Shown: positions 1 to 32,180 of the stretch, one piece after another
How positions within the stretch are numbered: the stretch's first letter is position 1
How the letters are laid out: every line of letters starts with the position of its first letter
Source of the DNA: an uncultured Eubacteriales bacterium
GTDB lineage: Bacteria; Bacillota; Clostridia; Oscillospirales; Acutalibacteraceae
DNA: 32,180 nt
NCBI GenBank assembly: GCA_900319255.1
Contig: ONNU01000158.1
Span: 1-32,180, forward strand
Direction of reading: 5' to 3'
Translations under genes and position numbers: made by a program
The notes under the pieces: model-generated
Told to the model about the DNA's origin: nothing
The model's database searches: none
Seen by the model: the letters and a program-made list of their open reading frames with translations, nothing else

Positions 1-106
1 AATAAATTATCTTACAATCGCGAGGAAAAAGCCTTGCATGGTCATAACTTACAACGCGAACATGACACCGGCGGCACGCCGGCGCGCCGGCTGCCGGCGT
101 CGGCTC

Positions 107-135
107 TTGCATTTGGCGGAATGTTCAGATATAAT
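107..135 (+). promoter_or_regulatory. Candidate housekeeping-sigma promoter for the response-regulator gene
   Basis: TTGCAT (107-112), a 17-nt spacer, then TATAAT (130-135). This would give a leader of about 150 nt to the ATG at 293. Sequence match only. Confidence 0.5.
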
Positions 136-292
136 AGGTCATAGAGGATAATTGATGGAATGCAGCTGTGTCAGTATATCCTGATACGTAATACGGAGAA
201 TCGGATATGCTGATGCGATGTCAGTCTGATGATCGGAACAATATCCGGATATGGTATGGCTGCGGTAATTATTATTCCAGGGAGAAAGATAT

Positions 293-1099
293 ATGCTTAT
301 ATTTGCAATAGATAACGAACCAGCTATGCTCAGCCGCCTGCAAAGCGCAATAAAAAAAGCAAAGCCGGAAGCGGAGATCATTGGCTTTGATGATTCTGCA
401 GCGCTGCTCAGAATGATAACAGATGAGCAGAAATATCCGGATGTGCTGTTTTCGGAAATTGAGCTTGGAAACGGAGCAAACGGTCTGGAGCTTGCGGTGA
501 AGCTCAGGCAGCTTTCACCAAGGACGAAGATGATCTTTGTCGCAGAGGATCCGCAGTATGCCGTAGAAGCATACCGTATTCACGCTGACGGTTATATTCT
601 GAAACCCGCCGCAGCGGAACGTATCAGCGAGGAGCTGGCATTCCTTGGCCTCACGGAGGAAAGCGCCGGATCGCAGGAAAAACTCCAGGTCAGATGCTTC
701 GGCAGCTTTCAGGTATTCTGGCATGGTGATCCGCTGATATTCAAGCGCTCGAAAACAAGGGAGCTTTTTGCTTTTCTTGTGGATCGGAACGGCGCCGTAT
801 GCAATGGGGAAGAGATAATCGCCGCAATGTGGGAGGGCGAAAGCAATACAAAAGGCGCAAAGCAGTATCTCCGCGCACTGACACAGGATCTGCGGAATAC
901 ACTTATCTCCATCGGAATGGAAGATATATTCGTAAGAAAGCATAATCAATGGGCGATCCGTAAGGATCTGATAGACTGTGATTATTTCCGCCTGCTTGAC
1001 GGAGAGACCGATGCGGTCAATGCCTACCGGGGAGATTATATGGAGCAATACACCTGGGGCGAGTTGACTGCCGCCAAATTACAATATAAAGCTGAATAA
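293..1099 (+). CDS. Orphan atypical response regulator: CheY-like receiver plus SARP/OmpR-type winged-helix DNA-binding domain with a short BTAD-like tail
   Basis: 268-aa ORF with a purine-rich SD-like GGGAGAAAG at 280-288. Receiver motifs are IFAIDNEP and GYILKP (conserved Lys). The winged helix reads LQVRCFGSFQVFWHGDPLIFKRSKTRELFAFLVDRNG...EEIIAAMWE...LRALTQDLRNTL. The tail DYFRLLDG...YRGDYM...W resembles the start of a SARP BTAD. Hand alignment to CheY places Glu at the phospho-acceptor position (DVLFSEIEL). Confidence 0.85.
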   Translation: MLIFAIDNEPAMLSRLQSAIKKAKPEAEIIGFDDSAALLRMITDEQKYPDVLFSEIELGNGANGLELAVKLRQLSPRTKMIFVAEDPQYAVEAYRIHADGYILKPAAAERISEELAFLGLTEESAGSQEKLQVRCFGSFQVFWHGDPLIFKRSKTRELFAFLVDRNGAVCNGEEIIAAMWEGESNTKGAKQYLRALTQDLRNTLISIGMEDIFVRKHNQWAIRKDLIDCDYFRLLDGETDAVNAYRGDYMEQYTWGELTAAKLQYKAE

Positions 1100-1108
1100 A
1101 AAAATCCC

Positions 1109-1146
1109 GGGGCTGCCGCACTACGAAAGCGGCAGCCCCTTTCACT
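1109..1146 (+). terminator. Rho-independent terminator after the regulator gene
   Basis: Perfect 11-bp stem GGGGCTGCCGC (1109-1119) / GCGGCAGCCCC (1129-1139) with a 9-nt loop, followed by a short TTT tract. It starts 10 nt after the stop codon. Confidence 0.7.
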
Positions 1147-1159
1147 ACCATGATAAAAT

Positions 1160-1262
1160 ATTAAATTTTTGTAACAATTCTATATTAGAGATAAATCAAG
1201 TGTTATTTGTAACGCTTTTGTACGCTTTGTGATGTATAATATAACATAATGCATAAAAAAAT
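1160..1262 (+). promoter_or_regulatory. Conserved operon-1 promoter/operator block (copy 1 of 2)
   Basis: Near-identical to 14609-14710. Contains the palindromic box TTGTAACAA (1169-1177). Direct repeats TTGTAAC (1207-1213) and TTGTACG (1218-1224) are 11 bp apart. Perfect TATAAT at 1235-1240. There is no TTGACA-like hexamer at a 16-18 nt spacing. Confidence 0.7.
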
Positions 1263-1375
1263 CTGATTTATTCCCGCATAATCAGGAATGATGAGCATTC
1301 TGACATTCTGCCGTGAGCCTGCGTGGAATGTTGGTGATATATCAGAATAAAAATTTCAGAAAAGAGGTATTTGTT

Positions 1376-1672
1376 ATGACAACAGAAGTAAAAAAAGCAA
1401 ACGGGGCTTACACGATCAAGATAAGCGGAGGTATTGATACCCTTACTGCGCCGGAGCTGGAGCAGACCTTCAAGGAAATCGAGCCGCAGGCAGATAAAGT
1501 CATTTTCGATATGAAAGAGGTCGATTATATTTCATCAGCAGGAATAAGAGTTCTTGTCTATGTACACAGAGCAATGTCATCAAAGGACGGGCTTGTGCTG
1601 CGGGGATTGAATAAAAACGTCAGCACGATCATCAGCCTGACCGGATTTGACAAGGTGCTGACTATCGAGTGA
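1376..1672 (+). CDS. STAS-domain protein (anti-sigma-factor antagonist, SpoIIAA/RsbV-like), paralog 1
   Basis: 98 aa. The ORF-track start (GTG 1313) is trimmed to ATG 1376, which sits 8 nt after AAAGAGG and matches the N terminus of the paralog at 14864. Carries the STAS signature DYISSAGIRVLV, including the Ser that is phosphorylated in SpoIIAA-type proteins, and the C-terminal LTGFDKVL. Confidence 0.9.
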   Translation: MTTEVKKANGAYTIKISGGIDTLTAPELEQTFKEIEPQADKVIFDMKEVDYISSAGIRVLVYVHRAMSSKDGLVLRGLNKNVSTIISLTGFDKVLTIE

Positions 1673-1741
1673 AATATATAAAAAGATTAAGCCGGCAGTT
1701 CATATCAATAACCTGAATTATTCAACCACAGAGGGTTTCAT

Positions 1742-3712
1742 ATGAGAAAATCAATATTTTTTAAGCTTGCCCTGATCCTTATTCCGGTCGTTCTTGTCTG
1801 TGAGCTTGTGCAGCTTTATATTTCATACCGCACGATCTATGACTCAAATCTGAAGACCGTATCAAAGCTGACCGAAAGTACATCATTAACAGTATCGGAG
1901 ATGTTCAGATATTTTGATGAAGACAGCGAAAACGACCAGTATGAATACGGTCTGGAGTTAAGCAGGATGTGCGAGACATGGGGAGTAACATATATTTACG
2001 CCTTAGATGTCGATATAGATAAAAGATCGGAAAAATATCTTGCTATCGGCTTTGGTGAAGATGCGGCGGAGATAGTAAAAAAATCACGCTATGCGGGAGT
2101 TGTGGTGCAGGGAACGGTCAGTGATGCTCAGATACAGGCATACAGGAACAAAGAGAATAGCTTTATCGTTCATGAGAAAACAGAGCTTGATGACACGATA
2201 ACCTGTTACAGCATTTCAAAAGATAAATATGATTATACCAATTATAAGATCGTAAAACGCGATAAGCCGATATTGATAGGCGCAGAGGTATCCTTTTCGG
2301 CGGTCATGAAAGAATCCCGTCAAAGGTTTTTCTCAACAGCTACATATGACCTGATATTTACATTTATGCTTACCCTTGCGATCTTCATTGTGTTTTATCT
2401 GAGAGTCAACGGACCAGTCAGGAGGATAAGCAGCCGCATGAAGAATTTTGTTTCTGACCGTGATAAGGGAGTAGAAAAGCTGAAGGTCAGGGGAAATGAC
2501 GAACTGGCAGAGATGTCCCGTTCATTCAATCTGATGACCGAGGAGATAAACTCATATATCACGAGCATCGACAGCCTTAATAAAGAAAAGCATACTCAGG
2601 AAGCAGAGCTTGACATTGCCCGGAATATCCAGACAGGACTGCTCAAGCCCGGAAGCTATGAAAACGGTTCAGTCAGCATCAATGCTTGTATGCACGCGGC
2701 GAAGAATGTGGGCGGCGATCTGTACGACTATCAGGTATTCGACGACGGCAGGGTATTTATCTGTGTAGCAGACGTATCCGGAAAGGGAATATCAGCGGCA
2801 TTGTTCATGTCAAGGGCGATCACCCTGCTTCATCAGTATGCGCTGCATGATTATTCACCCTCAAGAATGCTTAGAGAATATAATAATACCCTTGCAGAGC
2901 AGAACCCGAACGGTATGTTCATCACGACCTTTGCCGCGGTGTATGATCCGAAAACTCACCAGCTGACATATTCCAATGCGGGACATAATCATCCGTATGT
3001 TATCGCAGATAAGCTTATTGAGCTTGACGGCGCACTGGGCGTTGCAGCCGGAATATTTGAGGGCATGGAATATGAGCAGGAAACGATCACTCTTCACCCG
3101 GGGGATGTTGTATTCCTGTATACGGACGGAGTGAACGAAGCGGAAAACAGCAACGGAGAAATGTACGGCACAGAAGCGCTGGAAAACGAGCTGAGAAAGT
3201 ATATCGGCGCAGCGAAAGGCAATATCTCCGATGAGGTTTTAAGCACGGTCAGGGAGTTTTCAGGTCATGCCGATCAGAGCGATGATATCACCATCCTTAC
3301 GCTGAAGCTTGAACAGGCATCCCTGCATGATGAGATCACCGTAAAAAACCGGGCGGAGAATCTGAAAATTGTAATTGAAAAGATCAACGCTCTGGATATC
3401 AATGAGGAAACAAAAGCACAGCTTCTGCTGATAGCAGAGGAATTGTTTGTCAACATATGTTCCTATGCGTACAAGGGAAAGGACGGAGATATCACCTTTG
3501 TACTGGATATCGGAAACGATCAGGCATCTATGATATTCACAGATGAAGGCGAGCCTTTTGATCCCACCGCTGATCTGATAGATATTGAAGAATATGACCA
3601 CGAGAACAGTATAGGCGGACTTGGACGTTTTCTTGCATTTGAATTGGCAGACGAATATTCATATGCTTATGAAAACGGCAAAAACACGCTGAAAATCATC
3701 AAAAAAATATAA
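1742..3712 (+). CDS. Membrane sensor PP2C (SpoIIE/RsbU-type) serine phosphatase fused to an RsbW/SpoIIAB-like kinase domain
   Basis: 656 aa. Two hydrophobic helices (about aa 5-27 and 197-220) bracket a loop of about 170 aa. A HAMP-like linker follows (NDELAEMSRSFNLMTEEIN). PP2C motifs are ARNIQTGLL, GGDLYDY, VADVSGKG, YTDGVNEA and SDDITILTLK. The C-terminal HATPase_c_2-like part reads AEELFVNICSYAYKG, FTDEGEPFDP and IGGLGRFLAFEL. Confidence 0.9.
   Translation: MRKSIFFKLALILIPVVLVCELVQLYISYRTIYDSNLKTVSKLTESTSLTVSEMFRYFDEDSENDQYEYGLELSRMCETWGVTYIYALDVDIDKRSEKYLAIGFGEDAAEIVKKSRYAGVVVQGTVSDAQIQAYRNKENSFIVHEKTELDDTITCYSISKDKYDYTNYKIVKRDKPILIGAEVSFSAVMKESRQRFFSTATYDLIFTFMLTLAIFIVFYLRVNGPVRRISSRMKNFVSDRDKGVEKLKVRGNDELAEMSRSFNLMTEEINSYITSIDSLNKEKHTQEAELDIARNIQTGLLKPGSYENGSVSINACMHAAKNVGGDLYDYQVFDDGRVFICVADVSGKGISAALFMSRAITLLHQYALHDYSPSRMLREYNNTLAEQNPNGMFITTFAAVYDPKTHQLTYSNAGHNHPYVIADKLIELDGALGVAAGIFEGMEYEQETITLHPGDVVFLYTDGVNEAENSNGEMYGTEALENELRKYIGAAKGNISDEVLSTVREFSGHADQSDDITILTLKLEQASLHDEITVKNRAENLKIVIEKINALDINEETKAQLLLIAEELFVNICSYAYKGKDGDITFVLDIGNDQASMIFTDEGEPFDPTADLIDIEEYDHENSIGGLGRFLAFELADEYSYAYENGKNTLKIIKKI
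3332..3709 (+). other. RsbW/SpoIIAB-like ATPase (anti-sigma kinase) domain within the phosphatase ORF
   Basis: N-box-like E-x-x-x-N-x-x-x-Y-A-Y, G1-like DEG, and a Gly-rich lid GGLG are all present. Boundaries are approximate. Confidence 0.75.
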
Positions 3713-3723
3713 GGAGAGGTACT

Positions 3724-6700
3724 ATGAGCAAACTAACCGGAAAGCTGAAAACAGTCTTTGAGGATTATTGCGATAAAACAGCCGTAACCGAGAGCTTTTC
3801 AGGCAGAAGCATCACCTACAGAGAGCTTGATATTCTCAGCGGAAAAATTGCTGCAAAGCTTAAAGCTGACGGGATCGGAAAAAACGATATCGTTCCGATC
3901 CTTCTTCCGAGAAGCTTTGAATATATCGCTGCCGAAATAGGCGCAATAAAAGCGGGCTGTGCATATGCGCCCCTGCTTGACGAATACCCTGCCGAAAGAA
4001 TAGAGTATATCTGCAGCGACTGCGGCGCAAAGCTTGTGATAGACGAGAAATATTTAAGCTTATCAGCAGAGCTTGACCCGCTGACGGAATACGGTGATAA
4101 CGCAGAAAATGACAAAGCCCTGCTGATATACACCTCCGGCTCCACAGGCAACCCGAAGGGTGTTATCCATACGCATAATTCATTTTACGAGGGTGTCAGA
4201 AGGAATATCCTGAATAACGGAATGAGCAAAAGCGACAGGACGCTTGGCATTATCAACTTCAGCTTTGCTTTGTCGGTAGACGAGGTATATGATACGATCT
4301 TCTCCGGCGCAGAGCTTTTTATGCTTGACAATGAAGAAAGAAAGGATATCCGCTTTGTAAAAAGCGCAATCATAGACAATCATGTCACAGCCCTGTATAT
4401 CAATCCGAATATGCTCAAACGTCTCGATCTGCACGGTTCATCTCTGAGGGTCGCGCAGACGGTAGGCGAGCGTTTGTCGGATTTTTATTCAGACGAATAC
4501 AAGATAATAAATGTTTACGGCGCATCAGAAACATTATGTGCGCTGGCATTTGAACTTGATAAAGCATATGACAATACCCCCGTGGGCAAAGCGGTCGACA
4601 GCTTCCGCGCATATATCATTGATGAAAACGGAAACGAGGCTGCGCCCGGCGCGGAGGGTGAGATATGCGTAGCAGGCGCATTGTCCGACGGTTATCTGAA
4701 TCTGGATGAACAGACAGCGGCTGCGTTTTCAAAAAATCCCTTCTCAGATGATGAAGGCTTCAGGACTATTTATCACACCAATGATATAGGCAAAATGCTG
4801 CCGGACGGCAATATCATCTATGTCAACCGCAAGGACTGGATGGTCAAGGTCAACGGTCAGCGTGTAGAGACCGGGGAGATCGAGGTGCGTATCGCTGCAG
4901 ATGTAGAAGCAGTCGAAACAGCTGTGGTCAAGGCCTTTGAAAATGAATACGGCATGACCTATCTTGCCGCATATTATCAGGTCAGAAAGGGAATGTCGGT
5001 AACTTCTGAGGAAATAGAAGCAGTTCTACGCAAAAAGCTGCCTGATTATATGATACCCCGATTCTTTACGGAGATGGATAAGATCCCCCTGAATGCAAAC
5101 GGAAAGGTTGACCGCAAGTCTATCCTTCCGCCTCAGGCAGCATCCTTCAAGGAGGAATATGCAGCTCCCGAAAACGAAACAGAAAAAATACTGTGTACAG
5201 CTTTTGAAAAGATCCTGCGCTGCGGTCAGGTGGGTATAAATGATGATTTCTTTGCCCTTGGCGGCGATTCTCTGCTTGCAATGAATCTGCAGCTGGACTG
5301 CGGACTGCCGGGACTTTCCACAGAGATGATCTTTGCCGGAAAAACCCCCCGGAGGATAGCAGAAAAGCTTCTGTCCTCTGCGCCCGCTGCGGCCTTTGCA
5401 GCTGAAAAGCTCAGCGAATATCCGTTGAATCCATTTGAGCGCGGAATGTATATTGAGCAGAAGCTTACACCGGGATCAACTATGTATAACCTTATCGGCT
5501 TCTACGAGGTAAGCGGCGCATCTGCTGAAAGCATCAGAGCTGCGCTGGAGGAAATTTTCCGCTCCCATGAAGCATTTCATTCTGTATACCGTGAAAAGGA
5601 CGGAACGATACTTCGCGTACTGGTGGATGAGATCCCTGATATCACGATTGAAAAAACAGATGATATCCGTGAGGGCTATGAAGCTGCAAAGGCGCTGAGC
5701 AAGCCCTATGATCTTTCAGCAGGCATTCCTGCAAGAGCCGTTATCTATACTGACGGACAGAGCTGTCTTGTCGCTTTGTTATATCATCACATCATGTTTG
5801 ACGGCGGAAGCGACGGTATTTTTGCGCGGGAGCTTCTTTCAAGGCTCAGCGGCGGAACTCTCATCACAGATAATTACGACCTCAGCGCAGCATCTCAGGA
5901 GGATAAAGAGGCGGCGTATGATCAGGGCTTTGAGAAATACCGTGAGATGTATTCCGACGGCGTACCTGTTACCGAGCTGCCGCTCAAAAAATCACGCCCG
6001 ATGTACCATCCTCATTCTGATACAAACAGGCAATTCATCATTGACGGCGACTCCCTGCAGAACCTCAGACAAGCCGCAAAAGAAAAGAAAACCACCATAT
6101 TCAATATTCTTCTTGCTTCTCTTGCAGCAACAACGGCAAAATACACTGCATCAGAGGATGTTGTTATCGGTGTGCCGGTAAATGAAAGAGACAGTCTTAC
6201 ACAGAATACCATCGGAATGTTTGTCAATACAGCGCCCCTGCGCATAAGACCCGTTCACGACAGATCAGCAGATGAATATCTGATGGAAGTCAGCGATACG
6301 GTCTCGTCCTTTATCAAAGAAAACCACTGCCCCTATGACCGCCTTGTTGCAGAGCTTGTCAAAGAGCGCAGCGACAGCCGCAATCCATTGTTTGATGTGG
6401 GCATCAACTATATTCCCATGCGCAAAGAGTATGAAAACGGCGGTATCTCTATCAGGACATCATATATCCTCCAGTCCTCCGGCAAGGATATCAATTTTGT
6501 CATGCAGGCAGAGGAAAGCAGGATCACCTGTTATGCACAGTATTCCTCCGAATTGTTTGATGATGATATAATCAGTAATTTCATAGAGCAGTTTATTTTT
6601 ACCGCTGAGAATCTTTGCTCAGGCGCAGGAACTGTACAGGAGGCTGCAAAGCTTCCCCTGATACAGAAGAAAGCGCTGGAGAGCTTCTCTACATCTTCGC

Positions 6701-9700
6701 TTGCATATGTTCCTGTAAAGCTGCTGCATAAGATGTTTGAAGCTGCGGCAGATAAATATCCGGAGAAGACCTCCCTTATCGCATGTGATCGTTCTCTTAC
6801 CCTTGCGGAGCTTGAAAGCGAAGCTAACAGAACTGCAAATGCGCTGATCTCCAGGGGTTTCAAAAAGGGAGAATGCGCAGTCATCATGCTCAGCCGCACC
6901 TCACGCTTTTTTGCAGCGCTGTTCGGTGTTCTGAAAGCGGGAGGAGCGTTCATTCCCACAGACCCGGCATATCCTGCGGAGCGTATTCACAGCGTACTTG
7001 ATGACAGCGAGGCGCGCTTTGTTATCACAGACGAGCCGAATGAAGAGTATGATAACTGTGTTACCATAGACGAGCTTCTTTCCTGCGCAGATGATACAAG
7101 ACCGGAAATCGAGGTAAGCCCTGATGATCTTGCATATATGATCTACACCTCCGGCTCCACCGGAAAGCCAAAGGGCGTAATGCTGCGCCACATCGGCATA
7201 TGCAGCTATCTTACCCCGAATAAAGCAAATCTCCATATGCAGTATCTTTACGATCATATCAGCACCTATCTTTCCATAACAACGGTCGCATTTGATATGT
7301 CATTCAAGGAGCACTGTGCCACCCTGTGCAACGGCAAAACGCTGGTATTTGCTTCTGATGAAGAAATGAACAACCCCAAGCTTCTTGCGGAGCTTATGGA
7401 TAAATACAAGGTCGACTGCATCAACGCTACTCCGTCAAGACTTCAGCAGTATCTGTTTGTTGAAGCCTTCCGCAGATCAATTGCAAACTGTAAATGCGTG
7501 ATATCCGGCGGCGAGGGCTATCCGCTGGCGCTGCTTAAAAATTTAAAGGAGTATGCGCCGGATGCCTGCATTTTCAATACCTATGGACCGACTGAGATCA
7601 CCGTTTCCTCAAATGTTGCTGATCTGACCCATGCAGAACAGATCTCCGTCGGCAGACCTCTGCTCAACTATATTGAATATATCGTGGATAAAAACGGCAG
7701 TCTTGCGCCCTTCGGCGTTACAGGCGAGCTTTATATCGGCGGTATCGGTGTAGCAAAGGGCTATAAAAATCTGCCGGATAAAACCGCAGCCTCATTTGTT
7801 GATTACCGCGGTCAGCGCATTTACCGTTCCGGCGATTTTGCAAAATGGGACAAGGACGGCAATGTGCTGATACTTGGCAGAATGGACAACCAGGTCAAGC
7901 TGCGCGGACTGCGTATTGAGCTTGGCGAGATAGAAAGCGTAATTGAAAGCTATGACGGAATAAAGGAAGTAGCCGTTGCTATAAAAACCATAGCAGGAAC
8001 GGAGCACATTGCGGCGTATTACACAGCGGATTCTGAAACAGACCCGAACGCCGTCAGAGAATATGCCGCATCAAAGCTGACACATTATATGGTTCCCACA
8101 GCTTATCTGCAGCTTAAAGAAATGCCGTATACGCTCAACGGCAAAAAGGATATGAAAAACCTGCCCGAGCCGCAGCTTCTCAAAAATTCCGCTCCGGATA
8201 GCAGCTCACGCAAGCTGACTAAATTTGAAAAAGAGCTTTGCGGGATCGCCGGAAAAGCGATCGGCTCAGAAGTAACGGACGTTTCTTCAAGCCTTGTAAG
8301 TCTCGGACTTACCTCGCTGAATGCAATTGCATTTACGACCTTTGTCGAGGAAAAATACGGCTGTGATATCCCGGTAGGAAAGATAATGCACGGCATGAGT
8401 ATTATTGAAGCAGAGGATCTGATCTATGATCACCTGATGCAGGGCGGCGCAGGAAAAGCAGAAGCAGACCTGCAGGCTGATATCCAGGAAACCTATCCGC
8501 TTTCAAATAATCAGCTCGGAGTTTATTACGAGGTCATGAAAAAGCCCGAGGAGCTTATGTATAATATGCCCCTTTGTTATTGCTTTGAAAGCGTAGATGC
8601 ATACAGACTGAAGGCTGCGCTTCTGAAGGCACTCGCAGCTCATTCCTATATGAACACGCACATCGAGATCAGAAGCGGCAACCTTGTTCAGGTAAGAAAT
8701 GATAATGCTGATCCCGTGATCCCGATAACCGAAATGACATATGAAGAGCTTGAAAAACGTAAAAATGAATTTGTACGCCCGTTTAATCTTCATTCGGATC
8801 TGCTCTACCGTTTTGAGATCATAAAGTCAGACAGCAGGACATATCTGCTTTCCGATATTCACCATATAATCTTTGATGGTCTTTCACGGGGAGTATTTAT
8901 GGATGCAGTTTCAAAGGCTTATGCAGGCGAAGAGCCGGGAAAAGAAAAGCTGAGCTATTTTGAATATGCATTGAATGAGAATAAGGAAAAGGATTCCGAA
9001 AGCTATCGTGAGTCAGAAAAATACTTCTCCGATATGCTCAGTAAATTTGAATCTGTCAGTGAGATCCCTGCTGATAAGAAGGGACGCTCAGAGGACGGAC
9101 GCATTGGTGTTGTGGAAGTGCCGATGGAGCGTGACGCAATGGAGCAGTTCTGCCGGAAGAATTCAGTAACGCCGTCGTCATTGTTCCTTGCTGCGACCTT
9201 CTACACAGTTTCACGCTTTACCAACAGCAGGAATGTCTATATCTCCACAATTTCCGGAGGCAGAAATGACAGCAAGGTGCGCAGGACTATCGGAATGTTC
9301 GTACATACCCTGCCGCTTCATATGAGCTTTGAAAAGGATATTACAGCAGGAGAGCTTATCGAAAGCTCAAATCAGGCAATGCTTCTCGATGTGGAGCATG
9401 AAAACTATCCGTTTATGCAGCTTGCTGATAAATTCGGCTATTCCACGGAGATTATGTATGAATGCCAGCTCGGTGTAGGCGGGGCAAAGCGTACTGTAGG
9501 CGATGCTGAATATTCCACAGAGTTCATGAAGCTTGAAACGCCGAAATTCAAGGTGACCATCGCCATAGAGGACAGAGCAGACGGAATTGCTGTTTCCATA
9601 CGCTATAACGATGCGGTATATACAAGAGAATATATGCTCACTCTCGCTGATTCTATAAAAAATGCAGCTCAGAGAATGATCACAGATGCGTCAGCATCCG

Positions 9701-12700
9701 TAAGGGAAATATCTCTTCTCAGCGACAGCGAACAGCAGGAGATGGAATCCATCAGCTGCACAGCCTGCGAAGAGCCTGCATCAGAGCTGCTTCATAAGCT
9801 TTTTGAAAAGAGCGCTGCTGAAAATCCCGATAATACGGCATTGATCGCTTGTGACGCTTCGCTGACCTATACACAGCTGAATCAGAATGCCAACCGTATC
9901 GCTCATATGCTGATAAATGCCGGTGTAAAGCCAAGGGACAGCGTAGTATTGCTGCTTCCCCGCAGAAGCTATTATTTTGCTTCGCTGTTCGGCGTGCTGA
10001 AAGCGGGCGCAGCATTTATCCCCTGCGATCCCGAATATCCTGCTGACAGGATCAGGCATATTATCGGTGACTCAGACGCAGCATTCATAATCACGACCGA
10101 AGATCATATGTCTGATTATCCTGCTGAAAAGGCATTGCTGATAGACGATCTTCTTCTCGGTAACGAAACGGATAATCCCGATGTTGAGATCAGCGGCAGT
10201 GACCTTGCATATATGATCTACACCTCAGGCTCTACAGGCAAGCCCAAGGGCGTAATGCTCACACATAAGGGCATATGCAGCTTCTGCACGACACACAGCG
10301 CAAATATCCTGTATCAGCTTGTAGAAAAGGAAATCAATACAATGCTGGCAGTGACCACTGTATCCTTTGACCTTTCATTAAAGGATACAGTAGGCATACT
10401 GTGCAGCGGCAGGACGGTCGTTTTCGCTTCTGAAACAGAAATGAATGACCCGCGTGCGCTTAAGCTGCTTATCGAAAGCAATAACGCCGATGCAATGAAC
10501 GCTACCCCGTCACGCTATCTGCAATATATGGAATACGAGCCTTTCAGAAAGGCTCTCAGCCGCTGCAAGCTGGTAATGGCAGGCGGCGAAGCATTCCCTG
10601 CAGCTCTGATGGAGCAGCTGAAGGAGCTTGGCATCCCGAATATCATCAATACCTACGGACCCACTGAAACCACTATTTCAAGCAATATGGCATTCCTGCA
10701 AAACGCAGATCATGTATCCGTGGGAAGACCGCTGCTCAATTACCATGAGTATATAGTGGATATTGACGGAAACCCTGTTCCAAAGGGAGTGACAGGCGAG
10801 CTTCTTATCGGAGGCTATGGCGTTGCGAGAGGCTATAAGAATCTGGATGAGCAGACTGCTGCAAGATTCATCGACTACCGCGGCGAGCGTGTCTATAAAT
10901 CAGGCGATTATGCAAAATGGGACAGCGATGGCAATGTTATCATACTTGGCAGAATGGATAACCAGGTCAAGCTGCGGGGACTGCGTATCGAGCTTGGCGA
11001 GATCGAGGGTCTTATCGACGAGCAGCCTCATATCAAGAAAGCTGTGGTTGTCATTAAAAAGCTTGCGGGCGTTGAAAACCTCTGCGCTTATTATACAGCC
11101 GATTGTGAGATCAAGCCCGAGGAGCTTAAACAGGAGCTTGCAAAATCCCTGACCCATTATATGGTCCCGACAGCTTATCTGCAGCTTGATACCATGCCGG
11201 TGACACCAAACGGCAAGACCGATCTGAAAGCGCTTCCCGATCCGGTAGCAGTTACCTCAGGCGAGTATTCTGCGCCGAAAAATGAAACAGAGGAATATTT
11301 CTGCGGGCTGTTCAAAAAGGTATTGAAGCTTGAAAAGGTAGGAGCAACCGACAGCTTCTTTGAGATCGGCGGCACATCGCTGCTTGTCACCTCTGTTGTC
11401 ATTGAAGCAGCTGAGAACGGCTATGAGATAACCTATGGCGATATTTTCCGCAAGACCACTCCCCGGGAGCTTGCAGAGATGTTCACATCAGAGGACGCAG
11501 ACGAAGGTGTTCGTATCGTTGATTTTGATAATTACGATTATTCAAAAATCAATGAAATGCTTACTCATAACAATATAAAAACTCTTTGCGAGGGCGAACA
11601 GCGACCCATCGGAAATATCATGCTCACGGGAGCTACCGGCTTTATGGGAGCACATGTTCTTGCTCATTATCTTAGCAGCGAGACCGGCAGAGCTTATTGT
11701 CTTATCAGAAAAGGAAAATTCGATTCACCCAAAGAGCGTCTGAAAAACATTTTCTTCTATTATTTTGAAAGCGAGCTGGAGAATGAATTTGACAGCCGCG
11801 TTACGGTATTGGACGGCGATGTTACCAATTACGATCAGTTCGTTCCCTTTGAAACGCTGCCCATCGACACCGTTTTCAACTGCGCTGCCAATGTCAAGCA
11901 TTTCTCCAACGGAACGGATATTGAGGATGTCAATGTAGGCGGCGCGCAGAACTGCGTAAAGCTTTGTAAAAAGATCGGCGCAAGGCTTATACATTTCTCC
12001 ACCACCAGCGTATGCGGCGCAAGCGTGGATAATCAGCCTCCCGCAGGCACTGTGCTTGACGAACAGTCACTTTATATCGGACAAAGACTGGATACCAAGT
12101 ATACCAATTCAAAGCTTCTTTCCGAGCGCGTAGTTCTTGAAGCAGTGGCAGATAATAAGCTTGATGCAAAGGTCATCCGTGTGGGTACTCTTTCCGCGAG
12201 AGAAAAAGACGGTGAATTCCAGATCAATTTCCTTACCAATAACTTTATGGGACGCCTGCGTTCATTTGAGATCATCGGCTGTTTCCCGTATTCCATGATA
12301 AATTCACCCGTATGCCTGAGTCCTATTGACGAAAGCGCAAAGGCATTTTTCGCGCTTGCAAAAACGCCGAAGGAATGTTGTCTGTTCAACTGCACCAATA
12401 ACCATTCTGTACCTCTTGCCGATATAATAACCCAGATGCAGAGATCAGGAATGAACGTAAAGCTCACAGATGATAATGTATTTGCAGAAGCCTTGTCCGC
12501 TGCCGAAAAGGATCCGCAGAAGGCTGCCATTCTTTCAAGTATGCTTGCCTATAAGAATATGGCGCACGGAAAAATGCTTGTTCCGATCCTTCCTGTGAAT
12601 AACTATACAACACAGGCGCTGGCAAAAATGGGATTCCTGTGGAAGCCCAGCAGCGAGAAATATATGCTTGATTTCATTGCTGCGCTTTCATCCCTTGACT

Positions 12701-12729
12701 TCTTTGACAATACTAATCTGAGCAGGTAA
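3724..12729 (+). CDS. Trimodular NRPS with terminal reductase: A-T-C-A-T-C-A-T-R
   Basis: 3001 aa; RBS AAGGAGAGG at 3711-3719. A3 motifs: LIYTSGSTGNPKG (about 4120-4160) and AYMIYTSGSTGKPKG (about 7132-7180 and 10204-10255). A10 is NGK-x-D. Carrier Ser codons: 5269-5271 (GGDS), 8314-8316 (GLTS), 11377-11379 (GGTS). HHxxxDG at 5785-5805 and 8860-8880. Reductase motifs GATGFMG (11629-11649) and YTNSK (12100-12114). Confidence 0.97.
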   Translation: MSKLTGKLKTVFEDYCDKTAVTESFSGRSITYRELDILSGKIAAKLKADGIGKNDIVPILLPRSFEYIAAEIGAIKAGCAYAPLLDEYPAERIEYICSDCGAKLVIDEKYLSLSAELDPLTEYGDNAENDKALLIYTSGSTGNPKGVIHTHNSFYEGVRRNILNNGMSKSDRTLGIINFSFALSVDEVYDTIFSGAELFMLDNEERKDIRFVKSAIIDNHVTALYINPNMLKRLDLHGSSLRVAQTVGERLSDFYSDEYKIINVYGASETLCALAFELDKAYDNTPVGKAVDSFRAYIIDENGNEAAPGAEGEICVAGALSDGYLNLDEQTAAAFSKNPFSDDEGFRTIYHTNDIGKMLPDGNIIYVNRKDWMVKVNGQRVETGEIEVRIAADVEAVETAVVKAFENEYGMTYLAAYYQVRKGMSVTSEEIEAVLRKKLPDYMIPRFFTEMDKIPLNANGKVDRKSILPPQAASFKEEYAAPENETEKILCTAFEKILRCGQVGINDDFFALGGDSLLAMNLQLDCGLPGLSTEMIFAGKTPRRIAEKLLSSAPAAAFAAEKLSEYPLNPFERGMYIEQKLTPGSTMYNLIGFYEVSGASAESIRAALEEIFRSHEAFHSVYREKDGTILRVLVDEIPDITIEKTDDIREGYEAAKALSKPYDLSAGIPARAVIYTDGQSCLVALLYHHIMFDGGSDGIFARELLSRLSGGTLITDNYDLSAASQEDKEAAYDQGFEKYREMYSDGVPVTELPLKKSRPMYHPHSDTNRQFIIDGDSLQNLRQAAKEKKTTIFNILLASLAATTAKYTASEDVVIGVPVNERDSLTQNTIGMFVNTAPLRIRPVHDRSADEYLMEVSDTVSSFIKENHCPYDRLVAELVKERSDSRNPLFDVGINYIPMRKEYENGGISIRTSYILQSSGKDINFVMQAEESRITCYAQYSSELFDDDIISNFIEQFIFTAENLCSGAGTVQEAAKLPLIQKKALESFSTSSLAYVPVKLLHKMFEAAADKYPEKTSLIACDRSLTLAELESEANRTANALISRGFKKGECAVIMLSRTSRFFAALFGVLKAGGAFIPTDPAYPAERIHSVLDDSEARFVITDEPNEEYDNCVTIDELLSCADDTRPEIEVSPDDLAYMIYTSGSTGKPKGVMLRHIGICSYLTPNKANLHMQYLYDHISTYLSITTVAFDMSFKEHCATLCNGKTLVFASDEEMNNPKLLAELMDKYKVDCINATPSRLQQYLFVEAFRRSIANCKCVISGGEGYPLALLKNLKEYAPDACIFNTYGPTEITVSSNVADLTHAEQISVGRPLLNYIEYIVDKNGSLAPFGVTGELYIGGIGVAKGYKNLPDKTAASFVDYRGQRIYRSGDFAKWDKDGNVLILGRMDNQVKLRGLRIELGEIESVIESYDGIKEVAVAIKTIAGTEHIAAYYTADSETDPNAVREYAASKLTHYMVPTAYLQLKEMPYTLNGKKDMKNLPEPQLLKNSAPDSSSRKLTKFEKELCGIAGKAIGSEVTDVSSSLVSLGLTSLNAIAFTTFVEEKYGCDIPVGKIMHGMSIIEAEDLIYDHLMQGGAGKAEADLQADIQETYPLSNNQLGVYYEVMKKPEELMYNMPLCYCFESVDAYRLKAALLKALAAHSYMNTHIEIRSGNLVQVRNDNADPVIPITEMTYEELEKRKNEFVRPFNLHSDLLYRFEIIKSDSRTYLLSDIHHIIFDGLSRGVFMDAVSKAYAGEEPGKEKLSYFEYALNENKEKDSESYRESEKYFSDMLSKFESVSEIPADKKGRSEDGRIGVVEVPMERDAMEQFCRKNSVTPSSLFLAATFYTVSRFTNSRNVYISTISGGRNDSKVRRTIGMFVHTLPLHMSFEKDITAGELIESSNQAMLLDVEHENYPFMQLADKFGYSTEIMYECQLGVGGAKRTVGDAEYSTEFMKLETPKFKVTIAIEDRADGIAVSIRYNDAVYTREYMLTLADSIKNAAQRMITDASASVREISLLSDSEQQEMESISCTACEEPASELLHKLFEKSAAENPDNTALIACDASLTYTQLNQNANRIAHMLINAGVKPRDSVVLLLPRRSYYFASLFGVLKAGAAFIPCDPEYPADRIRHIIGDSDAAFIITTEDHMSDYPAEKALLIDDLLLGNETDNPDVEISGSDLAYMIYTSGSTGKPKGVMLTHKGICSFCTTHSANILYQLVEKEINTMLAVTTVSFDLSLKDTVGILCSGRTVVFASETEMNDPRALKLLIESNNADAMNATPSRYLQYMEYEPFRKALSRCKLVMAGGEAFPAALMEQLKELGIPNIINTYGPTETTISSNMAFLQNADHVSVGRPLLNYHEYIVDIDGNPVPKGVTGELLIGGYGVARGYKNLDEQTAARFIDYRGERVYKSGDYAKWDSDGNVIILGRMDNQVKLRGLRIELGEIEGLIDEQPHIKKAVVVIKKLAGVENLCAYYTADCEIKPEELKQELAKSLTHYMVPTAYLQLDTMPVTPNGKTDLKALPDPVAVTSGEYSAPKNETEEYFCGLFKKVLKLEKVGATDSFFEIGGTSLLVTSVVIEAAENGYEITYGDIFRKTTPRELAEMFTSEDADEGVRIVDFDNYDYSKINEMLTHNNIKTLCEGEQRPIGNIMLTGATGFMGAHVLAHYLSSETGRAYCLIRKGKFDSPKERLKNIFFYYFESELENEFDSRVTVLDGDVTNYDQFVPFETLPIDTVFNCAANVKHFSNGTDIEDVNVGGAQNCVKLCKKIGARLIHFSTTSVCGASVDNQPPAGTVLDEQSLYIGQRLDTKYTNSKLLSERVVLEAVADNKLDAKVIRVGTLSAREKDGEFQINFLTNNFMGRLRSFEIIGCFPYSMINSPVCLSPIDESAKAFFALAKTPKECCLFNCTNNHSVPLADIITQMQRSGMNVKLTDDNVFAEALSAAEKDPQKAAILSSMLAYKNMAHGKMLVPILPVNNYTTQALAKMGFLWKPSSEKYMLDFIAALSSLDFFDNTNLSR
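11605..12726 (+). other. Terminal SDR-type thioester reductase (R) domain of NRPS 1
   Basis: Rossmann motif LTGATGFMGAHVL, then HFSTTSV, then YTNSK (Y-x-x-x-K). No thioesterase motif follows the last carrier domain. Confidence 0.85.
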
Positions 12730-12734
12730 AAGCT

Positions 12735-14465
12735 ATGAAAAGAAAAGGAACTTTGCTACGAAATAAATTCAATGAGTATCTGATGTCCACCCTTGCCATG
12801 AGCGCATCGCTGTACCTTGCTGCTATTGTCGATAATATCATGGTGGGTAATATTCTCGGCACAGATGCTCTTGCGGCGGTGAATCTTACATCCCCGCTTG
12901 TCTATGTCAAAAATATCGTTTTCAGCATTTTCATCTACGGCGGCAATACGCTTGTCGCCATGTACAAGGGCAAACGCGATAATAAAAGCGCTGACAAGGC
13001 ATTTACATTTTCGCTGCTGTTCGGAATAATCGCATCAACGATCGTGATGACTGCCGGTATTCTTTTAGCTCAGCCAACTGCTACGTTCCTGTCGCAGGGG
13101 GGAGCGCTGTATGAAAATGCATTTGCGTATATCATTCCCCTGTGGGCAAGCGGACCGCTGATTGTTCTCAACAGCGGCTCTGCTGCCTATGTCAGGACAG
13201 ACGGTCTGAAAAAGCTTGCGATAGCCCTCCCCATATCTTCCAATGTAATCAATCTTGCGTGCGATTATATTTTTATGAAATGGTTCGGCTGGGGTGTTGC
13301 AGGCGCAGGATGGGCAACGGTTGTAGGCTATGCTATCGGCTCATTCCTTCTGATCATTTACTTTACTTCAAAGCAGCGCACCGTGCATTTTGTAAAGGTG
13401 TCATTCAGGGATATAAAGCAGCTTGCGGGAGTTCTTCAGACCGGACTTCCCACAGCGCTTATCCATGTCTGCAATGCTGTCCGCACCTATACGGTCAACG
13501 GCGTTATCCTTGCATCAGCAGGAACAGTGGGAATGCAGGTGGTAACGATCTGTTTGTCAGCGTTCAATGTTGCGCTGATCTTCATAAACGGCTCTGCAAC
13601 AACGCTTATGCCTATCTGCGGCGCCCTTTACGGAGAGCGTGACAATAACGGCGTCAGATATGTATTAAAGTTTTCGCTCATTGTCACGGAGATTATGTGC
13701 TTTGTTGTTCTTGCGGTGTTTGAGCTTTTTCCGGTGGCAGTCGGCGGATTGTTCGGAAAGCTTTCTCCCGAGACCGCCGCGCAGCTTGAGGGCGCTTTGC
13801 GTATATTCTCGGTCTGCATACCCTTCTATGGTATCTCCTATATTTTAAGAGCCTTCTATCAGTCAACCAAACAGCGGGGAGCTGCTTCACTCTTTACAAT
13901 ACTTGAGGGCGTGGTATTCATCGTTCCGATGATCTATATTTTCTCCAGAACCAGTCAGACGCTGATGTGGCTGTCCTTTGCATTGGCAGAGATAGCTGCG
14001 ATCATCACTACTGCGCTTACCATGCAGATCATTGCAAAGCGCAAAAAGCTCGGCAGCTTCCTTATGATAGACAGCTCCGGTGAATCGGGAGTGCTGGATA
14101 TGACGATAGATAATGAGGTCGAAAGCGCCGTTGTCGCATCGAGAAAGATCAGGAAATTCTGTAATGAAAATAATATCAGCGATACCCTCAGCACGATACT
14201 GACCGTTACCTCTGAGGAGCTTGCAGTCAACGCTGCAAAATATGCCTACAAAGGTAAAAGCGAAATTGATGTCTGCCTGAGAATTCTCGAAAACAAACTG
14301 GTGCTGAGATTCAGGGATAACGGTATGATATTCAATCCCACAGAATATATAGACGACTCGGGAAAAGAAGTCACCGGACTTCTGGTTGTCCGCAAGCTCA
14401 CTCCTGATATCAGCTATAACCGTGTTCTTGGCTTCAATGTTACTGTTGTTACTCTTGACAGATGA
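12735..14465 (+). CDS. MATE-family efflux transporter fused to a C-terminal RsbW/SpoIIAB-like domain, paralog 1
   Basis: 576 aa; starts 5 nt after the NRPS stop. The N-terminal ~445 aa are multi-helix with a MATE-like start (LAAIVDNIMVGNILGTDALAAVNL). After a KRKK stretch the tail reads SEELAVNAAKYAYKG and RFRDNGMIFNPTEYIDDSG. Confidence 0.88.
   Translation: MKRKGTLLRNKFNEYLMSTLAMSASLYLAAIVDNIMVGNILGTDALAAVNLTSPLVYVKNIVFSIFIYGGNTLVAMYKGKRDNKSADKAFTFSLLFGIIASTIVMTAGILLAQPTATFLSQGGALYENAFAYIIPLWASGPLIVLNSGSAAYVRTDGLKKLAIALPISSNVINLACDYIFMKWFGWGVAGAGWATVVGYAIGSFLLIIYFTSKQRTVHFVKVSFRDIKQLAGVLQTGLPTALIHVCNAVRTYTVNGVILASAGTVGMQVVTICLSAFNVALIFINGSATTLMPICGALYGERDNNGVRYVLKFSLIVTEIMCFVVLAVFELFPVAVGGLFGKLSPETAAQLEGALRIFSVCIPFYGISYILRAFYQSTKQRGAASLFTILEGVVFIVPMIYIFSRTSQTLMWLSFALAEIAAIITTALTMQIIAKRKKLGSFLMIDSSGESGVLDMTIDNEVESAVVASRKIRKFCNENNISDTLSTILTVTSEELAVNAAKYAYKGKSEIDVCLRILENKLVLRFRDNGMIFNPTEYIDDSGKEVTGLLVVRKLTPDISYNRVLGFNVTVVTLDR
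14093..14462 (+). other. RsbW/SpoIIAB-like (HATPase_c_2-type) tail domain of exporter 1
   Basis: N-box-like EELAVNAAKYAY and G1-like DNG. The lid region has only one Gly (EVTGLLVVRKL). Boundaries are approximate. Confidence 0.7.
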
Positions 14466-14519
14466 AAGCAACCCCGGCAAATAATAATAGCCGTATAAAA
14501 TAGTTTATATCTATATGCT

Positions 14520-14577
14520 CCGACTCCCGTAGATCAGAAATAGCACTGATTTTCAGGGTGTCGGGGCGTTTTCTTTT
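14520..14577 (+). terminator. Probable rho-independent terminator ending operon 1
   Basis: CCGACTCCC (14520-14528) pairs with GGGTGTCGG (14556-14564) with one mismatch. There is inner ATCAG/CTGAT pairing, followed by GGCGTTTTCTTTT. Confidence 0.55.
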
Positions 14578-14608
14578 ATCGCCGCAGACGTTTTCAGAGT
14601 AATGAATT

Positions 14609-14710
14609 ATTAAATTTTTGTAACAATTCTTTATTAGATAAAAATAGCCTGTTTTTGTTACGCTTTTGTACGCTTTTTAATGTATAATATATATAATGCA
14701 TAAAAAATCA
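14609..14710 (+). promoter_or_regulatory. Conserved operon-2 promoter/operator block (copy 2 of 2)
   Basis: TTGTAACAA (14618-14626), TTGTTAC (14655-14661), TTGTACG (14666-14672) and TATAAT (14683-14688). The 11-bp phasing and the 17-bp distance from the proximal box to the -10 are the same as in copy 1. Confidence 0.7.
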
Positions 14711-14863
14711 GGATAGTCAGATATTCTGATTAGGATATTTTATTATTCTGTGAATATGATGTATCATTTTCACTTTCCACTGATGTGAGCTTTGTTTTGT
14801 ACGGCGGACGTGGGAATGATACTTCAGCAATAACCAGAAAAAACTAAGAAAGAGGTATTTGCT

Positions 14864-15160
14864 ATGACAACAGATGTAAAAAATGAAAATGAGGTTTACA
14901 CAATTATGATCAGCGGCAGGATAGATACTCTTACCGCGCCTGAGCTTGAGCAGAAGTTCAAGGAGATCCAGCCGGATGCAAAAAAGGTCATATTTGATAT
15001 GAAGGATGTGGAATACATTTCATCGGCTGGAATGAGAGTGCTTGTTTATGTCCACAGGGAAATGTCATCGAAGGACGGACTTGTTCTTCGCGGACTTACC
15101 AGAAACGTCAGCACCATCATCGGACTTACCGGATTTGACAAGGTACTGAATATTGAGTGA
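14864..15160 (+). CDS. STAS-domain protein (anti-sigma-factor antagonist-like), paralog 2
   Basis: 98 aa with RBS AAGAAAGAGG upstream. By my count 79 of 98 residues are identical to the STAS protein at 1376-1672. The EYISSAGMRVLV motif is retained. Confidence 0.9.
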   Translation: MTTDVKNENEVYTIMISGRIDTLTAPELEQKFKEIQPDAKKVIFDMKDVEYISSAGMRVLVYVHREMSSKDGLVLRGLTRNVSTIIGLTGFDKVLNIE

Positions 15161-15166
15161 TATTAA

Positions 15167-15179
15167 ATTACGAAGTTGA
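15167..15179 (+). repeat. 13-bp direct repeat ATTACGAAGTTGA, copy a
   Basis: Exact match to 15353-15365. Begins 6 nt after the STAS-2 stop codon. Confidence 0.85.
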
Positions 15180-15352
15180 TAGACGATTGTAAATTGGCAA
15201 ATGGTCGTCTGCCCGCCGCAGGAAGTGCCCTTGGGGTGCGGGCGGACACCTCGCCAAAAGCCTGAAAATCCTTGGAAAACGGAGAAAATTGATTATTCTA
15301 AATACAAATAAATCCGCATAAACACAGGCTTTTCTGTATTTTACAATCAGCT

Positions 15353-15365
15353 ATTACGAAGTTGA
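15353..15365 (+). repeat. 13-bp direct repeat ATTACGAAGTTGA, copy b
   Basis: Exact match to 15167-15179. Lies immediately 5' of the NRPS-2 RBS AAAGGAG. Confidence 0.85.
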
Positions 15366-15382
15366 GTAAAGGAGAATGCGTA

Positions 15383-18300
15383 ATGTACCAGAGTATCATC
15401 CGGAAAATTCTGGATAATGTCAAAAACGCCCCCGACACCATCGCGATCATTGACCAGGGCGAGGGCAATCAGTTTACCTACAGTGAATTTGAAGCATATG
15501 CTCGCAGGGTAGCAGGAAAGCTCAGCCGTCTGGGAGTGAGCCGCAATGACTTTGTAACGATCGAGCTTCCGAGAAACAAGGAATATATCGCATCAATGGC
15601 AGCTGTATGGATGACGGGAGCAGCATTTGTGCCTCTTTCACCGGCATACCCTGCCGAGAGAGTGCAGTTTATCCGCAGCGACTGCAGCGCAAAGGCTGTG
15701 ATCGACAGCGCCTTTTTAGAAAATATAGGAAACGAAGCTCCCATTGAAGATATTGCTTCAGTCGAACCCTCCGATCATTCCCTTATGATATACACCTCAG
15801 GCTCGACCGGAAAACCCAAGGGTGTACTTCATTCCCATCTCAGCATCAGCGACTCTGTATTCCGCTTTCTGGAATATGCAGACAGCCCCGCAGGCTTCCG
15901 TGCGGCGGTAGGCGCGCCGTTTACATTTGTTGCATCGGTGCAGGGCGTATTTGAGCCGCTTTGTGCCATTAACACCGCGGTGCTTGTTCCGTATGAGGCA
16001 ATGCGCGACCCTGTTCTGCTGGCAGATTTTATTGAGCAGTACCAGGTGAACAGATGTTTTATCAGCCCCAAAATGCTCAGGGTATTCAAAGCAAAGGGCA
16101 ATTCCCTTAAAATCGTATCCACCGGCAGCGAGCGTGTTTCAAATACATACAGCGCAGATTATACGATACAGGTAGCCTACGGTCAGACAGAATCCGCAGG
16201 CGCTGTTATGATGTTCAGAATTGATAAGAAATATGATAATACTCCCATCGGCAAGCCCATCGGAAATGTAAAGGCTTATCTTCTGGATGAAAATAATCAG
16301 CCTGCCGATGAAGGCGAGATGTGCCTTGCAGGCAATTTTGCAACAGGATATCTGAATCTGCCCGAGCTGACAGAAAAGACCTTTATCCCGAACCCCTTCT
16401 TTGAGCAGGACGGATTTCCGAAGCTTCTCAAAACAGGCGATATCTGCAAAAAAGGCGAAAACGGCAATTATATCTATCTGAACCGCAAGGACTGGATGGT
16501 CAAGATCAACGGTCAGCGCGTAGAACCGGGAGAGATCGAAGCTGTACTTAAAAACACTGACGGAATAGCCGATGCTGCGATCAAGGATTTTAAAAATACC
16601 TTCGGACAGGTTTATCTTGTCGCATATTATACAGAAAAGGAAGCAGTTGACGTTGAAGCGCTGAAAGCAAAGGTCTCCGCGCAGCTGCCGCCCTATATGA
16701 TACCCTCGTTCTTTGTCAGACTTGATAAGCTGCCGGTTAACCAGAACGGCAAGCTGGACAGAAACGCTCTGATCCCTCCCGAAGCAGGCGAATTCAAAAA
16801 TGAATACGCTGCTCCTGAAACAGAGCTGCAAAAGGCTCTTTGCTCAGCATTTGAAAAGATACTCGAAGCGGAGAACGTAGGTATTGACGATGATTTCTAT
16901 GCTCTCGGCGGAGATTCCATAAAGAGCGCGATGATTGCCCGTGAATGCGAGGCTTATCATCTTTCCACAGCTGTTATCCTTGCGGGCAAAACTCCCCGCG
17001 GTATCGAGCATATGATAAAGCGCTCAGCGCAGAAGGCATCTGTTGTCAGAAAGGAAAACAAGCCCAAGGTCTATCCGCTGACTTCCTCTGAACGGGGAAT
17101 GTATCTGGAGCAGAAGCTTTATCCTGATTCTGTTTCCTTCAACCTGAATATCGGCGTGATGATAAGCGGTGCAGACGCCGAAGCTGTCAGAACAACACTG
17201 GAGAGCATTTTCTCCTCACATGAAGCCTTCCGCTCCACCTACGGCGAGGAAAACGGTCTTCCTGTCCGCATCGTTACTGACAGGCTGCCCCAGATCATTG
17301 AAAAGACAGCCGCAGCAAGGGAAGATGTAATTAAGATAATTGACAGCTATGCCGAACCGTTTGATCTTTGCGCTGATATCCCGGTGCGCCCCACGCTTTA
17401 TACTATCTCAGACGGCGAGGTCATTCTCCATATGGCTATCCATCATATTGCTTTTGACGGCGGCTCTGCAAAGCCCTTTATCACAGAGCTGATTGACGGC
17501 TTGAACGGAAAAATGCCGGAGGCTGCTACGATAGATCTGTCGGATCTTTATGATTGTCAGACGGAGGAGCAGCATGAAAACGGACTTGCTTATTATCGAA
17601 ATGTCTTTGCCGATGGAGTTCCCGTGAACGAAATGCCGACTAAAGCCCGCCGCCCGAAGGTACATCCGGTTTCCGACCGGGAGATCGCCTTTGATCTCGA
17701 CACTGCTAAGGCAAGGCTGATGGATAAAGCTGCGCGCAAATTCGGCGTAACAAGATTTGAGCTGATCTTTGCGGCTATTTCTATGGCTCTCGGAAAGTAC
17801 ACCTCTTCCGAGGACGTTGTGCTGGGTATTCCCACCGATATGCGTCCCAACGGAGCGGAGGGTGTTATTGGAATGTTTGTCAATACAGCTCCCGTGCGTG
17901 TAAAACCGGTAAGAAGTATGGAGCTGAACGATTATTTTGCCGCTGTAAGCGAAGCTGTGCGCGGAGCTACATATGGAGCATCCCTGCCCTTTGAGGATAT
18001 CGTGGCGGAATTTGTCAAAACGCGCGACGAAAGCCGCAGCCCCATATTTGATGTCAGCGTAAACTATCTGCAAAAGCCGGCTGTTTACCGCAGCAGCGGT
18101 CTGATTGTGGATATGTATTCTCCATTGCAGAACATGACCCGTGATATAGCCATTGTCATAAGCAACAGCGAGGATGGTATGCGCTTCGTTGCAAGGTATT
18201 CCGGAGAGCTGTTTGAGGATGATATGATCGAAAGCTTCCTCGGACAGGTAAGGCATACTGTTGATATCTTTACAGGCAGCGAAGCTAAAACCGTCCGGGA

Positions 18301-21300
18301 TGCTCTTGCTTTGCCGGAAGCGCAGGCTGAGCGTCTGGAGGCATTTTCATCCGAAGCGACCGCAGAAATATCCGATGTACTGCTACACCGTGTCTTTGAA
18401 AGGGCAGCGTCAGCTTCACCGGAGAAAACAGCGCTCATAGCCTGCGATAAGACCGTAAGCTTTGAAGAGCTGAATAACAATGCGAACCGTATCGCCCACA
18501 GCCTTATGGAAAAAGGCATAAAGCCGGGTGACAGCGTTGTTCTGCTGCTGCCGAGAAGAAGCTTCTATTTTGAAGCAGTATTCGGCGTTTTGAAATCAGG
18601 CGCAGCCTTTGTACCCTGCGACCCTGAATATCCTCCGGACAGGATAAGCCACATTACCGAAGATTCCGGTTCGCGCTTTATCATAACGACAGAGGATCGC
18701 GCAGCAGATCATCCCTCCGAAAAGACGCTTATCATACATTCACTTTATGAAAACAGTGATACAGAGGATCCGGACGTTCAGATGTCAGGTCAGGATCTTG
18801 CGTATATGATATATACCTCAGGCTCCACAGGCAAGCCAAAGGGCGTTATGCTGACCCATGCCGGTATATGCAGCTTCTGCACCACACATCATGCAAATAT
18901 CCTGTATCAGCTTGCCGATGAGCAGATAGATACCATGCTTGCTGTCACCACCGTATCATTTGACCTTTCCCTCAAGGATACCCTTGGTATTCTTTGTAAC
19001 GGCAAGACCGTTGTATTTGCCTCAGAAACGGAGATGAATGATCCTCGTGAGCTGACAGCCCTGATAAATAAGAATCATGTGGACGCGATGAACGCAACAC
19101 CGTCCCGTTATATGCAGTATATGGAATATGAGCCATTCTGTGAAGCGCTCAGAGGCTGCACATTGGTAATGGCAGGCGGCGAGCTGTTCCCGGCAGCCTT
19201 GCTTGAAAAGCTGAAATCCCTTGAGATACCTCATATTATCAACACCTACGGTCCTACGGAAACTACCATATCCTGTAATATGGCATTTCTGCAGAATTTG
19301 GATCATGTCACAGTCGGAAGACCGCTGCTGAATTATAAAGAATATATTGTTGATAAATTCGGAGATCCGGCTCCCTGCGGAGTAGTAGGAGAGCTGTATG
19401 TGGGCGGACCGGGTGTTGCAAGAGGCTACCGGAATCTGCCTGAAAAAACAGCTCAGTCATTTGTTGATTACCGCGGACAGAGAATGTACCGCACAGGCGA
19501 TTATGCAAAATTTGACAGGGAAGGCAAGGTCTATATTCTCGGCAGACTTGACAGTCAGGTCAAGCTGCGCGGTCTGCGCATTGAGCTTTCCGAGATAGAG
19601 GAGCTTATCGCAGCGCAGCCTCACATTAAAAAAGCAGCTGTTGTCATCCGCAAGCTGGGAGGACAGGACAATCTCTGCGCCTACTTCACAGCCGATACGG
19701 AGATCGACATTAACGCATTGCGCAGCGAGCTGAAAAAGCATCTTACACATTATATGGTTCCGGCTGCATTTTTACAGATGGAGGAGCTGCCTGTTACAGC
19801 AAACGGCAAGACCGATACAAAGAGCCTGCCCGAGCTTACACTTGAAGCCCGGCAGACCACAGCGCCTCAAAGCGAAATGCAGCAGCGCATATTTGATATT
19901 GCTGCGGAGGTTCTCGGCAATAGCAATTTCGGAATTGAAACCGAATTGTATGCAGCAGGTCTGACATCACTTAACAGTGTAGGCTTCTGCATCAGACTCA
20001 GCGATGCATTCGGAGTGACCGTTCAGATCCGTGACCTGCGGGATAACGACACCATTGAAAAGCTTGAAGTCTTTATCAGGACGCTTGAACAGCAGGATAC
20101 CGAGGAATTTGAGATATTTGACGAATACTCCATTACCAAAACACAGGAGGGCATTTTCTTTGAAACAATGTCCCATCCTGATATTACGATCTATAATATC
20201 CCCACGCTTCTGAAGATAGATAAAGCAATAGATACGGAACGCCTGAAAAAGGCTGTGGCTGCTGCTGTCAACGCTCATCCGTACCTGATGACAAAAATGT
20301 TCATCAGCAAGATGGGTGAGATCAGACAAAAGAGAGCCGAAAGAAGCTTTGACGAAAGCGAGATCACCGATATCCGCTGCGGCAATATTGAAGAGGTAAA
20401 GAATGACCTTGTAAAGCCCTTTGATATTGAAAATGAAAAGCTGTACCGTTTCAGCGTGATCGAAACAGACGAAGGAAAATATCTGTTCCTTGATATACAC
20501 CATATTGTATTTGACGGCGAATCAAAGAAGATACTTCTGCGTGATATCACCGCAGCATATAACGGCGAAACGCTTACACCTGAAAAATACAGCGGCTATG
20601 AAGCTGCTTTGTCTGAGCAGAAGCTCCGCGCAGGCGAGCATTATGACAGATCAAAGAAATACTATACCGAGCTTCTGGACGGTGTTGAAAGCGACTGTCT
20701 GCCCATCGGCGATGTTCTTTCCGATTCTCAGAAAAAAGACGGCGGTACGCTGAATTTAAGCGGAAAAGAAAGCGTCCCATCATCTGTCAGAGCGTACTGC
20801 GCTGAAAATCATGTCAGTGAAAATGCATTCTATACAGCTGTATTCGGCTGGCTTCTTGGCAAATACTGCGGCAGAGAGGACGACTCATTGTTCATGACTG
20901 TCAATAACGGAAGAAACGATCCCCGTTTCCGTGACAGCGTATCCATGTTTGTACGCACATACCCCGTACTTTGCAAGCTCAGCACCAATTCTGTATCCGA
21001 CTATATCAGCGAGATCGGCAAACAGCTGTCAGACAGCCTGCAATATGACGTATATTCCTTTGCAGAGATAAGCCATGACCTTCATGTAAGCGCTGACGTG
21101 CTGTTTGTATATCAGAGCACCATGACTGACGGAAAAACATTCACCTTCTGCGGCGAAAAGGCAGAGAACGTCCCCCTGACCTTTGACGAGGAAAAGGCAA
21201 AGATCGAGCTGCTCATTTATCCCAACGGCGACACCCTGAGCTATCATGTTTCATATGATGCAAACACCTATACCGAAGATTTCATCCGGGATATGCTTGC

Positions 21301-24300
21301 GGCATATGAGCGCGCTCTTGCAGAATTTACAAAGCGTTCAGATACCTCAGAGATCCAGCTTGTTGACGAAGAGACCCTTGAAAGACTTGAAGAGAAAAAC
21401 CGCACCGAAAGTGATTATGAGATAACCGATATAGTAACACTGTTCCGCCGCCGCGCAGAGCAGTCCCCGGATAATATTGCAGTAGTATATCTCGATCACG
21501 TTTATACATATAAGGAAGTTGACCGTATCACTGAGAATATTGCATCATTCCTGAAAAGCAAGGGCATAGGGAAGGATCAGGCTGTATCCGTAATTATACC
21601 GCGCTGTGAATATATGCCCATCGCAGCTCTCGGCGTGTTAAAGGCAGGCGCAGGCTATCAGCCGCTTGACCCGAGCTATCCGCCGGAACGTCTTGAATTT
21701 ATGATACAGGATGCAGACGCAAAATATCTCATAGCTGACAGAACGCTTATGGACAGACTTCCGAATTATAACGGACCTGTACTTTATACCGATGAGATAC
21801 CCGATCTACCCGACGGTGAAAAAATAAGTGAAAACCCCGATCCGGGCGATCTGTTCATCATGCTTTATACCTCCGGCTCCACAGGCATACCAAAAGGCGT
21901 AATGCTTGAGCATCATAACCTGTGCAGCTTCTGCAACTGGTACAGACAATACTACAATATGGATGAAACGAGCCGCGCCGCAGCATATGCAAGCTATGGC
22001 TTTGACGCTCATATGATGGATATGTATCCCATACTGATTTCCGGAGGTCAGCTGCATATTATAGACGAGGCAATAAGACTTGACCTTCTGGCTATCAAGG
22101 ATTATTTCTGTAAAAACGGCATAACCCACAGCTTTATCACAACGCAGGTGGGCAGACAATATGCTGATCTGTTCCCCGATGCAAAGTATCCGCATTATCT
22201 CAGTGTCGGCGGAGAAAAGCTCGTTCCAATCGCTCCGCCTGAGGGCTTCCGTTTCTTCAACGCCTACGGTCCGACAGAATGTACTATCTTTACACATACA
22301 TATCCGGTTGATAAGATGTACAGGCGCGTTCCCATCGGAAGACCGCTGTTCAATATGAAGCAGTATGTTGTTGATAAAAACCTCAACCGGCTTCCCTTTG
22401 GTATTCCCGGCGAGCTGATAGTAGCAGGACATCAGGTGGGCAGAGGCTATCTTAACCGCCCCGAAAAGAACGCCGAGGTCTTTATCCGCAATCCCTTCTC
22501 TGATGAGCCGGGCTACGAGCATGCCTATCGCACAGGGGATATTGTGCGCATACTCAGTGACGGCAGCGTTGATATCATCGGAAGAAATGACGGTCAGGTC
22601 AAGATCCGCGGCTTCCGTATCGAGTTAAGCGAGGTCGAGGGCATCATCCGGAAGTTCCCCGGTATCAAGGATGCTACAGTACAGGCATTTGACGAAACCG
22701 GCGGCGGTAAGTTCATTGCGGCATATGTTGTTGCTGACGAGCCTGTTGATATTGACGCTCTGGGCGCTTTCATCAAACAGGAGAAGCCTGCATATATGGT
22801 TCCTGCCGTTACGATGCAGATCGACCGCATACCGCTGAATCAGAACCAGAAGGTCAACAAGCGCGCCCTGCCCGAACCGGTCAAAGCAGGAAAGACCTCC
22901 GATAATGAACATCAGGCGCGCCCTCTTACACGTTTTGAGGAAGAGATCGCATCGGTGGCAAAGCGTCTTTTAGGAGACATGGAAATGCATCCCGCAGAGC
23001 CGCTGACAAGCTATGGTCTGACAAGTATCAGCGCTATCGGACTCGTTGCAACGCTTGCAGATAAATTCAATGTGGAAATTTCTGCGCCCAGACTGCTTGA
23101 CGGCGCCAGCATCATAGATATTGAGAATATGATCTTTGAGGATTGGATGAAGCAGGGCTTTGCAAATAAACCCGAGCCTCAGAACGCCGCTGCGGAGGAA
23201 AAGCCAGTAACAGACAGAGCGCCGCTTTCAGCGGTACAGCTTGCAGTCTATTATGATGCAATGAAAAACGAAGCTGACGTTGTATATAATATTCCCATGT
23301 GCCTGCAATTTGACAAGCTGGATGCGCAGAAGCTTGCTGAGGCTGTGAAAAAGGCGGTAGCCGCACATAGCTATCTCAATACACATATAGAGCTTTGCGA
23401 CGGCGAGCTTATCCAGGTAAGGGATGACAATGTTCAGACACAGGTCGAGATCCTTACGCTTAACGAGGAAGAACTGGAGTATTACAAGAATACATTTATC
23501 CGACCCTTTGATCTGCACACAGGACCCCTTTATCGTTTTGCAGTGATCAATTCGGGAGAAAAGACCTATCTGTTCCTTGACATCCACCATCTGATATATG
23601 ACGGAATGTCAAGCGGAGTGCTTCTGCGGGATATCGGCAGAGCATATACAGGCGAAGCTCTTTCCGCAGAGGAATATACCTATTTTGATTATGCGCAGGA
23701 AAGCGATGAATTCAAGAGATCCGATGCATATGCAGAATCGGTATCATATTTTGATAAGATGTTCGAGCGCTTTGAAGCGCCCACTGAGATACCGACCGAT
23801 AAACCGGGAAGCGCAGAAAACGGCGTGATCGCCGAAGCATACTGCCCTGTTTCAAAGCAGGCTGTAGATACCTTCTGCCGTCAGAATAATATGCAGCCCT
23901 CTGCATTTTTCCTTGCTGCGGTATTCTATACAGTTTCCCGTTTTGCCGGAACAAAGAATGTTTACCTCTCCACTATTTCATCAGGACGTGAAAGTGTAAA
24001 AATGCGCCGTACAGTAGGTATGTTTGTGCATACACTTCCGCTTGCTATGAGCTTTGAAGAAAACCGCGATGTTCTGGAGCTTATCAATGCATCCAACAGC
24101 GTGATGAGGGGCAGTATACAGAATGAAAACTATCCCTTTGCTGAGATCGCCGCAAAATACGGATATAAAACCGAGATAATGTACGAATGCCAGATCGGTG
24201 TCGTTGCAGACGGCGGTGAGATCGGCGGCAATGCATATAAGAGTGTACGTCTGCGTTTTGAAGCTCCGAAATTCAAGACAGTTTTTGCTGTTGTAGAGCA

Positions 24301-27300
24301 TGATAACGACTATATGATCCTGATACGCTATAATGATGCGCTGTATTCAAAACCGTATATGCAGACGCTGGCTCAGTCGGTGAAGAATGTCACGGAAAGA
24401 ATGACAGCAGATAAATCTGCCGCAGTCAACTCTCTTCCGCTGATAACCGAAGATGAAAAGCAGTCGCTTCTTGCTTTGGGAATTTCCGCTAAGCAGGAGA
24501 TCGAAACAAAGCTTCTTCATAAGCTGTTTGAAAAAGCAGCGGCAGCCGATCCTGATAAAACAGCCCTTATTGCCTGCGATAAAACACTGACATACAGCGA
24601 GCTGAACGGAAATGCCAATCGTATCGCTCATTATCTGATGGATAAGGGAGTGAAGCCCGGAGACAGCATTGTTCTGCTGCTGCCGAGAAGAAGCAGCTTT
24701 TTCGAGGCAATGTTCGGCGTACTGAAAACGGGCGCAGCCTTTGTTCCCTGCGATCCGGAGTATCCAGCCGAAAGGATCAGCCACATAACAGACGACTCCG
24801 GCTCCCGCTTCATCATTACCACAGAGGATCATGCATCCGATTATCCGGCAGAAAAAGTCCTTTTGATAGATTCACTGTATGACAGCGATAATACAGAAAA
24901 TCCCGATGTTGCAGTGACAGGCGATGATCTTGCATATATGATCTACACCTCAGGCTCCACCGGAAAGCCCAAGGGCGTAATGCTGCGGCATGAGGGCATA
25001 TGCAACTACCTGCTGCCGCATCCCGCAAATATGCATATCTATAAGATCAGGAAGCTTGTCAGCGCATACCTTTCTGTCACCACCGTTTCCTTTGATATGT
25101 CCTTCAAGGAGCATACAGCGGCATTGTGTAACGGCAAAACTCTGGTATTTGCAGATGAGAATGAGATGAACGACCCCCGGGCGCTGGCAGAGCTTATGGA
25201 AAAGCATCATGTGGATTGTATCAATGCGACACCGTCACGTCTGCAGCAGTATATGGAATTCAAGCCCTTCAGAGAGAGGCTTGGCAGCTGCAAGGTGGTT
25301 CTTTCCGGCGGTGAAGCATATCCCATTTCCCTGAGAAATGCAATAAAGGAATGCTCGGACGATATCATCATTATCAATACCTATGGTCCTACAGAGATCA
25401 CCGTTTCAAGCAACGCTGCGATAATCAACGAAACGGATCATATCCATATCGGCAGACCGCTGTTCAATTACAGCGAATATATTGTAGATTCCGATCTGAA
25501 TCTTCTGCCCCGCGGAGTTATCGGCGAACTGCTTATCGGCGGAGCAGGCGTTGCAAAGGGATACCGTAACCTGCCCGAGCAGACCGAAAAGAGCTTTATT
25601 GAATGGGGCGGAGAGCGAGTATACCGTTCCGGCGACTATGCTAAATGGGATGCAGACGGAAATGTTATCATTCTCGGCAGAATGGACGGACAGATCAAGC
25701 TCCGCGGACTTCGTATCGAGCTTGGTGAGATCGAAGGACTTATTGAGCAGCAGCCTGGCATAAGACGCGCTGCGGCAGCTGTACGCAAGCTGAGCGGACG
25801 TGAAAATCTCTGCGCATGGTTTACTGCGGATCGTGACATCGACATTACTCAGCTGAGGGAAGCGCTTTCCCAGAAGCTGACACATTATATGGTTCCCGCA
25901 GCAATGATGCAGGTAGAATCCATTCCCGTTACACCAAACGGAAAGACAAATGTAAAAGCCCTGCCTGATCCCGAAGTTATAGACAGCGGCGAATATGTAG
26001 CGCCTGTCGGCAAGGCAGAGGAATTCTTCTGCGGACTGTTTGCCGAGATACTGGGTGTGGAAAAGGTCGGCGCTACGGATGACTTCTTCTCCATCGGCGG
26101 AACAAGTCTTGCAGTCACCGGCATTATGATAAAGGCTACCGAAAACGGCTACGAGCTTACCTACGGCGATGTATTCAAGTACACGACTCCCCGTCAGCTT
26201 GCCGCGAAATTCACAGGTGAGGGAGACACCAAGACACTTTCAGCCGCACGCTTTGATCTGTATAATTACGATAAGATCCATGAGCTGCTGTCACACAATA
26301 CATCCGGCTCCTTTGTCAACGGAGAAAAGCGCCCCATTGGCAATATCCTTCTGACAGGCGCCACCGGATTCATGGGTATCCATGTGCTTGCAGAATACCT
26401 GAATTCCTACAGCGGCACAGCATATTGTATGCTTCGCAAGGGACGCTTTGAATCCGTTGCGGCAAGGGTCAGAAATATGCTTTACTATTATTTCGGCGAT
26501 GAGTTTGAAGATAAGCTGGATCGTGTTCAGGCATTTGAGGGCGATGTAACAAGCTTTGACAGCTTCAGCCCCCTGCTTTCACTTCCGGTAGATACAGTCT
26601 TTAACTGTGCCGCAAGTGTAAAGCATTTCTCCAGCGGCACTGATATTGAGGATATCAATGTAGGCGGAGTTCAGAACTGTATCCGCTATTGTCTGGAGAA
26701 GAATTCAAGACTTATCCATTTCTCCACGACCTCGGTTGCAGGCGCAGTTGTAGCAGAACCGGGCGCGCCTCAGCGTTTCCTTGATGAGCATATTCTGTAC
26801 TACGGACAGATTCTTGAGAACCAGTATACATCTTCCAAGCTTCTTGCAGAGCGTGAAGTATTTGAAAGCATGGTTGAAAACGGACTTGATGCCAAGGTCA
26901 TCCGTGTCGGCACACTTGCGCCGCGTGAATCCGACGGCGAATTCCAGATCAACTTCCTCAGCAACAGCTTCATGGGACGCCTGAGAAGCTTTGCGATGCT
27001 GAAGGTATTCCCGTACAATATGATAAACTTCCCTGTCCGCATGGGTTCCATCGACGAAAGCGCAAAAGCGTTTATGCTGCTTGCCCAGACACCACGTGAG
27101 TGCTGTCTTTTCAATGCGATAAACACCCATTCAGCTCCGCTGGTGGATATCATCCATATAATGAAGGAGCTGGGAATAGAAATAGATATCACCTATAACG
27201 AGGTATTTGAAAAGGAGCTTGAAAAAGCAGAGGCAGATCCGGATAAGGCTGCGATCCTGCAAAGTATGCTTGCCTATAAGAACATGAACGGCAAAAATAC

Positions 27301-27451
27301 AATACCTGTCGCTTCAAAATTTGATTATACCTCAAAGGTTCTTGCTTGTATGGGCTTCTACTGGAAAAACACCGACAGCGGATATATCCGCCGCTTCATT
27401 AAGGCGCTTATCGGACTGGAATTCTTTGATGAAAACAATCTTAACCGATAA
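15383..27451 (+). CDS. Tetramodular NRPS with terminal reductase: A-T-C-A-T-C-A-T-C-A-T-R
   Basis: The ORF-track start (TTG 15362) is trimmed to ATG 15383, 8 nt after AAAGGAG. A3 motifs at about 15784-15825, 18796-18845, 21856-21900 and 24930-24980. Carrier Ser codons: 16916-16918 (GGDS), 19967-19969 (GLTS), 23024-23026 (GLTS), 26105-26107 (GGTS). HHxxxDG at 17441-17461, 20498-20518 and 23585-23605. Reductase motifs GATGFMG (26357-26377) and YTSSK (26825-26839). Confidence 0.97.
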   Translation: MYQSIIRKILDNVKNAPDTIAIIDQGEGNQFTYSEFEAYARRVAGKLSRLGVSRNDFVTIELPRNKEYIASMAAVWMTGAAFVPLSPAYPAERVQFIRSDCSAKAVIDSAFLENIGNEAPIEDIASVEPSDHSLMIYTSGSTGKPKGVLHSHLSISDSVFRFLEYADSPAGFRAAVGAPFTFVASVQGVFEPLCAINTAVLVPYEAMRDPVLLADFIEQYQVNRCFISPKMLRVFKAKGNSLKIVSTGSERVSNTYSADYTIQVAYGQTESAGAVMMFRIDKKYDNTPIGKPIGNVKAYLLDENNQPADEGEMCLAGNFATGYLNLPELTEKTFIPNPFFEQDGFPKLLKTGDICKKGENGNYIYLNRKDWMVKINGQRVEPGEIEAVLKNTDGIADAAIKDFKNTFGQVYLVAYYTEKEAVDVEALKAKVSAQLPPYMIPSFFVRLDKLPVNQNGKLDRNALIPPEAGEFKNEYAAPETELQKALCSAFEKILEAENVGIDDDFYALGGDSIKSAMIARECEAYHLSTAVILAGKTPRGIEHMIKRSAQKASVVRKENKPKVYPLTSSERGMYLEQKLYPDSVSFNLNIGVMISGADAEAVRTTLESIFSSHEAFRSTYGEENGLPVRIVTDRLPQIIEKTAAAREDVIKIIDSYAEPFDLCADIPVRPTLYTISDGEVILHMAIHHIAFDGGSAKPFITELIDGLNGKMPEAATIDLSDLYDCQTEEQHENGLAYYRNVFADGVPVNEMPTKARRPKVHPVSDREIAFDLDTAKARLMDKAARKFGVTRFELIFAAISMALGKYTSSEDVVLGIPTDMRPNGAEGVIGMFVNTAPVRVKPVRSMELNDYFAAVSEAVRGATYGASLPFEDIVAEFVKTRDESRSPIFDVSVNYLQKPAVYRSSGLIVDMYSPLQNMTRDIAIVISNSEDGMRFVARYSGELFEDDMIESFLGQVRHTVDIFTGSEAKTVRDALALPEAQAERLEAFSSEATAEISDVLLHRVFERAASASPEKTALIACDKTVSFEELNNNANRIAHSLMEKGIKPGDSVVLLLPRRSFYFEAVFGVLKSGAAFVPCDPEYPPDRISHITEDSGSRFIITTEDRAADHPSEKTLIIHSLYENSDTEDPDVQMSGQDLAYMIYTSGSTGKPKGVMLTHAGICSFCTTHHANILYQLADEQIDTMLAVTTVSFDLSLKDTLGILCNGKTVVFASETEMNDPRELTALINKNHVDAMNATPSRYMQYMEYEPFCEALRGCTLVMAGGELFPAALLEKLKSLEIPHIINTYGPTETTISCNMAFLQNLDHVTVGRPLLNYKEYIVDKFGDPAPCGVVGELYVGGPGVARGYRNLPEKTAQSFVDYRGQRMYRTGDYAKFDREGKVYILGRLDSQVKLRGLRIELSEIEELIAAQPHIKKAAVVIRKLGGQDNLCAYFTADTEIDINALRSELKKHLTHYMVPAAFLQMEELPVTANGKTDTKSLPELTLEARQTTAPQSEMQQRIFDIAAEVLGNSNFGIETELYAAGLTSLNSVGFCIRLSDAFGVTVQIRDLRDNDTIEKLEVFIRTLEQQDTEEFEIFDEYSITKTQEGIFFETMSHPDITIYNIPTLLKIDKAIDTERLKKAVAAAVNAHPYLMTKMFISKMGEIRQKRAERSFDESEITDIRCGNIEEVKNDLVKPFDIENEKLYRFSVIETDEGKYLFLDIHHIVFDGESKKILLRDITAAYNGETLTPEKYSGYEAALSEQKLRAGEHYDRSKKYYTELLDGVESDCLPIGDVLSDSQKKDGGTLNLSGKESVPSSVRAYCAENHVSENAFYTAVFGWLLGKYCGREDDSLFMTVNNGRNDPRFRDSVSMFVRTYPVLCKLSTNSVSDYISEIGKQLSDSLQYDVYSFAEISHDLHVSADVLFVYQSTMTDGKTFTFCGEKAENVPLTFDEEKAKIELLIYPNGDTLSYHVSYDANTYTEDFIRDMLAAYERALAEFTKRSDTSEIQLVDEETLERLEEKNRTESDYEITDIVTLFRRRAEQSPDNIAVVYLDHVYTYKEVDRITENIASFLKSKGIGKDQAVSVIIPRCEYMPIAALGVLKAGAGYQPLDPSYPPERLEFMIQDADAKYLIADRTLMDRLPNYNGPVLYTDEIPDLPDGEKISENPDPGDLFIMLYTSGSTGIPKGVMLEHHNLCSFCNWYRQYYNMDETSRAAAYASYGFDAHMMDMYPILISGGQLHIIDEAIRLDLLAIKDYFCKNGITHSFITTQVGRQYADLFPDAKYPHYLSVGGEKLVPIAPPEGFRFFNAYGPTECTIFTHTYPVDKMYRRVPIGRPLFNMKQYVVDKNLNRLPFGIPGELIVAGHQVGRGYLNRPEKNAEVFIRNPFSDEPGYEHAYRTGDIVRILSDGSVDIIGRNDGQVKIRGFRIELSEVEGIIRKFPGIKDATVQAFDETGGGKFIAAYVVADEPVDIDALGAFIKQEKPAYMVPAVTMQIDRIPLNQNQKVNKRALPEPVKAGKTSDNEHQARPLTRFEEEIASVAKRLLGDMEMHPAEPLTSYGLTSISAIGLVATLADKFNVEISAPRLLDGASIIDIENMIFEDWMKQGFANKPEPQNAAAEEKPVTDRAPLSAVQLAVYYDAMKNEADVVYNIPMCLQFDKLDAQKLAEAVKKAVAAHSYLNTHIELCDGELIQVRDDNVQTQVEILTLNEEELEYYKNTFIRPFDLHTGPLYRFAVINSGEKTYLFLDIHHLIYDGMSSGVLLRDIGRAYTGEALSAEEYTYFDYAQESDEFKRSDAYAESVSYFDKMFERFEAPTEIPTDKPGSAENGVIAEAYCPVSKQAVDTFCRQNNMQPSAFFLAAVFYTVSRFAGTKNVYLSTISSGRESVKMRRTVGMFVHTLPLAMSFEENRDVLELINASNSVMRGSIQNENYPFAEIAAKYGYKTEIMYECQIGVVADGGEIGGNAYKSVRLRFEAPKFKTVFAVVEHDNDYMILIRYNDALYSKPYMQTLAQSVKNVTERMTADKSAAVNSLPLITEDEKQSLLALGISAKQEIETKLLHKLFEKAAAADPDKTALIACDKTLTYSELNGNANRIAHYLMDKGVKPGDSIVLLLPRRSSFFEAMFGVLKTGAAFVPCDPEYPAERISHITDDSGSRFIITTEDHASDYPAEKVLLIDSLYDSDNTENPDVAVTGDDLAYMIYTSGSTGKPKGVMLRHEGICNYLLPHPANMHIYKIRKLVSAYLSVTTVSFDMSFKEHTAALCNGKTLVFADENEMNDPRALAELMEKHHVDCINATPSRLQQYMEFKPFRERLGSCKVVLSGGEAYPISLRNAIKECSDDIIIINTYGPTEITVSSNAAIINETDHIHIGRPLFNYSEYIVDSDLNLLPRGVIGELLIGGAGVAKGYRNLPEQTEKSFIEWGGERVYRSGDYAKWDADGNVIILGRMDGQIKLRGLRIELGEIEGLIEQQPGIRRAAAAVRKLSGRENLCAWFTADRDIDITQLREALSQKLTHYMVPAAMMQVESIPVTPNGKTNVKALPDPEVIDSGEYVAPVGKAEEFFCGLFAEILGVEKVGATDDFFSIGGTSLAVTGIMIKATENGYELTYGDVFKYTTPRQLAAKFTGEGDTKTLSAARFDLYNYDKIHELLSHNTSGSFVNGEKRPIGNILLTGATGFMGIHVLAEYLNSYSGTAYCMLRKGRFESVAARVRNMLYYYFGDEFEDKLDRVQAFEGDVTSFDSFSPLLSLPVDTVFNCAASVKHFSSGTDIEDINVGGVQNCIRYCLEKNSRLIHFSTTSVAGAVVAEPGAPQRFLDEHILYYGQILENQYTSSKLLAEREVFESMVENGLDAKVIRVGTLAPRESDGEFQINFLSNSFMGRLRSFAMLKVFPYNMINFPVRMGSIDESAKAFMLLAQTPRECCLFNAINTHSAPLVDIIHIMKELGIEIDITYNEVFEKELEKAEADPDKAAILQSMLAYKNMNGKNTIPVASKFDYTSKVLACMGFYWKNTDSGYIRRFIKALIGLEFFDENNLNR
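26335..27448 (+). other. Terminal SDR-type thioester reductase (R) domain of NRPS 2
   Basis: LTGATGFMGIHVL, HFSTTSV and YTSSK. Clearly paralogous to 11605-12726. Confidence 0.85.
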
Positions 27452-27461
27452 GGAGGACATT

Positions 27462-29204
27462 ATGGAAAGAAACGGAAGATTAATAAAACATAAATATAAC
27501 GAATACCTTCTTTCTACGCTTGCCATGAGCGGATGTGCTTCAATCGCGACTATCGTTGACAGGATCATGGTGGGAAATCTGCTGACAGCCAACGATCTTA
27601 ACGCAACGAATCTTATCGGTCCGCTTATCTATGTCCTCAATATGATCTTTGCGCTGTTTATTTACGGCGGAAACACTCTCGCAGTGACCTTCAAGGGAAA
27701 ACGAGATCAGAAGACTGCAAATAAATGCTTTACCATTTCTATCTTAGGCGGTACTTGTTTCATGGCGCTATTTGCGATAGCGGGTCTGATTTTTCAGGTC
27801 CCGCTGTCGAACCTGCTGTGCATAGGAAAAGAGGAATTGTATAAGCCGGTATCAGAATATCTTGTTCCCGTGCTGTTTCTTGGAATGCTTATGATACTGC
27901 TCAACGGCACTTCGGCTTTTATCAGGGTCGACGGCTTGAGAAAGCTTGCCATAATCATTCCCATTGTATCAAATGCGCTGAATCTGACCCTTGATTATGT
28001 CTTTATGGGCATCTGCAAATTTGGTATAGCCGGCGCTGGCTGGGCGACAAATCTGGGCTTTGGGGCTTCGCTTTTCCTGCTGATACCGTATTTCCGTTCC
28101 GAAAAACGCACAGTATTCTTTACAAAGATAGGCTTCAAGGATATCAAGCTTATGCTGAATTCCTTCCATCTGGGTCTGGCAACGGCGCTTATGTATCTTT
28201 GCATGTTTCTCAAGACATTTTTCCTCAACAGGATCATCGTTATTACCCTTGGCGCTGTGGGAGGACAGATACTCGTTGTCTGCTCAGCAGTCATGAGCGT
28301 CGGCAATATATTCTTTACCGGAACAGCTCAGACCATGCTGCCGATAAACGGAGCATTGTACGGAGCGCAGGATTATAAGGGCATCAGGCATCTTTTCAAA
28401 ACCTCAATGCTTGTGATGGAAATAATTTGCGTTGTAATAATGGCAATATTTATGATATTCCCCCTGCAAACAGCCGCAATTTTCAATGTCACAAGCCCAG
28501 AGGCGCAGGAACTTCTGCCAAGCTCGATCTTTATGTTCAGCCTTTGTATCCCGCCCACCGGTATGCTTTTTATCATGCGCTCACATTATCAGTCCACCGG
28601 TCATCGCAATGCTGCAACGGTGCTGACTGTGCTGGAGGGAACGGTATTCTTTATCCCCATACTCTGGGCATTATCACGGATCAATCCTGATCTTATGTGG
28701 CTGTCTCATGTAATATCGGTGGTATTGTCTATTATTGTAATGGGTCTTGCAATGTGCATCAGCGCAATGCGGAAAGGAAGATCTGCATTTTTGCTGCTGC
28801 CGAAGCAGGATGACGGAAGCTCCTTCGATTTCAGCATAGAAAACAAGATCGAAGCAGCAGTAGAAGCATCTGGGAAGATCACTGAATATTGCCTGCAAAA
28901 CGGCATAAGCGAAGAGGTTGCAAGTATTATCGGCGTTTCGGTAGAGGAGCTGTGTGTTAATACAGCTAAATATGCAGTAAGCTCCAAATCGGATATGATA
29001 GATATTTTCCTGAAGATCACACCGGAAACAGTAATTCTGAAGGTGCGGGATAATGGAATGATCTTTAATCCCACAGAATATATTGACAATTCAGGCGAAT
29101 CCATCACCGGTCTGAAGATGGTCAGGAGCATCAGTTCAAAGGTGGAATATAACCGTGTAATCGGCTTCAATAATACCATCGTTACCGTCAACCGCACGCT
29201 CTGA
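27462..29204 (+). CDS. MATE-family efflux transporter fused to a C-terminal RsbW/SpoIIAB-like domain, paralog 2
   Basis: The ORF-track start (27321) lies inside the NRPS gene. It is trimmed to ATG 27462, 5 nt after AAGGAGG (27450-27456) and 10 nt after the NRPS stop. About 580 aa. MATE-like N terminus (IATIVDRIMVGNLLTANDLNATNL). The tail reads SVEELCVNTAKYAV and VRDNGMIFNPTEYIDNSG. Confidence 0.88.
   Translation: MERNGRLIKHKYNEYLLSTLAMSGCASIATIVDRIMVGNLLTANDLNATNLIGPLIYVLNMIFALFIYGGNTLAVTFKGKRDQKTANKCFTISILGGTCFMALFAIAGLIFQVPLSNLLCIGKEELYKPVSEYLVPVLFLGMLMILLNGTSAFIRVDGLRKLAIIIPIVSNALNLTLDYVFMGICKFGIAGAGWATNLGFGASLFLLIPYFRSEKRTVFFTKIGFKDIKLMLNSFHLGLATALMYLCMFLKTFFLNRIIVITLGAVGGQILVVCSAVMSVGNIFFTGTAQTMLPINGALYGAQDYKGIRHLFKTSMLVMEIICVVIMAIFMIFPLQTAAIFNVTSPEAQELLPSSIFMFSLCIPPTGMLFIMRSHYQSTGHRNAATVLTVLEGTVFFIPILWALSRINPDLMWLSHVISVVLSIIVMGLAMCISAMRKGRSAFLLLPKQDDGSSFDFSIENKIEAAVEASGKITEYCLQNGISEEVASIIGVSVEELCVNTAKYAVSSKSDMIDIFLKITPETVILKVRDNGMIFNPTEYIDNSGESITGLKMVRSISSKVEYNRVIGFNNTIVTVNRTL
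28822..29201 (+). other. RsbW/SpoIIAB-like (HATPase_c_2-type) tail domain of exporter 2
   Basis: N-box-like EELCVNTAKYA and G1-like DNG. The lid region has a single Gly (SITGLKMVRSI). Boundaries are approximate. Confidence 0.7.
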
Positions 29205-29275
29205 ACGGATAAAGATAGTAAAGCATCCCCTTTCTGAAATTCAGAAAACCGGATCACAAAAAACATAAACCTGTC

Positions 29276-29309
29276 AAGGCAGAAGGAAAAGCGATTTTTC
29301 TTCTGCCTT
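29276..29309 (+). terminator. Hairpin after operon 2 (possible terminator, no clear U tract)
   Basis: AAGGCAGAAG (29276-29285) pairs perfectly with CTTCTGCCTT (29300-29309). Inner AAAA/TTTT pairing surrounds a GCGA loop. The downstream sequence is not T-rich. Confidence 0.35.
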
Positions 29310-29461
29310 CCGTGTCAGAAAGAGTCGGCGAAAAAAATCCCCTATATCAGCCCCCTTTATCTGATAGCTTTGCTCCTTATGCTCTGAGCTTTGCGCTTTG
29401 AGCTGTTCATTCTCCTGATATGAAAAAATTAAGAATACGACATTTTATGAAAGGATAAAAT

Positions 29462-30085
29462 ATGTTCAGAAAAAATATTGATTGGATATTTTTTGATATC
29501 GGCTCGACCCTTGTTGATGAAAGCATTGCATACAAAAGGAGAATTGAAAAGACGATAGAAAACACAAACGTAAGCTTTACCGATTTTTATAATAAAATGG
29601 TCGAGATATCAGAATACGATCAGAAATGCTATCAAAAAGCCCTTGAAGCATATGGACTGACTATGGCGCCGTGGTGCAGCGAGGATGAAATTGTATATGA
29701 GGATGCTGAGGATTGTCTGAAAAGCCTTAGCGAAAAATATTCCATAGGAATAATTGCAAATCAGATCCCCGGAAGTGAAAAGCGCCTTGAAAAAATGGGA
29801 CTGCTCAGATATATTGATCTTGTAGCCGCATCAGCCGAAGAGGGTGTATCAAAGCCTGATCTGCGGATATTTGAAATAGCCCTTAGTAAAGCAAAATGTA
29901 AAGCCGGCAGAGCGGTAATGGTGGGGGACAGGCTTGATAATGATATCGTCCCTGCAAAGAAAGCAGGCATGAAAACTGTATGGATCAGACAGGGCTTCGG
30001 CGGTCTGTCATGTATCCGTTCAGCCGAAGAAACCCCCGATCTTACAGCCGGCAGCCTAACAGAAGTCAGGAACCTGTTTTACTGA
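29462..30085 (+). CDS. HAD-superfamily hydrolase (subfamily IA-like phosphatase)
   Basis: 207 aa with RBS AAAGGA. Motif I is FFDIGSTL (the D-x-G variant seen in some HAD phosphatases), motif III is SKPD, and motif IV is VGDRLDNDI. Confidence 0.8.
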   Translation: MFRKNIDWIFFDIGSTLVDESIAYKRRIEKTIENTNVSFTDFYNKMVEISEYDQKCYQKALEAYGLTMAPWCSEDEIVYEDAEDCLKSLSEKYSIGIIANQIPGSEKRLEKMGLLRYIDLVAASAEEGVSKPDLRIFEIALSKAKCKAGRAVMVGDRLDNDIVPAKKAGMKTVWIRQGFGGLSCIRSAEETPDLTAGSLTEVRNLFY

Positions 30086-30123
30086 AAAAATCCATAAAAT
30101 CAGGCGCGAAAGCCTGAGAAAAT

Positions 30124-30159
30124 AAAAAAGACCCGGAACTGTAAAACCGGCTCTTTTTT
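30124..30159. terminator. Candidate bidirectional terminator between the convergent HAD and GNAT genes
   Basis: An A-run, then stem GACCCGG (30130-30136) / CCGGCTC (30147-30153) with one mismatch, then a T-run (30154-30159). A second small hairpin TCAGGC/GCCTGA lies at 30100-30117. Confidence 0.45.
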
Positions 30160-30166
30160 AATAGAG

Positions 30167-30577
30167 TTATCTGACATGATACATCAATTTTAATCTTTGC
30201 GCTTCATTGGCATCAAAACCGAATTTCTGATAGAAGGGTATCTTATCAGGCATTGCGCATAATTCGACAAAAATCCCTGTTCCGCTGACCCCGTTATCAT
30301 CAACATATTTCAGCAGCTCATCAATAAGTAAGCGACCGATGCCTTGCCCCTGATATTCAGGTCTGACGATCACATCCTTGATGTAATAATCAAGTCCCAT
30401 ATCACCTATCATTCTTGCCATAGCAATGATCTTATCCCCGTCAAAAACCGAAACTCTGAATAAAGTATGCTCCATAGCAAGCCTTGTCTGTTCCAGAGAA
30501 GGTCCATCACCCCAGACCGTTTCCCAAAGCATAATAAATTCCTCAGCTGTCAGTTCATTATGCTTTATAGTATACAT
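30167..30577 (-). CDS. GNAT-family N-acetyltransferase
   Basis: 136 aa with GGAGGA 10 nt upstream of the ATG on the minus strand. Acetyl-CoA-binding motif A reads QGQGIGRLLIDELL. The size is typical of a single GNAT fold. Confidence 0.85.
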   Translation of the reverse strand: MYTIKHNELTAEEFIMLWETVWGDGPSLEQTRLAMEHTLFRVSVFDGDKIIAMARMIGDMGLDYYIKDVIVRPEYQGQGIGRLLIDELLKYVDDNGVSGTGIFVELCAMPDKIPFYQKFGFDANEAQRLKLMYHVR

Positions 30578-30659
30578 ACAGCATTATTCCTCCGTTTTTT
30601 TTACCTGATTCCGTGAAACTGACATCCCCATTTGCTGGCAGCTAAACGGGATCAGCAAA

Positions 30660-31973
30660 TTATTTGCATCTCCATATATGACTGCTGTACGGCTCAAGAA
30701 GGCTGCCGCCGCCGAAATCGTGAGTACCGCCTGTGACAAAGTCATCAGCCAGACCATAGCCTGCATCAAAATGAGCAGTATAAGGCTGGTCATCAGCATT
30801 TATTGCGACGAAAACTCTTTCGCCGTCGAAATCGCGCTGAAGTATGCACTGTTTATTGGTAAGCACAGGGATCTTGATATCGCCGTAGCACAAAGCCTTG
30901 CAGCTCTTGTGAGCTTCGACAAGTCTGCGGATATGCTCGGTAAGCTCGTTGCTTTCAGGTTTATCAAATGAAGGACGAAGCGCAGGATCGCCCTGACTCT
31001 TATCAGCCGTAGCGCCCCATTCGCTGCCGTAATATACGCAGGGGATACCCGGCATACCGAAGAGCATGGTGTATACGAGCGGGAGATGCGCCGGATTTGA
31101 GAGAATACTTGCAATACGGGTAACATCATGATTATCCGCAAAGCAAAGCAGGTGCATACCCTTGTACTGACACCATGGCTCAGGACCGAATCTGTTTTTC
31201 AGAGAATGACAGATCTCAAACATATTCATTGAATTGAAGCTTGAGAACAGACCCTTGTAGCATTCATAGTTTGTAGCGGAATGAAGCATATCCTGATTGA
31301 CCCAGCGTGAATAATCGCCGTGAAGCAGCTCGCCGAGAAGGAAGAAATCATTTTTCAGGCTGTCGGTAAAGCTGCGGAGTCTTTTGAGAAAATCAAAATC
31401 GAGACAATATGCAACATCAAGACGAATTCCGTCAATTCCGAAATATTCGATCCAGTATCTGACCGCGTTAAGAATATGATCTACCACAGCAGGATTGCGC
31501 AGATTAAGCTTTACAAGGTCATAGTGACCCTCCCAGCCTTCATACCAGAGACCGTCATTATAGCTGCTGTTGCCGTCGAAATTGATATTGAACCAGTCCT
31601 TATAGGGGGAATTCCATTTCTTTTCGCAAACATCGCGGAACTGAGGGAAACCTCTTCCTACATGATTGAACACACCGTCAAGCACAACCCTGATACCTTT
31701 TTCATGCAGCTTATCGCATACCTGCTTGAAATCCTCGTTAGTACCAAGACGGCAGTCAATTTTGCAGTAATCCCTTGTATTATAGCCGTGGGTATCAGAT
31801 TCAAATACGGGAGAAAAATAAACTGCATTGCAGCCCAGCTCCGAAATATGATCTACCCAGTCAAGCACCTTCAGAATACGGTGTTCTTCAACTCCGTCAT
31901 TTTCAAAAGGCGCTCCGCAGAAGCCAAGCGGATAGATCTGATAGAATACGGCTTCATATCCCCAATTTTCCAT
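30660..31973 (-). CDS. Glycoside hydrolase family 13 (alpha-amylase superfamily) enzyme
   Basis: 437 aa. The four GH13 conserved regions are readable: DGVFNHVG (I), GIRLDVAYC (II, nucleophile Asp), LLGELLHG (III, acid/base Glu) and FADNHDVTR (IV). No N-terminal signal peptide is evident. Confidence 0.9.
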   Translation of the reverse strand: MENWGYEAVFYQIYPLGFCGAPFENDGVEEHRILKVLDWVDHISELGCNAVYFSPVFESDTHGYNTRDYCKIDCRLGTNEDFKQVCDKLHEKGIRVVLDGVFNHVGRGFPQFRDVCEKKWNSPYKDWFNINFDGNSSYNDGLWYEGWEGHYDLVKLNLRNPAVVDHILNAVRYWIEYFGIDGIRLDVAYCLDFDFLKRLRSFTDSLKNDFFLLGELLHGDYSRWVNQDMLHSATNYECYKGLFSSFNSMNMFEICHSLKNRFGPEPWCQYKGMHLLCFADNHDVTRIASILSNPAHLPLVYTMLFGMPGIPCVYYGSEWGATADKSQGDPALRPSFDKPESNELTEHIRRLVEAHKSCKALCYGDIKIPVLTNKQCILQRDFDGERVFVAINADDQPYTAHFDAGYGLADDFVTGGTHDFGGGSLLEPYSSHIWRCK

Positions 31974-32180
31974 AGTTTTCTTTCCTTTCTGAACATAAAA
32001 GATTAATTGCTCTTGCTTTCATCAAGCAAAACAAAACCGCAGTATTACGGTCACACATATATAATACATCATTAAACCTACCGCTGTCAACCGGCCGGCA
32101 GCGTCGACGCTGCACCCAAAATCGCGGGGGCAGGTCTGACAAAGCGTTGCTTTCGCTCTCGCGTGTTATACTTAGGTGGT

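Follow-up and report, generated by a model that had tools for sequence, protein, structure and literature searches.

The 32,180-nucleotide stretch of DNA analyzed here, called the window in the following, carries a block of genes that is tentatively best explained as a conserved module for natural-product export, present in two copies and equipped with a partner switch of its own. Each copy ends with a MATE pump to which a tail of the RsbW/SpoIIAB type is covalently fused. No conserved sigma factor gene was found near the module, and thus the switch probably controls export and not transcription.

Organization of the two operons

The long open reading frames of the window are all accounted for by the genes given in Table 1, and an Rfam search of the window gave no match. 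The source organism is a Ruminococcus-like rumen bacterium. A previous sequence-only reading of this DNA had listed two STAS genes, a PP2C sensor, two NRPS genes and two MatE genes with HATPase_c_2 domains, and had described them as tightly coupled. Pfam profile searches recovered all of these parts at the positions claimed, with support well above chance for the STAS, SpoIIE/PP2C, HATPase_c_2 and MatE assignments alike, and the junctions 3712/3724, 12729/12735 and 27451/27462 indeed measure 11, 5 and 10 nt. The response regulator at 293-1099 is an addition to the earlier list. The same reading had the ATPase domains tethered to the exporters and to the sensor, and all three HATPase_c_2 domains do reside on membrane proteins.

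Table 1. Genes and promoter cassettes of the window
Feature	Position	Strand	Basis of assignment
REC + winged-helix response regulator	293..1099	+	Pfam
Promoter cassette, operon 1	1153..1257	+	Near-identity to 14602-14706
STAS1, single-domain, 98 aa	1376..1672	+	PF01740, E 6e-15
HAMP-PP2C-HATPase_c_2 membrane sensor	1742..3712	+	Pfam
NRPS1, three modules + terminal thioester reductase	3724..12729	+	Pfam, domain map
MatE1, MATE exporter + RsbW/SpoIIAB-fold tail	12735..14465	+	Pfam, AlphaFold
Promoter cassette, operon 2	14602..14706	+	Sequence comparison with cassette 1
STAS2	14864..15160	+	PF01740, E 3e-14
NRPS2, four modules + terminal reductase	15383..27451	+	Pfam, domain map
MatE2, MATE exporter + RsbW-like tail	27462..29204	+	Pfam, alignment to paralogue MatE1

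STAS1 and STAS2 are 81% identical in a pairwise comparison, which fits a partner common to both. In the PDB, STAS1 matches antagonists of the SpoIIAA and RsbV types. Its conserved phosphorylatable serine sits in the sequence DYISSAG at the start of helix 3, the position expected of a single-domain partner-switch STAS protein, and is retained in 47 of 47 homologues. Its counterpart in TM1442 is the serine within the MDSAGLG motif, the phosphorylation site of that protein.

The sensor encoded downstream of STAS1 begins with two hydrophobic segments around a domain of ~170 aa, presumably extracytoplasmic, followed by a HAMP domain (2399-2551, Pfam E 6.6e-6), a PP2C/SpoIIE phosphatase domain (2741-3310, E 2.7e-52) and a HATPase_c_2 domain (aa 550-654, corresponding to nt 3389-3703, E 2e-14). 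The phosphatase domain contains the sequences GGDLYD, DVSGKG, TDGVNEA and SDDITIL, the metal-binding motifs of PP2C phosphatases. The HATPase_c_2 domain matches RsbW (6m36, E 2.7e-4) and possesses all three kinase motifs, i.e. the N box, G1 and a G2 box with intact GGLG. An exact-sequence look-up of the sensor protein gave no record. The combination of PP2C phosphatase and RsbW-like kinase in one polypeptide adjoins a STAS gene in at least 21 loci, and in the window this single phosphatase stands against three kinase-like domains.

NRPS1 shows the domain order A-T-C-A-(T)-C-A-T-R and NRPS2 the order A-T-C-A-(T)-C-A-(T)-C-A-T-R, where the T domains in brackets went undetected in the domain search. 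Pfam detects three and four AMP-binding domains and two and three Condensation domains in NRPS1 and NRPS2, respectively, in addition to PP-binding domains, and both proteins end with a reductase domain (NAD_binding_4, E 9e-33 in NRPS1 and 1e-27 in NRPS2). The open reading frame of NRPS2 opens with a TTG at 15362, but the ATG at 15383 is preceded by an AAGGAG ribosome-binding site and is likely the true start. As judged from this domain composition, the predicted product of each operon is a reductively released tri- or tetrapeptide, which may be an aldehyde or an alcohol.

The RsbW-like tail and the distribution of the module

In MatE1, a MATE part with 12 transmembrane segments (12735-14042) is connected by a linker of variable sequence to a cytoplasmic tail (14091-14462), and the tail of MatE2 lies at about 28824-29201. 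In both pumps, Pfam finds two MatE stretches (E 9e-22 for MatE1 and 3e-12 for MatE2) followed by a HATPase_c_2 domain, which reaches 31.0 bits in MatE1 (aa 461-566; Pfam cut-off 27.4) and 39.2 bits (E 8.5e-10) in MatE2. The full-length AlphaFold model of MatE1 (pLDDT 85.6) comprises a MATE domain and a cytoplasmic alpha/beta tail. Its transmembrane part matches PfMATE (6fhz, TMt 0.84), DinF, NorM and ClbM. For the model of the tail (pLDDT 85), the 18 best matches in the PDB are all RsbW, SpoIIAB or UsfX chains with target-normalised TM-scores of 0.71-0.87; the weak Pfam scores of the pump tails are thus backed by the fold. These closest structures are true anti-sigma factors, some of them solved in complex with sigma factors. 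When the sequence of the pump tail was searched alone against the PDB, the only match was a weak one to VraS; the assignment as RsbW-type required the profile search together with the fold search.

MatE1 and MatE2 are 45% identical, with 52% identity in the tail as compared to 45% in the transmembrane domain. Within the family, the mean pairwise identity amounts to 52.7% for the tail, 52.1% for the transmembrane domain and 33% for the linker, and the motifs EEL..N, RDxG..F.P, GL and Y.R..GFN.T of the tail are invariant or nearly so. By these sequence measures, the tail is under purifying selection and as conserved as the transporter domain. The N box (EEL..N) and the G1 box (RDxG..F.P) are invariant across the family. 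Of the G2 box GGLG, only TGL is left, and compared with RsbW the lid has lost about 10 residues. The MatE tail and the tail of the PP2C protein are 34% identical through the N and G1 boxes but diverge in the lid and in G2, where only the PP2C tail keeps GGLG.

A search for homologues of MatE1 yielded 249 proteins; among the 120 of these that were listed, almost every one contains both Pfam domains. The tail family comprises 713 cluster representatives (E<=1e-3), which are essentially always MatE fusions; full-length representatives measure 570-600 aa and have the tail at about residues 450-585. As far as sequence comparison goes, the fusion of MatE and HATPase_c_2 is therefore a conserved family. 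One homologue is named 'Na+-driven multidrug efflux pump/anti-sigma regulatory factor' in IMG, and the module is present in the completely sequenced cultured strains JL13D9 and JE7B6 of Ruminococcus sp.

The association of tailed MatE genes with STAS, PP2C and reductase-terminated NRPS genes, the object of a survey called for in the sequence-only reading, proved to be strongly conserved in 57 other tailed-MatE loci from rumen and gut Bacillota that were viewed to +/-10 kb. An NRPS gene is directly adjacent (within 400 nt) in 49 of the 57. Among the 35 tailed loci with adequate flanks, STAS is present in 23 and PP2C in 21 (about two thirds), and the remaining 12 have neither within 10 kb. In several of the loci free of STAS and PP2C, an NRPS gene of 9-10 kb fills one whole flank, as it would for MatE1 here. 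In a comparison with tail-less MatE loci, which come mostly from other phyla, STAS was found near 21/32 tailed but 1/15 tail-less genes (p=1.5e-4), and NRPS near 29/32 tailed but 1/15 tail-less genes (p=3e-8). The STAS gene often overlaps the NRPS gene or sits immediately upstream of it (L010, L022, L024, L054 and L055), and many relatives of the module contain a 1977-aa A-T-C-A-T-R NRPS. The loci from Selenomonas ruminantium (and L026) combine a tailed MatE with a dCache-HAMP-PP2C-HATPase protein and STAS amid housekeeping genes, with no NRPS gene beside them. Thus, among the non-signalling parts, only the pump invariably accompanies the switch.

Sigma factor genes and promoters

Six-frame segments of 83 loci and of the window were searched by phmmer with E. 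coli FliA, RpoS, RpoD and RpoE as queries; the search was run without a group 3 positive control. It gave ECF-type matches only, of which the three in tailed loci were confirmed by Pfam. The window contains no open reading frame of the sigma-70 family, the best match having an E-value of 2.5, in agreement with the sequence-only reading. With these E. coli queries, no sigma gene of groups 1-3 was detected among about 80 loci, group 3 being the class bound by RsbW and SpoIIAB. No sigma gene of any kind lies within 10 kb in 54 of the 57 tailed loci. The other three, L032 (directly after STAS), L054 and L016, contain ECF sigma genes at differing positions, and an ECF sigma factor was rejected as a conserved partner. 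The earlier reading had also considered a sigma factor gene just outside the window. On the downstream side, 10 kb hold no sigma gene; on the upstream side, every one of the 13 contigs with the REC gene breaks off 230-480 nt ahead of this gene. The additional upstream sequence available in L005 shows a tandem repeat of ~145 nt, which explains the break in the assembly; this repeat region contains no tRNA.

About 105 nt are almost identical between the two promoter cassettes. Cassette 1 contains 11-nt direct repeats (TTTGTAACGCT and TTTGTACGCTT) at 1206-1228 and, 7-8 nt downstream, a TATAAT at 1235-1240; in cassette 2 the repeats occupy 14654-14676 and the TATAAT 14683-14688. Exactly two copies of the 23-nt repeat pattern are present, against zero expected by chance. 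A generic sigma-70 scan upstream of STAS1 and STAS2 found no -35/-10 pair, and both operons seem to use a housekeeping-type TATAAT promoter in which the 11-nt repeats replace the -35 element. These repeats are probable binding sites for the adjacent REC/winged-helix regulator, which would make this protein a candidate transcriptional activator of both operons. Its receiver domain is clearly recognized (Response_reg, E 9e-15), while the OmpR/SARP-like winged-helix domain is weak (Trans_reg_C, E 0.005, under the Pfam cut-off). The regulator was not found beside the module in the other loci surveyed and, by this distribution, is an accessory specific to the source species. The transcription of both operons seems to be handled separately from the partner switch. 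A SigB-like sequence (GTTT-N14-GGGAAT, 14794-14817) is present 45 nt upstream of STAS2. A SigB-type promoter was rejected, as the motif does not exceed chance expectation (>=2 matches in 24 of 100 shuffles) and is missing through a deletion in front of STAS1.

Proposed function of the switch and comparison with known systems

Our preferred reading, which we put forward tentatively, is that the PP2C-kinase writes and erases the phosphorylation of the STAS proteins and that STAS docks on the pump tails and gates export. The sensor would switch itself between kinase and phosphatase activity and in this way set the phosphorylation state of both STAS proteins, one form of which, by analogy the unphosphorylated one, would dock on the tails. 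With invariant N and G1 boxes and a remodelled ATP lid and G2 box, the pump tails would be readers, and docking of STAS would start or stop peptide-aldehyde export. Extended to its input and cargo, the proposal becomes slightly more tentative: an extracellular cue might act via the HAMP-PP2C-kinase on STAS phosphorylation, and STAS on the tail might open or block the export of a protease-inhibiting peptide aldehyde.

Alternatively, the tails could be membrane-anchored anti-sigma factors holding a sigma factor encoded elsewhere, which STAS or transport flux would release for transcription of the cluster. The fold of the tail, nearest to RsbW, SpoIIAB and UsfX and including structures solved with sigma F, is in line with this, as are the ECF genes near the module in three loci, the SigB-like motif upstream of STAS2 and an upstream flank that extends beyond the assembled contigs. 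However, no sigma gene was found within 10 kb in 54/57 loci and, with the E. coli queries, none of group 3 in any locus, the three ECF genes differ in position, the SigB-like motif does not exceed chance, and both operons share a TATAAT promoter with activator-type repeats. Moreover, a similar neighbourhood exists in an archaeon (see below), and archaea are devoid of sigma factors. We regard this explanation as unlikely.

We are equally doubtful that the tails are active serine kinases which report the state of the transporter by phosphorylating STAS when the pump is idle or loaded, with STAS acting on something else, such as the NRPS (its activity or its membrane recruitment, the latter also raised by the sequence-only reading) or the sensor phosphatase. 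The catalytic lid, shortened in the tails, is exactly where they depart from the PP2C-linked kinase, GGLG is degenerate, and the module persists without an NRPS in Selenomonas, although the invariant Glu/Asn of the N box and Asp/Gly of G1 suggest that nucleotide binding is kept, and although the proximity of STAS to NRPS genes and the excess of kinase-like domains over phosphatases in the window would suit such a role. It is very improbable, finally, that the tail is a relic or a structural or dimerisation appendage while STAS and PP2C regulate something unrelated. Pfam scores barely over the cut-off and the 12 of 35 loci without STAS and PP2C nearby could be read in this way, but a tail conserved to the same degree as the transporter domain, with invariant motif residues, retained in both diverged paralogues of the window and strongly enriched together with STAS and PP2C argues against it.

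In the RsbV/RsbW/RsbU-type switch, the sequestered target is the cognate sigma factor, usually co-encoded, and binding of this target and of STAS to the kinase-like domain is mutually exclusive. The module described here employs the same families as RsbU-RsbV-RsbW and SpoIIE-SpoIIAA-SpoIIAB of Bacillus, i.e. a PP2C phosphatase, STAS with its serine and GHKL domains of the RsbW/SpoIIAB fold, but lacks a sigma gene in the operon or the conserved neighbourhood. Its GHKL domains, moreover, are fused to other proteins, namely a MATE pump and the phosphatase, and in the pump tails the lid is shortened and the G2 box degenerate. Sigma-independent switches are also established. SiaC of the SiaABCD system of Pseudomonas aeruginosa targets a diguanylate cyclase instead of a sigma factor. 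UsfX of Mycobacterium tuberculosis, an RsbW-like binding protein, is not known to act as a kinase and is thus a precedent for a reader tail. Both UsfX and the kinase SiaB with its partner SiaC are among the structural matches of the tail model, yet neither system is linked to a transporter.

HsbR/HsbA of Pseudomonas is likewise sigma-independent, with STAS output to a non-sigma target. Like our sensor, HsbR and SypE of Vibrio fischeri (partner SypA) are single proteins in which PP2C and RsbW-like kinase domains occur together, with a small STAS protein as partner. Their input is a receiver (REC) domain, in contrast to a transmembrane sensor with HAMP (dCache_1 in Selenomonas) here, and neither HsbR-HsbA nor SypE-SypA has an equivalent of the candidate STAS target of our module, namely a transporter-borne second RsbW-like domain. 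In the SypE/SypA switch, STAS relays the signal to a non-sigma target (PMC8256260), and BtrU-BtrV-BtrW of Bordetella controls type III secretion rather than a sigma factor (PMC8256260). BtrW, however, is soluble and unfused to the export machine, and export system and cargo differ. The anion transporters of the SLC26/SulP family carry a C-terminal STAS domain on a secondary transporter (PMC8256260). There, too, one member of a STAS/anti-sigma pair is covalently attached to a transporter, but the polarity is reversed here, with the kinase-like partner on the transporter and STAS as a free 98-aa protein, and the transporter belongs to a different family (MATE/MOP).

In the rumen archaeon Methanobrevibacter ruminantium M1, a reductase-terminated NRPS gene lies beside genes for MatE, serine phosphatases and an anti-sigma antagonist (Leahy et al. 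2010, PMC2812497), and RsbW-like genes are found beside NRPS and MatE genes as well (PMC2812497). The authors suggested roles in sensing, regulation and export and proposed no mechanism (PMC2812497). Going by this description, the genes are separate and a tail on MatE is unreported. With regard to the products, A-T-C-A-T-R synthetases of gut Ruminococcus are reported in summary to release protease-inhibiting peptide aldehydes (PMC12327764). The NRPSs of the window have three and four modules, unlike clusters of the ruminopeptin type. Dipeptide-aldehyde NRPS clusters of gut clostridia, among them that for ruminopeptin of Ruminococcus bromii, were reportedly described by Guo et al. in 2017. ClbM, a MATE exporter of an NRPS product, lacks a tail although it is a structural match of the pump.

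The statement of the sequence-only reading that it was aware of no described system wired in this way was thus too broad in view of the sigma-independent switches, the M. ruminantium neighbourhood and the IMG name of one homologue, but appears to hold for the MATE-RsbW fusion. A literature search, the coverage of which did not extend to the primary papers on gut peptide aldehydes, found no paper on a MatE-HATPase_c_2 protein. The covalent fusion appears to be undescribed, and its recognition and interpretation appear to be what is new.

Of all the steps in natural-product biosynthesis, export is understood least, and we know of no MATE pump under post-translational control by a dedicated signalling module. 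If our reading is true, this would be the first partner switch with the activity of a secondary transporter as its output, and it would act as a valve, widespread in rumen and gut Bacillota, that controls the release of a natural product post-translationally. The system is compact and open to direct testing, as it comprises just a pair of small soluble proteins or domains, a single serine and a single pump. Gating of the pump by binding of STAS to the tail would extend partner switching from transcription to transport and mirror the old, unexplained link between STAS and SLC26 transporters. It would also provide a handle on the timing of peptide-aldehyde release by Ruminococcus in gut and rumen; related clusters yield inhibitors of both host and microbial proteases.

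Gene content and promoters

The genes of the window were identified by ORF listing and Pfam scans. The STAS, PP2C-kinase, NRPS and MatE genes form a single co-directional block. The coordinates that the sequence-only reading had assigned to the switch, NRPS and exporter genes, and its gene junctions of 5-11 nt, proved correct in the ORF listing and Pfam scans, and its STAS and HATPase_c_2 assignments were upheld by the Pfam profile searches. Names ending in 1 and 2 denote the copies of operon 1 and operon 2, PP2C-kinase the membrane protein of operon 1, and tail the C-terminal HATPase_c_2 domain of a MatE exporter.

Genes of the window, with strand and, where given, the basis of the assignment
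Feature	Position	Strand	Basis
REC + weak winged-helix response regulator	293-1099	+	
STAS1	1376-1672	+	
Membrane protein: HAMP, SpoIIE/PP2C (E 2.7e-52), C-terminal HATPase_c_2 (E 2e-14)	1742-3712	+	Pfam
NRPS1, A-T-C-A-(T)-C-A-T-R	3724-12729	+	Pfam, domain map
MatE with C-terminal HATPase_c_2 (MatE1)	12735-14465	+	Pfam
STAS2	14864-15160	+	
NRPS2, four modules plus R	15362/15383-27451	+	Pfam, domain map
Second MatE with HATPase_c_2 (MatE2)	27462-29204	+	Pfam
HAD hydrolase	29462-30085	+	
GNAT acetyltransferase	30167-30577	-	
Alpha-amylase	30660-31973	-	

At its downstream end, the window is followed by panBCD, an ABC transporter and a flavoprotein/iron-sulfur subunit pair of the fumarate reductase/succinate dehydrogenase type. 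On the upstream side, all metagenomic contigs bearing the REC gene end 230-480 nt before it. The left end of the window (1-130) is part of a tandem repeat (about 145 nt), present in two copies or more in locus L005 (1-270). This repeat is therefore the probable reason why assemblies break off there and why the upstream neighbours of the REC gene are hidden.

Both operons are preceded by a near-identical block of about 105 nt (1153-1257 and 14602-14706), which carries the direct repeats TTTGTAACGCT/TTTGTACGCTT of 11 nt each; the window has exactly two occurrences of this arrangement, against a chance expectation of 0. At both operons 7-8 nt separate the repeats from a downstream TATAAT, and a promoter scan upstream of the STAS genes detected no -35 hexamer at either of them. 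Direct repeats together with a TATAAT lacking a -35 element characterise activator-dependent promoters to which OmpR/SARP-type regulators bind, and the repeats look like a putative binding site for the REC/winged-helix regulator. This regulator was not found adjoining the module in the annotated related loci of other species. A third copy, TTTGTAAC, lies about 37 nt farther upstream of the repeats in the promoter cassette.

STAS2 is preceded, at a distance of 45 nt, by a SigB-like match (GTTT-N14-GGGAAT, 14794-14817). The match does not exceed chance, since at least 2 matches arose in 24 of 100 shuffles, and it is not conserved at STAS1, where the -35 half is missing from the equivalent upstream region. 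Given the shared TATAAT/repeat promoter and the chance level of this motif, transcription of the operons does not obviously need an alternative sigma factor.

None of 200 shuffles folds as well as the spacer between STAS2 and NRPS2 (200 nt; 15161-15385; z = -2.9), which has a GC-rich hairpin around 15205-15250 and lies between the two copies of a 13-nt direct repeat, ATTACGAAGTTGA (15167 and 15353). The spacer gave no Rfam match and may represent an inserted small element, a leader or an attenuator.

The exporter tails and the STAS proteins

The proposal of the sequence-only reading that the exporters carry RsbW/SpoIIAB-like domains is supported by Pfam as well as by structure prediction. The HATPase_c_2 scores of the two tails (31.0 and 39.2 bits) are barely above the cut-off of 27.4, and a single-sequence PDB search with a pump tail was uninformative. 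A profile of 14 tails matched the catalytic domain of VraS (E 1e-3) and RsbW (E 8e-3) in the PDB, and was aligned to RsbW at the N-box Glu and Asn and at the G1 motif D-x-G-x-x-F. The AlphaFold model of the full-length tailed MatE (pLDDT 85.6) consists of a 12-TM MATE domain, with PfMATE, DinF, NorM and ClbM as structural matches, and a cytoplasmic alpha/beta domain at residues 453-576; the tail modelled alone reached a pLDDT of 85.3. Its 18 best PDB matches are all RsbW, SpoIIAB or UsfX chains (target-normalised TM-scores 0.71-0.87), which rank above the catalytic domains of histidine kinases.

The HATPase_c_2 domain of the PP2C-kinase matches RsbW by sequence (E 2.7e-4) and is 34% identical to the pump tail through the N box and G1 box. 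Beyond the G1 box the two differ in the ATP lid and G2 region: GGLG is kept only in the PP2C-linked domain; its place in the pump tails is taken by a conserved TGL, and their lid is shorter.

The fusion is widely conserved. A search of a collection of 5.8 billion proteins gave 249 homologues of the tailed MatE; among the 120 listed, nearly all carry both PF01554 and PF13581, and those that are named belong to Ruminococcus sp. One homologue is called an efflux pump/anti-sigma kinase fusion by IMG auto-annotation. Searching 1.84 billion cluster representatives with the tail only yielded 713 relatives at E<=1e-3, the full-length ones being almost all 570-600 aa long with the tail at about residues 450-585, and therefore MatE fusions. 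Among 37 diverse members, mean pairwise identity is 52.7% in the tail, 52.1% in the transporter and 33% in the linker, and the tail motif residues are invariant across family members. MatE1 and MatE2 share 45% identity overall and 52% in the tail. Two homologues, P0168 (786 aa) and P0189 (754 aa), combine MatE with two tandem HATPase_c_2 stretches; in a third, P0198 (937 aa), a transglycosylase domain follows MatE-HATPase_c_2, which may be a gene-call fusion.

In a PDB search, STAS1 and STAS2 both match antagonists of the SpoIIAA, RsbV and TM1442 type. The second serine of their Y-x-S-S-A-G-L-R motif corresponds in the alignment to the MDSAGLG serine of TM1442, the phosphorylation site of that protein, and is invariant in the STAS proteins found in related loci (47/47). 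STAS1 and STAS2 are 81% identical, as compared to 45% for the pumps and 41% for the synthetases of the two operons. Such identity is expected if both must fit the single PP2C-kinase. Alternatively, it may be explained by gene conversion of a promoter-plus-STAS cassette, in line with an identity of about 81% for cassette plus STAS gene and of 41-45% at the protein level for the remainder.

Gene neighbourhood of tailed exporters

A scan of one genome per GTDB species gave at least 80 loci, whose six-frame segments were annotated with the window's own domains. Among the loci listed, together with three fetched earlier (L009-L011), 57 outside the window encode a tailed MatE. Those from the scan belong to Ruminococcus, Acutalibacteraceae, Oscillospiraceae, Lachnospiraceae and Selenomonas ruminantium, and all their named sources are rumen or gut. 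An NRPS gene lies within 400 nt of the tailed MatE in 49 of the 57 loci, the rest being mostly truncated contigs. In the 35 loci whose flanks extend to 6 kb or more upstream and 5 kb or more downstream, an adjacent NRPS is present in 32/35, a STAS gene in 23/35 and a PP2C gene, usually fused to HATPase_c_2, in 21/35. Typical gene orders are STAS-NRPS-MatE~tail-PP2C~kinase(-STAS) and NRPS-MatE~tail-PP2C~kinase-PGA_cap-STAS. Twelve of these 35 loci have no switch parts nearby; in several, an NRPS of 9-10 kb occupies the whole flank, and MatE1 of the window, whose STAS and PP2C genes are 11 kb upstream, would appear likewise.

In comparison with the tail-less MatE loci of the same scan, which are mostly from other phyla, STAS genes accompany 21/32 tailed versus 1/15 tail-less exporters (p=1.5e-4), and NRPS genes 29/32 versus 1/15 (p=3e-8). 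The co-occurrence that the sequence-only reading had proposed to test for the fused architecture is borne out for both partners.

Two Selenomonas ruminantium loci (L056, L067) and L026 contain the tailed MatE, PP2C-HATPase and STAS and no NRPS; the pump is therefore the only non-signalling component always accompanying the switch parts. In L056 the PP2C protein carries dCache_1 and HAMP, and the module lies among the housekeeping genes infB, truB and ribF. Besides the tailed MatE, a dCache_1-HAMP-PP2C-HATPase_c_2 protein and STAS, both Selenomonas loci also encode an uncharacterised 268-aa protein. In a Paludibacteraceae MAG of the Bacteroidota (L071) the parts are unfused: HATPase_c_2 (E 8e-23) is a free protein, and the MatE encoded alongside NRPS-R and STAS is tail-less. 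This locus may look like the state that preceded the fusion, or stem from horizontal transfer.

Further variants were observed. In L009 (11825-13976), a relative with 72% identity, a REC-GGDEF-EAL protein and an Hpt protein come after the tailed MatE in place of PP2C and STAS, an arrangement reminiscent of the HptB/HsbR/HsbD wiring in Pseudomonas. The PP2C fusion after the tailed MatE gives way to a free HATPase_c_2 protein (150-195 aa) in L032 (11747-14473), L033, L042, L043 and L049, with a STAS gene farther downstream; in L032 an ECF sigma gene directly follows STAS, making this the only locus that resembles a classical kinase/STAS/sigma set. A PGA_cap (CapA-like) gene lies between the PP2C-kinase and STAS genes of L011 (11861-13048), and L028, L031, L036, L037, L040, L041 and others have a similar-sized gap there; this common position suggests one large subgroup of the family. 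LuxS genes (2469-2993 and 14767-15147) on both sides of the PPTase-STAS-NRPS-MatE~tail-PP2C cluster of L010 hint at a link with autoinducer-2 metabolism.

Possible function of the tailed exporters

It is plausible that the module regulates export. In the best-supported reading, which we advance tentatively, the membrane sensor, with both its kinase and its PP2C domain intact, would both phosphorylate and dephosphorylate the STAS serine. In one of its states, STAS would dock onto the RsbW-like tails of both pumps, which would act as readers, and docking would gate the export of reductively released peptides. Signal would then flow from sensor to transporter through contact between STAS and tail.

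The tails might instead act as anti-sigma factors whose sigma factor is encoded elsewhere; the pump would then serve as anchor or flux sensor. The fold matches to RsbW, SpoIIAB and UsfX are compatible with this idea, which we nevertheless regard as unlikely. As the sequence-only reading had stated, the six-frame segments of the window contain no sigma-70-family protein (best E-value 2.5). The related loci yielded no sigma gene of groups 1-3, and Pfam-confirmed ECF-type sigma genes occur in 3/57 loci (L032, L054, L016) at differing positions, so that no nearby sigma gene is conserved. We judge it equally improbable that the tails are active kinases reporting the state of the transporter, with the STAS output elsewhere, e.g. 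on the NRPS; the invariant tail motif residues have to be considered here next to the shorter lid of the pump tails and the NRPS-free loci. That the tail is an inert appendage is hardly credible, as it is contradicted by the tail conservation data.

Gating of export by STAS docking, as we tentatively favour, has relatives among known systems. The parts are those of the RsbU/RsbV/RsbW switch family, but its defining target, a co-encoded sigma factor, was not encountered here. SiaB and UsfX are among the fold matches of the tail model, and the module is a mirror image of the SLC26-STAS transporters. M. ruminantium is an archaeon and cannot use sigma factors. There, NRPS, MatE, serine phosphatases and an anti-sigma antagonist were described as neighbours in 2010, with a general suggestion only of sensing, regulation and export (PMC2812497). 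The module is also like HsbR/HsbA and SypE/SypA, in which the STAS output protein is the substrate of a bifunctional enzyme, and like BtrUVW, the output of which is secretion (for SypE/SypA and BtrUVW, PMC8256260). As to the product, the "reactive peptide aldehyde" of the sequence-only reading seems a reasonable guess for the 3- and 4-module NRPS1 and NRPS2, because gut Ruminococcus has related A-T-C-A-T-R clusters whose dipeptide aldehyde products inhibit proteases (PMC12327764).

Our literature search, with two primary papers on related gut NRPS clusters outside its scope, found no study of a MatE-HATPase_c_2 fusion. Overall, partner switching with an anti-sigma-like domain built into a MATE exporter is a real and conserved variant, and apparently an undescribed one.

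Follow-up and report, generated by a model that had tools for sequence, protein, structure and literature searches.

The closest described counterparts of the promoters considered here are those bound by the SARP regulators of Streptomyces and by PhoB. In SARP sites, direct repeats follow each other at 11 or 22 bp, and 8 bp separate the 3' repeat from the -10 element (PMC10936776). The afs box recognized by AfsR spans 22 bp, is centred at -29.5 and overlaps the -35 element; two AfsR protomers sit on it side by side, and region 4 of sigma rests on them and not on DNA (PMC10936776). The BTA domain of AfsR (residues 120-270) comprises seven helices; sigma region 4 is seated on helices 3-7, and the helix bundles of the domain touch the alpha-CTD (PMC10936776). 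According to a 2024 review, SARPs occur exclusively in actinobacteria, and AfsR and PhoP have one site in common in Streptomyces (PMC10972967). The pho box of PhoB, built from two 11-bp units in which 7 conserved positions are combined with a spacer of 4, stands in place of the -35 element (PMC2648988, PMC4971064).

The window, i.e., the whole 32,180-nt stretch of DNA analysed here, encodes a response regulator that adjoins two NRPS operons, each preceded by a direct repeat in the -35 region of its promoter. A sequence-only reading of the window had proposed that these repeats are the binding sites of the regulator encoded at 293-1099. Comparison with related loci supports this assignment in several respects: (i) the repeats are linked to the regulator across its family, (ii) close relatives of the regulator have nearly identical boxes, (iii) boxes and protein co-vary, and (iv) the DNA-binding domain has a SARP-like predicted fold. 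The genes and transcription units of the window are as follows:

107-135, + strand: probable promoter of the regulator gene, sigma-A type (TTGCAT, 17 nt, TATAAT), read from the sequence
293-1099, + strand: regulator gene, 268 aa, with receiver, SARP-type winged helix and three short helices (Pfam, AF2)
1109-1139, + strand: terminator-like hairpin with an 11-bp GC-rich stem (RNA fold of 1100-1150, -26.5 kcal/mol)
1376-14465, + strand: operon 1, under the first repeat promoter (Pfam, NCBIfam)
1376-1672, + strand: STAS gene of operon 1
1742-3712, + strand: HAMP-SpoIIE-HATPase_c_2 gene of operon 1
3724-12729, + strand: NRPS gene of operon 1, with three A domains, two C domains and a terminal reductase
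12735-14465, + strand: MatE exporter of operon 1, fused to HATPase_c_2 (RsbW-like)
14515-14569, + strand: terminator-like hairpin, followed by GTTTTCTTTT (RNA fold of 14505-14590, -30.1 kcal/mol)
14864-29204, + strand: operon 2 (Pfam)
14864-15160, + strand: STAS gene of operon 2
15362-27451, + strand: NRPS gene of operon 2, with four A domains, three C domains and a terminal reductase
27321-29204, + strand: MatE-HATPase_c_2 gene of operon 2

Both operons thus start with a STAS gene, continue with a large NRPS that carries a terminal reductase and end with MatE-HATPase_c_2; the SpoIIE-type protein is found in operon 1 only. No sigma factor gene was found among the open reading frames and Pfam matches of the window, and no kinase gene lies beside the regulator gene. 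The hairpin at 1109-1139, which the terminator scan missed because its U-tract is weak, would end the regulator unit, so that the repeat promoter downstream forms a separate unit. The terminator-like hairpin at 14515-14569 would likewise close operon 1 ahead of the second promoter. In the probable promoter of the regulator gene itself, the TTG typical of a -35 element is retained and direct repeats are absent; this promoter is conserved, spacer included, in the related locus L165, and it fell short of the 4-of-6 rule that the promoter scan applies to the -35 hexamer. An Rfam search of the whole window returned no known RNA element in the leaders of 135-175 nt that precede the two operons.

The elements of the two repeat promoters are listed below:

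1159-1189, + strand: block A, with a third box TTGTAACAA at 1169-1177; 30 of 31 positions identical to 14608-14638
1207-1213, + strand: box 1, the distal direct repeat TTGTAAC (positions 4-10 of the family model)
1212-1217, + strand: ACGCTT at the canonical -35 position (17-nt spacer), read from the sequence
1218-1224, + strand: box 2, the proximal direct repeat TTGTACG, with 10 bp from the end of the box to the -10
1235-1240, + strand: perfect -10 element TATAAT, without a TGn extension
14608-14638, + strand: block A of copy 2, with TTGTAACAA at 14618-14626
14655-14661, + strand: box 1 of copy 2, TTGTTAC
14666-14672, + strand: box 2 of copy 2, TTGTACG
14683-14688, + strand: perfect -10 element TATAAT of copy 2

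When the coordinates were re-read, the geometry first described for these promoters was confirmed throughout. The two boxes start 11 bp apart, the perfect TATAAT begins 17 bp past the start of box 2, and the hexamers at spacings of 16-18 nt (CGCTTT, ACGCTT and AACGCT) do not resemble a -35 element; copy 2 has the same layout, with its elements starting at 14655, 14666 and 14683. ACGCTT matches TTGACA at just 1 of 6 positions, and its family-wide form, ACGnTT, is itself conserved. A scan with the sigma-70 consensus called no promoter with either TATAAT (1235 or 14683). We also considered the boxes themselves as a displaced -35 element and rejected this, with TTGTAA and TTGTAC giving spacers of 22 and 11 nt, respectively. 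Pairing a displaced -35 with a second -10-like hexamer (1245; 14692) was rejected as well, the spacers being 21 and 20 nt and unequal between the copies. The hexamer at 14692 is an additional TATAAT that does not match the family spacing.

The pattern TTGT-N7-TTGT-N13-TATAAT, with at most one mismatch, occurs twice in the window, compared with 0.01 occurrences expected from shuffled sequences. As paralogues, the two copies amount to a single event, and independent support comes from the recurrence of the pattern across the family. The conserved unit, TTTGTAACGCT / TTTGTACGCTT, is longer than the heptamers originally picked out. Box 2 (TTGnnCG) consistently lacks one base relative to box 1 (TTGnnACG), which places the TTG triplets at a distance of 11 bp and the CG dinucleotides at one of 10 bp. 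Taking the start as about 7 nt past the -10 element, transcription is predicted to begin at ~1247 and ~14695. With a start near 1247, box 1 would occupy about -40 to -34 and the operator as a whole about -41 to -20, with its centre near -30.

Comparison of the two promoters with each other shows where sequence has been retained. A block of ~105 bp (1153-1260 versus 14602-14707) is 86% identical, whereas the STAS genes of the two operons are 80% identical in DNA and just 56% identical at third codon positions, and the intergenic DNA flanking the block does not align between the copies. Conservation is also uneven within the block: 1159-1189 (30/31) and 1207-1241 (32/35) are nearly identical, and the linker of 11-12 nt between them is largely divergent and contains an indel (Fisher test of heterogeneity, P ~7e-4). 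This unevenness suggests that selection acts on discrete sub-blocks, one of which consists of the repeats and the -10 element.

The other sub-block, block A, contains the 9-bp third box TTGTAACAA, which had been grouped with the regulator's sites. Its presence is borne out: it begins at 1169 and 14618, 38 and 37 bp upstream of box 1, and is kept in both copies. Its inclusion in the regulator site is not, since it shows no family enrichment and is missing in loci L001, L165 and L167, three relatives described below. Across 53 family sites there were 8 forward matches to a third box compared with 7.8 expected, i.e., no excess, and the two distances differ by 1 bp and are not multiples of 11. We therefore discarded the third box as a family feature, on the grounds of no enrichment, its absence from relatives and no helical phasing. 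Block A appears to be constrained within the source genome, outside the family-wide site. Separately, locus L019 has four boxes in 11-bp register, so longer arrays exist in the family, though not in the window.

The regulator is matched by the Pfam models Response_reg (E=9e-15) and, below the cut-off, Trans_reg_C (PF00486; E=0.005, 17.4 bits against a cut-off of 26.2), and there was no match to BTAD (PF03704) even at E values up to 10. NCBIfam has no family for the protein. Matches to the SARP side at the sequence level are weak (EmbR, E=0.038; the AfsR model of NCBIfam, E=0.006). Because receivers swamped the sequence search of the PDB, the link to SARPs emerged from a fold search with the isolated C-terminal domain. 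The AF2 model of residues 125-268 has a pLDDT of 92, and its best Foldseek match in the PDB is AfsR (8hvr_I; E=3.9e-6, TM 0.75), with EmbR (2ff4/2fez; TM 0.77) and a second AfsR entry (8k60) also at the top. These SARP-domain matches cover the entire C-terminal domain (E=4e-6 to 3e-5, TM 0.73-0.77), and PhoB/ArlR-type domains are ~1000-fold weaker (E ~5e-3) over ~85 aligned columns. The model of the whole protein (pLDDT 88) resembles OmpR/PhoB regulators. By fold, then, the regulator has the kind of OmpR-type winged-helix (ODB) domain found in SARPs.

After the winged helix the model shows only three short helices (230-235, 239-244 and 254-267), and coverage of the AfsR SARP domain is correspondingly partial (TMt 0.45). 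The protein lacks a complete BTA/BTAD domain of seven helices and ~150 residues; what is present is cut to ~40 residues. With three helices where AfsR has seven, we regard the regulator as a receiver fused to a truncated SARP domain. The earlier designation receiver-SARP accordingly holds for the receiver and the SARP-type winged helix but not for a full BTA domain (3/7 helices, no BTAD match).

The receiver domain is closest to the receivers of LytR and BtsR, which fits the partner kinases with PF06580 (LytS/YesM type) encoded by relatives. In the window protein its pocket is degenerate: comparison with 39 homologues shows N8, E55 and A84 at positions otherwise occupied by D (39/40), D (37/40) and T (39/40), so that the phospho-acceptor Asp is replaced by Glu (E55) in a pocket that is intact in the family as a whole. 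Because three pocket residues are lost and no kinase gene lies alongside, the window regulator is probably independent of phosphorylation; its activity would then depend on how strongly the regulator gene itself is expressed, or on some other input. Precedents are found in Streptomyces, where JadR1 and RedZ are atypical, phosphorylation-independent response regulators of antibiotic clusters, and end-product control is established for JadR1. The window regulator is like these two in being linked to a biosynthetic cluster, in its degenerate phosphorylation pocket and in having no cognate kinase nearby, but JadR1 and RedZ are OmpR- or NarL-type proteins and actinobacterial.

A protein search with the regulator gave 215 matches, and 591 stretches encoding homologues were confirmed in species-representative genomes. 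The homologues come mostly from rumen Ruminococcus, Oscillospiraceae and Lachnospiraceae, and also from Eubacterium and Butyrivibrio. The proteins are small throughout, with lengths of 242-316 aa in the 120 matches listed, and about one third of the matches listed carry a precomputed PF00486 match. Some (P0055, P0099 and P0100) are named by JGI as two-component SAPR family response regulator, COG3947. A literature search on COG3947 or on receiver-SARP regulators in Clostridia found no paper, characterised member or binding site.

Phylogenetic footprinting, which the sequence-only reading had put forward as a check, was carried out with a 40-nt weight matrix trained on the DNA just downstream of 80 homologous regulator genes (species-level loci). 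Scores were sharply bimodal, the consensus of the model was TTTTTGTGACGTTTTTGAGCGC-N9-TATAAT, and sites were counted at or above 14 bits. At this cut-off the model finds 39 sites on the same strand and at most 400 nt downstream of regulator homologues, and 26 more elsewhere in the same 776 kb, outside the training DNA. Shuffled loci yielded 1 match, and 332 kb of unrelated STAS loci, used as a negative control, yielded 0. The repeat with its TATAAT adjoins homologous regulators in 51 of the 80 loci, and in 28 of the 35 whose regulators share 47% identity or more with the query; the other 29 loci show no site. Because the loci were gathered through the regulator, this adjacency is partly built in, and the controls consisted of shuffles and unrelated loci only. 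Within the window, just two sites reach 8 bits: the one at 1203 scores 44.3 bits and the one at 14651 scores 43.4 bits.

Promoter features were read from 53 distinct sites. The -10 element is a perfect TATAAT (6/6) in 24 of them and matches at 5/6 in another 26, and box 2 always lies in the same register to it. In 49 of the 53 sites, no hexamer at a spacing of 16-18 nt agrees with the -35 consensus at more than 2/6 positions. A TGn extended -10 is found in 28/53, the two window sites not being among them.

Many of the additional sites lie ~2.1-2.4 kb upstream of the stop codon of the regulator gene, where they precede a histidine kinase gene located 5' of the regulator gene; the kinase is a multi-pass membrane protein and combines PF06580 with HATPase_c. 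Others directly precede the regulator gene. Placement ahead of a kinase-regulator operon or of the regulator is, as far as position can tell, the usual signature of autoregulation. Further genes under the motif encode an NRPS (locus L001), S15 peptidase, very large secreted proteins, a MatE exporter and single-domain receivers.

The closest relatives have nearly the same boxes in front of different genes. In L165/L166 (regulator 73% identical), TTGTAAC-GCTC-TTGTACG-N10-TATAAT is divergent from the regulator gene and precedes a gene for a beta-helix protein. In L167 (67% identical), TTGTAAC-GCTT-TTGTACG-N10-TATAAT precedes a SpoIIE gene. These sites score 41-43 bits, and the loci were retrieved after the matrix had been built. 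In L001 (69% identical, with the same recognition helix), TTGTCAC-ACTT-TTGTACG-N10-TATAAT precedes the NRPS gene; this locus was among those used for training, but the site is located 5' of the regulator gene and hence outside the training DNA. To judge from these sequences, target genes change among relatives while regulator and boxes stay together. The adjacency is not universal, as four loci of relative P0003 (regulator 70% identical) have no site within 8 kb. None of the relatives (at most 59% identical) that a metagenome scan with the STAS protein brought up has the motif at or above 14 bits.

The two boxes of a site also vary together. In 21 of the 53 distinct sites, compared with 6.7 expected, boxes 1 and 2 have an identical variable dinucleotide; the maximum in 10,000 permutations was 15. 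Over the 16 core positions, sites differ at 1.7 positions within a locus and at 5.6 between loci, and no within-locus value as low came up in 5,000 permutations. Box distance between loci correlates with the distance between DNA-binding domains at r=0.54 and with that between receiver domains at r=0.43; for helices alpha2-alpha3, given the receiver, the partial correlation is r=0.40, and 0 of 3,000 Mantel permutations were as high. Since shared ancestry is not fully removed, we consider this covariation between protein and DNA supportive and not decisive. Taken as sequence comparisons, these results speak for a genuine direct repeat whose dialects are specific to the locus and follow the DNA-reading helices of the regulator; the window, for example, has boxes of the TTGTAAC type and relative L026 those of the TTGAGAC type.

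The window promoters share several properties with those controlled by the Streptomyces SARPs AfsR, ActII-ORF4, DnrI and RedD, in which direct repeats of 11-bp periodicity overlap or replace the -35 element at a fixed short gap from the -10. In the window this gap measures 10 bp, shrinking to 8 bp when GTACGCT is taken as the heptamer. As in the afs box, the operator measures 22 bp, and its centre near -30, given the assumed start, compares with -29.5. The regulator gene is cluster-situated like those of SARPs, adjoining the NRPS operons, and AfsR and EmbR are the best structural matches of its DNA-binding domain. There are also differences. The regulator comes from rumen Clostridia, outside the actinobacterial distribution of SARPs; unlike AfsR-type SARPs it has an N-terminal receiver domain, and it is missing the BTA helices that in AfsR carry sigma region 4 and reach the alpha-CTD. 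The boxes are TTGTRACG and not of the TCGAG type, and the -10 element is a strong TATAAT where SARP promoters have a weak one.

With PhoB and the OmpR family the regulator shares the combination of receiver and winged helix. The site is built like a pho box, from two 11-bp units with a conserved 7-mer and a T-rich 4-bp spacer that replace the -35 element. The pho boxes of E. coli reportedly end 10 bp before the -10, as does the heptamer site in the window. Like members of this family, homologues of the regulator sit in what appear to be autoregulated kinase-regulator operons. In contrast to PhoB/OmpR proteins, the Trans_reg_C match is below the Pfam threshold, the fold is nearer to SARP domains and runs into BTA helices, and the receiver is LytR/BtsR-like, the partner kinases being of the PF06580 and not the EnvZ/PhoR type; unlike PhoB, the window protein has Glu at the phospho-acceptor position. 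The repeat architecture is consistent with the SARP and PhoB precedents alike, and the predicted fold places the SARP branch nearer. With a consensus -10, no -35 and a site at about -30 from the assumed start, both window promoters have the features of the -35-less, activator-dependent type ('sigma adaptation') used by the housekeeping sigma.

We consider it likely that two regulator protomers bind the boxes, recruit or adapt sigma-A RNA polymerase and so switch on both NRPS operons. Under this model TTTGTAACGCT-TTTGTACGCTT would be a 22-bp tandem operator centred near -30, on which two protomers of the protein encoded at 293-1099, one per repeat, would lie next to each other on the same face of the DNA. 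The bound regulator would fill the -35 position and stand in for the contact between sigma region 4 and a -35 element, with AfsR-type SARPs and PhoB as the models for a regulator in this place. RNA polymerase carrying the housekeeping sigma should depend on the bound regulator, because the -10 is perfect and there is nothing like a -35; the same perfect -10 may allow some regulator-independent transcription. Since BTA helices 4-7 are missing, the contacts with RNA polymerase would have to differ from those of AfsR. What the analysis itself shows is the repeat architecture, its link to this regulator family and the SARP-like fold of the DNA-binding domain; that the protein binds the boxes, that it activates and does not repress, how it touches RNA polymerase and where transcription starts are inferred.

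The same repeats could in principle be read in other ways. OmpR-family regulators are able to repress, and the regulator might bind the repeats as a repressor that blocks RNA polymerase, leaving the perfect -10 to drive transcription in its absence. The predicted position of the site, about -41 to -20 and hence overlapping the core promoter, is compatible with such a role, as are the known cases of repression in that family and the TGn extended -10 elements, able to work without a -35, in 28/53 family sites. Neither window promoter has the extension, however, and the lack of a -35 in 49/53 sites, together with repeats that keep a constant register to the -10, is characteristic of activator-dependent promoters such as those of SARPs and PhoB; the sites ahead of the kinase-regulator operon, too, fit positive autoregulation. 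We regard repression as unlikely. A promoter for an alternative sigma factor, either of the ECF type with TGTAAC as the -35 or one under partner switching by the STAS, SpoIIE and RsbW-like proteins, is highly improbable. TGTAAC does resemble the -35 of Bacillus ECF promoters, a likeness that speaks for this possibility, as does the presence of partner-switching proteins in both operons. But the downstream element of high information content is TATAAT, the housekeeping -10, and not CGTC or CGTA, and it was on this ground that the reading was dropped. The columns where an ECF -10 would fall carry 0.1-0.7 bit, the window has no sigma gene, dozens of loci that have no partner-switching genes carry the motif after the regulator gene, and both boxes co-vary as a repeat.

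The boxes might instead be recognized by another tandem-repeat regulator encoded elsewhere in the genome, e.g., of the PhoP or OmpR type, with the adjacent protein having other targets. The 7+4+7 layout is generic for winged helices of the OmpR/PhoB type, the receiver of the window regulator is degenerate, and AfsR and PhoP provide a case of one site read by two regulators in Streptomyces (PMC10972967). This is very unlikely given that the locus-specific dialect of the boxes follows the alpha2-alpha3 region of the adjacent regulator, and that L001, with the same recognition helix, and L165 and L167, with close ones, keep the boxes beside the regulator gene in contexts that are otherwise different. 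Finally, the repeats could have no function, being a duplicated T-rich intergenic segment in which TTGT occurs twice by chance; the paralogy of the two window copies, which reduces them to one observation, leaves room for this. It is scarcely credible in view of the independent presence of the motif in 51 species-level loci against 1 match in shuffles and 0 in the control, and of a promoter block far more conserved than the third codon positions of the STAS genes (56%) or the flanking intergenic DNA.

Returning to activation by the adjacent regulator, its truncated domain invites a more specific proposal, which we offer as tentative and on balance doubtful: that it belongs to a large family of mini-SARP response regulators of rumen and gut Clostridia that have kept -35 replacement without the BTA seat, and that the E55 regulator is gated by partner-switching proteins. 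RNA polymerase would then be contacted in another way, perhaps via the receiver domain, and gating would be exerted by the STAS protein, the SpoIIE phosphatase and the exporter-fused RsbW-like kinase encoded in the regulator's own target operons. If this were true, export of the NRPS products would be linked back to transcription.

The analysis provides a concrete predicted operator, TTGnnACG-N3-TTGnnCG followed after 10 bp by TATAAT. The regulator family that would read it occurs in hundreds of genomes of Clostridia from rumen and gut, and our literature search found no characterised member of it. SARP/PhoB-style replacement of the -35 element is likely used outside the actinobacteria to control NRPS clusters. 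Expression of the regulator or a promoter swap would offer a handle on silent NRPS operons of uncultured rumen bacteria, and the locus-specific dialects of the boxes could yield orthogonal regulator-promoter pairs.

Across the 53 distinct family sites (from loci L001-L080 and the window), box 2 consistently has one base fewer than box 1 (TTGnnCG vs TTGnnACG; model positions 4-22), so the two half-sites of the repeat are not equivalent. In L007, one of the loci around regulator homologues, box 2 retains the extra base and the -10 element has moved by one, so that the distance from CG to the -10 element is preserved. At about 2735-2800 in L019, a further such locus, a TAAAAT -10 element is preceded by four boxes (TTGAGAC, TTGAGAC, ATGAGAC and ATGAGCG) that keep a strict 11-bp register, an extended array reminiscent of some SARP sites, which have three repeats.

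In the window, conservation between the two copies extends to the predicted first transcribed bases, ATAACATAATGCATAAAAAA (1242-1258 vs 14690-14706). A second -10-like hexamer (CATAAT or TATAAT) lies inside this stretch; it does not fit the family register, since it is not equally far from the boxes in both copies. At about -88 to -58, the two promoters share a 31-nt block, TATTAAATTTTTGTAACAATTCTwTATTAGA (1159-1189 vs 14608-14638; 30 of 31 positions identical); the adjoining linker has diverged between them, and the block is absent from relatives. It may be a site for a second factor. The putative promoter of the regulator gene itself (107-135) is conserved, spacer included, in the related locus L165 (about 1480-1510; common sequence TTGCATTyGGmrGAATGTTCrGwTATAAT), and this conserved spacer might be another operator.

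The receiver pocket of the window regulator (293-1099, forward strand) is degenerate, with N8, E55 and A84 at positions that hold D, D and T, respectively, in 37-39 of 40 family members. Position 55 is that of the phospho-acceptor, and E55 also occurs in P0002, the closest relative. The gene lacks the preceding kinase gene that most relatives have. The protein resembles the 'atypical' response regulators, which work independently of phosphorylation.

Both NRPS operons of the window encode partner-switching components (within 1376-3712, 12735-14465, 14864-15160 and 27321-29204), and no sigma factor gene was found within the window:

14864-15160 and within 1376-3712: STAS protein
within 1376-3712: HAMP-SpoIIE phosphatase fused to an RsbW-like HATPase_c_2 domain
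12735-14465 and 27321-29204: MatE exporters fused to HATPase_c_2

Such a fusion of exporter and kinase is unusual and might link export with signalling. In L167, a locus with a 67%-identical regulator, a repeat promoter again precedes a SpoIIE gene, and STAS and HATPase_c_2 genes are close by.

In loci L081-L084, the regulator (P0003, 70% identical to that of the window) follows a short, apparently soluble kinase (215-231 aa). Within 8 kb, these loci showed no repeat site, so some family members would have targets farther away or rely on boxes that have diverged. Downstream of the L167 regulator, three boxes (TTGTCAC/TTGTTAT) at 22- and 11-bp spacing (8880-9060) lie in front of a gene whose product is a Nif11-type leader peptide with a GG end (Pfam Nif11, E=4e-5), which suggests that control by the regulator family extends to the precursor of a ribosomal, bacteriocin-like peptide.

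Follow-up and report, generated by a model that had tools for sequence, protein, structure and literature searches.

Partner switches are known mostly as controls of sigma factors. MATE exporters are, to our knowledge, generally regarded as constitutive pumps that are regulated through transcription only. The Rv1364c, HsbR, SypE and Sia systems use STAS-like substrates, and the Sia output is not a sigma factor; none of these (Rv1364c, HsbR- and SypE-type proteins, SiaABCD) is reported with a transporter as a partner.

RsbW and SpoIIAB dimerise via β1 and α1, and E49 of RsbW hydrogen-bonds the phospho-acceptor Ser56 of RsbV (PMC7340262). Mycobacterial RsbW2 carries the N, G1 and G2 boxes and phosphorylates STAS, and proteins of the RsbW1/UsfX type bind without kinase motifs; in M. 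smegmatis, RsbW1 is kinase-negative and RsbW2 kinase-positive (PMC7693655). Outputs other than sigma factors are just emerging, an example being the 2026 work on the HenR/All4160 glycosyltransferase of Anabaena, where an enzyme is under partner-switch-like control (PMC13555669 and its bioRxiv version). STAS-dependent control of a non-sigma target is also found in MlaB-MlaF (PMC7367683).

Here we describe a stretch of 32,180 nucleotides from an uncultured Eubacteriales bacterium (the window), in which two MATE exporters each continue into a C-terminal RsbW/SpoIIAB-like domain, the tail (Table 1). Our literature search, covering MATE with HATPase_c_2, partner switching with transporters and Ruminococcus NRPS loci, found no description of this fusion; a review of STAS proteins (PMC8256260) does not mention MATE, and NCBIfam has no dedicated model for the fusion. 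We propose, with a probability of roughly 0.55, that the tail is the anti-sigma-like STAS-docking arm of a partner switch, in which a sensor would set the state of the STAS protein and the pump would be the output.

Table 1 Features of the window (TM, transmembrane; AF2, AlphaFold2 model).
Feature	Positions	Strand	Description and evidence
Response regulator, REC and weak winged-helix/SARP-like C-terminal domain	293..1099	+	Pfam Response_reg 55 bits; Trans_reg_C weak
Promoter block upstream of STAS 1	1157..1262	+	Repeated TTTGTAAC-like sites, extended -10 (TGTATAAT)
STAS protein 1	1376..1672	+	98 aa; 80.6% identical to STAS 2
Membrane sensor PP2C-kinase	1742..3712	+	656 aa; Pfam SpoIIE 178 bits, HATPase_c_2 54 bits, HAMP
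NRPS 1	3724..12729	+	3001 aa; C-terminal reductase-type domain
MATE-RsbW-like fusion protein 1	12735..14465	+	576 aa; Pfam MatE and HATPase_c_2; AF2 full-length model
MATE core, residues 1-436, 12 TM helices, N-in/C-in	12735..14042	+	Foldseek, phmmer, K/R counts
Basic stretch (RKK) and flexible linker, residues 437-451	14043..14087	+	AF2 model
Cytoplasmic RsbW/SpoIIAB-like GHKL domain (tail), residues 452-576	14088..14462	+	AF2, Foldseek, HATPase_c_2
N-box E494-E495-L-x-x-N499-x-x-x-Y503	14214..14243	+	Family conservation, RsbW alignment
G1 box R527-D528-x-G530-x-x-F533-x-P535	14313..14339	+	Family conservation, RsbW alignment
Degenerate G2 box T547-G548-L549...R553 after short ATP lid	14373..14393	+	hhalign, 127 tail-type domains
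Duplicate promoter block upstream of STAS 2	14610..14712	+	Near-identical to block 1157..1262
STAS protein 2	14864..15160	+	98 aa; 400 nt downstream of fusion gene 1; Pfam STAS E 3e-14
NRPS 2	15362..27451	+	About 4020 aa; C-terminal reductase-type domain
MATE-RsbW-like fusion protein 2	27462..29204	+	580 aa from MERNGRL; Pfam HATPase_c_2 39.2 bits

A MATE exporter and its fused tail

Fusion gene 1 starts 6 nt past the stop codon of NRPS 1. As a preliminary description of this DNA had noted, no stop or frameshift separates the MATE part from the tail: positions 12735..14465 encode one uninterrupted protein of 576 aa. The strings quoted there are all found, AKRKK at residues 434-438, SEELAVNAAKYAYKG at 493-507 and RFRDNGMIFNP at 526-536. 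Its order of domains also holds, with corrected boundaries: the exporter, put at about 445 aa, has its last TM helix end at residue 436, and the folded tail spans residues 452-576, some 125 aa. The linker between them (residues 437-451) is without predicted secondary structure and includes the lowest pLDDT block of the junction, 72, in the full-length model (pLDDT 89.1, pTM 0.83). In Pfam, the protein matches MatE in two stretches (E 8.8e-22) and HATPase_c_2 (PF13581) at residues 461-566. The latter scores 31.0 bits with the whole of protein 1, 35.7 bits with tail 1 alone and 39.2 bits with copy 2, so that both copies exceed the gathering score of 27.4 bits.

The closest structural match of the MATE core in Foldseek is PfMATE in its inward-facing form (6fhz), with a TM(target) of 0.84 over 448 aligned columns; phmmer aligns the two with an E-value of 3e-22. 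Both aspartates of H+ coupling are kept: D33, equivalent to PfMATE D41, is invariant, and D177, equivalent to D184, is at least 90% conserved. Two MatE repeats and 12 TM helices are confirmed, the helices of the AF2 model running to residue 436. Lysines and arginines in the loops of fusion protein 1 number 18 inside versus 1 outside, which together with the PfMATE-like structure argues for an N-in/C-in topology and bears out the earlier placement of the tail in the cytoplasm. Fusion gene 1 would encode a functional H+-coupled exporter of the DinF/PfMATE type, a claim to which the probability given above applies jointly with the whole partner-switch reading.

Biosynthetic clusters with a MATE exporter are not new. 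ClbM of the colibactin cluster (4z3n) is a structural match to the MATE core, and the sequence resemblance to GntT and WgkD is weak, with scores that fall far short of the respective NCBIfam cut-offs. Unlike the fusion, none of these three exporters is described with a regulatory tail.

The same fusion is found in more than 100 protein clusters with 44-100% identity, and both Pfam domains are present in 113 of 120 relatives among the matches listed. Its hosts are Ruminococcus of rumen and gut, Lachnospiraceae, Acutalibacteraceae, Selenomonas and Synergistales; several Bacillota families carry it, and two complete Ruminococcus genomes are included. Among cultured strains, Ruminococcus sp. JL13D9 and JE7B6 and Selenomonas ruminantium S137 have the locus. 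An exhaustive representative search with the tail alone, among 1.84 billion proteins, returned 689 representatives at E<=1e-3, and all tail-type matches longer than 243 aa have a MATE N-terminus. Such recurrence goes well beyond chance and indicates that the fusion is under selection. A word-indexed homologue search with the tail alone gave 10 short fragments. Databases do contain some short entries with the tail alone, mostly fragments of short contigs.

The preliminary description had warned of an assembly-derived fusion or a sequencing error. In that case a MATE gene and an independent small RsbW-like gene would have been joined artificially. We reject this, with next to no residual probability: the architecture of about 577 aa recurs in more than 100 independent clusters, in many assemblies and in the two complete genomes, the family alignment is free of gaps over the linker, and the window itself contains a second, diverged copy (27462..29204). 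The two fusion proteins are 45.5% identical, their tails alone 52%.

Fold and nucleotide site of the tail

Modelled alone, the tail is predicted with a pLDDT of 90.1 as a Bergerat α/β fold, its elements following each other as β-α-α-β-β-lid-α-β-β. The top 18 PDB matches of this model are all RsbW, SpoIIAB or UsfX, led by RsbW 6m37, SpoIIAB 1l0o, 1th8 and 1tid, and UsfX 8ih8 (E down to 7e-8, TM about 0.73-0.85); Rv1364c (3ke6) and SiaB-SiaC are also among the matches. Sequence searches of the PDB were weak or partial: the tail as a single query finds VraS alone, at E 0.2, and the family profile finds RsbW at E 0.004, aligned from the N-box to G1 only. The fold comparison was therefore needed for a clear answer. 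Together with the Pfam score above gathering, it upholds the assignment of the tail to RsbW/SpoIIAB-type GHKL domains.

Much of the nucleotide site resembles that of RsbW and SpoIIAB, namely the Glu and Asn of the N-box, the G1 pattern D-x-G-x-x-F-[DN] and the Glu that faces the STAS serine. The N-box seen previously is present, with its register shifted by one: E495-x3-N499 corresponds to E49-x3-N53 of RsbW, and E494/E495 align with RsbW S48/E49. The D-x-G taken for a G1-like motif belongs to an RsbW-like box, R-D-x-G-x-x-F-[ND]-P, which aligns with ADEGDSFD of RsbW. Within the close family, conservation reaches at least 90% for each of E494, E495 and N499 and is complete for L496, R527, D528 and G530; in 127 diverse tail-type domains the Glu pair is conserved at 98% and the Asn at 87%. 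Altogether, conservation of E495, N499, D528 and G530 lies between 87 and 100%.

The tail has neither the G-x-G of a G2 box nor an ATP lid of full length. Aligned by hhalign with the kinases that are fused to PP2C phosphatases, the tail family is homologous along the entire domain (probability 99.1, E 3.7e-19), with a lid 5 residues shorter and GGLG replaced by TGL with a 2-residue deletion; compared with the canonical kinase next door, the lid of the tail is 5-7 residues shorter. The 127 tail-type domains have a lone Gly followed by I or L in G2, then a position whose six most frequent residues do not include Gly, and a G1-to-G2 spacing of 19-21 residues. A nucleotide pocket is thus retained in the tail, but the phosphate-binding G-x-G loop is gone and the lid partly deleted. 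Outside its own family, its closest homologues are the PP2C-fused kinases of the same loci, and in some relatives a single chain holds MATE together with both a tail-type and a kinase-type domain.

The tails form a recognisable RsbW-like subfamily, marked by the short lid, the single-Gly G2 box and a C-terminal Y-x-R...N-x-T motif; the subfamily appears specialised for binding, not catalysis. The change from G-G-L-G to x-G-[LI] and the shortened lid set the tail apart from RsbW and SpoIIAB and make kinase activity doubtful. Because the G-x-G loop and part of the lid are lost, the tail is probably a kinase-poor STAS receptor and not the main kinase. The earlier description had offered two roles for it, docking or phosphorylation: the second is weakened by the same losses and by the canonical kinase on the neighbouring PP2C protein.

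Were the tail nevertheless an active SpoIIAB-like serine kinase, the pump would be the sensor: its transport cycle or substrate load would control STAS phosphorylation, and signals would flow from the pump through STAS to another target. In favour of this, hardly any variation is seen at the N-box Glu/Asn or the G1 Asp/Gly, E495 matches the RsbW E49 that lies beside the acceptor serine, and that serine is kept in STAS. Searches with the tail also match the short-lid ATP-binding domains of the histidine kinases VraS and DesK, which are active kinases. We nonetheless hold this arrangement to be unlikely, since the G2 G-x-G is absent throughout the subfamily, the lid is shorter than in the neighbouring kinase by 5-7 residues, the phosphatase already carries a complete kinase, and the nearby genes include no sigma factor or other alternative target for STAS. 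Some leftover kinase or ATPase activity of the tail is possible, given the near invariance of the N-box Asn, the G1 Asp/Gly and the catalytic-type Glu.

A parallel to the STAS-receptor reading comes from mycobacteria. By analogy, the tail and the sensor probably divide their labour as do the kinase-negative and kinase-positive RsbW homologues there: two RsbW-like modules share one STAS, and UsfX is among the best structural matches of the tail. The mycobacterial binder, however, holds SigF, whereas that of the window belongs to a transporter, with the kinase-type module joined to a phosphatase.

A predicted partner-switch module next to peptide synthetases

As in RsbU-RsbV-RsbW and SpoIIE-SpoIIAA-SpoIIAB, genes for a STAS protein and a PP2C phosphatase accompany that of the tail; unlike RsbW and SpoIIAB, the tail sits C-terminally on a 12-TM MATE exporter and has no linked sigma factor. 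The sensor consists of a TM helix, an extracytoplasmic domain, a second TM helix, HAMP, a PP2C (SpoIIE) phosphatase and an RsbW-type kinase domain, thus sharing the combination of SpoIIE and HATPase_c_2 with Rv1364c (3ke6) and with HsbR- and SypE-type proteins. Its best phosphatase match in NCBIfam is SiaA, at 54.8 bits far below the cut-off of 700. The kinase domain is canonical: it aligns to RsbW through the G2 box, and GGLG is conserved across 26 orthologues. The window therefore holds a predicted PP2C phosphatase and a predicted serine kinase for STAS, both parts of a partner switch.

STAS 2 scores 64.7 bits with the NCBIfam model for anti-sigma factor antagonists (ant_ant_sig; cut-off 53.45). 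In 32 STAS orthologues the loop with the phosphorylatable serine conserves the motif Y-[IV]-S-S-A-G, and the family retains equivalents of Tyr53 and Ser56 of RsbV. Kept on both sides, the Glu facing the STAS serine and the STAS Tyr/Ser equivalents suggest that the tail is competent for STAS docking.

The response regulator is a candidate transcriptional regulator of both operons. 3' of fusion gene 1, a long-loop hairpin followed by a T-run lies at about 14520-14580; it was read by eye and missed by a terminator scan.

Both NRPSs have reductase-type domains, whose regions are 57% identical between NRPS 2 and NRPS 1, and the NRPSs of orthologous loci combine AMP-binding, Condensation, PP-binding and NAD_binding_4 domains. 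Gut and rumen clusters with reductase-terminated NRPSs are described for peptide aldehydes, as in ruminopeptin/rup (Guo et al. 2017, as summarised in PMC12327764). In common with known natural-product clusters, the present ones have a MATE gene directly downstream of the NRPS. Relatives encode an NRPS of 1977 aa with the order A-C-A-T-R, which fits the dipeptide-aldehyde type; unlike these, the NRPSs of the window are larger (3001 and about 4020 aa), so longer peptides are expected. From the adjacency of the genes, the pump substrate is most likely the peptide aldehyde made by the neighbouring reductase-terminated NRPS.

The gene order is conserved: an NRPS with a terminal reductase, the MATE-tail fusion, the membrane PP2C-RsbW-type kinase and STAS; neighbourhoods annotated with Pfam read STAS, NRPS, MatE+HATPase_c_2 and SpoIIE+HATPase_c_2. 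An NRPS directly adjoins the fusion in 34 of 45 loci. Within the sequence available, STAS is found in 26 of the 45 and PP2C likewise in 26; most loci lacking them have one flank taken up by an NRPS of 7-10 kb, as in the window. By our tally, STAS accompanies the fusion in 18 of the 19 loci whose NRPS is about 2000 aa long. In most well-flanked loci, synteny links STAS and PP2C-kinase to the fusion, in line with the earlier suggestion of a STAS partner. About a third of the well-flanked loci, on the other hand, have neither STAS nor PP2C within 10 kb, and in these the module may be distant or absent.

Such loci could mean that the tail works independently of STAS, as an ATP/ADP-sensing or dimerisation domain that tunes or oligomerises the pump, with the partner-switch genes regulating, for instance, NRPS activity or transcription. 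The tail does contain β1 and α1, the dimerisation elements of RsbW and SpoIIAB (PMC7340262). In addition, a Bacteroidota locus brings together an NRPS, a tail-less MATE, the kinase and STAS: clusters of this sort can therefore contain the module even where no fused tail connects it to the pump. We consider this improbable all the same, as the order of STAS and PP2C-kinase genes is strongly conserved where flanks allow (as in the loci with NRPSs of about 2000 aa), the STAS-contacting Glu pair is conserved, and beyond its own family the tail is most closely related to the PP2C-fused kinases encoded at these loci. Counting against the STAS-docking reading, the two STAS proteins of the window are 81% identical, compared with 52% for the two tails, which is unlike strict one-to-one co-evolution.

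A membrane-anchored anti-sigma factor is a further alternative, in which the tail would sequester a sigma factor encoded elsewhere, STAS would free it, and the MATE part would serve as anchor or sensor. The fold is indeed that of anti-sigma factors, and sigma-bound SpoIIAB and UsfX are among the best structural matches. Yet there is no sigma factor gene in the window, and of the 45 fusion loci just a single one includes such a gene, although a distant sigma factor may exist; the transport residues of the MATE core are intact, its gene directly follows an NRPS, and transcriptional control seems left to the response regulator and the duplicated promoter block. On the near absence of sigma genes, the intact transport residues and the NRPS adjacency we reject this explanation as very improbable.

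Proposed control of export

From these data we infer that STAS binds the tail, which way the signal runs, how transport is affected and what the pump carries. The PP2C-kinase sensor would set the phosphorylation state of STAS upon an extracytoplasmic cue. Unphosphorylated STAS would then dock on the pump tail, as RsbV does on RsbW, and docking would alter the activity of the pump, placing export under post-translational control. A more specific version, in which a rewired cascade uses a kinase-dead RsbW-like receiver on the MATE pump to bind unphosphorylated STAS and to gate the release of reactive peptide-aldehyde protease inhibitors within seconds of an extracellular cue that the PP2C-kinase senses, we regard as tentative, at slightly less than even odds.

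The arrangement suggests that the partner switch controls export directly rather than transcription. In this it would resemble HenR/All4160, MlaB-MlaF and the SLC26/SulP transporters, where control acts on an enzyme or a transporter. In those cases STAS is fused to the target or binds it, and no MATE is involved; here the anti-sigma-like partner is fused and STAS is free. The SulP/SLC26 precedent invoked earlier consequently serves as an analogy, the STAS domain being part of the transporter there and the anti-sigma-like partner here.

If this gated release is true, no MATE exporter would have been described before with a post-translational on/off switch, and no transporter with an anti-sigma-like module built in. 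Conserved in NRPS clusters of rumen and gut anaerobes, the fusion offers a directly testable case of post-translational control of natural-product export; the clusters are of the peptide-aldehyde type, and products of such clusters inhibit proteases of hosts and microbes.

In current databases the fusion proteins are named 'ATP-binding protein' or 'MATE family efflux transporter'; the signature of the tail subfamily could improve their annotation.

A MATE exporter joined in frame to an RsbW-like domain

The preliminary description had proposed a MATE exporter with an in-frame RsbW-like tail (here MATE-tail-1), and the strings it quoted (KRKK, SEELAVNAAKYAYKG and RFRDNGMIFNP) are all found in a single open reading frame that starts 6 nt past the stop of the 3001-aa peptide synthetase NRPS-1. 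Pfam recognizes MatE in two stretches (E 8.8e-22) and HATPase_c_2 at residues 461-566, with 31.0 bits in the whole protein and 35.7 bits in the tail alone (gathering score 27.4). Together with a second copy that has both domains, MATE-tail-2, the reading frame, the quoted strings and the Pfam domains confirm the fusion.

Coordinates of the features in the window and in MATE-tail-1
Feature	Position	Strand	Description
Response regulator	293-1099
Promoter block	1157-1262		~100 nt, 5' of STAS-1, near-identical to the block 5' of STAS-2
STAS-1	1376-1672
PP2C-kinase	1742-3712		membrane protein, HAMP + PP2C + canonical RsbW-type kinase
MATE-tail-1	12735-14465	+	576 codons, single open reading frame
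Linker of MATE-tail-1	residues 437-451		between MATE core and tail
Hairpin	14520-14580		3' of the MATE-tail-1 stop: CCGACTCCC, ~27 nt, GGGTGTCGG, then GGCGTTTTCTTTTAT
Promoter block	14610-14712		~100 nt, 5' of STAS-2, near-identical to the block 5' of STAS-1
STAS-2	14864-15160
MATE-tail-2	27462-29204		diverged second copy, MatE + HATPase_c_2 (39.2 bits)

The AF2 model of the whole protein, made with a family alignment (pLDDT 89.1, pTM 0.83), shows 12 MATE-fold helices in residues 1-436. The best PDB match of this core is inward-facing PfMATE (6fhz, TM 0.84 on target); other MATE structures, ClbM among them, also match. In a sequence alignment, the invariant D33 corresponds to D41 and D177 to D184, the proton-coupling residues of PfMATE, so that the MATE core looks functional. 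With the 12 helices of the model, 18 lysines and arginines fall in inside loops and one in an outside loop; both termini are therefore cytoplasmic.

The tail (residues 452-576) is modelled as beta-alpha-alpha-beta-beta-loop-alpha-beta-beta. Alone, it reaches a pLDDT of 90.1, and its top PDB match is RsbW in the RsbV/RsbW complex (6m37, E 7e-8). The 18 best matches are RsbW 6m37, SpoIIAB (1l0o, 1th8, 1tid, 1til) and M. tuberculosis UsfX (8ih8, 8jzt); Rv1364c, histidine-kinase ATP-binding domains and SiaB rank lower. The models thus give neither a tail without the GHKL fold nor an extracellular one, and bear out what had been predicted on both points.

Among 120 relatives listed by a whole-protein search, 113 combine PF01554 and PF13581. 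The 120 relatives listed are 44-100% identical, nearly all 576-586 aa when full-length, and named 'ATP-binding protein' or 'MATE family efflux transporter' in the databases. When 1.84 billion representatives were searched exhaustively with phmmer, 689 proteins matched the 132-aa tail at E<=1e-3, and 132 did so at the stricter E<=1e-10. We assembled 157 sequences from 150 listed matches of these 689 and from an earlier tail search: all 93 proteins longer than 243 aa have an N-terminal part homologous to the MATE core, the remainder being short, mostly fragments. A survey of species-representative genomes places the fusion in many Ruminococcus from rumen and gut, with complete genomes for strains JL13D9 and JE7B6, and in Acutalibacteraceae, Lachnospiraceae, Selenomonas ruminantium and a MAG of Synergistales. 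A rumen Ruminococcus MAG gives the closest match (85% identity). Its recurrence in many genomes, the two complete ones included, leaves a negligible chance that assembly created the fusion, and we exclude this explanation.

Variants also occur. Some relatives carry MATE, tail-type and kinase-type domains in one chain: MatE precedes two tandem HATPase_c_2 domains in P0171 (786 aa) and P0192 (754 aa), the first of P0171 being tail-type (single Gly) and the second kinase-type (GGLG). P0012 (583 aa, from a 71% identical paralogue group) is a close relative with a decayed tail, having TAKKLRRSAAKYAH instead of EEL..N in the N-box, VDGPAF in the G2 region and no Pfam HATPase_c_2 call. The short protein P0126 (217 aa; L047 24-716) runs from the end of an NRPS adenylation domain (AMP-binding_C) straight into a tail-type HATPase_c_2 and may be what a deletion has left of NRPS and MATE-tail.

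Putative nucleotide- and STAS-binding motifs of the tail

Tail residues kept invariant, or nearly so, in the close family are E494, E495, L496, N499, Y503, D512, R527, D528, G530, F533 and P535 from N-box to G1, and T547, G548, L549, R553, Y561, R563, G566, N568 and T570 past G1. A family profile matches RsbW of B. subtilis over the stretch between N-box and G1, both included, placing E494, E495 and N499 at RsbW S48, E49 and N53. RsbW S48 and E49 hydrogen-bond Tyr53 and the phospho-acceptor Ser56 of RsbV (PMC7340262); both Tyr and Ser are retained, as part of Y-[IV]-S-S-A-G, in STAS proteins of the fusion loci.

HMM-HMM alignment relates the tail, from end to end, to PP2C-fused kinases (probability 99.1, E 3.7e-19), with an ATP lid five residues shorter and a two-residue deletion that turns G-G-L-G of G2 into T-G-L. 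Across 127 diverse tail-type domains, the N-box has E-E in 98% and N in 87%, and G1 has Asp in 95% and Gly in 99%; G2 has one Gly (87%), then I or L, and at its second Gly position Gly is not among the six commonest residues. G1 and G2 are 19-21 residues apart in these domains and about 27-30, counted from sequences, in RsbW, SpoIIAB and the PP2C-fused kinase, which keeps GGLG and aligns to RsbW through G2. Since N-box and G1 are kept and G2 is degenerate, the adenine/Mg pocket is probably retained; the phosphate-binding loop is altered and kinase competence doubtful. A tail acting as an active kinase, with the pump as flux sensor, would suit the kept N-box and G1, sits poorly with the G2 deletion and short lid, and is in our view unlikely.

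The protein agrees with the MATE family in every testable feature, and its tail is a Pfam HATPase_c_2 domain with the anti-sigma fold. One defining feature of active RsbW/SpoIIAB kinases, a G2 G-x-G together with a full lid, is missing from the tail, and no sigma factor is linked to it; for these reasons we refrain from classing it as an RsbW orthologue, although its role is probably that of RsbW's STAS-binding half. M. smegmatis provides an experimental precedent for a split into kinase-type and binding-type RsbW: RsfB is phosphorylated by RsbW2 only, and the anti-sigma factors among which RsbW1 and RsbW3 cluster are kinase-negative (PMC7693655).

Gene neighbourhoods and a candidate partner switch

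The window runs from the response regulator through STAS-1, PP2C-kinase, NRPS-1, MATE-tail-1, STAS-2 and NRPS-2 to MATE-tail-2. Both promoter blocks contain repeated TTTGTAAC/TTTGTTAC/TTTGTACG sites and an extended -10 (TGTATAAT), and each is preceded by a GC-rich hairpin. Because near-identical blocks stand before both STAS genes, the two NRPS operons seem to share their regulation, with the response regulator as a possible regulator of both. The hairpin behind MATE-tail-1, missed by an automatic terminator scan, is likely a long-loop terminator. Identity within the window reaches 80.6% for the STAS pair, 45.5% for the MATE-tail pair (tails 51.6%) and 57% for the NRPS reductase regions; such likeness of the two STAS proteins is unexpected and may reflect a need for both to fit the one PP2C-kinase. 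In the latter, two predicted membrane segments flank an extracytoplasmic region of ~170 aa that had no match in a Pfam search.

An NRPS directly adjoins the fusion in 34 of 45 other loci; in the sequence available, STAS and PP2C proteins each occur in 26 of the 45. Where at least 4 kb is present on both sides (31 loci), NRPS is found in 27 and STAS or PP2C in 20. For most of the 11 lacking the latter, an NRPS of 7-10 kb fills one flank, and the module could lie just past it, as in the window. By a tally of the fusion-locus listing, STAS occurs in 18 of 19 loci whose NRPS is ~2000 aa. In Pfam-annotated neighbourhoods the order is STAS, NRPS (A-C-A-T-R), MatE+HATPase_c_2 and, last, SpoIIE+HATPase_c_2. 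Beside the kept STAS-facing residues and these neighbours, a STAS-independent role of the tail, in nucleotide sensing or dimerisation, seems distinctly unlikely. A search over all loci, with approximate query sequences that did detect sigma-like ORFs, found no sigma-factor gene in the window and one among 45 fusion loci. This scarcity speaks against a membrane-anchored anti-sigma factor, very improbable despite its agreement with the fold.

A functional-looking exporter thus bears a cytoplasmic RsbW-like domain that keeps the STAS-facing glutamates and has lost the G2 loop, encoded with a phospho-serine-retaining STAS and a sensor having phosphatase and intact kinase. We infer, with a probability of roughly 0.55, that the sensor would set the STAS phosphorylation state and that unphosphorylated STAS would dock on the tail and change pump activity, placing export of the NRPS product under post-translational control. 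Analogy with the ruminopeptin/dipeptide-aldehyde clusters reviewed in PMC12327764 makes a peptide aldehyde the probable product.

The fusion is real, conserved and testable, and should surprise specialists of transport and of partner switching alike. Partner switches with non-sigma outputs are established or just coming to light, SiaABCD among them. Further such outputs are the HenR/All4160 glycosyltransferase of Anabaena (PMC13555669) and, for STAS, MlaB acting on MlaF (PMC7367683). SLC26/SulP transporters contain STAS domains, whereas here the anti-sigma-like partner sits in the transporter; none of these four systems is known to have a MATE pump or a transporter-embedded anti-sigma-like partner. 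Literature searches found no published description of a MATE-RsbW-like fusion, and there is no dedicated NCBIfam model for it; the architecture is already visible in precomputed Pfam annotations.

Related loci and minor observations

Behind its pump, Selenomonas ruminantium has a dCache_1-HAMP-PP2C sensor (the PP2C-kinase counterpart, L046 11743-13920), then a GGLG kinase and a condensation-domain protein, both free-standing, and STAS. Partner-switch genes also accompany a cluster without the fusion, in a Paludibacteraceae MAG (Bacteroidota; L048 3-13261). There the NRPS ends in a reductase and the MATE (28% identity) has no tail; a 426-aa ORF, a GGLG kinase of 135 aa standing by itself and a STAS protein are also encoded. 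In the Synergistales MAG, the MATE-tail gene is apparently frameshifted; directly upstream of it, at L039 8718-9944, STAS is fused to a ~300-aa domain (HRDYNLKN...DLG) that looks like either an aminoglycoside phosphotransferase or a protein kinase of eukaryotic type. LuxS genes lie on either side of one Ruminococcus cluster (L001 2469-2993 and 14767-15147). In another, a PGA_cap (CapA-like) gene stands between PP2C-kinase and STAS (L002 11861-13048); a comparable gap of ~1.1 kb, unannotated, recurs at this place in many further Ruminococcus loci.

Follow-up and report, generated by a model that had tools for sequence, protein, structure and literature searches.

A putative OmpR/SARP-type activator box shared by the promoters of two NRPS operons in an uncultured rumen Ruminococcus

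The analysed DNA (hereafter the window, 32,180 nucleotides) contains two paralogous NRPS operons of a rumen Ruminococcus, the closest relatives of which are MAGs from the gut of cattle, sheep and goat. A promoter copy of about 100 bp, nearly identical in the two cases, stands in front of each operon. We believe that each copy is probably an activator-dependent promoter, in which a 22-bp box of two direct repeats is bound by the response regulator encoded at 293-1099, with the two NRPS operons co-activated. Judged by its repeats and its position, the box appears to be an OmpR/SARP-type activator box, i.e., one of a known kind in a little-studied bacterial group.

Results

Layout of the window

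The features are listed in Table 1. The response regulator gene has its own canonical promoter, and the promoter of the homologous regulator in L048 has the same TTGCAT-17-TATAAT layout; a scan of the window with up to 3 mismatches detects no 22-bp box at the promoter of the window regulator. Operon 1 includes four genes (STAS, phosphatase/kinase, NRPS and exporter fusion), and operon 2 includes STAS, NRPS and exporter fusion; the start of the operon 2 exporter at 27462 was set from the alignment with 12735. A strong hairpin is found ahead of each operon promoter, so that each conserved stretch lies between a terminator and an operon.

Table 1. Positions of the genes, promoter elements and hairpins in the window
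Feature	Position	Strand	Basis or details
GC-rich hairpin upstream of the regulator promoter	70-104	+	sequence
Canonical sigma-A-type promoter of the response regulator gene	108..136	+	TTGCAT, 17 nt, TATAAT; read from sequence
Orphan atypical response regulator gene, 268 aa	293..1099	+	Pfam Response_reg E 9e-15; Trans_reg_C weak, E 0.005
Terminator hairpin 3' of the regulator gene, 11-bp GC-rich stem	1109..1139	+	fold -26.5 kcal/mol, z -6.0
Block 1, promoter 1	1160..1189	+	carries TTTGTAACAAT, a further (third) copy of the repeat core, out of phase
22-bp box, promoter 1	1206..1227	+	repeat 1 TTTGTAACGCT (1206-1216), repeat 2 TTTGTACGCTT (1217-1227)
-10 hexamer TATAAT, promoter 1	1235..1240	+	7 nt after box; predicted start near 1247
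Conserved stretch after the -10, promoter 1	1241..1260	+	second -10-like hexamer CATAAT (1245-1250) and ATGCATAAAAAA
STAS protein, anti-sigma-factor antagonist type, operon 1 gene 1	1376..1672	+	Pfam STAS E 3e-15, TIGR00377 E 3e-18
HAMP + SpoIIE-type PP2C phosphatase + RsbW-like kinase domain (HATPase_c_2), operon 1	1742..3712	+	domain search
NRPS 1, 3001 aa, terminal reductase domain, operon 1	3724..12729	+	domain lists
MATE exporter fused to RsbW-like kinase domain, operon 1 last gene	12735..14465	+	domain search
Terminator hairpin followed by U-run, operon 1 end	14515..14569	+	fold
Block 1, promoter 2	14609..14638	+	29/30 vs promoter 1 copy
22-bp box, promoter 2	14654..14675	+	repeat 1 TTTGTTACGCT, repeat 2 TTTGTACGCTT
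-10 hexamer TATAAT, promoter 2	14683..14688	+	7 nt after box; predicted start near 14695
Conserved stretch after the -10, promoter 2	14689..14707	+	second TATAAT 14692-14697
STAS protein, operon 2 gene 1	14864..15160	+	80/98 aa identical to STAS 1
NRPS 2, 4022 aa, terminal reductase domain, operon 2	15383..27451	+	domain lists
MATE exporter fused to RsbW-like kinase domain, operon 2 last gene	27462..29204	+	domain search, repeat family D20

Likeness of the two promoters

The preliminary description of this DNA placed the two copies at 1160-1262 and 14609-14710, quoted three strings from them, and took the pattern as an indication of protein-binding constraint and of co-regulation. The coordinates and the strings are correct, and a global alignment of the two regions is identical in 88 of 104 columns. 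The three blocks described there are real (79/85 identical in total, 93%), as is the divergence of the spacer between the first two of them, where 1190-1205 and 14639-14653 agree at 9/16 positions with one indel. Between the copies, block 1 is identical at 29/30 positions, the repeat box at 21/22, the 7 nt 3' of the box at 5/7, the TATAAT at 6/6, and the 20 nt that follow it at 18/20.

The best local alignment of the two intergenic regions scores 139, compared to 20.7 +/- 2.7 (maximum 31) in 500 shuffles; chance as the source of the likeness is excluded. A search of the window that tolerates 3 mismatches finds exactly two copies of the box and two of block 1 (expected 0.04 and 0.00, respectively). 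The preliminary description is also right that the non-coding DNA is conserved at least as well as the coding DNA next to it: the nucleotide identity is 93% in the blocks vs 81% in the STAS pair and 66-71% in the NRPS and MatE genes. Third codon positions of the STAS pair are 56% identical and its four-fold sites are identical in 18 of 38 cases (47%); neutral sites near the promoters, the STAS synonymous sites included, are close to saturation. The 5'UTR outside the blocks is identical at 73/137 positions, with many gaps. By Fisher's test, the blocks differ from the spacer (p = 7e-4), from the remaining 5'UTR (p = 1e-10) and from the STAS third positions (p = 5e-9); the binomial probability of 79/85 against the neutral yardsticks is 4e-14.

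Anatomy of the box

The box consists of two 11-bp direct repeats, TTTGTNACRCT and then YTTGTACGYTN; these are followed by 7 nt and TATAAT. Together with the sites in other bacteria described below, seven promoters of this type are available. The repeats start 11 bp apart at 7/7 of them, and the second repeat ends 7 nt before the -10 again at 7/7. At SARP promoters, according to PMC10936776, the direct repeats are spaced by 11 or 22 bp and the 3' one lies 8 bp from the -10; the afs box consists of a pair of 11-bp repeats with its centre at -29.5. The spacing found here thus agrees with the SARP rule, under which the -35 is overlapped or replaced, although 7 and 8 bp can be compared only approximately, as no register of the heptamers is defined and the position of the start is a prediction.

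No usable -35 hexamer is present 16-18 nt from the -10 at any of the seven promoters. In the window, ACGCTT occupies the hexamer position 17 nt upstream of TATAAT, while TTGTAA and TTGTAC lie at 22 and 11 nt; hence there is no -35, and for this reason both promoters were missed by a consensus promoter scan. If transcription starts about 7 nt after the -10, as predicted, the box occupies approximately -41 to -20, and its centre is at about -30.5.

The same box in other Clostridia

One genome for each of 185,579 species (the host species is not among them) was scanned with the 18-base query TTTGTNACNCTTTTGTACGNT. Seven matches were obtained, four in Clostridia and three in other phyla. In all four matches in Clostridia, the box is followed after exactly 7 nt by TATAAT or TATACT, and each faces a downstream gene or transcript; the other three (Bowmanella, a Bacteroidales MAG and a Flavobacteriales MAG) lie inside coding DNA, have no -10 and were rejected. 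Two of the boxes belong to Ruminococcus sp. RGIG2444, where they lie on different contigs before the orthologue of NRPS 1 (L039; 82% identity over the first 411 aa) and the orthologue of NRPS 2 (L043; 63% identity over residues 564-2669). A third precedes a STAS gene of an uncultured, GC-rich Clostridia MAG (L041), and the fourth is from Bacillota bacterium RGIG5688 (L038). The L039 promoter reads TTTGTCACACT TTTGTACGTTA CGAATGT TATAAT.

A scan of the JGI metagenomes gives one real site, in which the locus of the RGIG5688 type is recovered along with its upstream DNA (L045); the other three matches there represent one chance sequence inside a coding region and were discarded. The seventh promoter is found in L048/L049, which contains the closest homologue of the regulator (73%): here a box with one mismatch is located on the other strand and drives a divergent gene for a secreted beta-helix-repeat protein. 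In total, repeat 1, repeat 2, the 7-nt gap and the -10 are found at seven promoters in five organisms, i.e., at five promoters in four organisms beyond the window. Twelve loci from strain variants of the same species have an identical promoter and are thus uninformative.

The regulator gene adjoins a box in four of the five organisms (the window, L030/L039, L045 and L048). In the window the box lies 107 nt after the regulator stop codon. In L030-L033 an orthologue of 69% identity stands beside a histidine kinase gene and is divergent from the 3001-aa NRPS with the box, and in L045 the genes for a kinase and a regulator (51%) end 36 nt before it. For L041, the 6.7 kb upstream and the 1.3 kb downstream of the box encode no such regulator. 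Conversely, a regulator locus of 70% identity with the same recognition helix (P0115) has no box within 6 kb. Eight other STAS-NRPS loci, whose STAS homologues are 59-74% identical, have no box either; their promoters differ and several are canonical, with TTGCAA, TTGAAA or TTGCTT 17-18 nt from the -10. As the box is absent from these STAS-homologue loci, it follows the regulator lineage rather than the STAS gene.

These comparisons support both proposals of the preliminary description. Protein-binding constraint agrees with the higher conservation of the blocks relative to the synonymous sites and flanks, and with the recurrence of the box and -10 in four other Clostridia; co-regulation agrees with the box being common to both operons of the window and present again before both NRPS orthologues in RGIG2444. 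A refinement is needed, since deep conservation is limited to block 2, which holds the repeats, and the -10.

Block 1 and the stretch after the -10

Both segments are conserved between the copies above the level of neutral sites, and both are common only to the two promoters of this species. There is no copy of block 1 at any other box locus and no convincing palindrome within it, and both block 1 and the stretch after the -10 are absent from L039 and L043, the positional orthologues in RGIG2444. The TTTGTAACAAT of block 1 precedes repeat 1 by 38 or 37 bp, a distance that puts the two out of helical phase, and so a simple dimer model leaves block 1 unexplained. The region after the -10 looks like a tandem duplication, 9-10 nt long, of the -10 region; L039 has a single TATAATGCAT where the window promoters show the duplicated region.

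Candidate roles for these segments are a distal additional site of the regulator, a site of a second factor, or a start-site context. They may have been added in this species for a function, or they may in part result from concerted evolution along with the STAS gene; considering that the window promoters share them and the RGIG2444 orthologues do not, gene conversion may have contributed to both. Minus-strand promoter-like matches at 1177-1150 and 1206-1177 are not kept in the second copy and were rejected.

The response regulator

Taken alone, the protein encoded at 293-1099 gives a significant match only for the receiver domain; the matches to Trans_reg_C, AfsR and EmbR are weak, with Trans_reg_C at E 0.0016-0.005, under the Pfam cut-off. 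Within the family the picture is clearer: Trans_reg_C matches 17 of 18 regulator family members (best E 2e-9), as expected for an OmpR-type winged helix, and many homologues bear this domain and are called SARP-family response regulators in the source annotations. A profile of the C-terminal 143 residues finds AfsR as the best match (E 3e-4), ahead of generic OmpR regulators. AfsR is a SARP with a solved RNA polymerase complex.

The AlphaFold model built on a 46-sequence alignment has a pLDDT of 89.9 (the single-sequence model, with a pLDDT of 40, is unusable). Its best full-length Foldseek matches, covering both domains, are the OmpR/PhoB regulators DrrB, PrrA, KdpE, CosR, RpaA and PhoP. The winged helix is followed by about 43 residues (226-268), modelled as three short helices, and the weak EmbR alignment reaches chain residue 135. 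The Pfam domain BTAD gives no match at E up to 10 for the window regulator and up to 1 for 18 homologues; the protein is therefore better called SARP-like than a full SARP.

The receiver fold is present, but the phospho-acceptor aspartate and the threonine of a two-component receiver are missing and the acidic pocket is altered. Of 46 homologues, 45, 42 and 45 have D, D and T at the positions at which the window regulator has N8, E55 and A84, respectively; K104 is kept. A cognate histidine kinase was not found in the window: bases 1-292 are non-coding, and there is no histidine kinase among the predicted downstream genes. The L030 and L045 orthologues keep D55 and have an adjacent kinase gene; the L048 orthologue is kinase-less and also has E55. 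The altered pocket, together with the lack of a kinase gene upstream, suggests that the window regulator probably acts without phosphorylation.

The box-adjacent regulators have almost the same recognition helix and wing (YLRALTQDLRNTL, RKHNQWAIRKD). In two paralogous L005 regulators both elements differ, and the promoter of the neighbouring STAS-NRPS genes is canonical and has no box. Considering the gene adjacency and the known binding mode of the family, the response regulator of 293-1099 is the most likely protein to bind the box.

RNA evidence

Assembled contigs of eight rumen metatranscriptomes, with a depth of 2-10 and without strand information, were compared with the window. No contig in the eight runs spans 1064-1254 or 14496-14670. 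The leftmost contigs of operon 1 start at 1255 and 1267, and its contigs end at 14472-14495; those of operon 2 start at 14716, 14780 and 14814. These ends fit transcription that starts just after the first -10. One contig conflicts with this (X28, 14671-14931, depth 2.1): its first base falls within repeat 2, ahead of the -10, and it may derive from carried-over DNA or from antisense RNA.

No RNA family of Rfam was detected in the whole window at the gathering threshold, or in the second promoter and UTR at E up to 1. The two 5'UTRs have no common structure (z -4.3 for the second and -1.1 for the first, with different folds). An RNA element was rejected as the explanation of the blocks because the leaders differ in length and sequence among the seven promoters and the RNA contigs begin after the blocks.

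Discussion

Proposed mechanism

We presume that a dimer of the regulator would bind the two repeats head-to-tail and would supply the contact that the absent -35 cannot make, in the manner of SARP and PhoB-type activators. The same box at both promoters implies that the two NRPS operons would be turned on together. If the regulator is phosphorylation-independent, the output would be set by its amount or by a ligand.

It is tempting to go further and to propose a SARP-like, pathway-specific activator system beyond the Actinobacteria, in which a family of receiver-SARP hybrids in gut and rumen Clostridia controls reductase-terminated NRPS operons via a TTTGTAC-type box, being kinase-less and phosphorylation-independent here (D55E). 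Such a regulator might sense the peptide product or might be coupled to the STAS, PP2C and kinase-exporter proteins of the partner-switching type. This wider proposal is speculative, and we consider it rather doubtful in its complete form.

Other explanations

The box could be bound by another transcription factor, for example a WalR-like protein of the OmpR/PhoB family, and would still co-regulate both operons. The textbook WalR site is TGTWAH-N5-TGTWAH, and repeat 1 of the window promoters (TGTAAC, TGTTAC) fits it; moreover, the 11-bp period suits any OmpR-family dimer, and the L041 box has no SARP-type regulator in the 8 kb around it. However, repeat 2 is TGTACG at 7/7 promoters and deviates from TGTWAH at 2 of 6 positions, repeat 1 in L039 and L045 is TGTCAC, and a specialised regulator gene with a conserved recognition helix adjoins the box in 4/5 organisms. 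We regard this explanation as unlikely, though it is the strongest of the alternatives.

The box may also be imagined as an operator, where the bound protein represses an otherwise active promoter. It does overlap the region that RNA polymerase must occupy, and OmpR-family regulators can repress from such positions. An otherwise active promoter is nevertheless hard to see here: 0/7 promoters have a usable -35 at 16-18 nt, whereas the related STAS-NRPS promoters without the box do have one, and the position and geometry of the repeats match the rule for SARP activation. Repression through the box is accordingly improbable in our opinion.

Hardly more credible, and perhaps slightly less so, is the view that no selection is involved and that the likeness is what remains of a duplication, or of a gene conversion, that affected the promoter region recently. 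The segment consisting of the promoter and STAS is indeed 74-81% identical vs 66-71% for the NRPS genes, and the restriction of block 1 and the block after the -10 to the window promoters, to the exclusion of L039 and L043, fits some concerted evolution. The difficulty is that two near-perfect segments (29/30 and 21/22) enclose a scrambled one (9/16 with an indel), a pattern that one conversion tract of recent date would hardly leave; besides, the adjoining UTR is scrambled, the STAS synonymous sites are near saturation, and the box and -10 are kept across genera, including the GC-rich L041. For the core box the neutral explanation is effectively excluded, and for block 1 and the block after the -10 it is possible.

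Finally, an alternative-sigma promoter controlled by the STAS/PP2C/RsbW-like partner-switching proteins of the operons, with autoregulation as in the sigma-B operon, is very improbable: both operons do open with a STAS gene of the anti-sigma-antagonist type and encode RsbW-like kinase domains, and a SpoIIE-type phosphatase is present, but there is no sigma factor gene among the predicted genes of the window, the -10 is a perfect housekeeping-type TATAAT with TTGTAA and TTGTAC at 22 and 11 nt rather than at the spacing of a -35, and the box operons of RGIG2444 and L048 do not open with STAS or partner-switching genes.

Comparison with known systems

Activation by the adjacent regulator, our preferred explanation, has its closest parallel in the SARP promoters of Streptomyces (the afs box of afsS and the targets of ActII-ORF4, RedD and DnrI). 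There, as here, the -35 and the spacer are occupied by 11-bp direct repeats, the box has its centre near -30, the 3' repeat ends a few base pairs from the -10, the -35 is poor or absent, and an OmpR-type winged-helix regulator is encoded beside a secondary-metabolite cluster. The differences are as follows. The present host is a rumen Firmicute rather than an actinomycete, and its regulator has an N-terminal receiver, only about 40 residues after the winged helix and no detectable BTAD. The heptamers of SARP sites are of the TCGAG type, to which the repeat TTTGTAC is unrelated, and the -10 is perfect here and suboptimal there.

A second parallel is provided by the Pho box and the other class II sites of the OmpR/PhoB family, at which a receiver and winged-helix regulator acts on tandem repeats of 11-bp period that replace the -35. 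The likeness to the sites of KdpE, PhoP, RpaA and WalR extends from the 11-bp tandem repeats to the full-length fold, matched by DrrB, PrrA, KdpE, PhoP and RpaA. In contrast to PhoB-type sites, the repeat sequence here is another one, the targets belong to secondary metabolism, and the regulator has neither a phospho-acceptor aspartate nor a partner kinase gene beside it; by profile, its DNA-binding domain resembles AfsR more than the generic OmpR regulators.

JadR1 and RedZ of Streptomyces are atypical, phosphorylation-independent orphan response regulators of antibiotic clusters. They share with the window regulator the orphan status, the altered residues of the phosphorylation pocket and a location beside the presumed target biosynthetic operons. 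These examples, however, are actinomycete proteins with an output domain of the OmpR or NarL type, and binding of the end product is known for some of them.

Significance

In Clostridia of the gut and rumen, NRPS clusters with a terminal reductase domain are frequent. We found nothing in the literature on how reductase-terminated clusters in these bacteria are switched on, nor any relevant work on regulators of the receiver-SARP type, or on STAS genes, for the NRPS clusters of Ruminococcus. The box and its candidate activator would offer a handle on such clusters: expression of the regulator could wake silent clusters of uncultured Ruminococcus in a heterologous host, and the box could be used to predict co-regulated genes in MAGs. 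The SARP rule, by which 11-bp repeats with their centre near -30 take the place of the -35, comes from Streptomyces; under the proposed mechanism it would extend to Firmicutes as well. On a smaller scale, the loss of the phospho-acceptor in two kinase-less orthologues may serve as an example of a two-component regulator turning into an orphan activator.

Response regulator and promoters

The regulator encoded upstream of operon 1 looks like a former two-component regulator that is now a phosphorylation-independent orphan, judging by its residues and by the neighbourhood of its homologues. It carries N8, E55 and A84, where the homologues have D (45 of 46), D (42 of 46) and T (45 of 46), respectively; D55 is the phospho-acceptor. 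E55 is found in one further homologue only, P0114 (from L048, the locus with a divergent box), and the adjacent kinase gene is absent there too. The D55 orthologues have a kinase gene adjacent.

In both promoters, the -10 region appears from its sequence to be tandemly duplicated: TATAAT is followed, 10 or 9 nt on, by a second hexamer (CATAAT or TATAAT). The orthologous promoter of Ruminococcus sp. RGIG2444 (L039) has a single TATAATGCAT.

All six contigs with the same locus, from different samples (L010-L015), stop 230-480 nt 5' of the regulator gene, and the window does likewise (bases 1-292). This common end suggests a repeat or variable junction there.

Leader and first gap of operon 2

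The 5'UTR of operon 2 folds at -41.8 kcal/mol (z -4.3), far better than shuffled sequence; the UTR of operon 1 (z -1.1) does not fold better than shuffled sequence, and comparison of the two folds revealed no common structure. The corresponding place in operon 1 to the gap between STAS 2 and NRPS 2 is occupied by the phosphatase gene. A 43-nt part of this gap also turns up, in at least five metatranscriptomes, within different RNA contigs of greater depth, and the flanks of those contigs do not resemble the window; it is therefore a short sequence common to another expressed locus.

Features discussed (positions in the window unless a locus is named)
Feature	Position	Remark
Hairpin	70-104	very GC-rich
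Regulator gene	293-1099
-10 region, promoter 1	1235-1250
-10 region, promoter 2	14683-14697
Partner-switching parts	1376-3712, 12735-14465, 14864-15160, 27462-29204	within NRPS operons
Operon 2 5'UTR	14695-14840
Hairpin	about 15203-15246	GC-rich; in 222-nt STAS 2/NRPS 2 gap
Segment in deeper RNA contigs	15310-15352	43 nt; same gap
Box-promoter stretch, RGIG5688 type	L045 1102-1330 (= L038 24-250)
NRPS2-orthologue box promoter with its surroundings	L043 6835-7796	RGIG2444
STAS homologue without NRPS, with its surroundings	L028 5853-7058	STAS homologue 67% identical

Box promoters and operon genes in other loci

In the locus of the Bacillota bacterium RGIG5688 type (L045), the order is kinase gene, regulator gene, box promoter, and just ~170 nt further 3' lies an intrinsic terminator. 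The stretch contains no convincing ORF and has no Rfam match; it is a candidate for a small RNA, or for a small peptide, controlled by this receiver/SARP-like regulator family. In Ruminococcus sp. RGIG2444 (L043), the box promoter of the NRPS2 orthologue has a TnpV gene and part of a Mutator-family transposase on its upstream side; that NRPS follows a leader of about 330-400 nt, and its first residue corresponds to about residue 564 of the window's NRPS 2.

The partner-switching parts are a STAS antagonist, a SpoIIE-type PP2C phosphatase and MATE exporters, the phosphatase and the exporters each being fused to an RsbW-like kinase domain; a gene for a sigma factor is absent from these NRPS operons. 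Many NRPS loci of Ruminococcus have this gene set as well (also L004-L009).

A STAS homologue also occurs with no NRPS behind it (L028); the genes downstream encode a reverse transcriptase (RVT_1) and a toxin-antitoxin pair of the PhdYeFM/ParE kind.

Follow-up and report, generated by a model that had tools for sequence, protein, structure and literature searches.

A pocket-subdomain mosaic in the terminal adenylation domain of a rumen reductase-terminated nonribosomal peptide synthetase

Introduction

The window analysed here, a stretch of 32,180 nucleotides, carries two reductase-terminated nonribosomal peptide synthetases (NRPSs) and raises the question of whether the last adenylation (A) domain of the second belongs to one lineage throughout or joins the frame of one to the pocket of another. 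The first-pass annotation had read this domain as a chimera, with a specificity core of one type (X) grafted into a frame of another type (Y), and had noted that subdomain swaps are already inferred in natural NRPS evolution. NRPSs in nature are in fact diversified predominantly by swaps of Acore subdomains in which the C-A linker and Asub are retained (Baunach et al. 2021, Mol Biol Evol, PMC8097286), and an earlier natural case is the microcystin mcyB/mcyC A-domain replacement (PMC2174460). The host of the window, a member of an uncultured rumen Ruminococcus-like Clostridia lineage, is commonly encountered in gut metagenomes of cattle and sheep.

Results

Gene layout and comparators

The two synthetases and the two NRPS 1 domains used as X-type and Y-type comparators are as follows.

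NRPS 1: 3724-12729; A-T-C-A-T-C-A-T-R
NRPS 2: 15362..27451, (+) strand; 4029 aa, A1-T-C-A2-T-C-A3-T-C-A4-T-R, from the ORF list, Pfam and motif positions
NRPS 1 A2 (N1A2), comparator: 6697..8349, (+) strand; X-type throughout, frame divergent, code DMKNIGTVSK
NRPS 1 A3 (N1A3), comparator: 9772..11424, (+) strand; Y-type throughout, code DLKNMGTISK

Pfam matches on NRPS 2 comprised AMP-binding (four), Condensation (three), PP-binding and NAD_binding_4, the last of which (N1 residues 2634-2846 and N2 residues 3664-3874) places a terminal T-R where a TE would otherwise stand. The fourth A domain of NRPS 2 (N2A4) is an NRPS adenylation domain of the ANL superfamily by both fold and core motifs: its AMP-binding match spans N2 residues 3056-3401, the A3 (SGSTGxPKG), A5 (NxYGPTE) and A8 (GRxDxQxK) motifs lie at residues 3196, 3339 and 3439, the A10 lysine (K517 equivalent) is residue 3528, its AlphaFold model has a pLDDT of 89.7, and its best solved-structure match is to the LgrA A domains (E = 5e-194). 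Orthologues of N2A4 came from three other rumen MAGs, namely RUG11404 (L006) and the pair RUG12253 and RUG135 (L005 and L007), while a protein-database search with an A-domain query returned only fragments at most 64% identical over the full domain and two decayed relatives. As a control, NRPS 1 is uniform against its own orthologues, with N1A2 72-87% identical to its L008 and L010 counterparts and N1A3 likewise uniform against its own in the same two.

The terminal A domain has the frame of one lineage and the core of another

Comparison with paralogues and orthologues confirms that N2A4 (24,509-25,966) is a mosaic of a terminal-module frame and an X-lineage core, with the following parts.

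N part: 24509..24925, (+) strand; N2 residues ~3050-3188, terminal-module frame lineage
5' junction zone: 24926..25009, (+) strand; contains the A3/P-loop motif TSGSTGKPKG at 24,947-24,976
Minimal grafted X-type core: 25010..25417, (+) strand; N2 residues 3217-3352, flavodoxin-like alpha/beta subdomain with the A4 and A5 motifs and 9/10 specificity-code positions
3' junction zone: 25418..25489, (+) strand; a loop and the conserved 'IGRPL' box, ~15-35 residues past A5 (NTYGPTE at 25,376-25,396)
C part: 25490..25966, (+) strand; Acore from A6 onward and Asub; frame of the terminal-module lineage, running on into T4-R

The N part (to ~24,925) and the C part (from ~25,439) are of a terminal-module lineage that is common to the orthologues in the three other MAGs and kin to N1A3, whereas the intervening X-lineage segment runs from the A3 P-loop to ~15-35 residues beyond A5 (nt ~24,926/25,010 to 25,417/25,489). 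At the protein level, the N part is 78-83% identical to the A4 domains of L005, L006 and L007, and over residues 3046-3184 it is closer to N2A2 (73%) and N1A3 (69%) than to N1A2 (48%), which agrees with the Y-like front part described at first pass. Over residues 3185-3295 N1A2 is instead the closest (N1A2 73%, N2A2 60%, N1A3 58%), and past residue 3400 it is again the most distant (N1A3 64%, N2A2 61%, N1A2 54%), with the C part 80-81% identical to the three A4 orthologues and 64% to N1A3. Against L005 and L007, the N part (counted from residue 3046) and the C part with its T domain are 78-84% identical, against L006 80/80/70%, and synteny with the orthologues holds for C3 upstream and T4-R downstream.

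The orthologues locate the exchange directly. Scanned against L006, window NRPS 2 stays at 75-85% identity from residue ~1300 to its end except over ~3200-3350, where it falls to 49-59%; L005 and L007 dip alike against L006 at this block and show no dip against the window. Accordingly, N2A4 and L006A4 are 48.9% identical in the core and 79.9% in the flanks (p = 1e-10), N2A4 and L005A4 are 81.6% and 83.0% (not significant), and N2A4 and L006A2, an X-type domain, are 76.5% and 56.2% (p = 4e-5). The A4 orthologues of RUG12253 and RUG135 thus carry the graft and are uniformly ~80% identical to N2A4.

Separate neighbour-joining trees, built on short segments, are incongruent: the four A4 orthologues form a single clade in 95% of bootstraps for the N part, 99.7% for the C part and 100% for N and C together, but in 0% for the core, where 96.7% of bootstraps place N2A4, L005A4 and L007A4 within the X clade. 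There are 59 columns diagnostic for X versus Y, and the 33 within the graft zone (residues 3188-3352) comprise 27 in X state, 1 in Y state and 5 in neither; among them is a shared one-residue insertion at residue 3335 that all X types have and all Y types lack. Using the four window domains alone, X-like sites cluster with a two-breakpoint chi2 of 48.9 (0/500 permutations reach this value), and at the nucleotide level chi2 is 45-109, with a two-breakpoint maximum chi2 of 61-109 (0/300 permutations for every parent pair). The chimera proposed at first pass was thereby borne out by orthologue comparison, segment trees, diagnostic columns with their indel, and permutation tests, with both of the checks it had named (separate N, core and C trees, and breakpoint analysis, here by chi2 permutation) coming out in its favour.

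Both junctions lie at conserved motifs

At the 5' edge, the three A4 copies with the graft share their last Y-state diagnostic column at residue 3188 (residue 3168 for the window copy alone) and their first X-state column at residue 3217-3219, and nucleotide MaxChi puts the breakpoint at 24,922-25,010, an interval that includes the switch placed at ~24985 from inspection. At the 3' edge, the last X state is residue 3352, the first Y state is residue 3360 and MaxChi gives 25,430-25,489, so that the junction zone sits at the low end of the 25,400-25,740 originally suggested for the return to Y. L005A4 and L007A4 have the same nucleotide breakpoints. The graft therefore extends minimally over residues 3217-3352 and maximally over 3189-3359 (~136-171 residues), its modelled structure shows five beta-alpha repeats, and it encloses, as had been anticipated, the code positions that PheA numbering gives as 235-331 (N2 residues 3245-3349). 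Both junctions coincide with the longest nucleotide identities between paralogues, the 5' zone holding the longest exact matches of all (29+17+17 nt with N1A2, 29+20 nt with N1A3).

Taken by region, the flanks of N2A4 are nearest to the orthologous module, its core is nearest to another lineage, the breakpoints are supported, and the C-A linker, Asub and Asub-T interface are native, which is the pattern of an Acore subdomain swap. These observations support the reading that an X-type pocket segment came to lie in a Y-lineage frame through recombination.

Which core came first, and whether recombination is needed

We favour Y as the ancestral state and X as the graft, a polarity suggested chiefly by L006A4, which is homogeneous against every Y paralogue (N1A3, L008A3 and L012): it is uniformly 66-71% identical to them, with 67-71% in the core and 66-67% in the flanks (not significant). 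In the opposite scenario, the X core would be ancestral in the NRPS 2 terminal A domain, as in dimodular relatives, and RUG11404 would have gained a Y core, leaving N2A4 unrecombined with only its Y-like frame to explain. That scenario draws on the widespread dimodular A-T-C-A-T-R family, whose terminal A domains bear X cores (code DMKNMGTVSK), and on the deep node that joins the A4 frame to the Y-bearing N1A3 and L012 frames, which has only 54% bootstrap. Further, L006 is sister to the other three, so parsimony over four orthologues cannot polarise the change, and a metagenome contig scan with the A4-specific C part and T4 returned nothing closer than 49% and thus no extra A4-frame lineage for polarising. 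Yet N2A4 is the heterogeneous partner, in comparison with Y types (core 53%, flanks 66%, p = 0.006) as well as X types (core 76%, flanks 56%, p = 4e-5), A4 frames never join 'pure X' frames (0-1% of bootstraps), and the L006 core has no close donor among those found; we hence judge the opposite scenario improbable.

Far less probable still is that N2A4 never recombined and that its core drifted, or was selected, to X-like residues through substrate convergence or rate heterogeneity. X cores show unusual conservation even where the frames differ greatly, pointing to strong constraint on the segment, and synonymous codons add no independent signal for separating recombination from convergence, codon sharing being at chance even between 80%-identical orthologues (the sites are saturated). 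However, of the 33 graft-zone diagnostic columns, 27 in X state against 1 in Y state, just two or three fall on first-shell code positions, and convergence would also have to produce the shared one-residue indel, two sharp edges at conserved motifs, a bootstrap conflict of 100% vs 0%, and core divergence from the window that shows no excess in L005 and L007 but a twofold excess in L006. An assembly or binning artefact, by which paralogous A domains were joined at shared k-mers, has next to no chance of being right, for although paralogues share exact matches of at least 29 nt at the A3 motif and their Logan contigs branch there, within the 5' junction zone, the mosaic recurs in three independently assembled species-level MAGs at 72-86% identity, single contigs of independent, unrelated bovine and sheep metagenome runs cover 21,988-26,200 and 22,844-26,200 at >99% identity and cross both junctions, and nucleotide identity between the putative parents is only 55-80%, well short of ~100%.

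A second mosaic in module 2

The first-pass annotation had presented the swapped positions of X and Y in the two assembly lines as a consequence of the graft in N2A4. The swap itself is there, but it takes more than this graft, as the second A domain of NRPS 2 (N2A2) is a second and independent mosaic.

N2A2 second mosaic: 18350..19320, (+) strand; ~18,350-~18,830 A4-frame-like, ~18,830-~19,320 Y core of N1A3 type, native A2 downstream

Against A2 of L005, L006 and L007, the window A2 is 50-65% identical up to residue ~1290 and 82-87% thereafter, with a one-breakpoint chi2 of 71-113 (0/500 permutations reach it) and a breakpoint at nt 19,306-19,430 when an N1A3-, L008A3- or L006A4-type sequence serves as second parent; a 5' switch from C1-type to A4-frame-type falls at residues ~990-1005. 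This second swap ends in the same A5-A6 region as the N2A4 graft, and an X1 contig covers 17,800-19,569 with 2 mismatches. Module 2 is X-type in L005, L006 and L007, and the Y-type N part and core of N2A2 occur only in the window genome. Because N2A2 is a mosaic in its own right, the swapped X/Y positions need at least two events. One reciprocal exchange of X and Y between module 2 and module 4 can be rejected on two grounds, namely that both positions are X in L005 and L007, and that the Y core of the window A2 is nearest to N1A3-type sequences rather than to the A4-type Y core.

X and Y pockets have nearly the same code

The X code reads DMKN[M/L/I]GTVSK and the Y code DLKN[M/L]GTISK, differing at 236 (M/L) and 330 (V/I), plus S/A at 300 or 301 depending on the alignment register. 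Searching the literature for either code gave no match. The term 'specificity core' used at first pass thus holds by position, but since the two codes are nearly identical and differ only at these two or three conservative positions, a change of substrate need not follow from the graft.

Discussion

We conclude that N2A4 is very probably a recombinant adenylation domain, one whose origin can be sketched as follows. The pocket subdomain in question runs between the A3 P-loop and the loop ~15-35 residues past A5 (~136-171 residues). In the terminal A domain it would ancestrally have been of the Y lineage, as it still is in RUG11404, until the homologous stretch from an X-lineage domain took its place, either in the common ancestor of the window genome, RUG12253 and RUG135 lineages or via later exchange among them. 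Homologous recombination or gene conversion is the probable route, with crossovers in the two best-conserved nucleotide stretches at the borders of the subdomain. The C-A linker, N-terminal Acore, A6-A10 region, Asub and Asub-T4-R context appear to have been kept native; given this retained linker, Asub and T4-R context, the chimeric A4 should still dock with C3, T4 and R, and it may load the choice of the X pocket as the last residue, which would then be released reductively, presumably as a peptide aldehyde.

As for the donor, the grafted cores sit at the base of the X clade in the core tree, hence none is identified; it was probably an unsampled X-lineage domain, with module 2 of the same gene and the terminal domain of the dimodular family as its nearest sampled kin. 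N1A2, the X reference of the first-pass annotation, is indeed an X-type relative, but it is neither the nearest X core nor a demonstrated donor: over the strict core (3217-3352) it is 62% identical to N2A4 vs 53% in the flanks (p = 0.1), and its core identity of 62-73% compares with 76-83% for the other X-type cores, those of module-2 orthologues and dimodular terminal domains.

In relation to the natural Acore swaps described by Baunach et al. (PMC8097286), N2A4 is alike in that part of Acore is replaced, the C-A linker, Asub and Asub-T interface are native and the junctions lie near core motifs, and the detection logic is the same, with flanks following the orthologue and core following another module. 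It differs in its host, an uncultured rumen Clostridia lineage with a reductase-terminated NRPS, in the near equality of the two exchanged specificity codes, and in the shortness of the unit (A3 to just past A5), natural swaps mostly exchanging a longer part of Acore. The N2A4 unit of 136-171 aa, with 9/10 code residues and modelled beta-alpha repeats, is comparable in size to the flavodoxin-like subdomain (FSD) of engineered swaps, which is 139 aa long and is exchanged more successfully at >55% identity (Kries et al. 2015; Thong et al. 2021, PMC8616955). Incoming and replaced N2A4 cores are ~50-60% identical (49% over 3217-3352; 60% over 3185-3400), around that guideline. Engineered FSD cut sites are reportedly at about T221 in GrsA and about 352; the N2A4 5' junction (~PheA 190-211), at or just after the P-loop, is upstream of the former, and the 3' junction (~PheA 334-361) overlaps the latter.

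The kind of recombination is already known and the N2A4 swap reveals no new principle, but it does show with unusual clarity the states before and after a short natural subdomain swap, as among four orthologous tetramodular synthetases with frames ~80% identical, one keeps what we take to be the old core and three carry the new. Its natural junctions offer field-tested cut sites for A-domain engineering, and the chimera, despite cores only ~50-60% identical, persists as an intact ORF with intact motifs in at least three species-level lineages. Pocket cores at modules 2 and 4 form a series, with [X..Y] in RUG11404, [X..X] in RUG12253 and RUG135 and [Y..X] in the window, next to [X,Y] in NRPS 1. 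It is conceivable, if rather doubtful, that rumen tri- and tetramodular reductase-terminated NRPSs constitute a natural combinatorial cassette system, in which near-isofunctional X and Y pocket subdomains are repeatedly moved via the A3 P-loop and the post-A5 loop and the X/Y difference is functional rather than neutral gene conversion; if so, that difference could, for example, tune the residue that becomes the aldehyde warhead.

According to the summary in PMC12327764, reductase-terminated NRPSs of gut Clostridia make peptide aldehydes or pyrazinones (Guo et al. 2017), and ruminopeptin comes from Ruminococcus bromii (Schneider & Balskus 2018). The window genes share with these systems the A-T-C-A-T-R logic with a terminal NAD_binding_4 reductase and Ruminococcus-like hosts, and differ in being tri- and tetramodular. 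The N2A4 case shows that rumen reductase-terminated NRPS clusters, probably peptide-aldehyde producers, diversify in the way already known from pathways of cyanobacteria, Bacillus and Pseudomonas. The window genes have abundant dimodular relatives, among others in Ruminococcus sp. JL13D9.

An X-type core in the frame of the last A domain of NRPS 2

The first-pass annotation read the fourth A domain of NRPS 2 (N2A4, 24,509-25,966) as an X-type specificity core in a Y-type frame, X and Y being two core lineages and the frame the N and C parts around the core, and it proposed breakpoint analysis and separate segment trees as checks. Aligning the seven A domains of the window with MAFFT and scanning them in a 40-residue sliding window recovered this pattern. 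The domain lies in one of a paralogous pair of genes, each followed by a fusion gene:

3724-12729, + strand: NRPS 1 (N1), 3001 aa, A-T-C-A-T-C-A-T-R
12735-14465: MatE-HATPase_c_2 fusion after NRPS 1
15362-27451, + strand: NRPS 2 (N2), 4029 aa, A-T-C-A-T-C-A-T-C-A-T-R
27321-29204: MatE-HATPase_c_2 fusion after NRPS 2

Identities of N2A4 to N2A2, N1A3 and N1A2 were 73%, 69% and 48% over residues 3046-3184, 60%, 58% and 73% over 3185-3295, without clear preference over 3296-3400, and 61%, 64% and 54% after residue 3400, with N1A3, like N2A4 part of a terminal module, the sole match across the linker and T domain. X-only and Y-only matches were clustered, such that, using the four window sequences alone, 31/54 were X-like inside the block versus 10/118 outside (chi2 = 48.9, reached by 0/500 permutations). 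Elsewhere, in 120-aa windows, the two proteins matched at 36-52% over A1-T-C1 (A1 core, 30-33%), 35-55% between N2 T3-C3 and N1 T2-C2, and 52-63% between N2 T4-R and N1 T3-R, while N2A2 matched N1A3 (68-83%) and not N1A2; from these segment matches, A-domain sequences moved later than the duplication that gave the two genes.

A genome scan yielded full or near-full NRPS 2 orthologues from three rumen MAGs, L006 (RUG11404, 4037 aa), L007 (RUG135, 4033 aa) and L005 (RUG12253, compared without its N-terminal part), as well as NRPS 1 orthologues (L010, L008). At the level of sequence, this orthologue comparison is the decisive evidence for a mosaic N2A4. Window NRPS 2 is 75-85% identical to L006 from residue ~1300 to the C-terminus save for a 49-59% block at ~3200-3350, and L005 and L007 show this dip against L006 and lack it against window NRPS 2. 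In a control comparison, identity of NRPS 1 to its orthologues was uniform along the protein.

Table. Identity of N2A4 to other A domains in the strict core (residues 3217-3352) and the flanks.
L006A4: core 48.9%, flanks 79.9%, p = 1e-10
L005A4: core 81.6%, flanks 83.0%, not significant
L006A2 (module 2, X type): core 76.5%, flanks 56.2%, p = 4e-5

Boundaries of the graft and incongruent segment trees

At 59 diagnostic columns, those where no state is common to the 12 X-set and 5 Y-set domains, N2A4 is Y-state through residue 3168 and mainly Y-state again from 3360 onward. The 33 columns across 3188-3352 comprise 27 X-state, 1 Y-state and 5 neither, and include a one-residue insertion at 3335 found in all X types and no Y type. 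Two-breakpoint maximum chi2 on nucleotides, in which L006A4 was the frame parent and five X parents were used in turn, placed the breakpoints at 24,922-25,010 (5') and 25,430-25,489 (3'; observed value reached by 0/300 permutations); L005A4 and L007A4 break at the same positions. The 5' junction zone is the A3/P-loop motif, which holds the longest exact nucleotide runs among the paralogues (29+17+17 nt with N1A2), and the 3' zone is a loop plus 'IGRPL' box ~15-35 residues past A5. By AlphaFold modeling (pLDDT 89.7), the graft comprises the five beta-alpha units after the P-loop and so corresponds to the flavodoxin-like subdomain. Pocket positions 235-331, which the first reading had placed within the graft, map to N2 residues 3245-3349 on a PheA reference sequence; as a self-check, this sequence placed K517 correctly and returned the code DAWTIAAICK.

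The paralogous A domains are also identical over at least 29-31 nt at the A3 motif, and Logan contigs from several runs end or branch exactly there (24923-24987); their loose ends resemble other paralogues, e.g., the sequence upstream of N1A2.

Separate trees (NJ, Kimura protein distances, 22-24 A domains, rooted on N2A3) were incongruent, the outcome on which the first-pass annotation had made its reading depend. The four A4 orthologues were monophyletic in 95% of bootstraps for the N part, 99.7% for the C part and 100% for both combined, versus 0% for the core. There, N2A4, L005A4 and L007A4 fell within an X clade of the N1A2 group, module-2 orthologues and dimodular terminal domains (96.7% of bootstraps), and L006A4 sat with L012 and the Y types.

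Polarity, donor and mode of exchange

Because L006A4 shows homogeneous identity to Y-type paralogues (67-71% in the core, 66-67% in the flanks) and A4 frames in no case cluster with 'pure X' frames, a Y-to-X overwrite is the simplest history. The ancestral terminal domain would have been Y-type, as in NRPS 1, where module 2 has X and the last module Y, and X sequence would have overwritten the pocket subdomain in the common ancestor from which the copies of the window, L005 and L007 descend. The reverse polarity, for which one may cite a deep-node support of only 54% and dimodular relatives that terminate in X cores, seems improbable to us given those same frames and the homogeneity of L006A4, whereas N2A4 is heterogeneous against X and Y types alike.

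For the Y-to-X overwrite, no donor was identified among the sampled domains: the nearest X cores over residues 3185-3295 were L080 and L014 (83%) and L006 A2 (82%), above N1A2 (73%), and the grafted cores form basal branches of the X clade. A synonymous-site test of recombination versus convergence was silent, as these sites are saturated even among orthologues. Recombination is instead favored by many shared non-pocket states and the indel at 3335, by sharp, motif-bounded edges, and by three grafted orthologues without excess core divergence among themselves.

A second mosaic and the X/Y layout

Module 2 of L005, L006 and L007 has an X core (mutual identity 72-92%), and window N2A2 matches these domains at 50-65% up to residue ~1290 and at 82-87% thereafter. 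Judged from its sequence, N2A2 (18350-19320) is a second mosaic, specific to the window:

~18,350-18,830: N part, A4-frame-like (57-90% in 30-residue windows)
~18,830-19,320: core, like the N1A3-type Y core (77-97%)
after ~19,320: native A2, orthologous to A2 of L005, L006 and L007

One junction of this domain is at the C-A boundary; the two internal ones, at A3 and between A5 and A6, lie in the same regions as those of the A4 graft. The swapped X and Y positions first annotated hold for the window, with Y at module 2 and X at module 4, but needed at least two events, since module 2 of the orthologues is X-type. Module 1 is of two unrelated types within the NRPS 2 orthologue set.

Table. Cores by module.
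L006 NRPS 2: .. X, Z, Y
L005 and L007 NRPS 2: .. X, Z, X
Window NRPS 2: .. Y, Z, X
NRPS 1: .. X, Y

Specificity and precedents

Standard-register codes are DMKN[M/L/I]GTVSK for X and DLKN[M/L]GTISK for Y, differing at 236, 330 and an S/A adjoining the GGE box, with several second-shell positions also distinct among the diagnostic columns. Stable co-occurrence in NRPS 1 of three species weakly suggests that X and Y are not equivalent; K239, set beside known Glu and Orn codes, hints with low confidence at an acidic substrate. The terminal reductase and gut Ruminococcus relatives suggest that products may be peptide aldehydes.

Natural NRPS diversification proceeds mainly by partial Acore substitution that preserves the C-A linker and Asub-T interface, with conserved core motifs proposed as recombination sites (Baunach et al. 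2021, PMC8097286), and engineered FSD swaps move a 139-aa unit with 9/10 code residues, succeeding above ~55% identity (PMC8616955). The N2A4 graft fits both descriptions and is a new, well-documented case, in a rumen NRPS family, of a known kind of event.

Further rearrangements and gene neighborhood

The nearest genomes are uncultured rumen Ruminococcus/Clostridiales MAGs, and many metagenome runs from bovine and sheep gut contain the window sequence at >99% identity. In the fusions, a MatE efflux domain is linked to an anti-sigma-factor-kinase-like HATPase_c_2 at the C-terminus; this fusion also lies 3' of the dimodular NRPS of Ruminococcus sp. JL13D9, whose genome is complete (L061:14233-15990). 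Because the first 131 nt of the ORF at 27321 overlap the end of NRPS 2, this gene probably starts further 3'. The genes 5' of NRPS 1 (293-3712) encode a response regulator and a HAMP-SpoIIE(PP2C)-HATPase_c_2 protein and, with the fusions, suggest partner-switching-type regulation tied to the cluster.

Module 1 plus C1 of NRPS 2 (15362-18300) shares just 14-55% with L006 (2174-5200) and L007 (2189-5200), themselves 47-87% identical there, and 48-82% with L005 from residue 548 onward. VAQFSGAGAK, found at A1 in the window, is the code that A1 domains in the dimodular family most often carry, and A1 of L006 and L007 is NRPS 1 A1-like; these comparisons suggest exchange of the whole module. A relative of the NRPS 2 end (L001:7078-8622, protein P0028; 83-85%) is only a 5'-truncated remnant, running from within the A4 core through T-R and adjoining a block with a serine recombinase and a DUF927 protein, which suggests disruption by a mobile element. 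Relatives in L003 (2293-5560) and L004 (900-4166; protein P0026) have decayed into short ORFs, P0026 joining the T3 end in frame to A4 just upstream of the 'IGRPL' box; C3, the A4 N part and the A4 core are deleted, with the endpoint in the post-A5 region, as for the graft junction. Finally, an A domain on an Acutalibacteraceae MAG fragment (L009:1-4377) mixes X and Y diagnostic states, its C part being 84% identical to N1A3, and is probably a further mosaic of the family.

Follow-up and report, generated by a model that had tools for sequence, protein, structure and literature searches.

Why would an efflux pump encoded in an NRPS cluster end in a domain that resembles the kinase RsbW, and what would such a domain do there? 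In the 32,180-nucleotide stretch of DNA analysed here (the window), two such proteins, exporters 1 and 2, are each encoded directly behind an NRPS gene. The first-pass annotation had given both the same architecture, had judged them by eye to be about half identical and had found one 14-residue block in the tail to be the same in each. From the retention of the fusion in two diverged paralogs, it was argued to be functional rather than an accident. The cluster is laid out as follows.

1159..1260, plus strand: conserved promoter/operator block 5' of STAS 1, with repeated TTTGTAAC/TTTGTACGC elements and TGTATAAT
1376..1672, plus strand: STAS protein 1, 98 aa from ATG 1376, anti-sigma-antagonist type (Pfam STAS and TIGR00377), phospho-acceptor motif YISSAG
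1742..3712, plus strand: membrane sensor of 656 aa, TM-HAMP-PP2C(SpoIIE)-HATPase_c_2 (Pfam)
3724..12729, plus strand: NRPS 1, 3001 aa, with 3 A domains, 2 C domains and a reductase at its end; exporter 1 starts 5 nt after its stop
12735..14465, plus strand: exporter 1, paralogous MATE::HATPase_c_2 fusion, 576 aa
14608..14707, plus strand: second copy of the promoter/operator block, 5' of STAS 2
14864..15160, plus strand: STAS protein 2, 98 aa (Pfam STAS and TIGR00377), motif YISSAG
15362..27451, plus strand: NRPS 2, about 4029 aa, with 4 A domains, 3 C domains and a reductase at its end; exporter 2 starts 10 nt after its stop
27462..29204, plus strand: exporter 2, MATE efflux transporter (aa 1-440) with a cytoplasmic RsbW/SpoIIAB-like HATPase_c_2 tail (aa 441-580)

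In Pfam, both exporters pass the gathering threshold for PF01554 (MatE, MOP superfamily; two stretches, E 2.6e-12) as well as for PF13581 (HATPase_c_2), which confirms the common architecture; the NCBIfam MATE models match below their cut-offs. By BLASTP the two proteins are identical at 262/578 positions (45%, with 68% positives and 2 gaps), close to the estimate made by eye. The proposed start of exporter 2 was also found to be sound, as an ATG stands at 27462 with AAGGAGGA, a ribosome-binding site, just before it. In the AF2 model of full-length exporter 2 (580 aa, pLDDT 85), 12 TM helices are accompanied by an alpha/beta tail. The MATE part is matched by PfMATE 6fhz in Foldseek (E 1.8e-13, TMt 0.84), and its best structural matches are 6fhz, 3vvn and 4lz6. 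Fold searches with the full-length model returned MATE structures only; the tail matches given below came from a tail-only model. Residues D33, N174 and D178 do not vary among 36 members of the fusion family, and the N-x3-D spacing is that of PfMATE; they may correspond to D41, N180 and D184, the conserved acidic/polar coupling residues of PfMATE in TM1 and TM5. At the level of sequence, the MATE core shows conservation typical of transporters.

The elements of the tail that bear on its function are the following.

14313..14354, plus strand: invariant block RDNGMIFNPTEYID, copy 1, aa 527-540 of exporter 1, an exact match to copy 2
28782..29201, plus strand: exporter 2 tail, aa 441-580, with a GHKL/Bergerat fold like that of anti-sigma serine kinases (tail-only model, PDB matches and profile)
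28944..28976, plus strand: N box EELCVNTAKYA, aa 495-505, with E496 and N500 invariant
29046..29087, plus strand: invariant block RDNGMIFNPTEYID, copy 2, aa 529-542, comprising the G1 box (R-D-x-G-x-x-F-N-P) and the first residues of a short ATP lid
29091..29114, plus strand: reduced G2-like element SGESITGL, aa 544-551, with G545, G550 and L551 nearly invariant

The tail scores 39.2 bits against the Pfam HATPase_c_2 model (cut-off 27.4), and its fold was identified from a tail-only AF2 model with a pLDDT of 88. The best PDB match of this model is SpoIIAB 1th8_A (E 3.6e-8, TM 0.74-0.78), further matches include RsbW 6m37, UsfX 8ih8 and Rv1364c 3ke6, and the top 16 are all SpoIIAB, RsbW or UsfX. 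Searched as a single sequence against PDB sequences, the tail gave only weak matches to the Hsp90 G1 region (E about 0.2); RsbW (6m36, E 7e-4) was reached from the tail sequence only with the family profile. Among 102 homologues, little or no variation is seen at E496, N500, D530, G532, F535 and G550. The N-box pair E496/N500 aligns with E49/N53 of RsbW, where E49 touches the acceptor Ser56 of RsbV (PMC7340262). The tail departs from RsbW between its G1 and G2 boxes. From F535 to G550 the gap is 14 residues, 12 fewer than the 26 between F89 and G116 of RsbW (the corresponding spacing from G1 Phe to G2 Gly is ~22 in the PP2C-attached HATPase_c_2 of the window), and G2 is reduced to SGxxITGL in place of GxGxG. 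Because G2 is reduced and this segment is short, ATP binding or catalysis by the tail may be impaired, and the tail may be an active kinase or a receptor only.

The 14-residue block, RDNGMIFNPTEYID, is indeed identical in the two exporters, at nucleotide positions that differ from those first reported by 7 (copy 1) and 1 (copy 2). It is the longest identical run between them, the runner-up being 8 residues, and when the identity vector was shuffled 100,000 times the probability of a maximal run of at least 14 was 0.0042. Family conservation was then scored with sequence weighting over 102 aligned fusion proteins. In the alignment that the first-pass annotation had called for, the block scored highest of all 14-residue windows in the tail (0.784) and ranked second in the whole protein, behind the TM motif GIAGAGWAT (0.81). 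Residues R529, D530, G532, F535 and P537 are invariant across the fusion family, the family-wide consensus is RDNGKIFNPTEYID, and the motif is kept in >120/144 representatives at the 50% identity level; the block is therefore not special to the exporter 1/2 pair.

The DNA of the two copies is identical at 36/42 positions and all six differences are synonymous. Synonymous sites are saturated, with a pS of 0.78 for the block and of 0.72 for the whole gene. Since all differences are synonymous and pS is saturated, the identity of the block is attributed to purifying selection, not to recent gene conversion. The one feature that could speak for chance or recent conversion between the paralogs, without functional meaning, is Met533 at block position 5, the sole block residue peculiar to this genome, which is common to both paralogs and rare in both ortholog groups. 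However, the synonymous differences include the codons that flank this Met, and such an origin, which is highly improbable, is refuted by these differences together with the conservation, the shuffle test (P=0.004) and the family-wide motif. Met533 was also considered as a sign of within-genome co-adaptation and was set aside, as it is one position and is compatible with chance.

As to the role of the block, it had been placed in the G1/ATP-binding or partner-contact region, and the two halves of this assignment fared differently. The RsbW profile, the weak Hsp90 alignment and the model all favour G1: in the profile alignment RDnGkiF of the block falls on ADEGDSF, the G1 box of B. subtilis RsbW, and in the AF2 model the block sits at the end of a strand (523-530) and then runs into a loop, with pLDDT falling to 59-68 across block and lid in the full-length model. 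This evidence supports the view that the block is the G1 motif, for nucleotide binding, in a domain of the RsbW/SpoIIAB type. Partner contact finds no such backing in the RsbW-RsbV structure, in which the hydrogen bonds come from helices alpha1-alpha3 (R23, D42, K44/S48, E49 and Y118; PMC7340262). Even so, STAS could be touched by the part of the block that belongs to the lid.

The fusion is widespread. MATE::HATPase_c_2 proteins were found in at least 122 species-level representative genomes, almost all of them rumen Clostridia, and form about 100 clusters at 90% identity. Cultured carriers are Ruminococcus sp. FC2018, JL13D9 and JE7B6, Ruminococcaceae FB2012, Pseudobutyrivibrio ACV-2 and Butyrivibrio proteoclasticus. 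Between the paralogs dS is saturated (pS 0.72), and selection was gauged on orthologs instead. There, dN/dS is ~0.07-0.10 in the tail and similar in the MATE domain, an upper bound given that dS is near saturation. Judged by its recurrence across species and clusters and by this low ratio, the fusion is clearly kept by selection, which supports the earlier argument that it is functional and not an accident.

The gene neighbourhood is conserved as well. An NRPS with a terminal reductase lies directly upstream of the fusion in 62 of 68 loci, with a median gap of 16 nt. Among the 41 well-flanked loci, a STAS gene is found within 10 kb in 29 and a PP2C gene in 26; these counts are minima, since a long NRPS gene can place STAS more than 10 kb away, which is the case in this window. 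Neither gene was found within that distance in 12 of the 41, where long NRPS genes may hide them, and in at least three (L017, for example) STAS is present and PP2C::HATPase_c_2 is absent within 10 kb. In the isolate locus L056 the order is NRPS, fusion, PP2C::HATPase_c_2, PGA_cap, STAS and a plain MATE. The acceptor serine is kept in 69/69 cluster-associated STAS proteins by an alignment-based count.

In the window itself, all three types of partner-switching component (STAS, HATPase_c_2 and PP2C) are co-encoded: two STAS proteins that are 81% identical, the SpoIIE-type PP2C::HATPase_c_2 protein and the two exporter tails, a set that recurs in related loci. In the 656-aa sensor the phosphatase is joined to a second RsbW-like domain, whose G2 box is the canonical GGLG. 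Two proteins of the family, P0134 and P0255, have the architecture MATE, tail and second HATPase_c_2, and in P0134 this second domain is 39% identical to the PP2C-attached domain of the window (E 2.5e-23). No sigma factor domain was detected among the scanned genes of the window or the scanned neighbours in L056. Since the scanned window genes lack a sigma factor, the exporter tails and the PP2C-attached domain would be the sole RsbW-like partners for STAS.

From this, we lean towards a partner-switching module within the NRPS cluster whose RsbW-like element is tethered to the MATE exporter and controls export. In such a module, Asp530 and Gly532 of the G1 box would hold the adenine, and the membrane sensor, with its PP2C and canonical HATPase_c_2 domains, would set the phosphorylation state of STAS. 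Unphosphorylated STAS would dock on the nucleotide-loaded pump tail, and docking would act post-translationally to start or stop the export of what the NRPS makes, which is probably a peptide aldehyde. STAS would then be re-phosphorylated by the tail itself, or by the PP2C-attached kinase domain paired with the tail. STAS binding to the tail, kinase activity and the effect on transport are the steps that we infer, and the pump could be either the output of the signal or its sensor. That the main STAS contacts in RsbW-RsbV lie outside G1 counts against this model, as do the reduced G2 box with its short spacing, the low pLDDT over block and lid, and the 12 loci in which neither STAS nor PP2C was found nearby. 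More tentatively still, and with some doubt, it may be proposed that this is the first partner switch with an RsbW-like element in a small-molecule efflux pump, that STAS gates the export of a nonribosomal peptide (aldehyde), and that the tail and the sensor kinase domain dimerise.

Other roles for the tail were weighed against the same evidence. It could be a non-catalytic pseudokinase or scaffold that recruits STAS or heterodimerises with the HATPase_c_2 domain of the sensor, leaving all phosphorylation to the PP2C-attached domain. The short lid and single-glycine G2, set against GGLG in the PP2C-attached domain, would fit such a role, as would the tandem fusions, in which a canonical domain directly follows the tail. 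RsbW and SpoIIAB are dimers, and RsbW-type proteins dimerise via alpha1/beta1 (PMC7340262), which would allow the pairing. However, the nucleotide and catalysis residues E496, N500, D530 and G532 are invariant, which is unexpected in a dead domain, and the well-flanked loci such as L017 have STAS and would lack the catalytic partner within 10 kb. We therefore regard a purely non-catalytic tail as unlikely.

Less probable again is a membrane-tethered anti-sigma factor or anti-regulator, from which STAS would free a held transcription factor, with the MATE part serving as an anchor or as a substrate sensor through which the amount of product would govern expression. The nearest structural relatives of the tail are bona fide anti-sigma factors, and the cluster contains a response regulator and a duplicated operator; yet the window and the scanned L056 neighbours yielded no sigma factor gene, the MATE core is conserved like a transporter down to the invariant D33, N174 and D178, and the fusion is placed as the cluster exporter directly after the NRPS in the large majority of loci (62/68). 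An equally improbable role is that of a stand-alone ATP/ADP sensor gating the pump by the energy state of the cell without STAS. Conserved adenine- and Mg-binding residues, and the loci with no STAS detected nearby, are what this would predict, but the strong co-occurrence with STAS and PP2C argues otherwise, as does the invariance of E496, whose RsbW equivalent contacts the STAS serine. A STAS-controlled pump tail remains our preferred reading.

To our knowledge, MATE pumps are generally held to be unregulated at the protein level, and little is understood of how the export of antibiotics or natural products is controlled post-translationally. If the preferred reading is true, partner switching would extend from sigma factors to transport, and rumen Clostridia would control the release of secondary metabolites by an anti-sigma-type switch without a sigma factor. 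The fusion, which is conserved in >100 species of rumen Clostridia, would then offer a handle to turn on export from rumen gene clusters that are otherwise silent. The first residues to mutate are D530 and G532 of G1 and E496 and N500 of the N box. No description of a MATE/RsbW/HATPase_c_2 fusion, or of partner switching in NRPS clusters, was found in a literature search that was not exhaustive.

Several known systems share parts of this arrangement. The closest are RsbW, SpoIIAB and UsfX, with their antagonists RsbV, SpoIIAA and RsfB and the phosphatases RsbU and SpoIIE. These have the same fold as the tail, the same N-box Glu/Asn and the same G1 Asp-x-Gly-x-x-Phe, and the fusion likewise has a SpoIIE-type PP2C and a STAS protein that bears the acceptor serine encoded alongside it. 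Unlike RsbW, the tail forms the covalently attached C-terminal part of a 12-TM MATE pump, and the set lies in an NRPS cluster without a sigma factor gene instead of a stress or sporulation operon. As no sigma factor domain was detected in the scanned ORFs, the tail is considered RsbW-like in fold and motifs and is not classed as an anti-sigma factor.

Rv1364c of M. tuberculosis has a STAS domain of its own, and its target is SigF. It is a fused RsbU-RsbW protein (PDB 3ke6), and the 656-aa protein of the window similarly joins PP2C and HATPase_c_2; here, however, STAS is encoded on its own and the exporters carry a HATPase_c_2 of a second class. STAS is tied to membrane transport in SLC26/SulP, where it is fused to the transporter, and in MlaFEDB, where MlaB is a STAS subunit (PMC8256260). 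Compared with these, the present arrangement is inverted: the transporter is of a different family (MATE) and carries the RsbW-like receptor or kinase, and STAS is the free, phosphorylatable partner. Phospho-controlled STAS proteins with a direct, non-transcriptional target are known from Anabaena HenR/All4160 (bioRxiv 10.64898/2026.04.08.717354) and Vibrio SypE/SypA (PMC10120452), whose outputs are an enzyme or a regulator of biofilm formation and neither of which has an RsbW-like domain in an efflux pump. Finally, exporters of the DinF/PfMATE type are about 450 aa long and end after TM12, whereas the fusion family adds a 140-aa signalling domain.

Two parallel operons, both on the + strand, carry the paralogous exporters of the window.

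Genes of the two operons and their flanks
293-1099: response regulator (OmpR-like), upstream of operon 1
1376-1672, + strand: STAS 1, operon 1
1742-3712, + strand: TM-HAMP-PP2C(SpoIIE)-HATPase_c_2 protein, operon 1
3724-12729, + strand: NRPS 1, operon 1; 3 adenylation and 2 condensation domains, terminal reductase
12735-14465, + strand: exporter 1, operon 1
14864-15160, + strand: STAS 2, operon 2
15362-27451, + strand: NRPS 2, operon 2; 4 adenylation and 3 condensation domains, terminal reductase
27462-29204, + strand: exporter 2 (start ATG 27462), operon 2, after NRPS 2
29462-30085: HAD hydrolase, downstream of exporter 2

Both exporters exceed the gathering scores of Pfam MatE (in two stretches) and of HATPase_c_2, and their BLASTP alignment (578 columns) gives 45% identity and 68% positives. 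The first-pass annotation had described two exporters of the same architecture that are about half identical, and both points are borne out. Exporter 2 begins at ATG 27462, with AAGGAGGA just 5' of it and the NRPS 2 stop 10 nt earlier. There is no need for the longer ORF from TTG 27321, which overlaps the NRPS; the public gene call P0001 (591 aa) starts 11 codons 5' of this ATG and overlaps the NRPS 2 stop, and the ribosome-binding site supports 27462.

A 14-residue block in the C-terminal HATPase_c_2 domain (the tail), RDNGMIFNPTEYID, is exact in both exporters, at aa 527-540 of exporter 1 (nt 14313-14354) and aa 529-542 of exporter 2 (nt 29046-29087). The identity had been reported correctly, with coordinates shifted by 7 nt in exporter 1 and by 1 nt in exporter 2. 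It is the longest identical run between the two proteins (the runner-up has 8 residues), and shuffling the identity vector 100,000 times gave P=0.0042 for a run of at least 14. The two block DNAs match at 36 of 42 bases, each of the six differences being synonymous. Between the paralogs, synonymous sites have reached saturation (pS 0.72 overall, 0.78 within the block), which argues that the duplication is old and that the identity stems from selection on the protein, not from gene conversion. Both paralogs carry Met-Ile at block positions 5-6 (29058-29063 and 14325-14330), where orthologues have mostly K/N/A/V and then I/V/F/P; just 2 of the 15 clusters in the exporter 2 group have Met at position 5, and no exporter 1 orthologue has it. 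Since this Met is rare, the full 14/14 match owes something to luck at one position, and the common Met-Ile could reflect co-adaptation to shared partners or simply chance. As the source of the block identity itself, chance or gene conversion is refuted and keeps next to no probability.

A database search returned ~105 clusters at 90% identity with the MatE + HATPase_c_2 architecture. When 102 of these fusion proteins are aligned with sequence weighting, the block is the top 14-residue window of the tail (score 0.784) and second in the whole protein, behind the TM motif GIAGAGWAT (0.81), which upholds the claim that it is unusually conserved relative to the rest. The family consensus is RDNGKIFNPTEYID, in which R529, D530, G532, F535 and P537 (exporter 2 numbering) are invariant, whereas orthologues of either paralog differ from one another at positions 5 and 6. 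When 1.84 billion representative proteins were searched with a profile, 1181 matched at E<=1e-10, the best 150 being mostly ~580-aa fusions; R-D-x-G-x-x-F-[ND]-P is kept in 124 of 144 newly returned sequences, and 85 of those 124 also keep the Tyr at block position 12. Public annotation labels these fusions "MATE family efflux transporter" or "ATP-binding protein". Ortholog dN/dS is ~0.07-0.10 along the tail and in the MATE domain alike, an upper bound as dS is near saturation. This value, together with 122 relatives found in a scan of species-representative genomes, indicates that the fusion is kept by selection, in agreement with the earlier view that it is functional rather than an accident.

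A profile built from the tails of the family matches B. subtilis RsbW (6m36, E 7e-4), with RDnGkiF opposite ADEGDSF and EELcvN opposite SEACTN; the single tail sequence aligns weakly to the Hsp90 G1 region. In the full-length AF2 model (pLDDT 85), 12 TM helices are followed by an alpha/beta domain, where the block starts at the end of strand 523-530 and continues into the loop before helix 552-557. The best structure matches of the tail-only model (pLDDT 88) are SpoIIAB with SpoIIAA (1th8, 1til, 1tid; TM ~0.74-0.78), RsbW with RsbV (6m36, 6m37), UsfX with RsfB (8ih8) and Rv1364c (3ke6). From the profile alignment, the model position and these matches, the block is identified as the G1 box of an RsbW/SpoIIAB-type GHKL domain together with the first part of its ATP lid. 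In the N box, E496 and N500 do not vary. RsbW Glu49, the equivalent of E496, hydrogen-bonds the phospho-acceptor Ser56 of RsbV, and the remaining contacts are made by helices alpha1-alpha3, not by G1 (PMC7340262). The nucleotide-binding role first suggested for the block is thus well supported; the partner-contact role offered beside it is not supported by the RsbW-RsbV precedent.

The MATE domain matches the PfMATE, DinF and NorM structures (6fhz TMt 0.84). Its D33, N174 and D178 are invariant and presumably resemble the TM1/TM5 coupling residues of PfMATE; judged by sequence and model, this part looks like a working exporter. The termini of bacterial MATE proteins are cytoplasmic and a Lys/Arg-rich segment follows TM12; from this, the tail should face the cytoplasm, on the same side as the STAS proteins.

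Carriers of the fusion are almost all rumen Clostridia MAGs (Ruminococcus, Lachnospiraceae, Acutalibacteraceae/Oscillospiraceae), and isolates include Ruminococcus sp. FC2018, JL13D9 and JE7B6, Ruminococcaceae FB2012 and Pseudobutyrivibrio ACV-2. Several genomes have at least two copies on different contigs. Of 68 loci with sufficient sequence 5' of the fusion gene, 62 have a reductase-terminated NRPS whose stop precedes that gene by a median of 16 nt, and this NRPS family is large and restricted almost entirely to rumen Clostridia. The thioester reductase end of these tri-/tetra-modular NRPSs (3724-12729 and 15362-27451; loci L003-L082 in related genomes) implies that the products are peptide aldehydes or alcohols. 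Where the flanks reach 6.5 kb or more upstream and 3.5 kb or more downstream (41 loci), at least 29 have a STAS gene and at least 26 a PP2C gene. Both counts are lower bounds, as long NRPS genes can put STAS out of range; in the window, STAS 2 is 12.3 kb 5' of exporter 2. In 69/69 STAS proteins of these loci, the serine at the SpoIIAA S58 / RsbV S56 position is kept, within Y-[IV]-x-S-[AGS]-[GA]. Ruminococcus sp. JL13D9 shows the gene order NRPS - fusion - PP2C::HATPase_c_2 - PGA_cap - STAS - plain MATE. At this locus (L056), the gene between PP2C and STAS encodes a PGA_cap family protein, and a tail-less second MATE pump is encoded downstream (13551-14741, 15182-16567).

The PP2C protein of the window consists of an N-terminal TM helix, ~170 extracytoplasmic aa, a second TM helix, HAMP, a SpoIIE-type PP2C domain and a canonical HATPase_c_2 (GGLG), an order that predicts a membrane sensor with both a phosphatase and a kinase-like domain. 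It is present in a single copy, versus two STAS/exporter pairs. STAS 1 (listed ORF start GTG 1313, homologous start ATG 1376) and STAS 2 are 81% identical (79/98; pS 0.54, pN 0.10), far closer than the exporters or their tails (48%). A near-identical non-coding block of ~100 nt lies 5' of both STAS genes (1159-1260, 14608-14707), with repeated TTTGTAAC / TTTGTACGC elements and then TGTATAAT, kept despite saturated synonymous sites in the flanking paralogous genes. It is probably a promoter/operator common to both NRPS operons and may be where the OmpR-like response regulator (293-1099) binds.

Three database proteins carry a second HATPase_c_2 after the MATE part and tail: P0134 (786 aa), P0255 (757 aa) and P0204 (754 aa). 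In P0134, the first domain belongs to the exporter-tail type (33% identity with the tail of exporter 2, E 6e-27). The second, with canonical IGGLG, belongs to the PP2C-attached type (39% identity with the C-terminal domain of the window's PP2C protein, E 2.5e-23). RsbW and SpoIIAB act as dimers (PMC7340262). Taken with these fusions as Rosetta-stone evidence, this suggests that the exporter tail and the sensor kinase domain act as a pair. Another protein, P0227 (937 aa), has MATE, tail and a C-terminal transglycosylase domain (PF00912), and could be either a true additional fusion or two genes merged in gene calling.

The best-supported model, which we consider somewhat probable, places a partner-switching module within the gene cluster and has its RsbW-like element tethered to the exporter. 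It is built on the observed architecture, fold, motifs, selection and gene linkage, from which we infer binding, catalysis and an effect on transport. The TM-HAMP-PP2C::HATPase_c_2 sensor would set the phosphorylation state of the STAS protein, unphosphorylated STAS would dock on the nucleotide-bound tail and change pump activity, and STAS would be re-phosphorylated by the tail or by the canonical kinase domain paired with it.

In fold, N box, G1 and STAS partner, the tail agrees with RsbW/SpoIIAB as far as sequence and models indicate. It differs in its F535-G550 gap, which has 14 residues versus 26 in RsbW (F89-G116) and ~22 in the PP2C-attached HATPase_c_2 of the window, and in G2, reduced to SGxxITGL where both of these have GGLG; with these departures, catalysis by the tail may be impaired. 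A non-catalytic scaffold tail, with these departures on its side and the invariant N-box residues on the other, is a doubtful candidate. No sigma factor gene was found in the window or the neighbours scanned; for this reason, and because G2 and lid depart from the canonical form, the tail is called RsbW-like and is not filed as an anti-sigma factor. A membrane-tethered anti-sigma or anti-regulator factor is improbable. A nucleotide sensor independent of STAS, with the G1 motif in its favour and the recurrent STAS genes against it, is improbable to the same degree.

The observation made in the first-pass annotation is confirmed and its interpretation supported. By its sequence, the block itself is the expected G1 motif. 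The literature searched describes neither a MATE::HATPase_c_2 fusion nor partner switching within an NRPS cluster; the system represents a widespread and hitherto undescribed form of partner switching. Partner switches whose output is not a sigma factor are also emerging (bioRxiv 10.64898/2026.04.08.717354; PMC10120452). Known links between STAS domains and transporters are inverted here: STAS is fused to SLC26/SulP transporters and forms the subunit MlaB (PMC8256260), so that it is on the transporter, whereas in the present system the exporter carries the RsbW-like domain.
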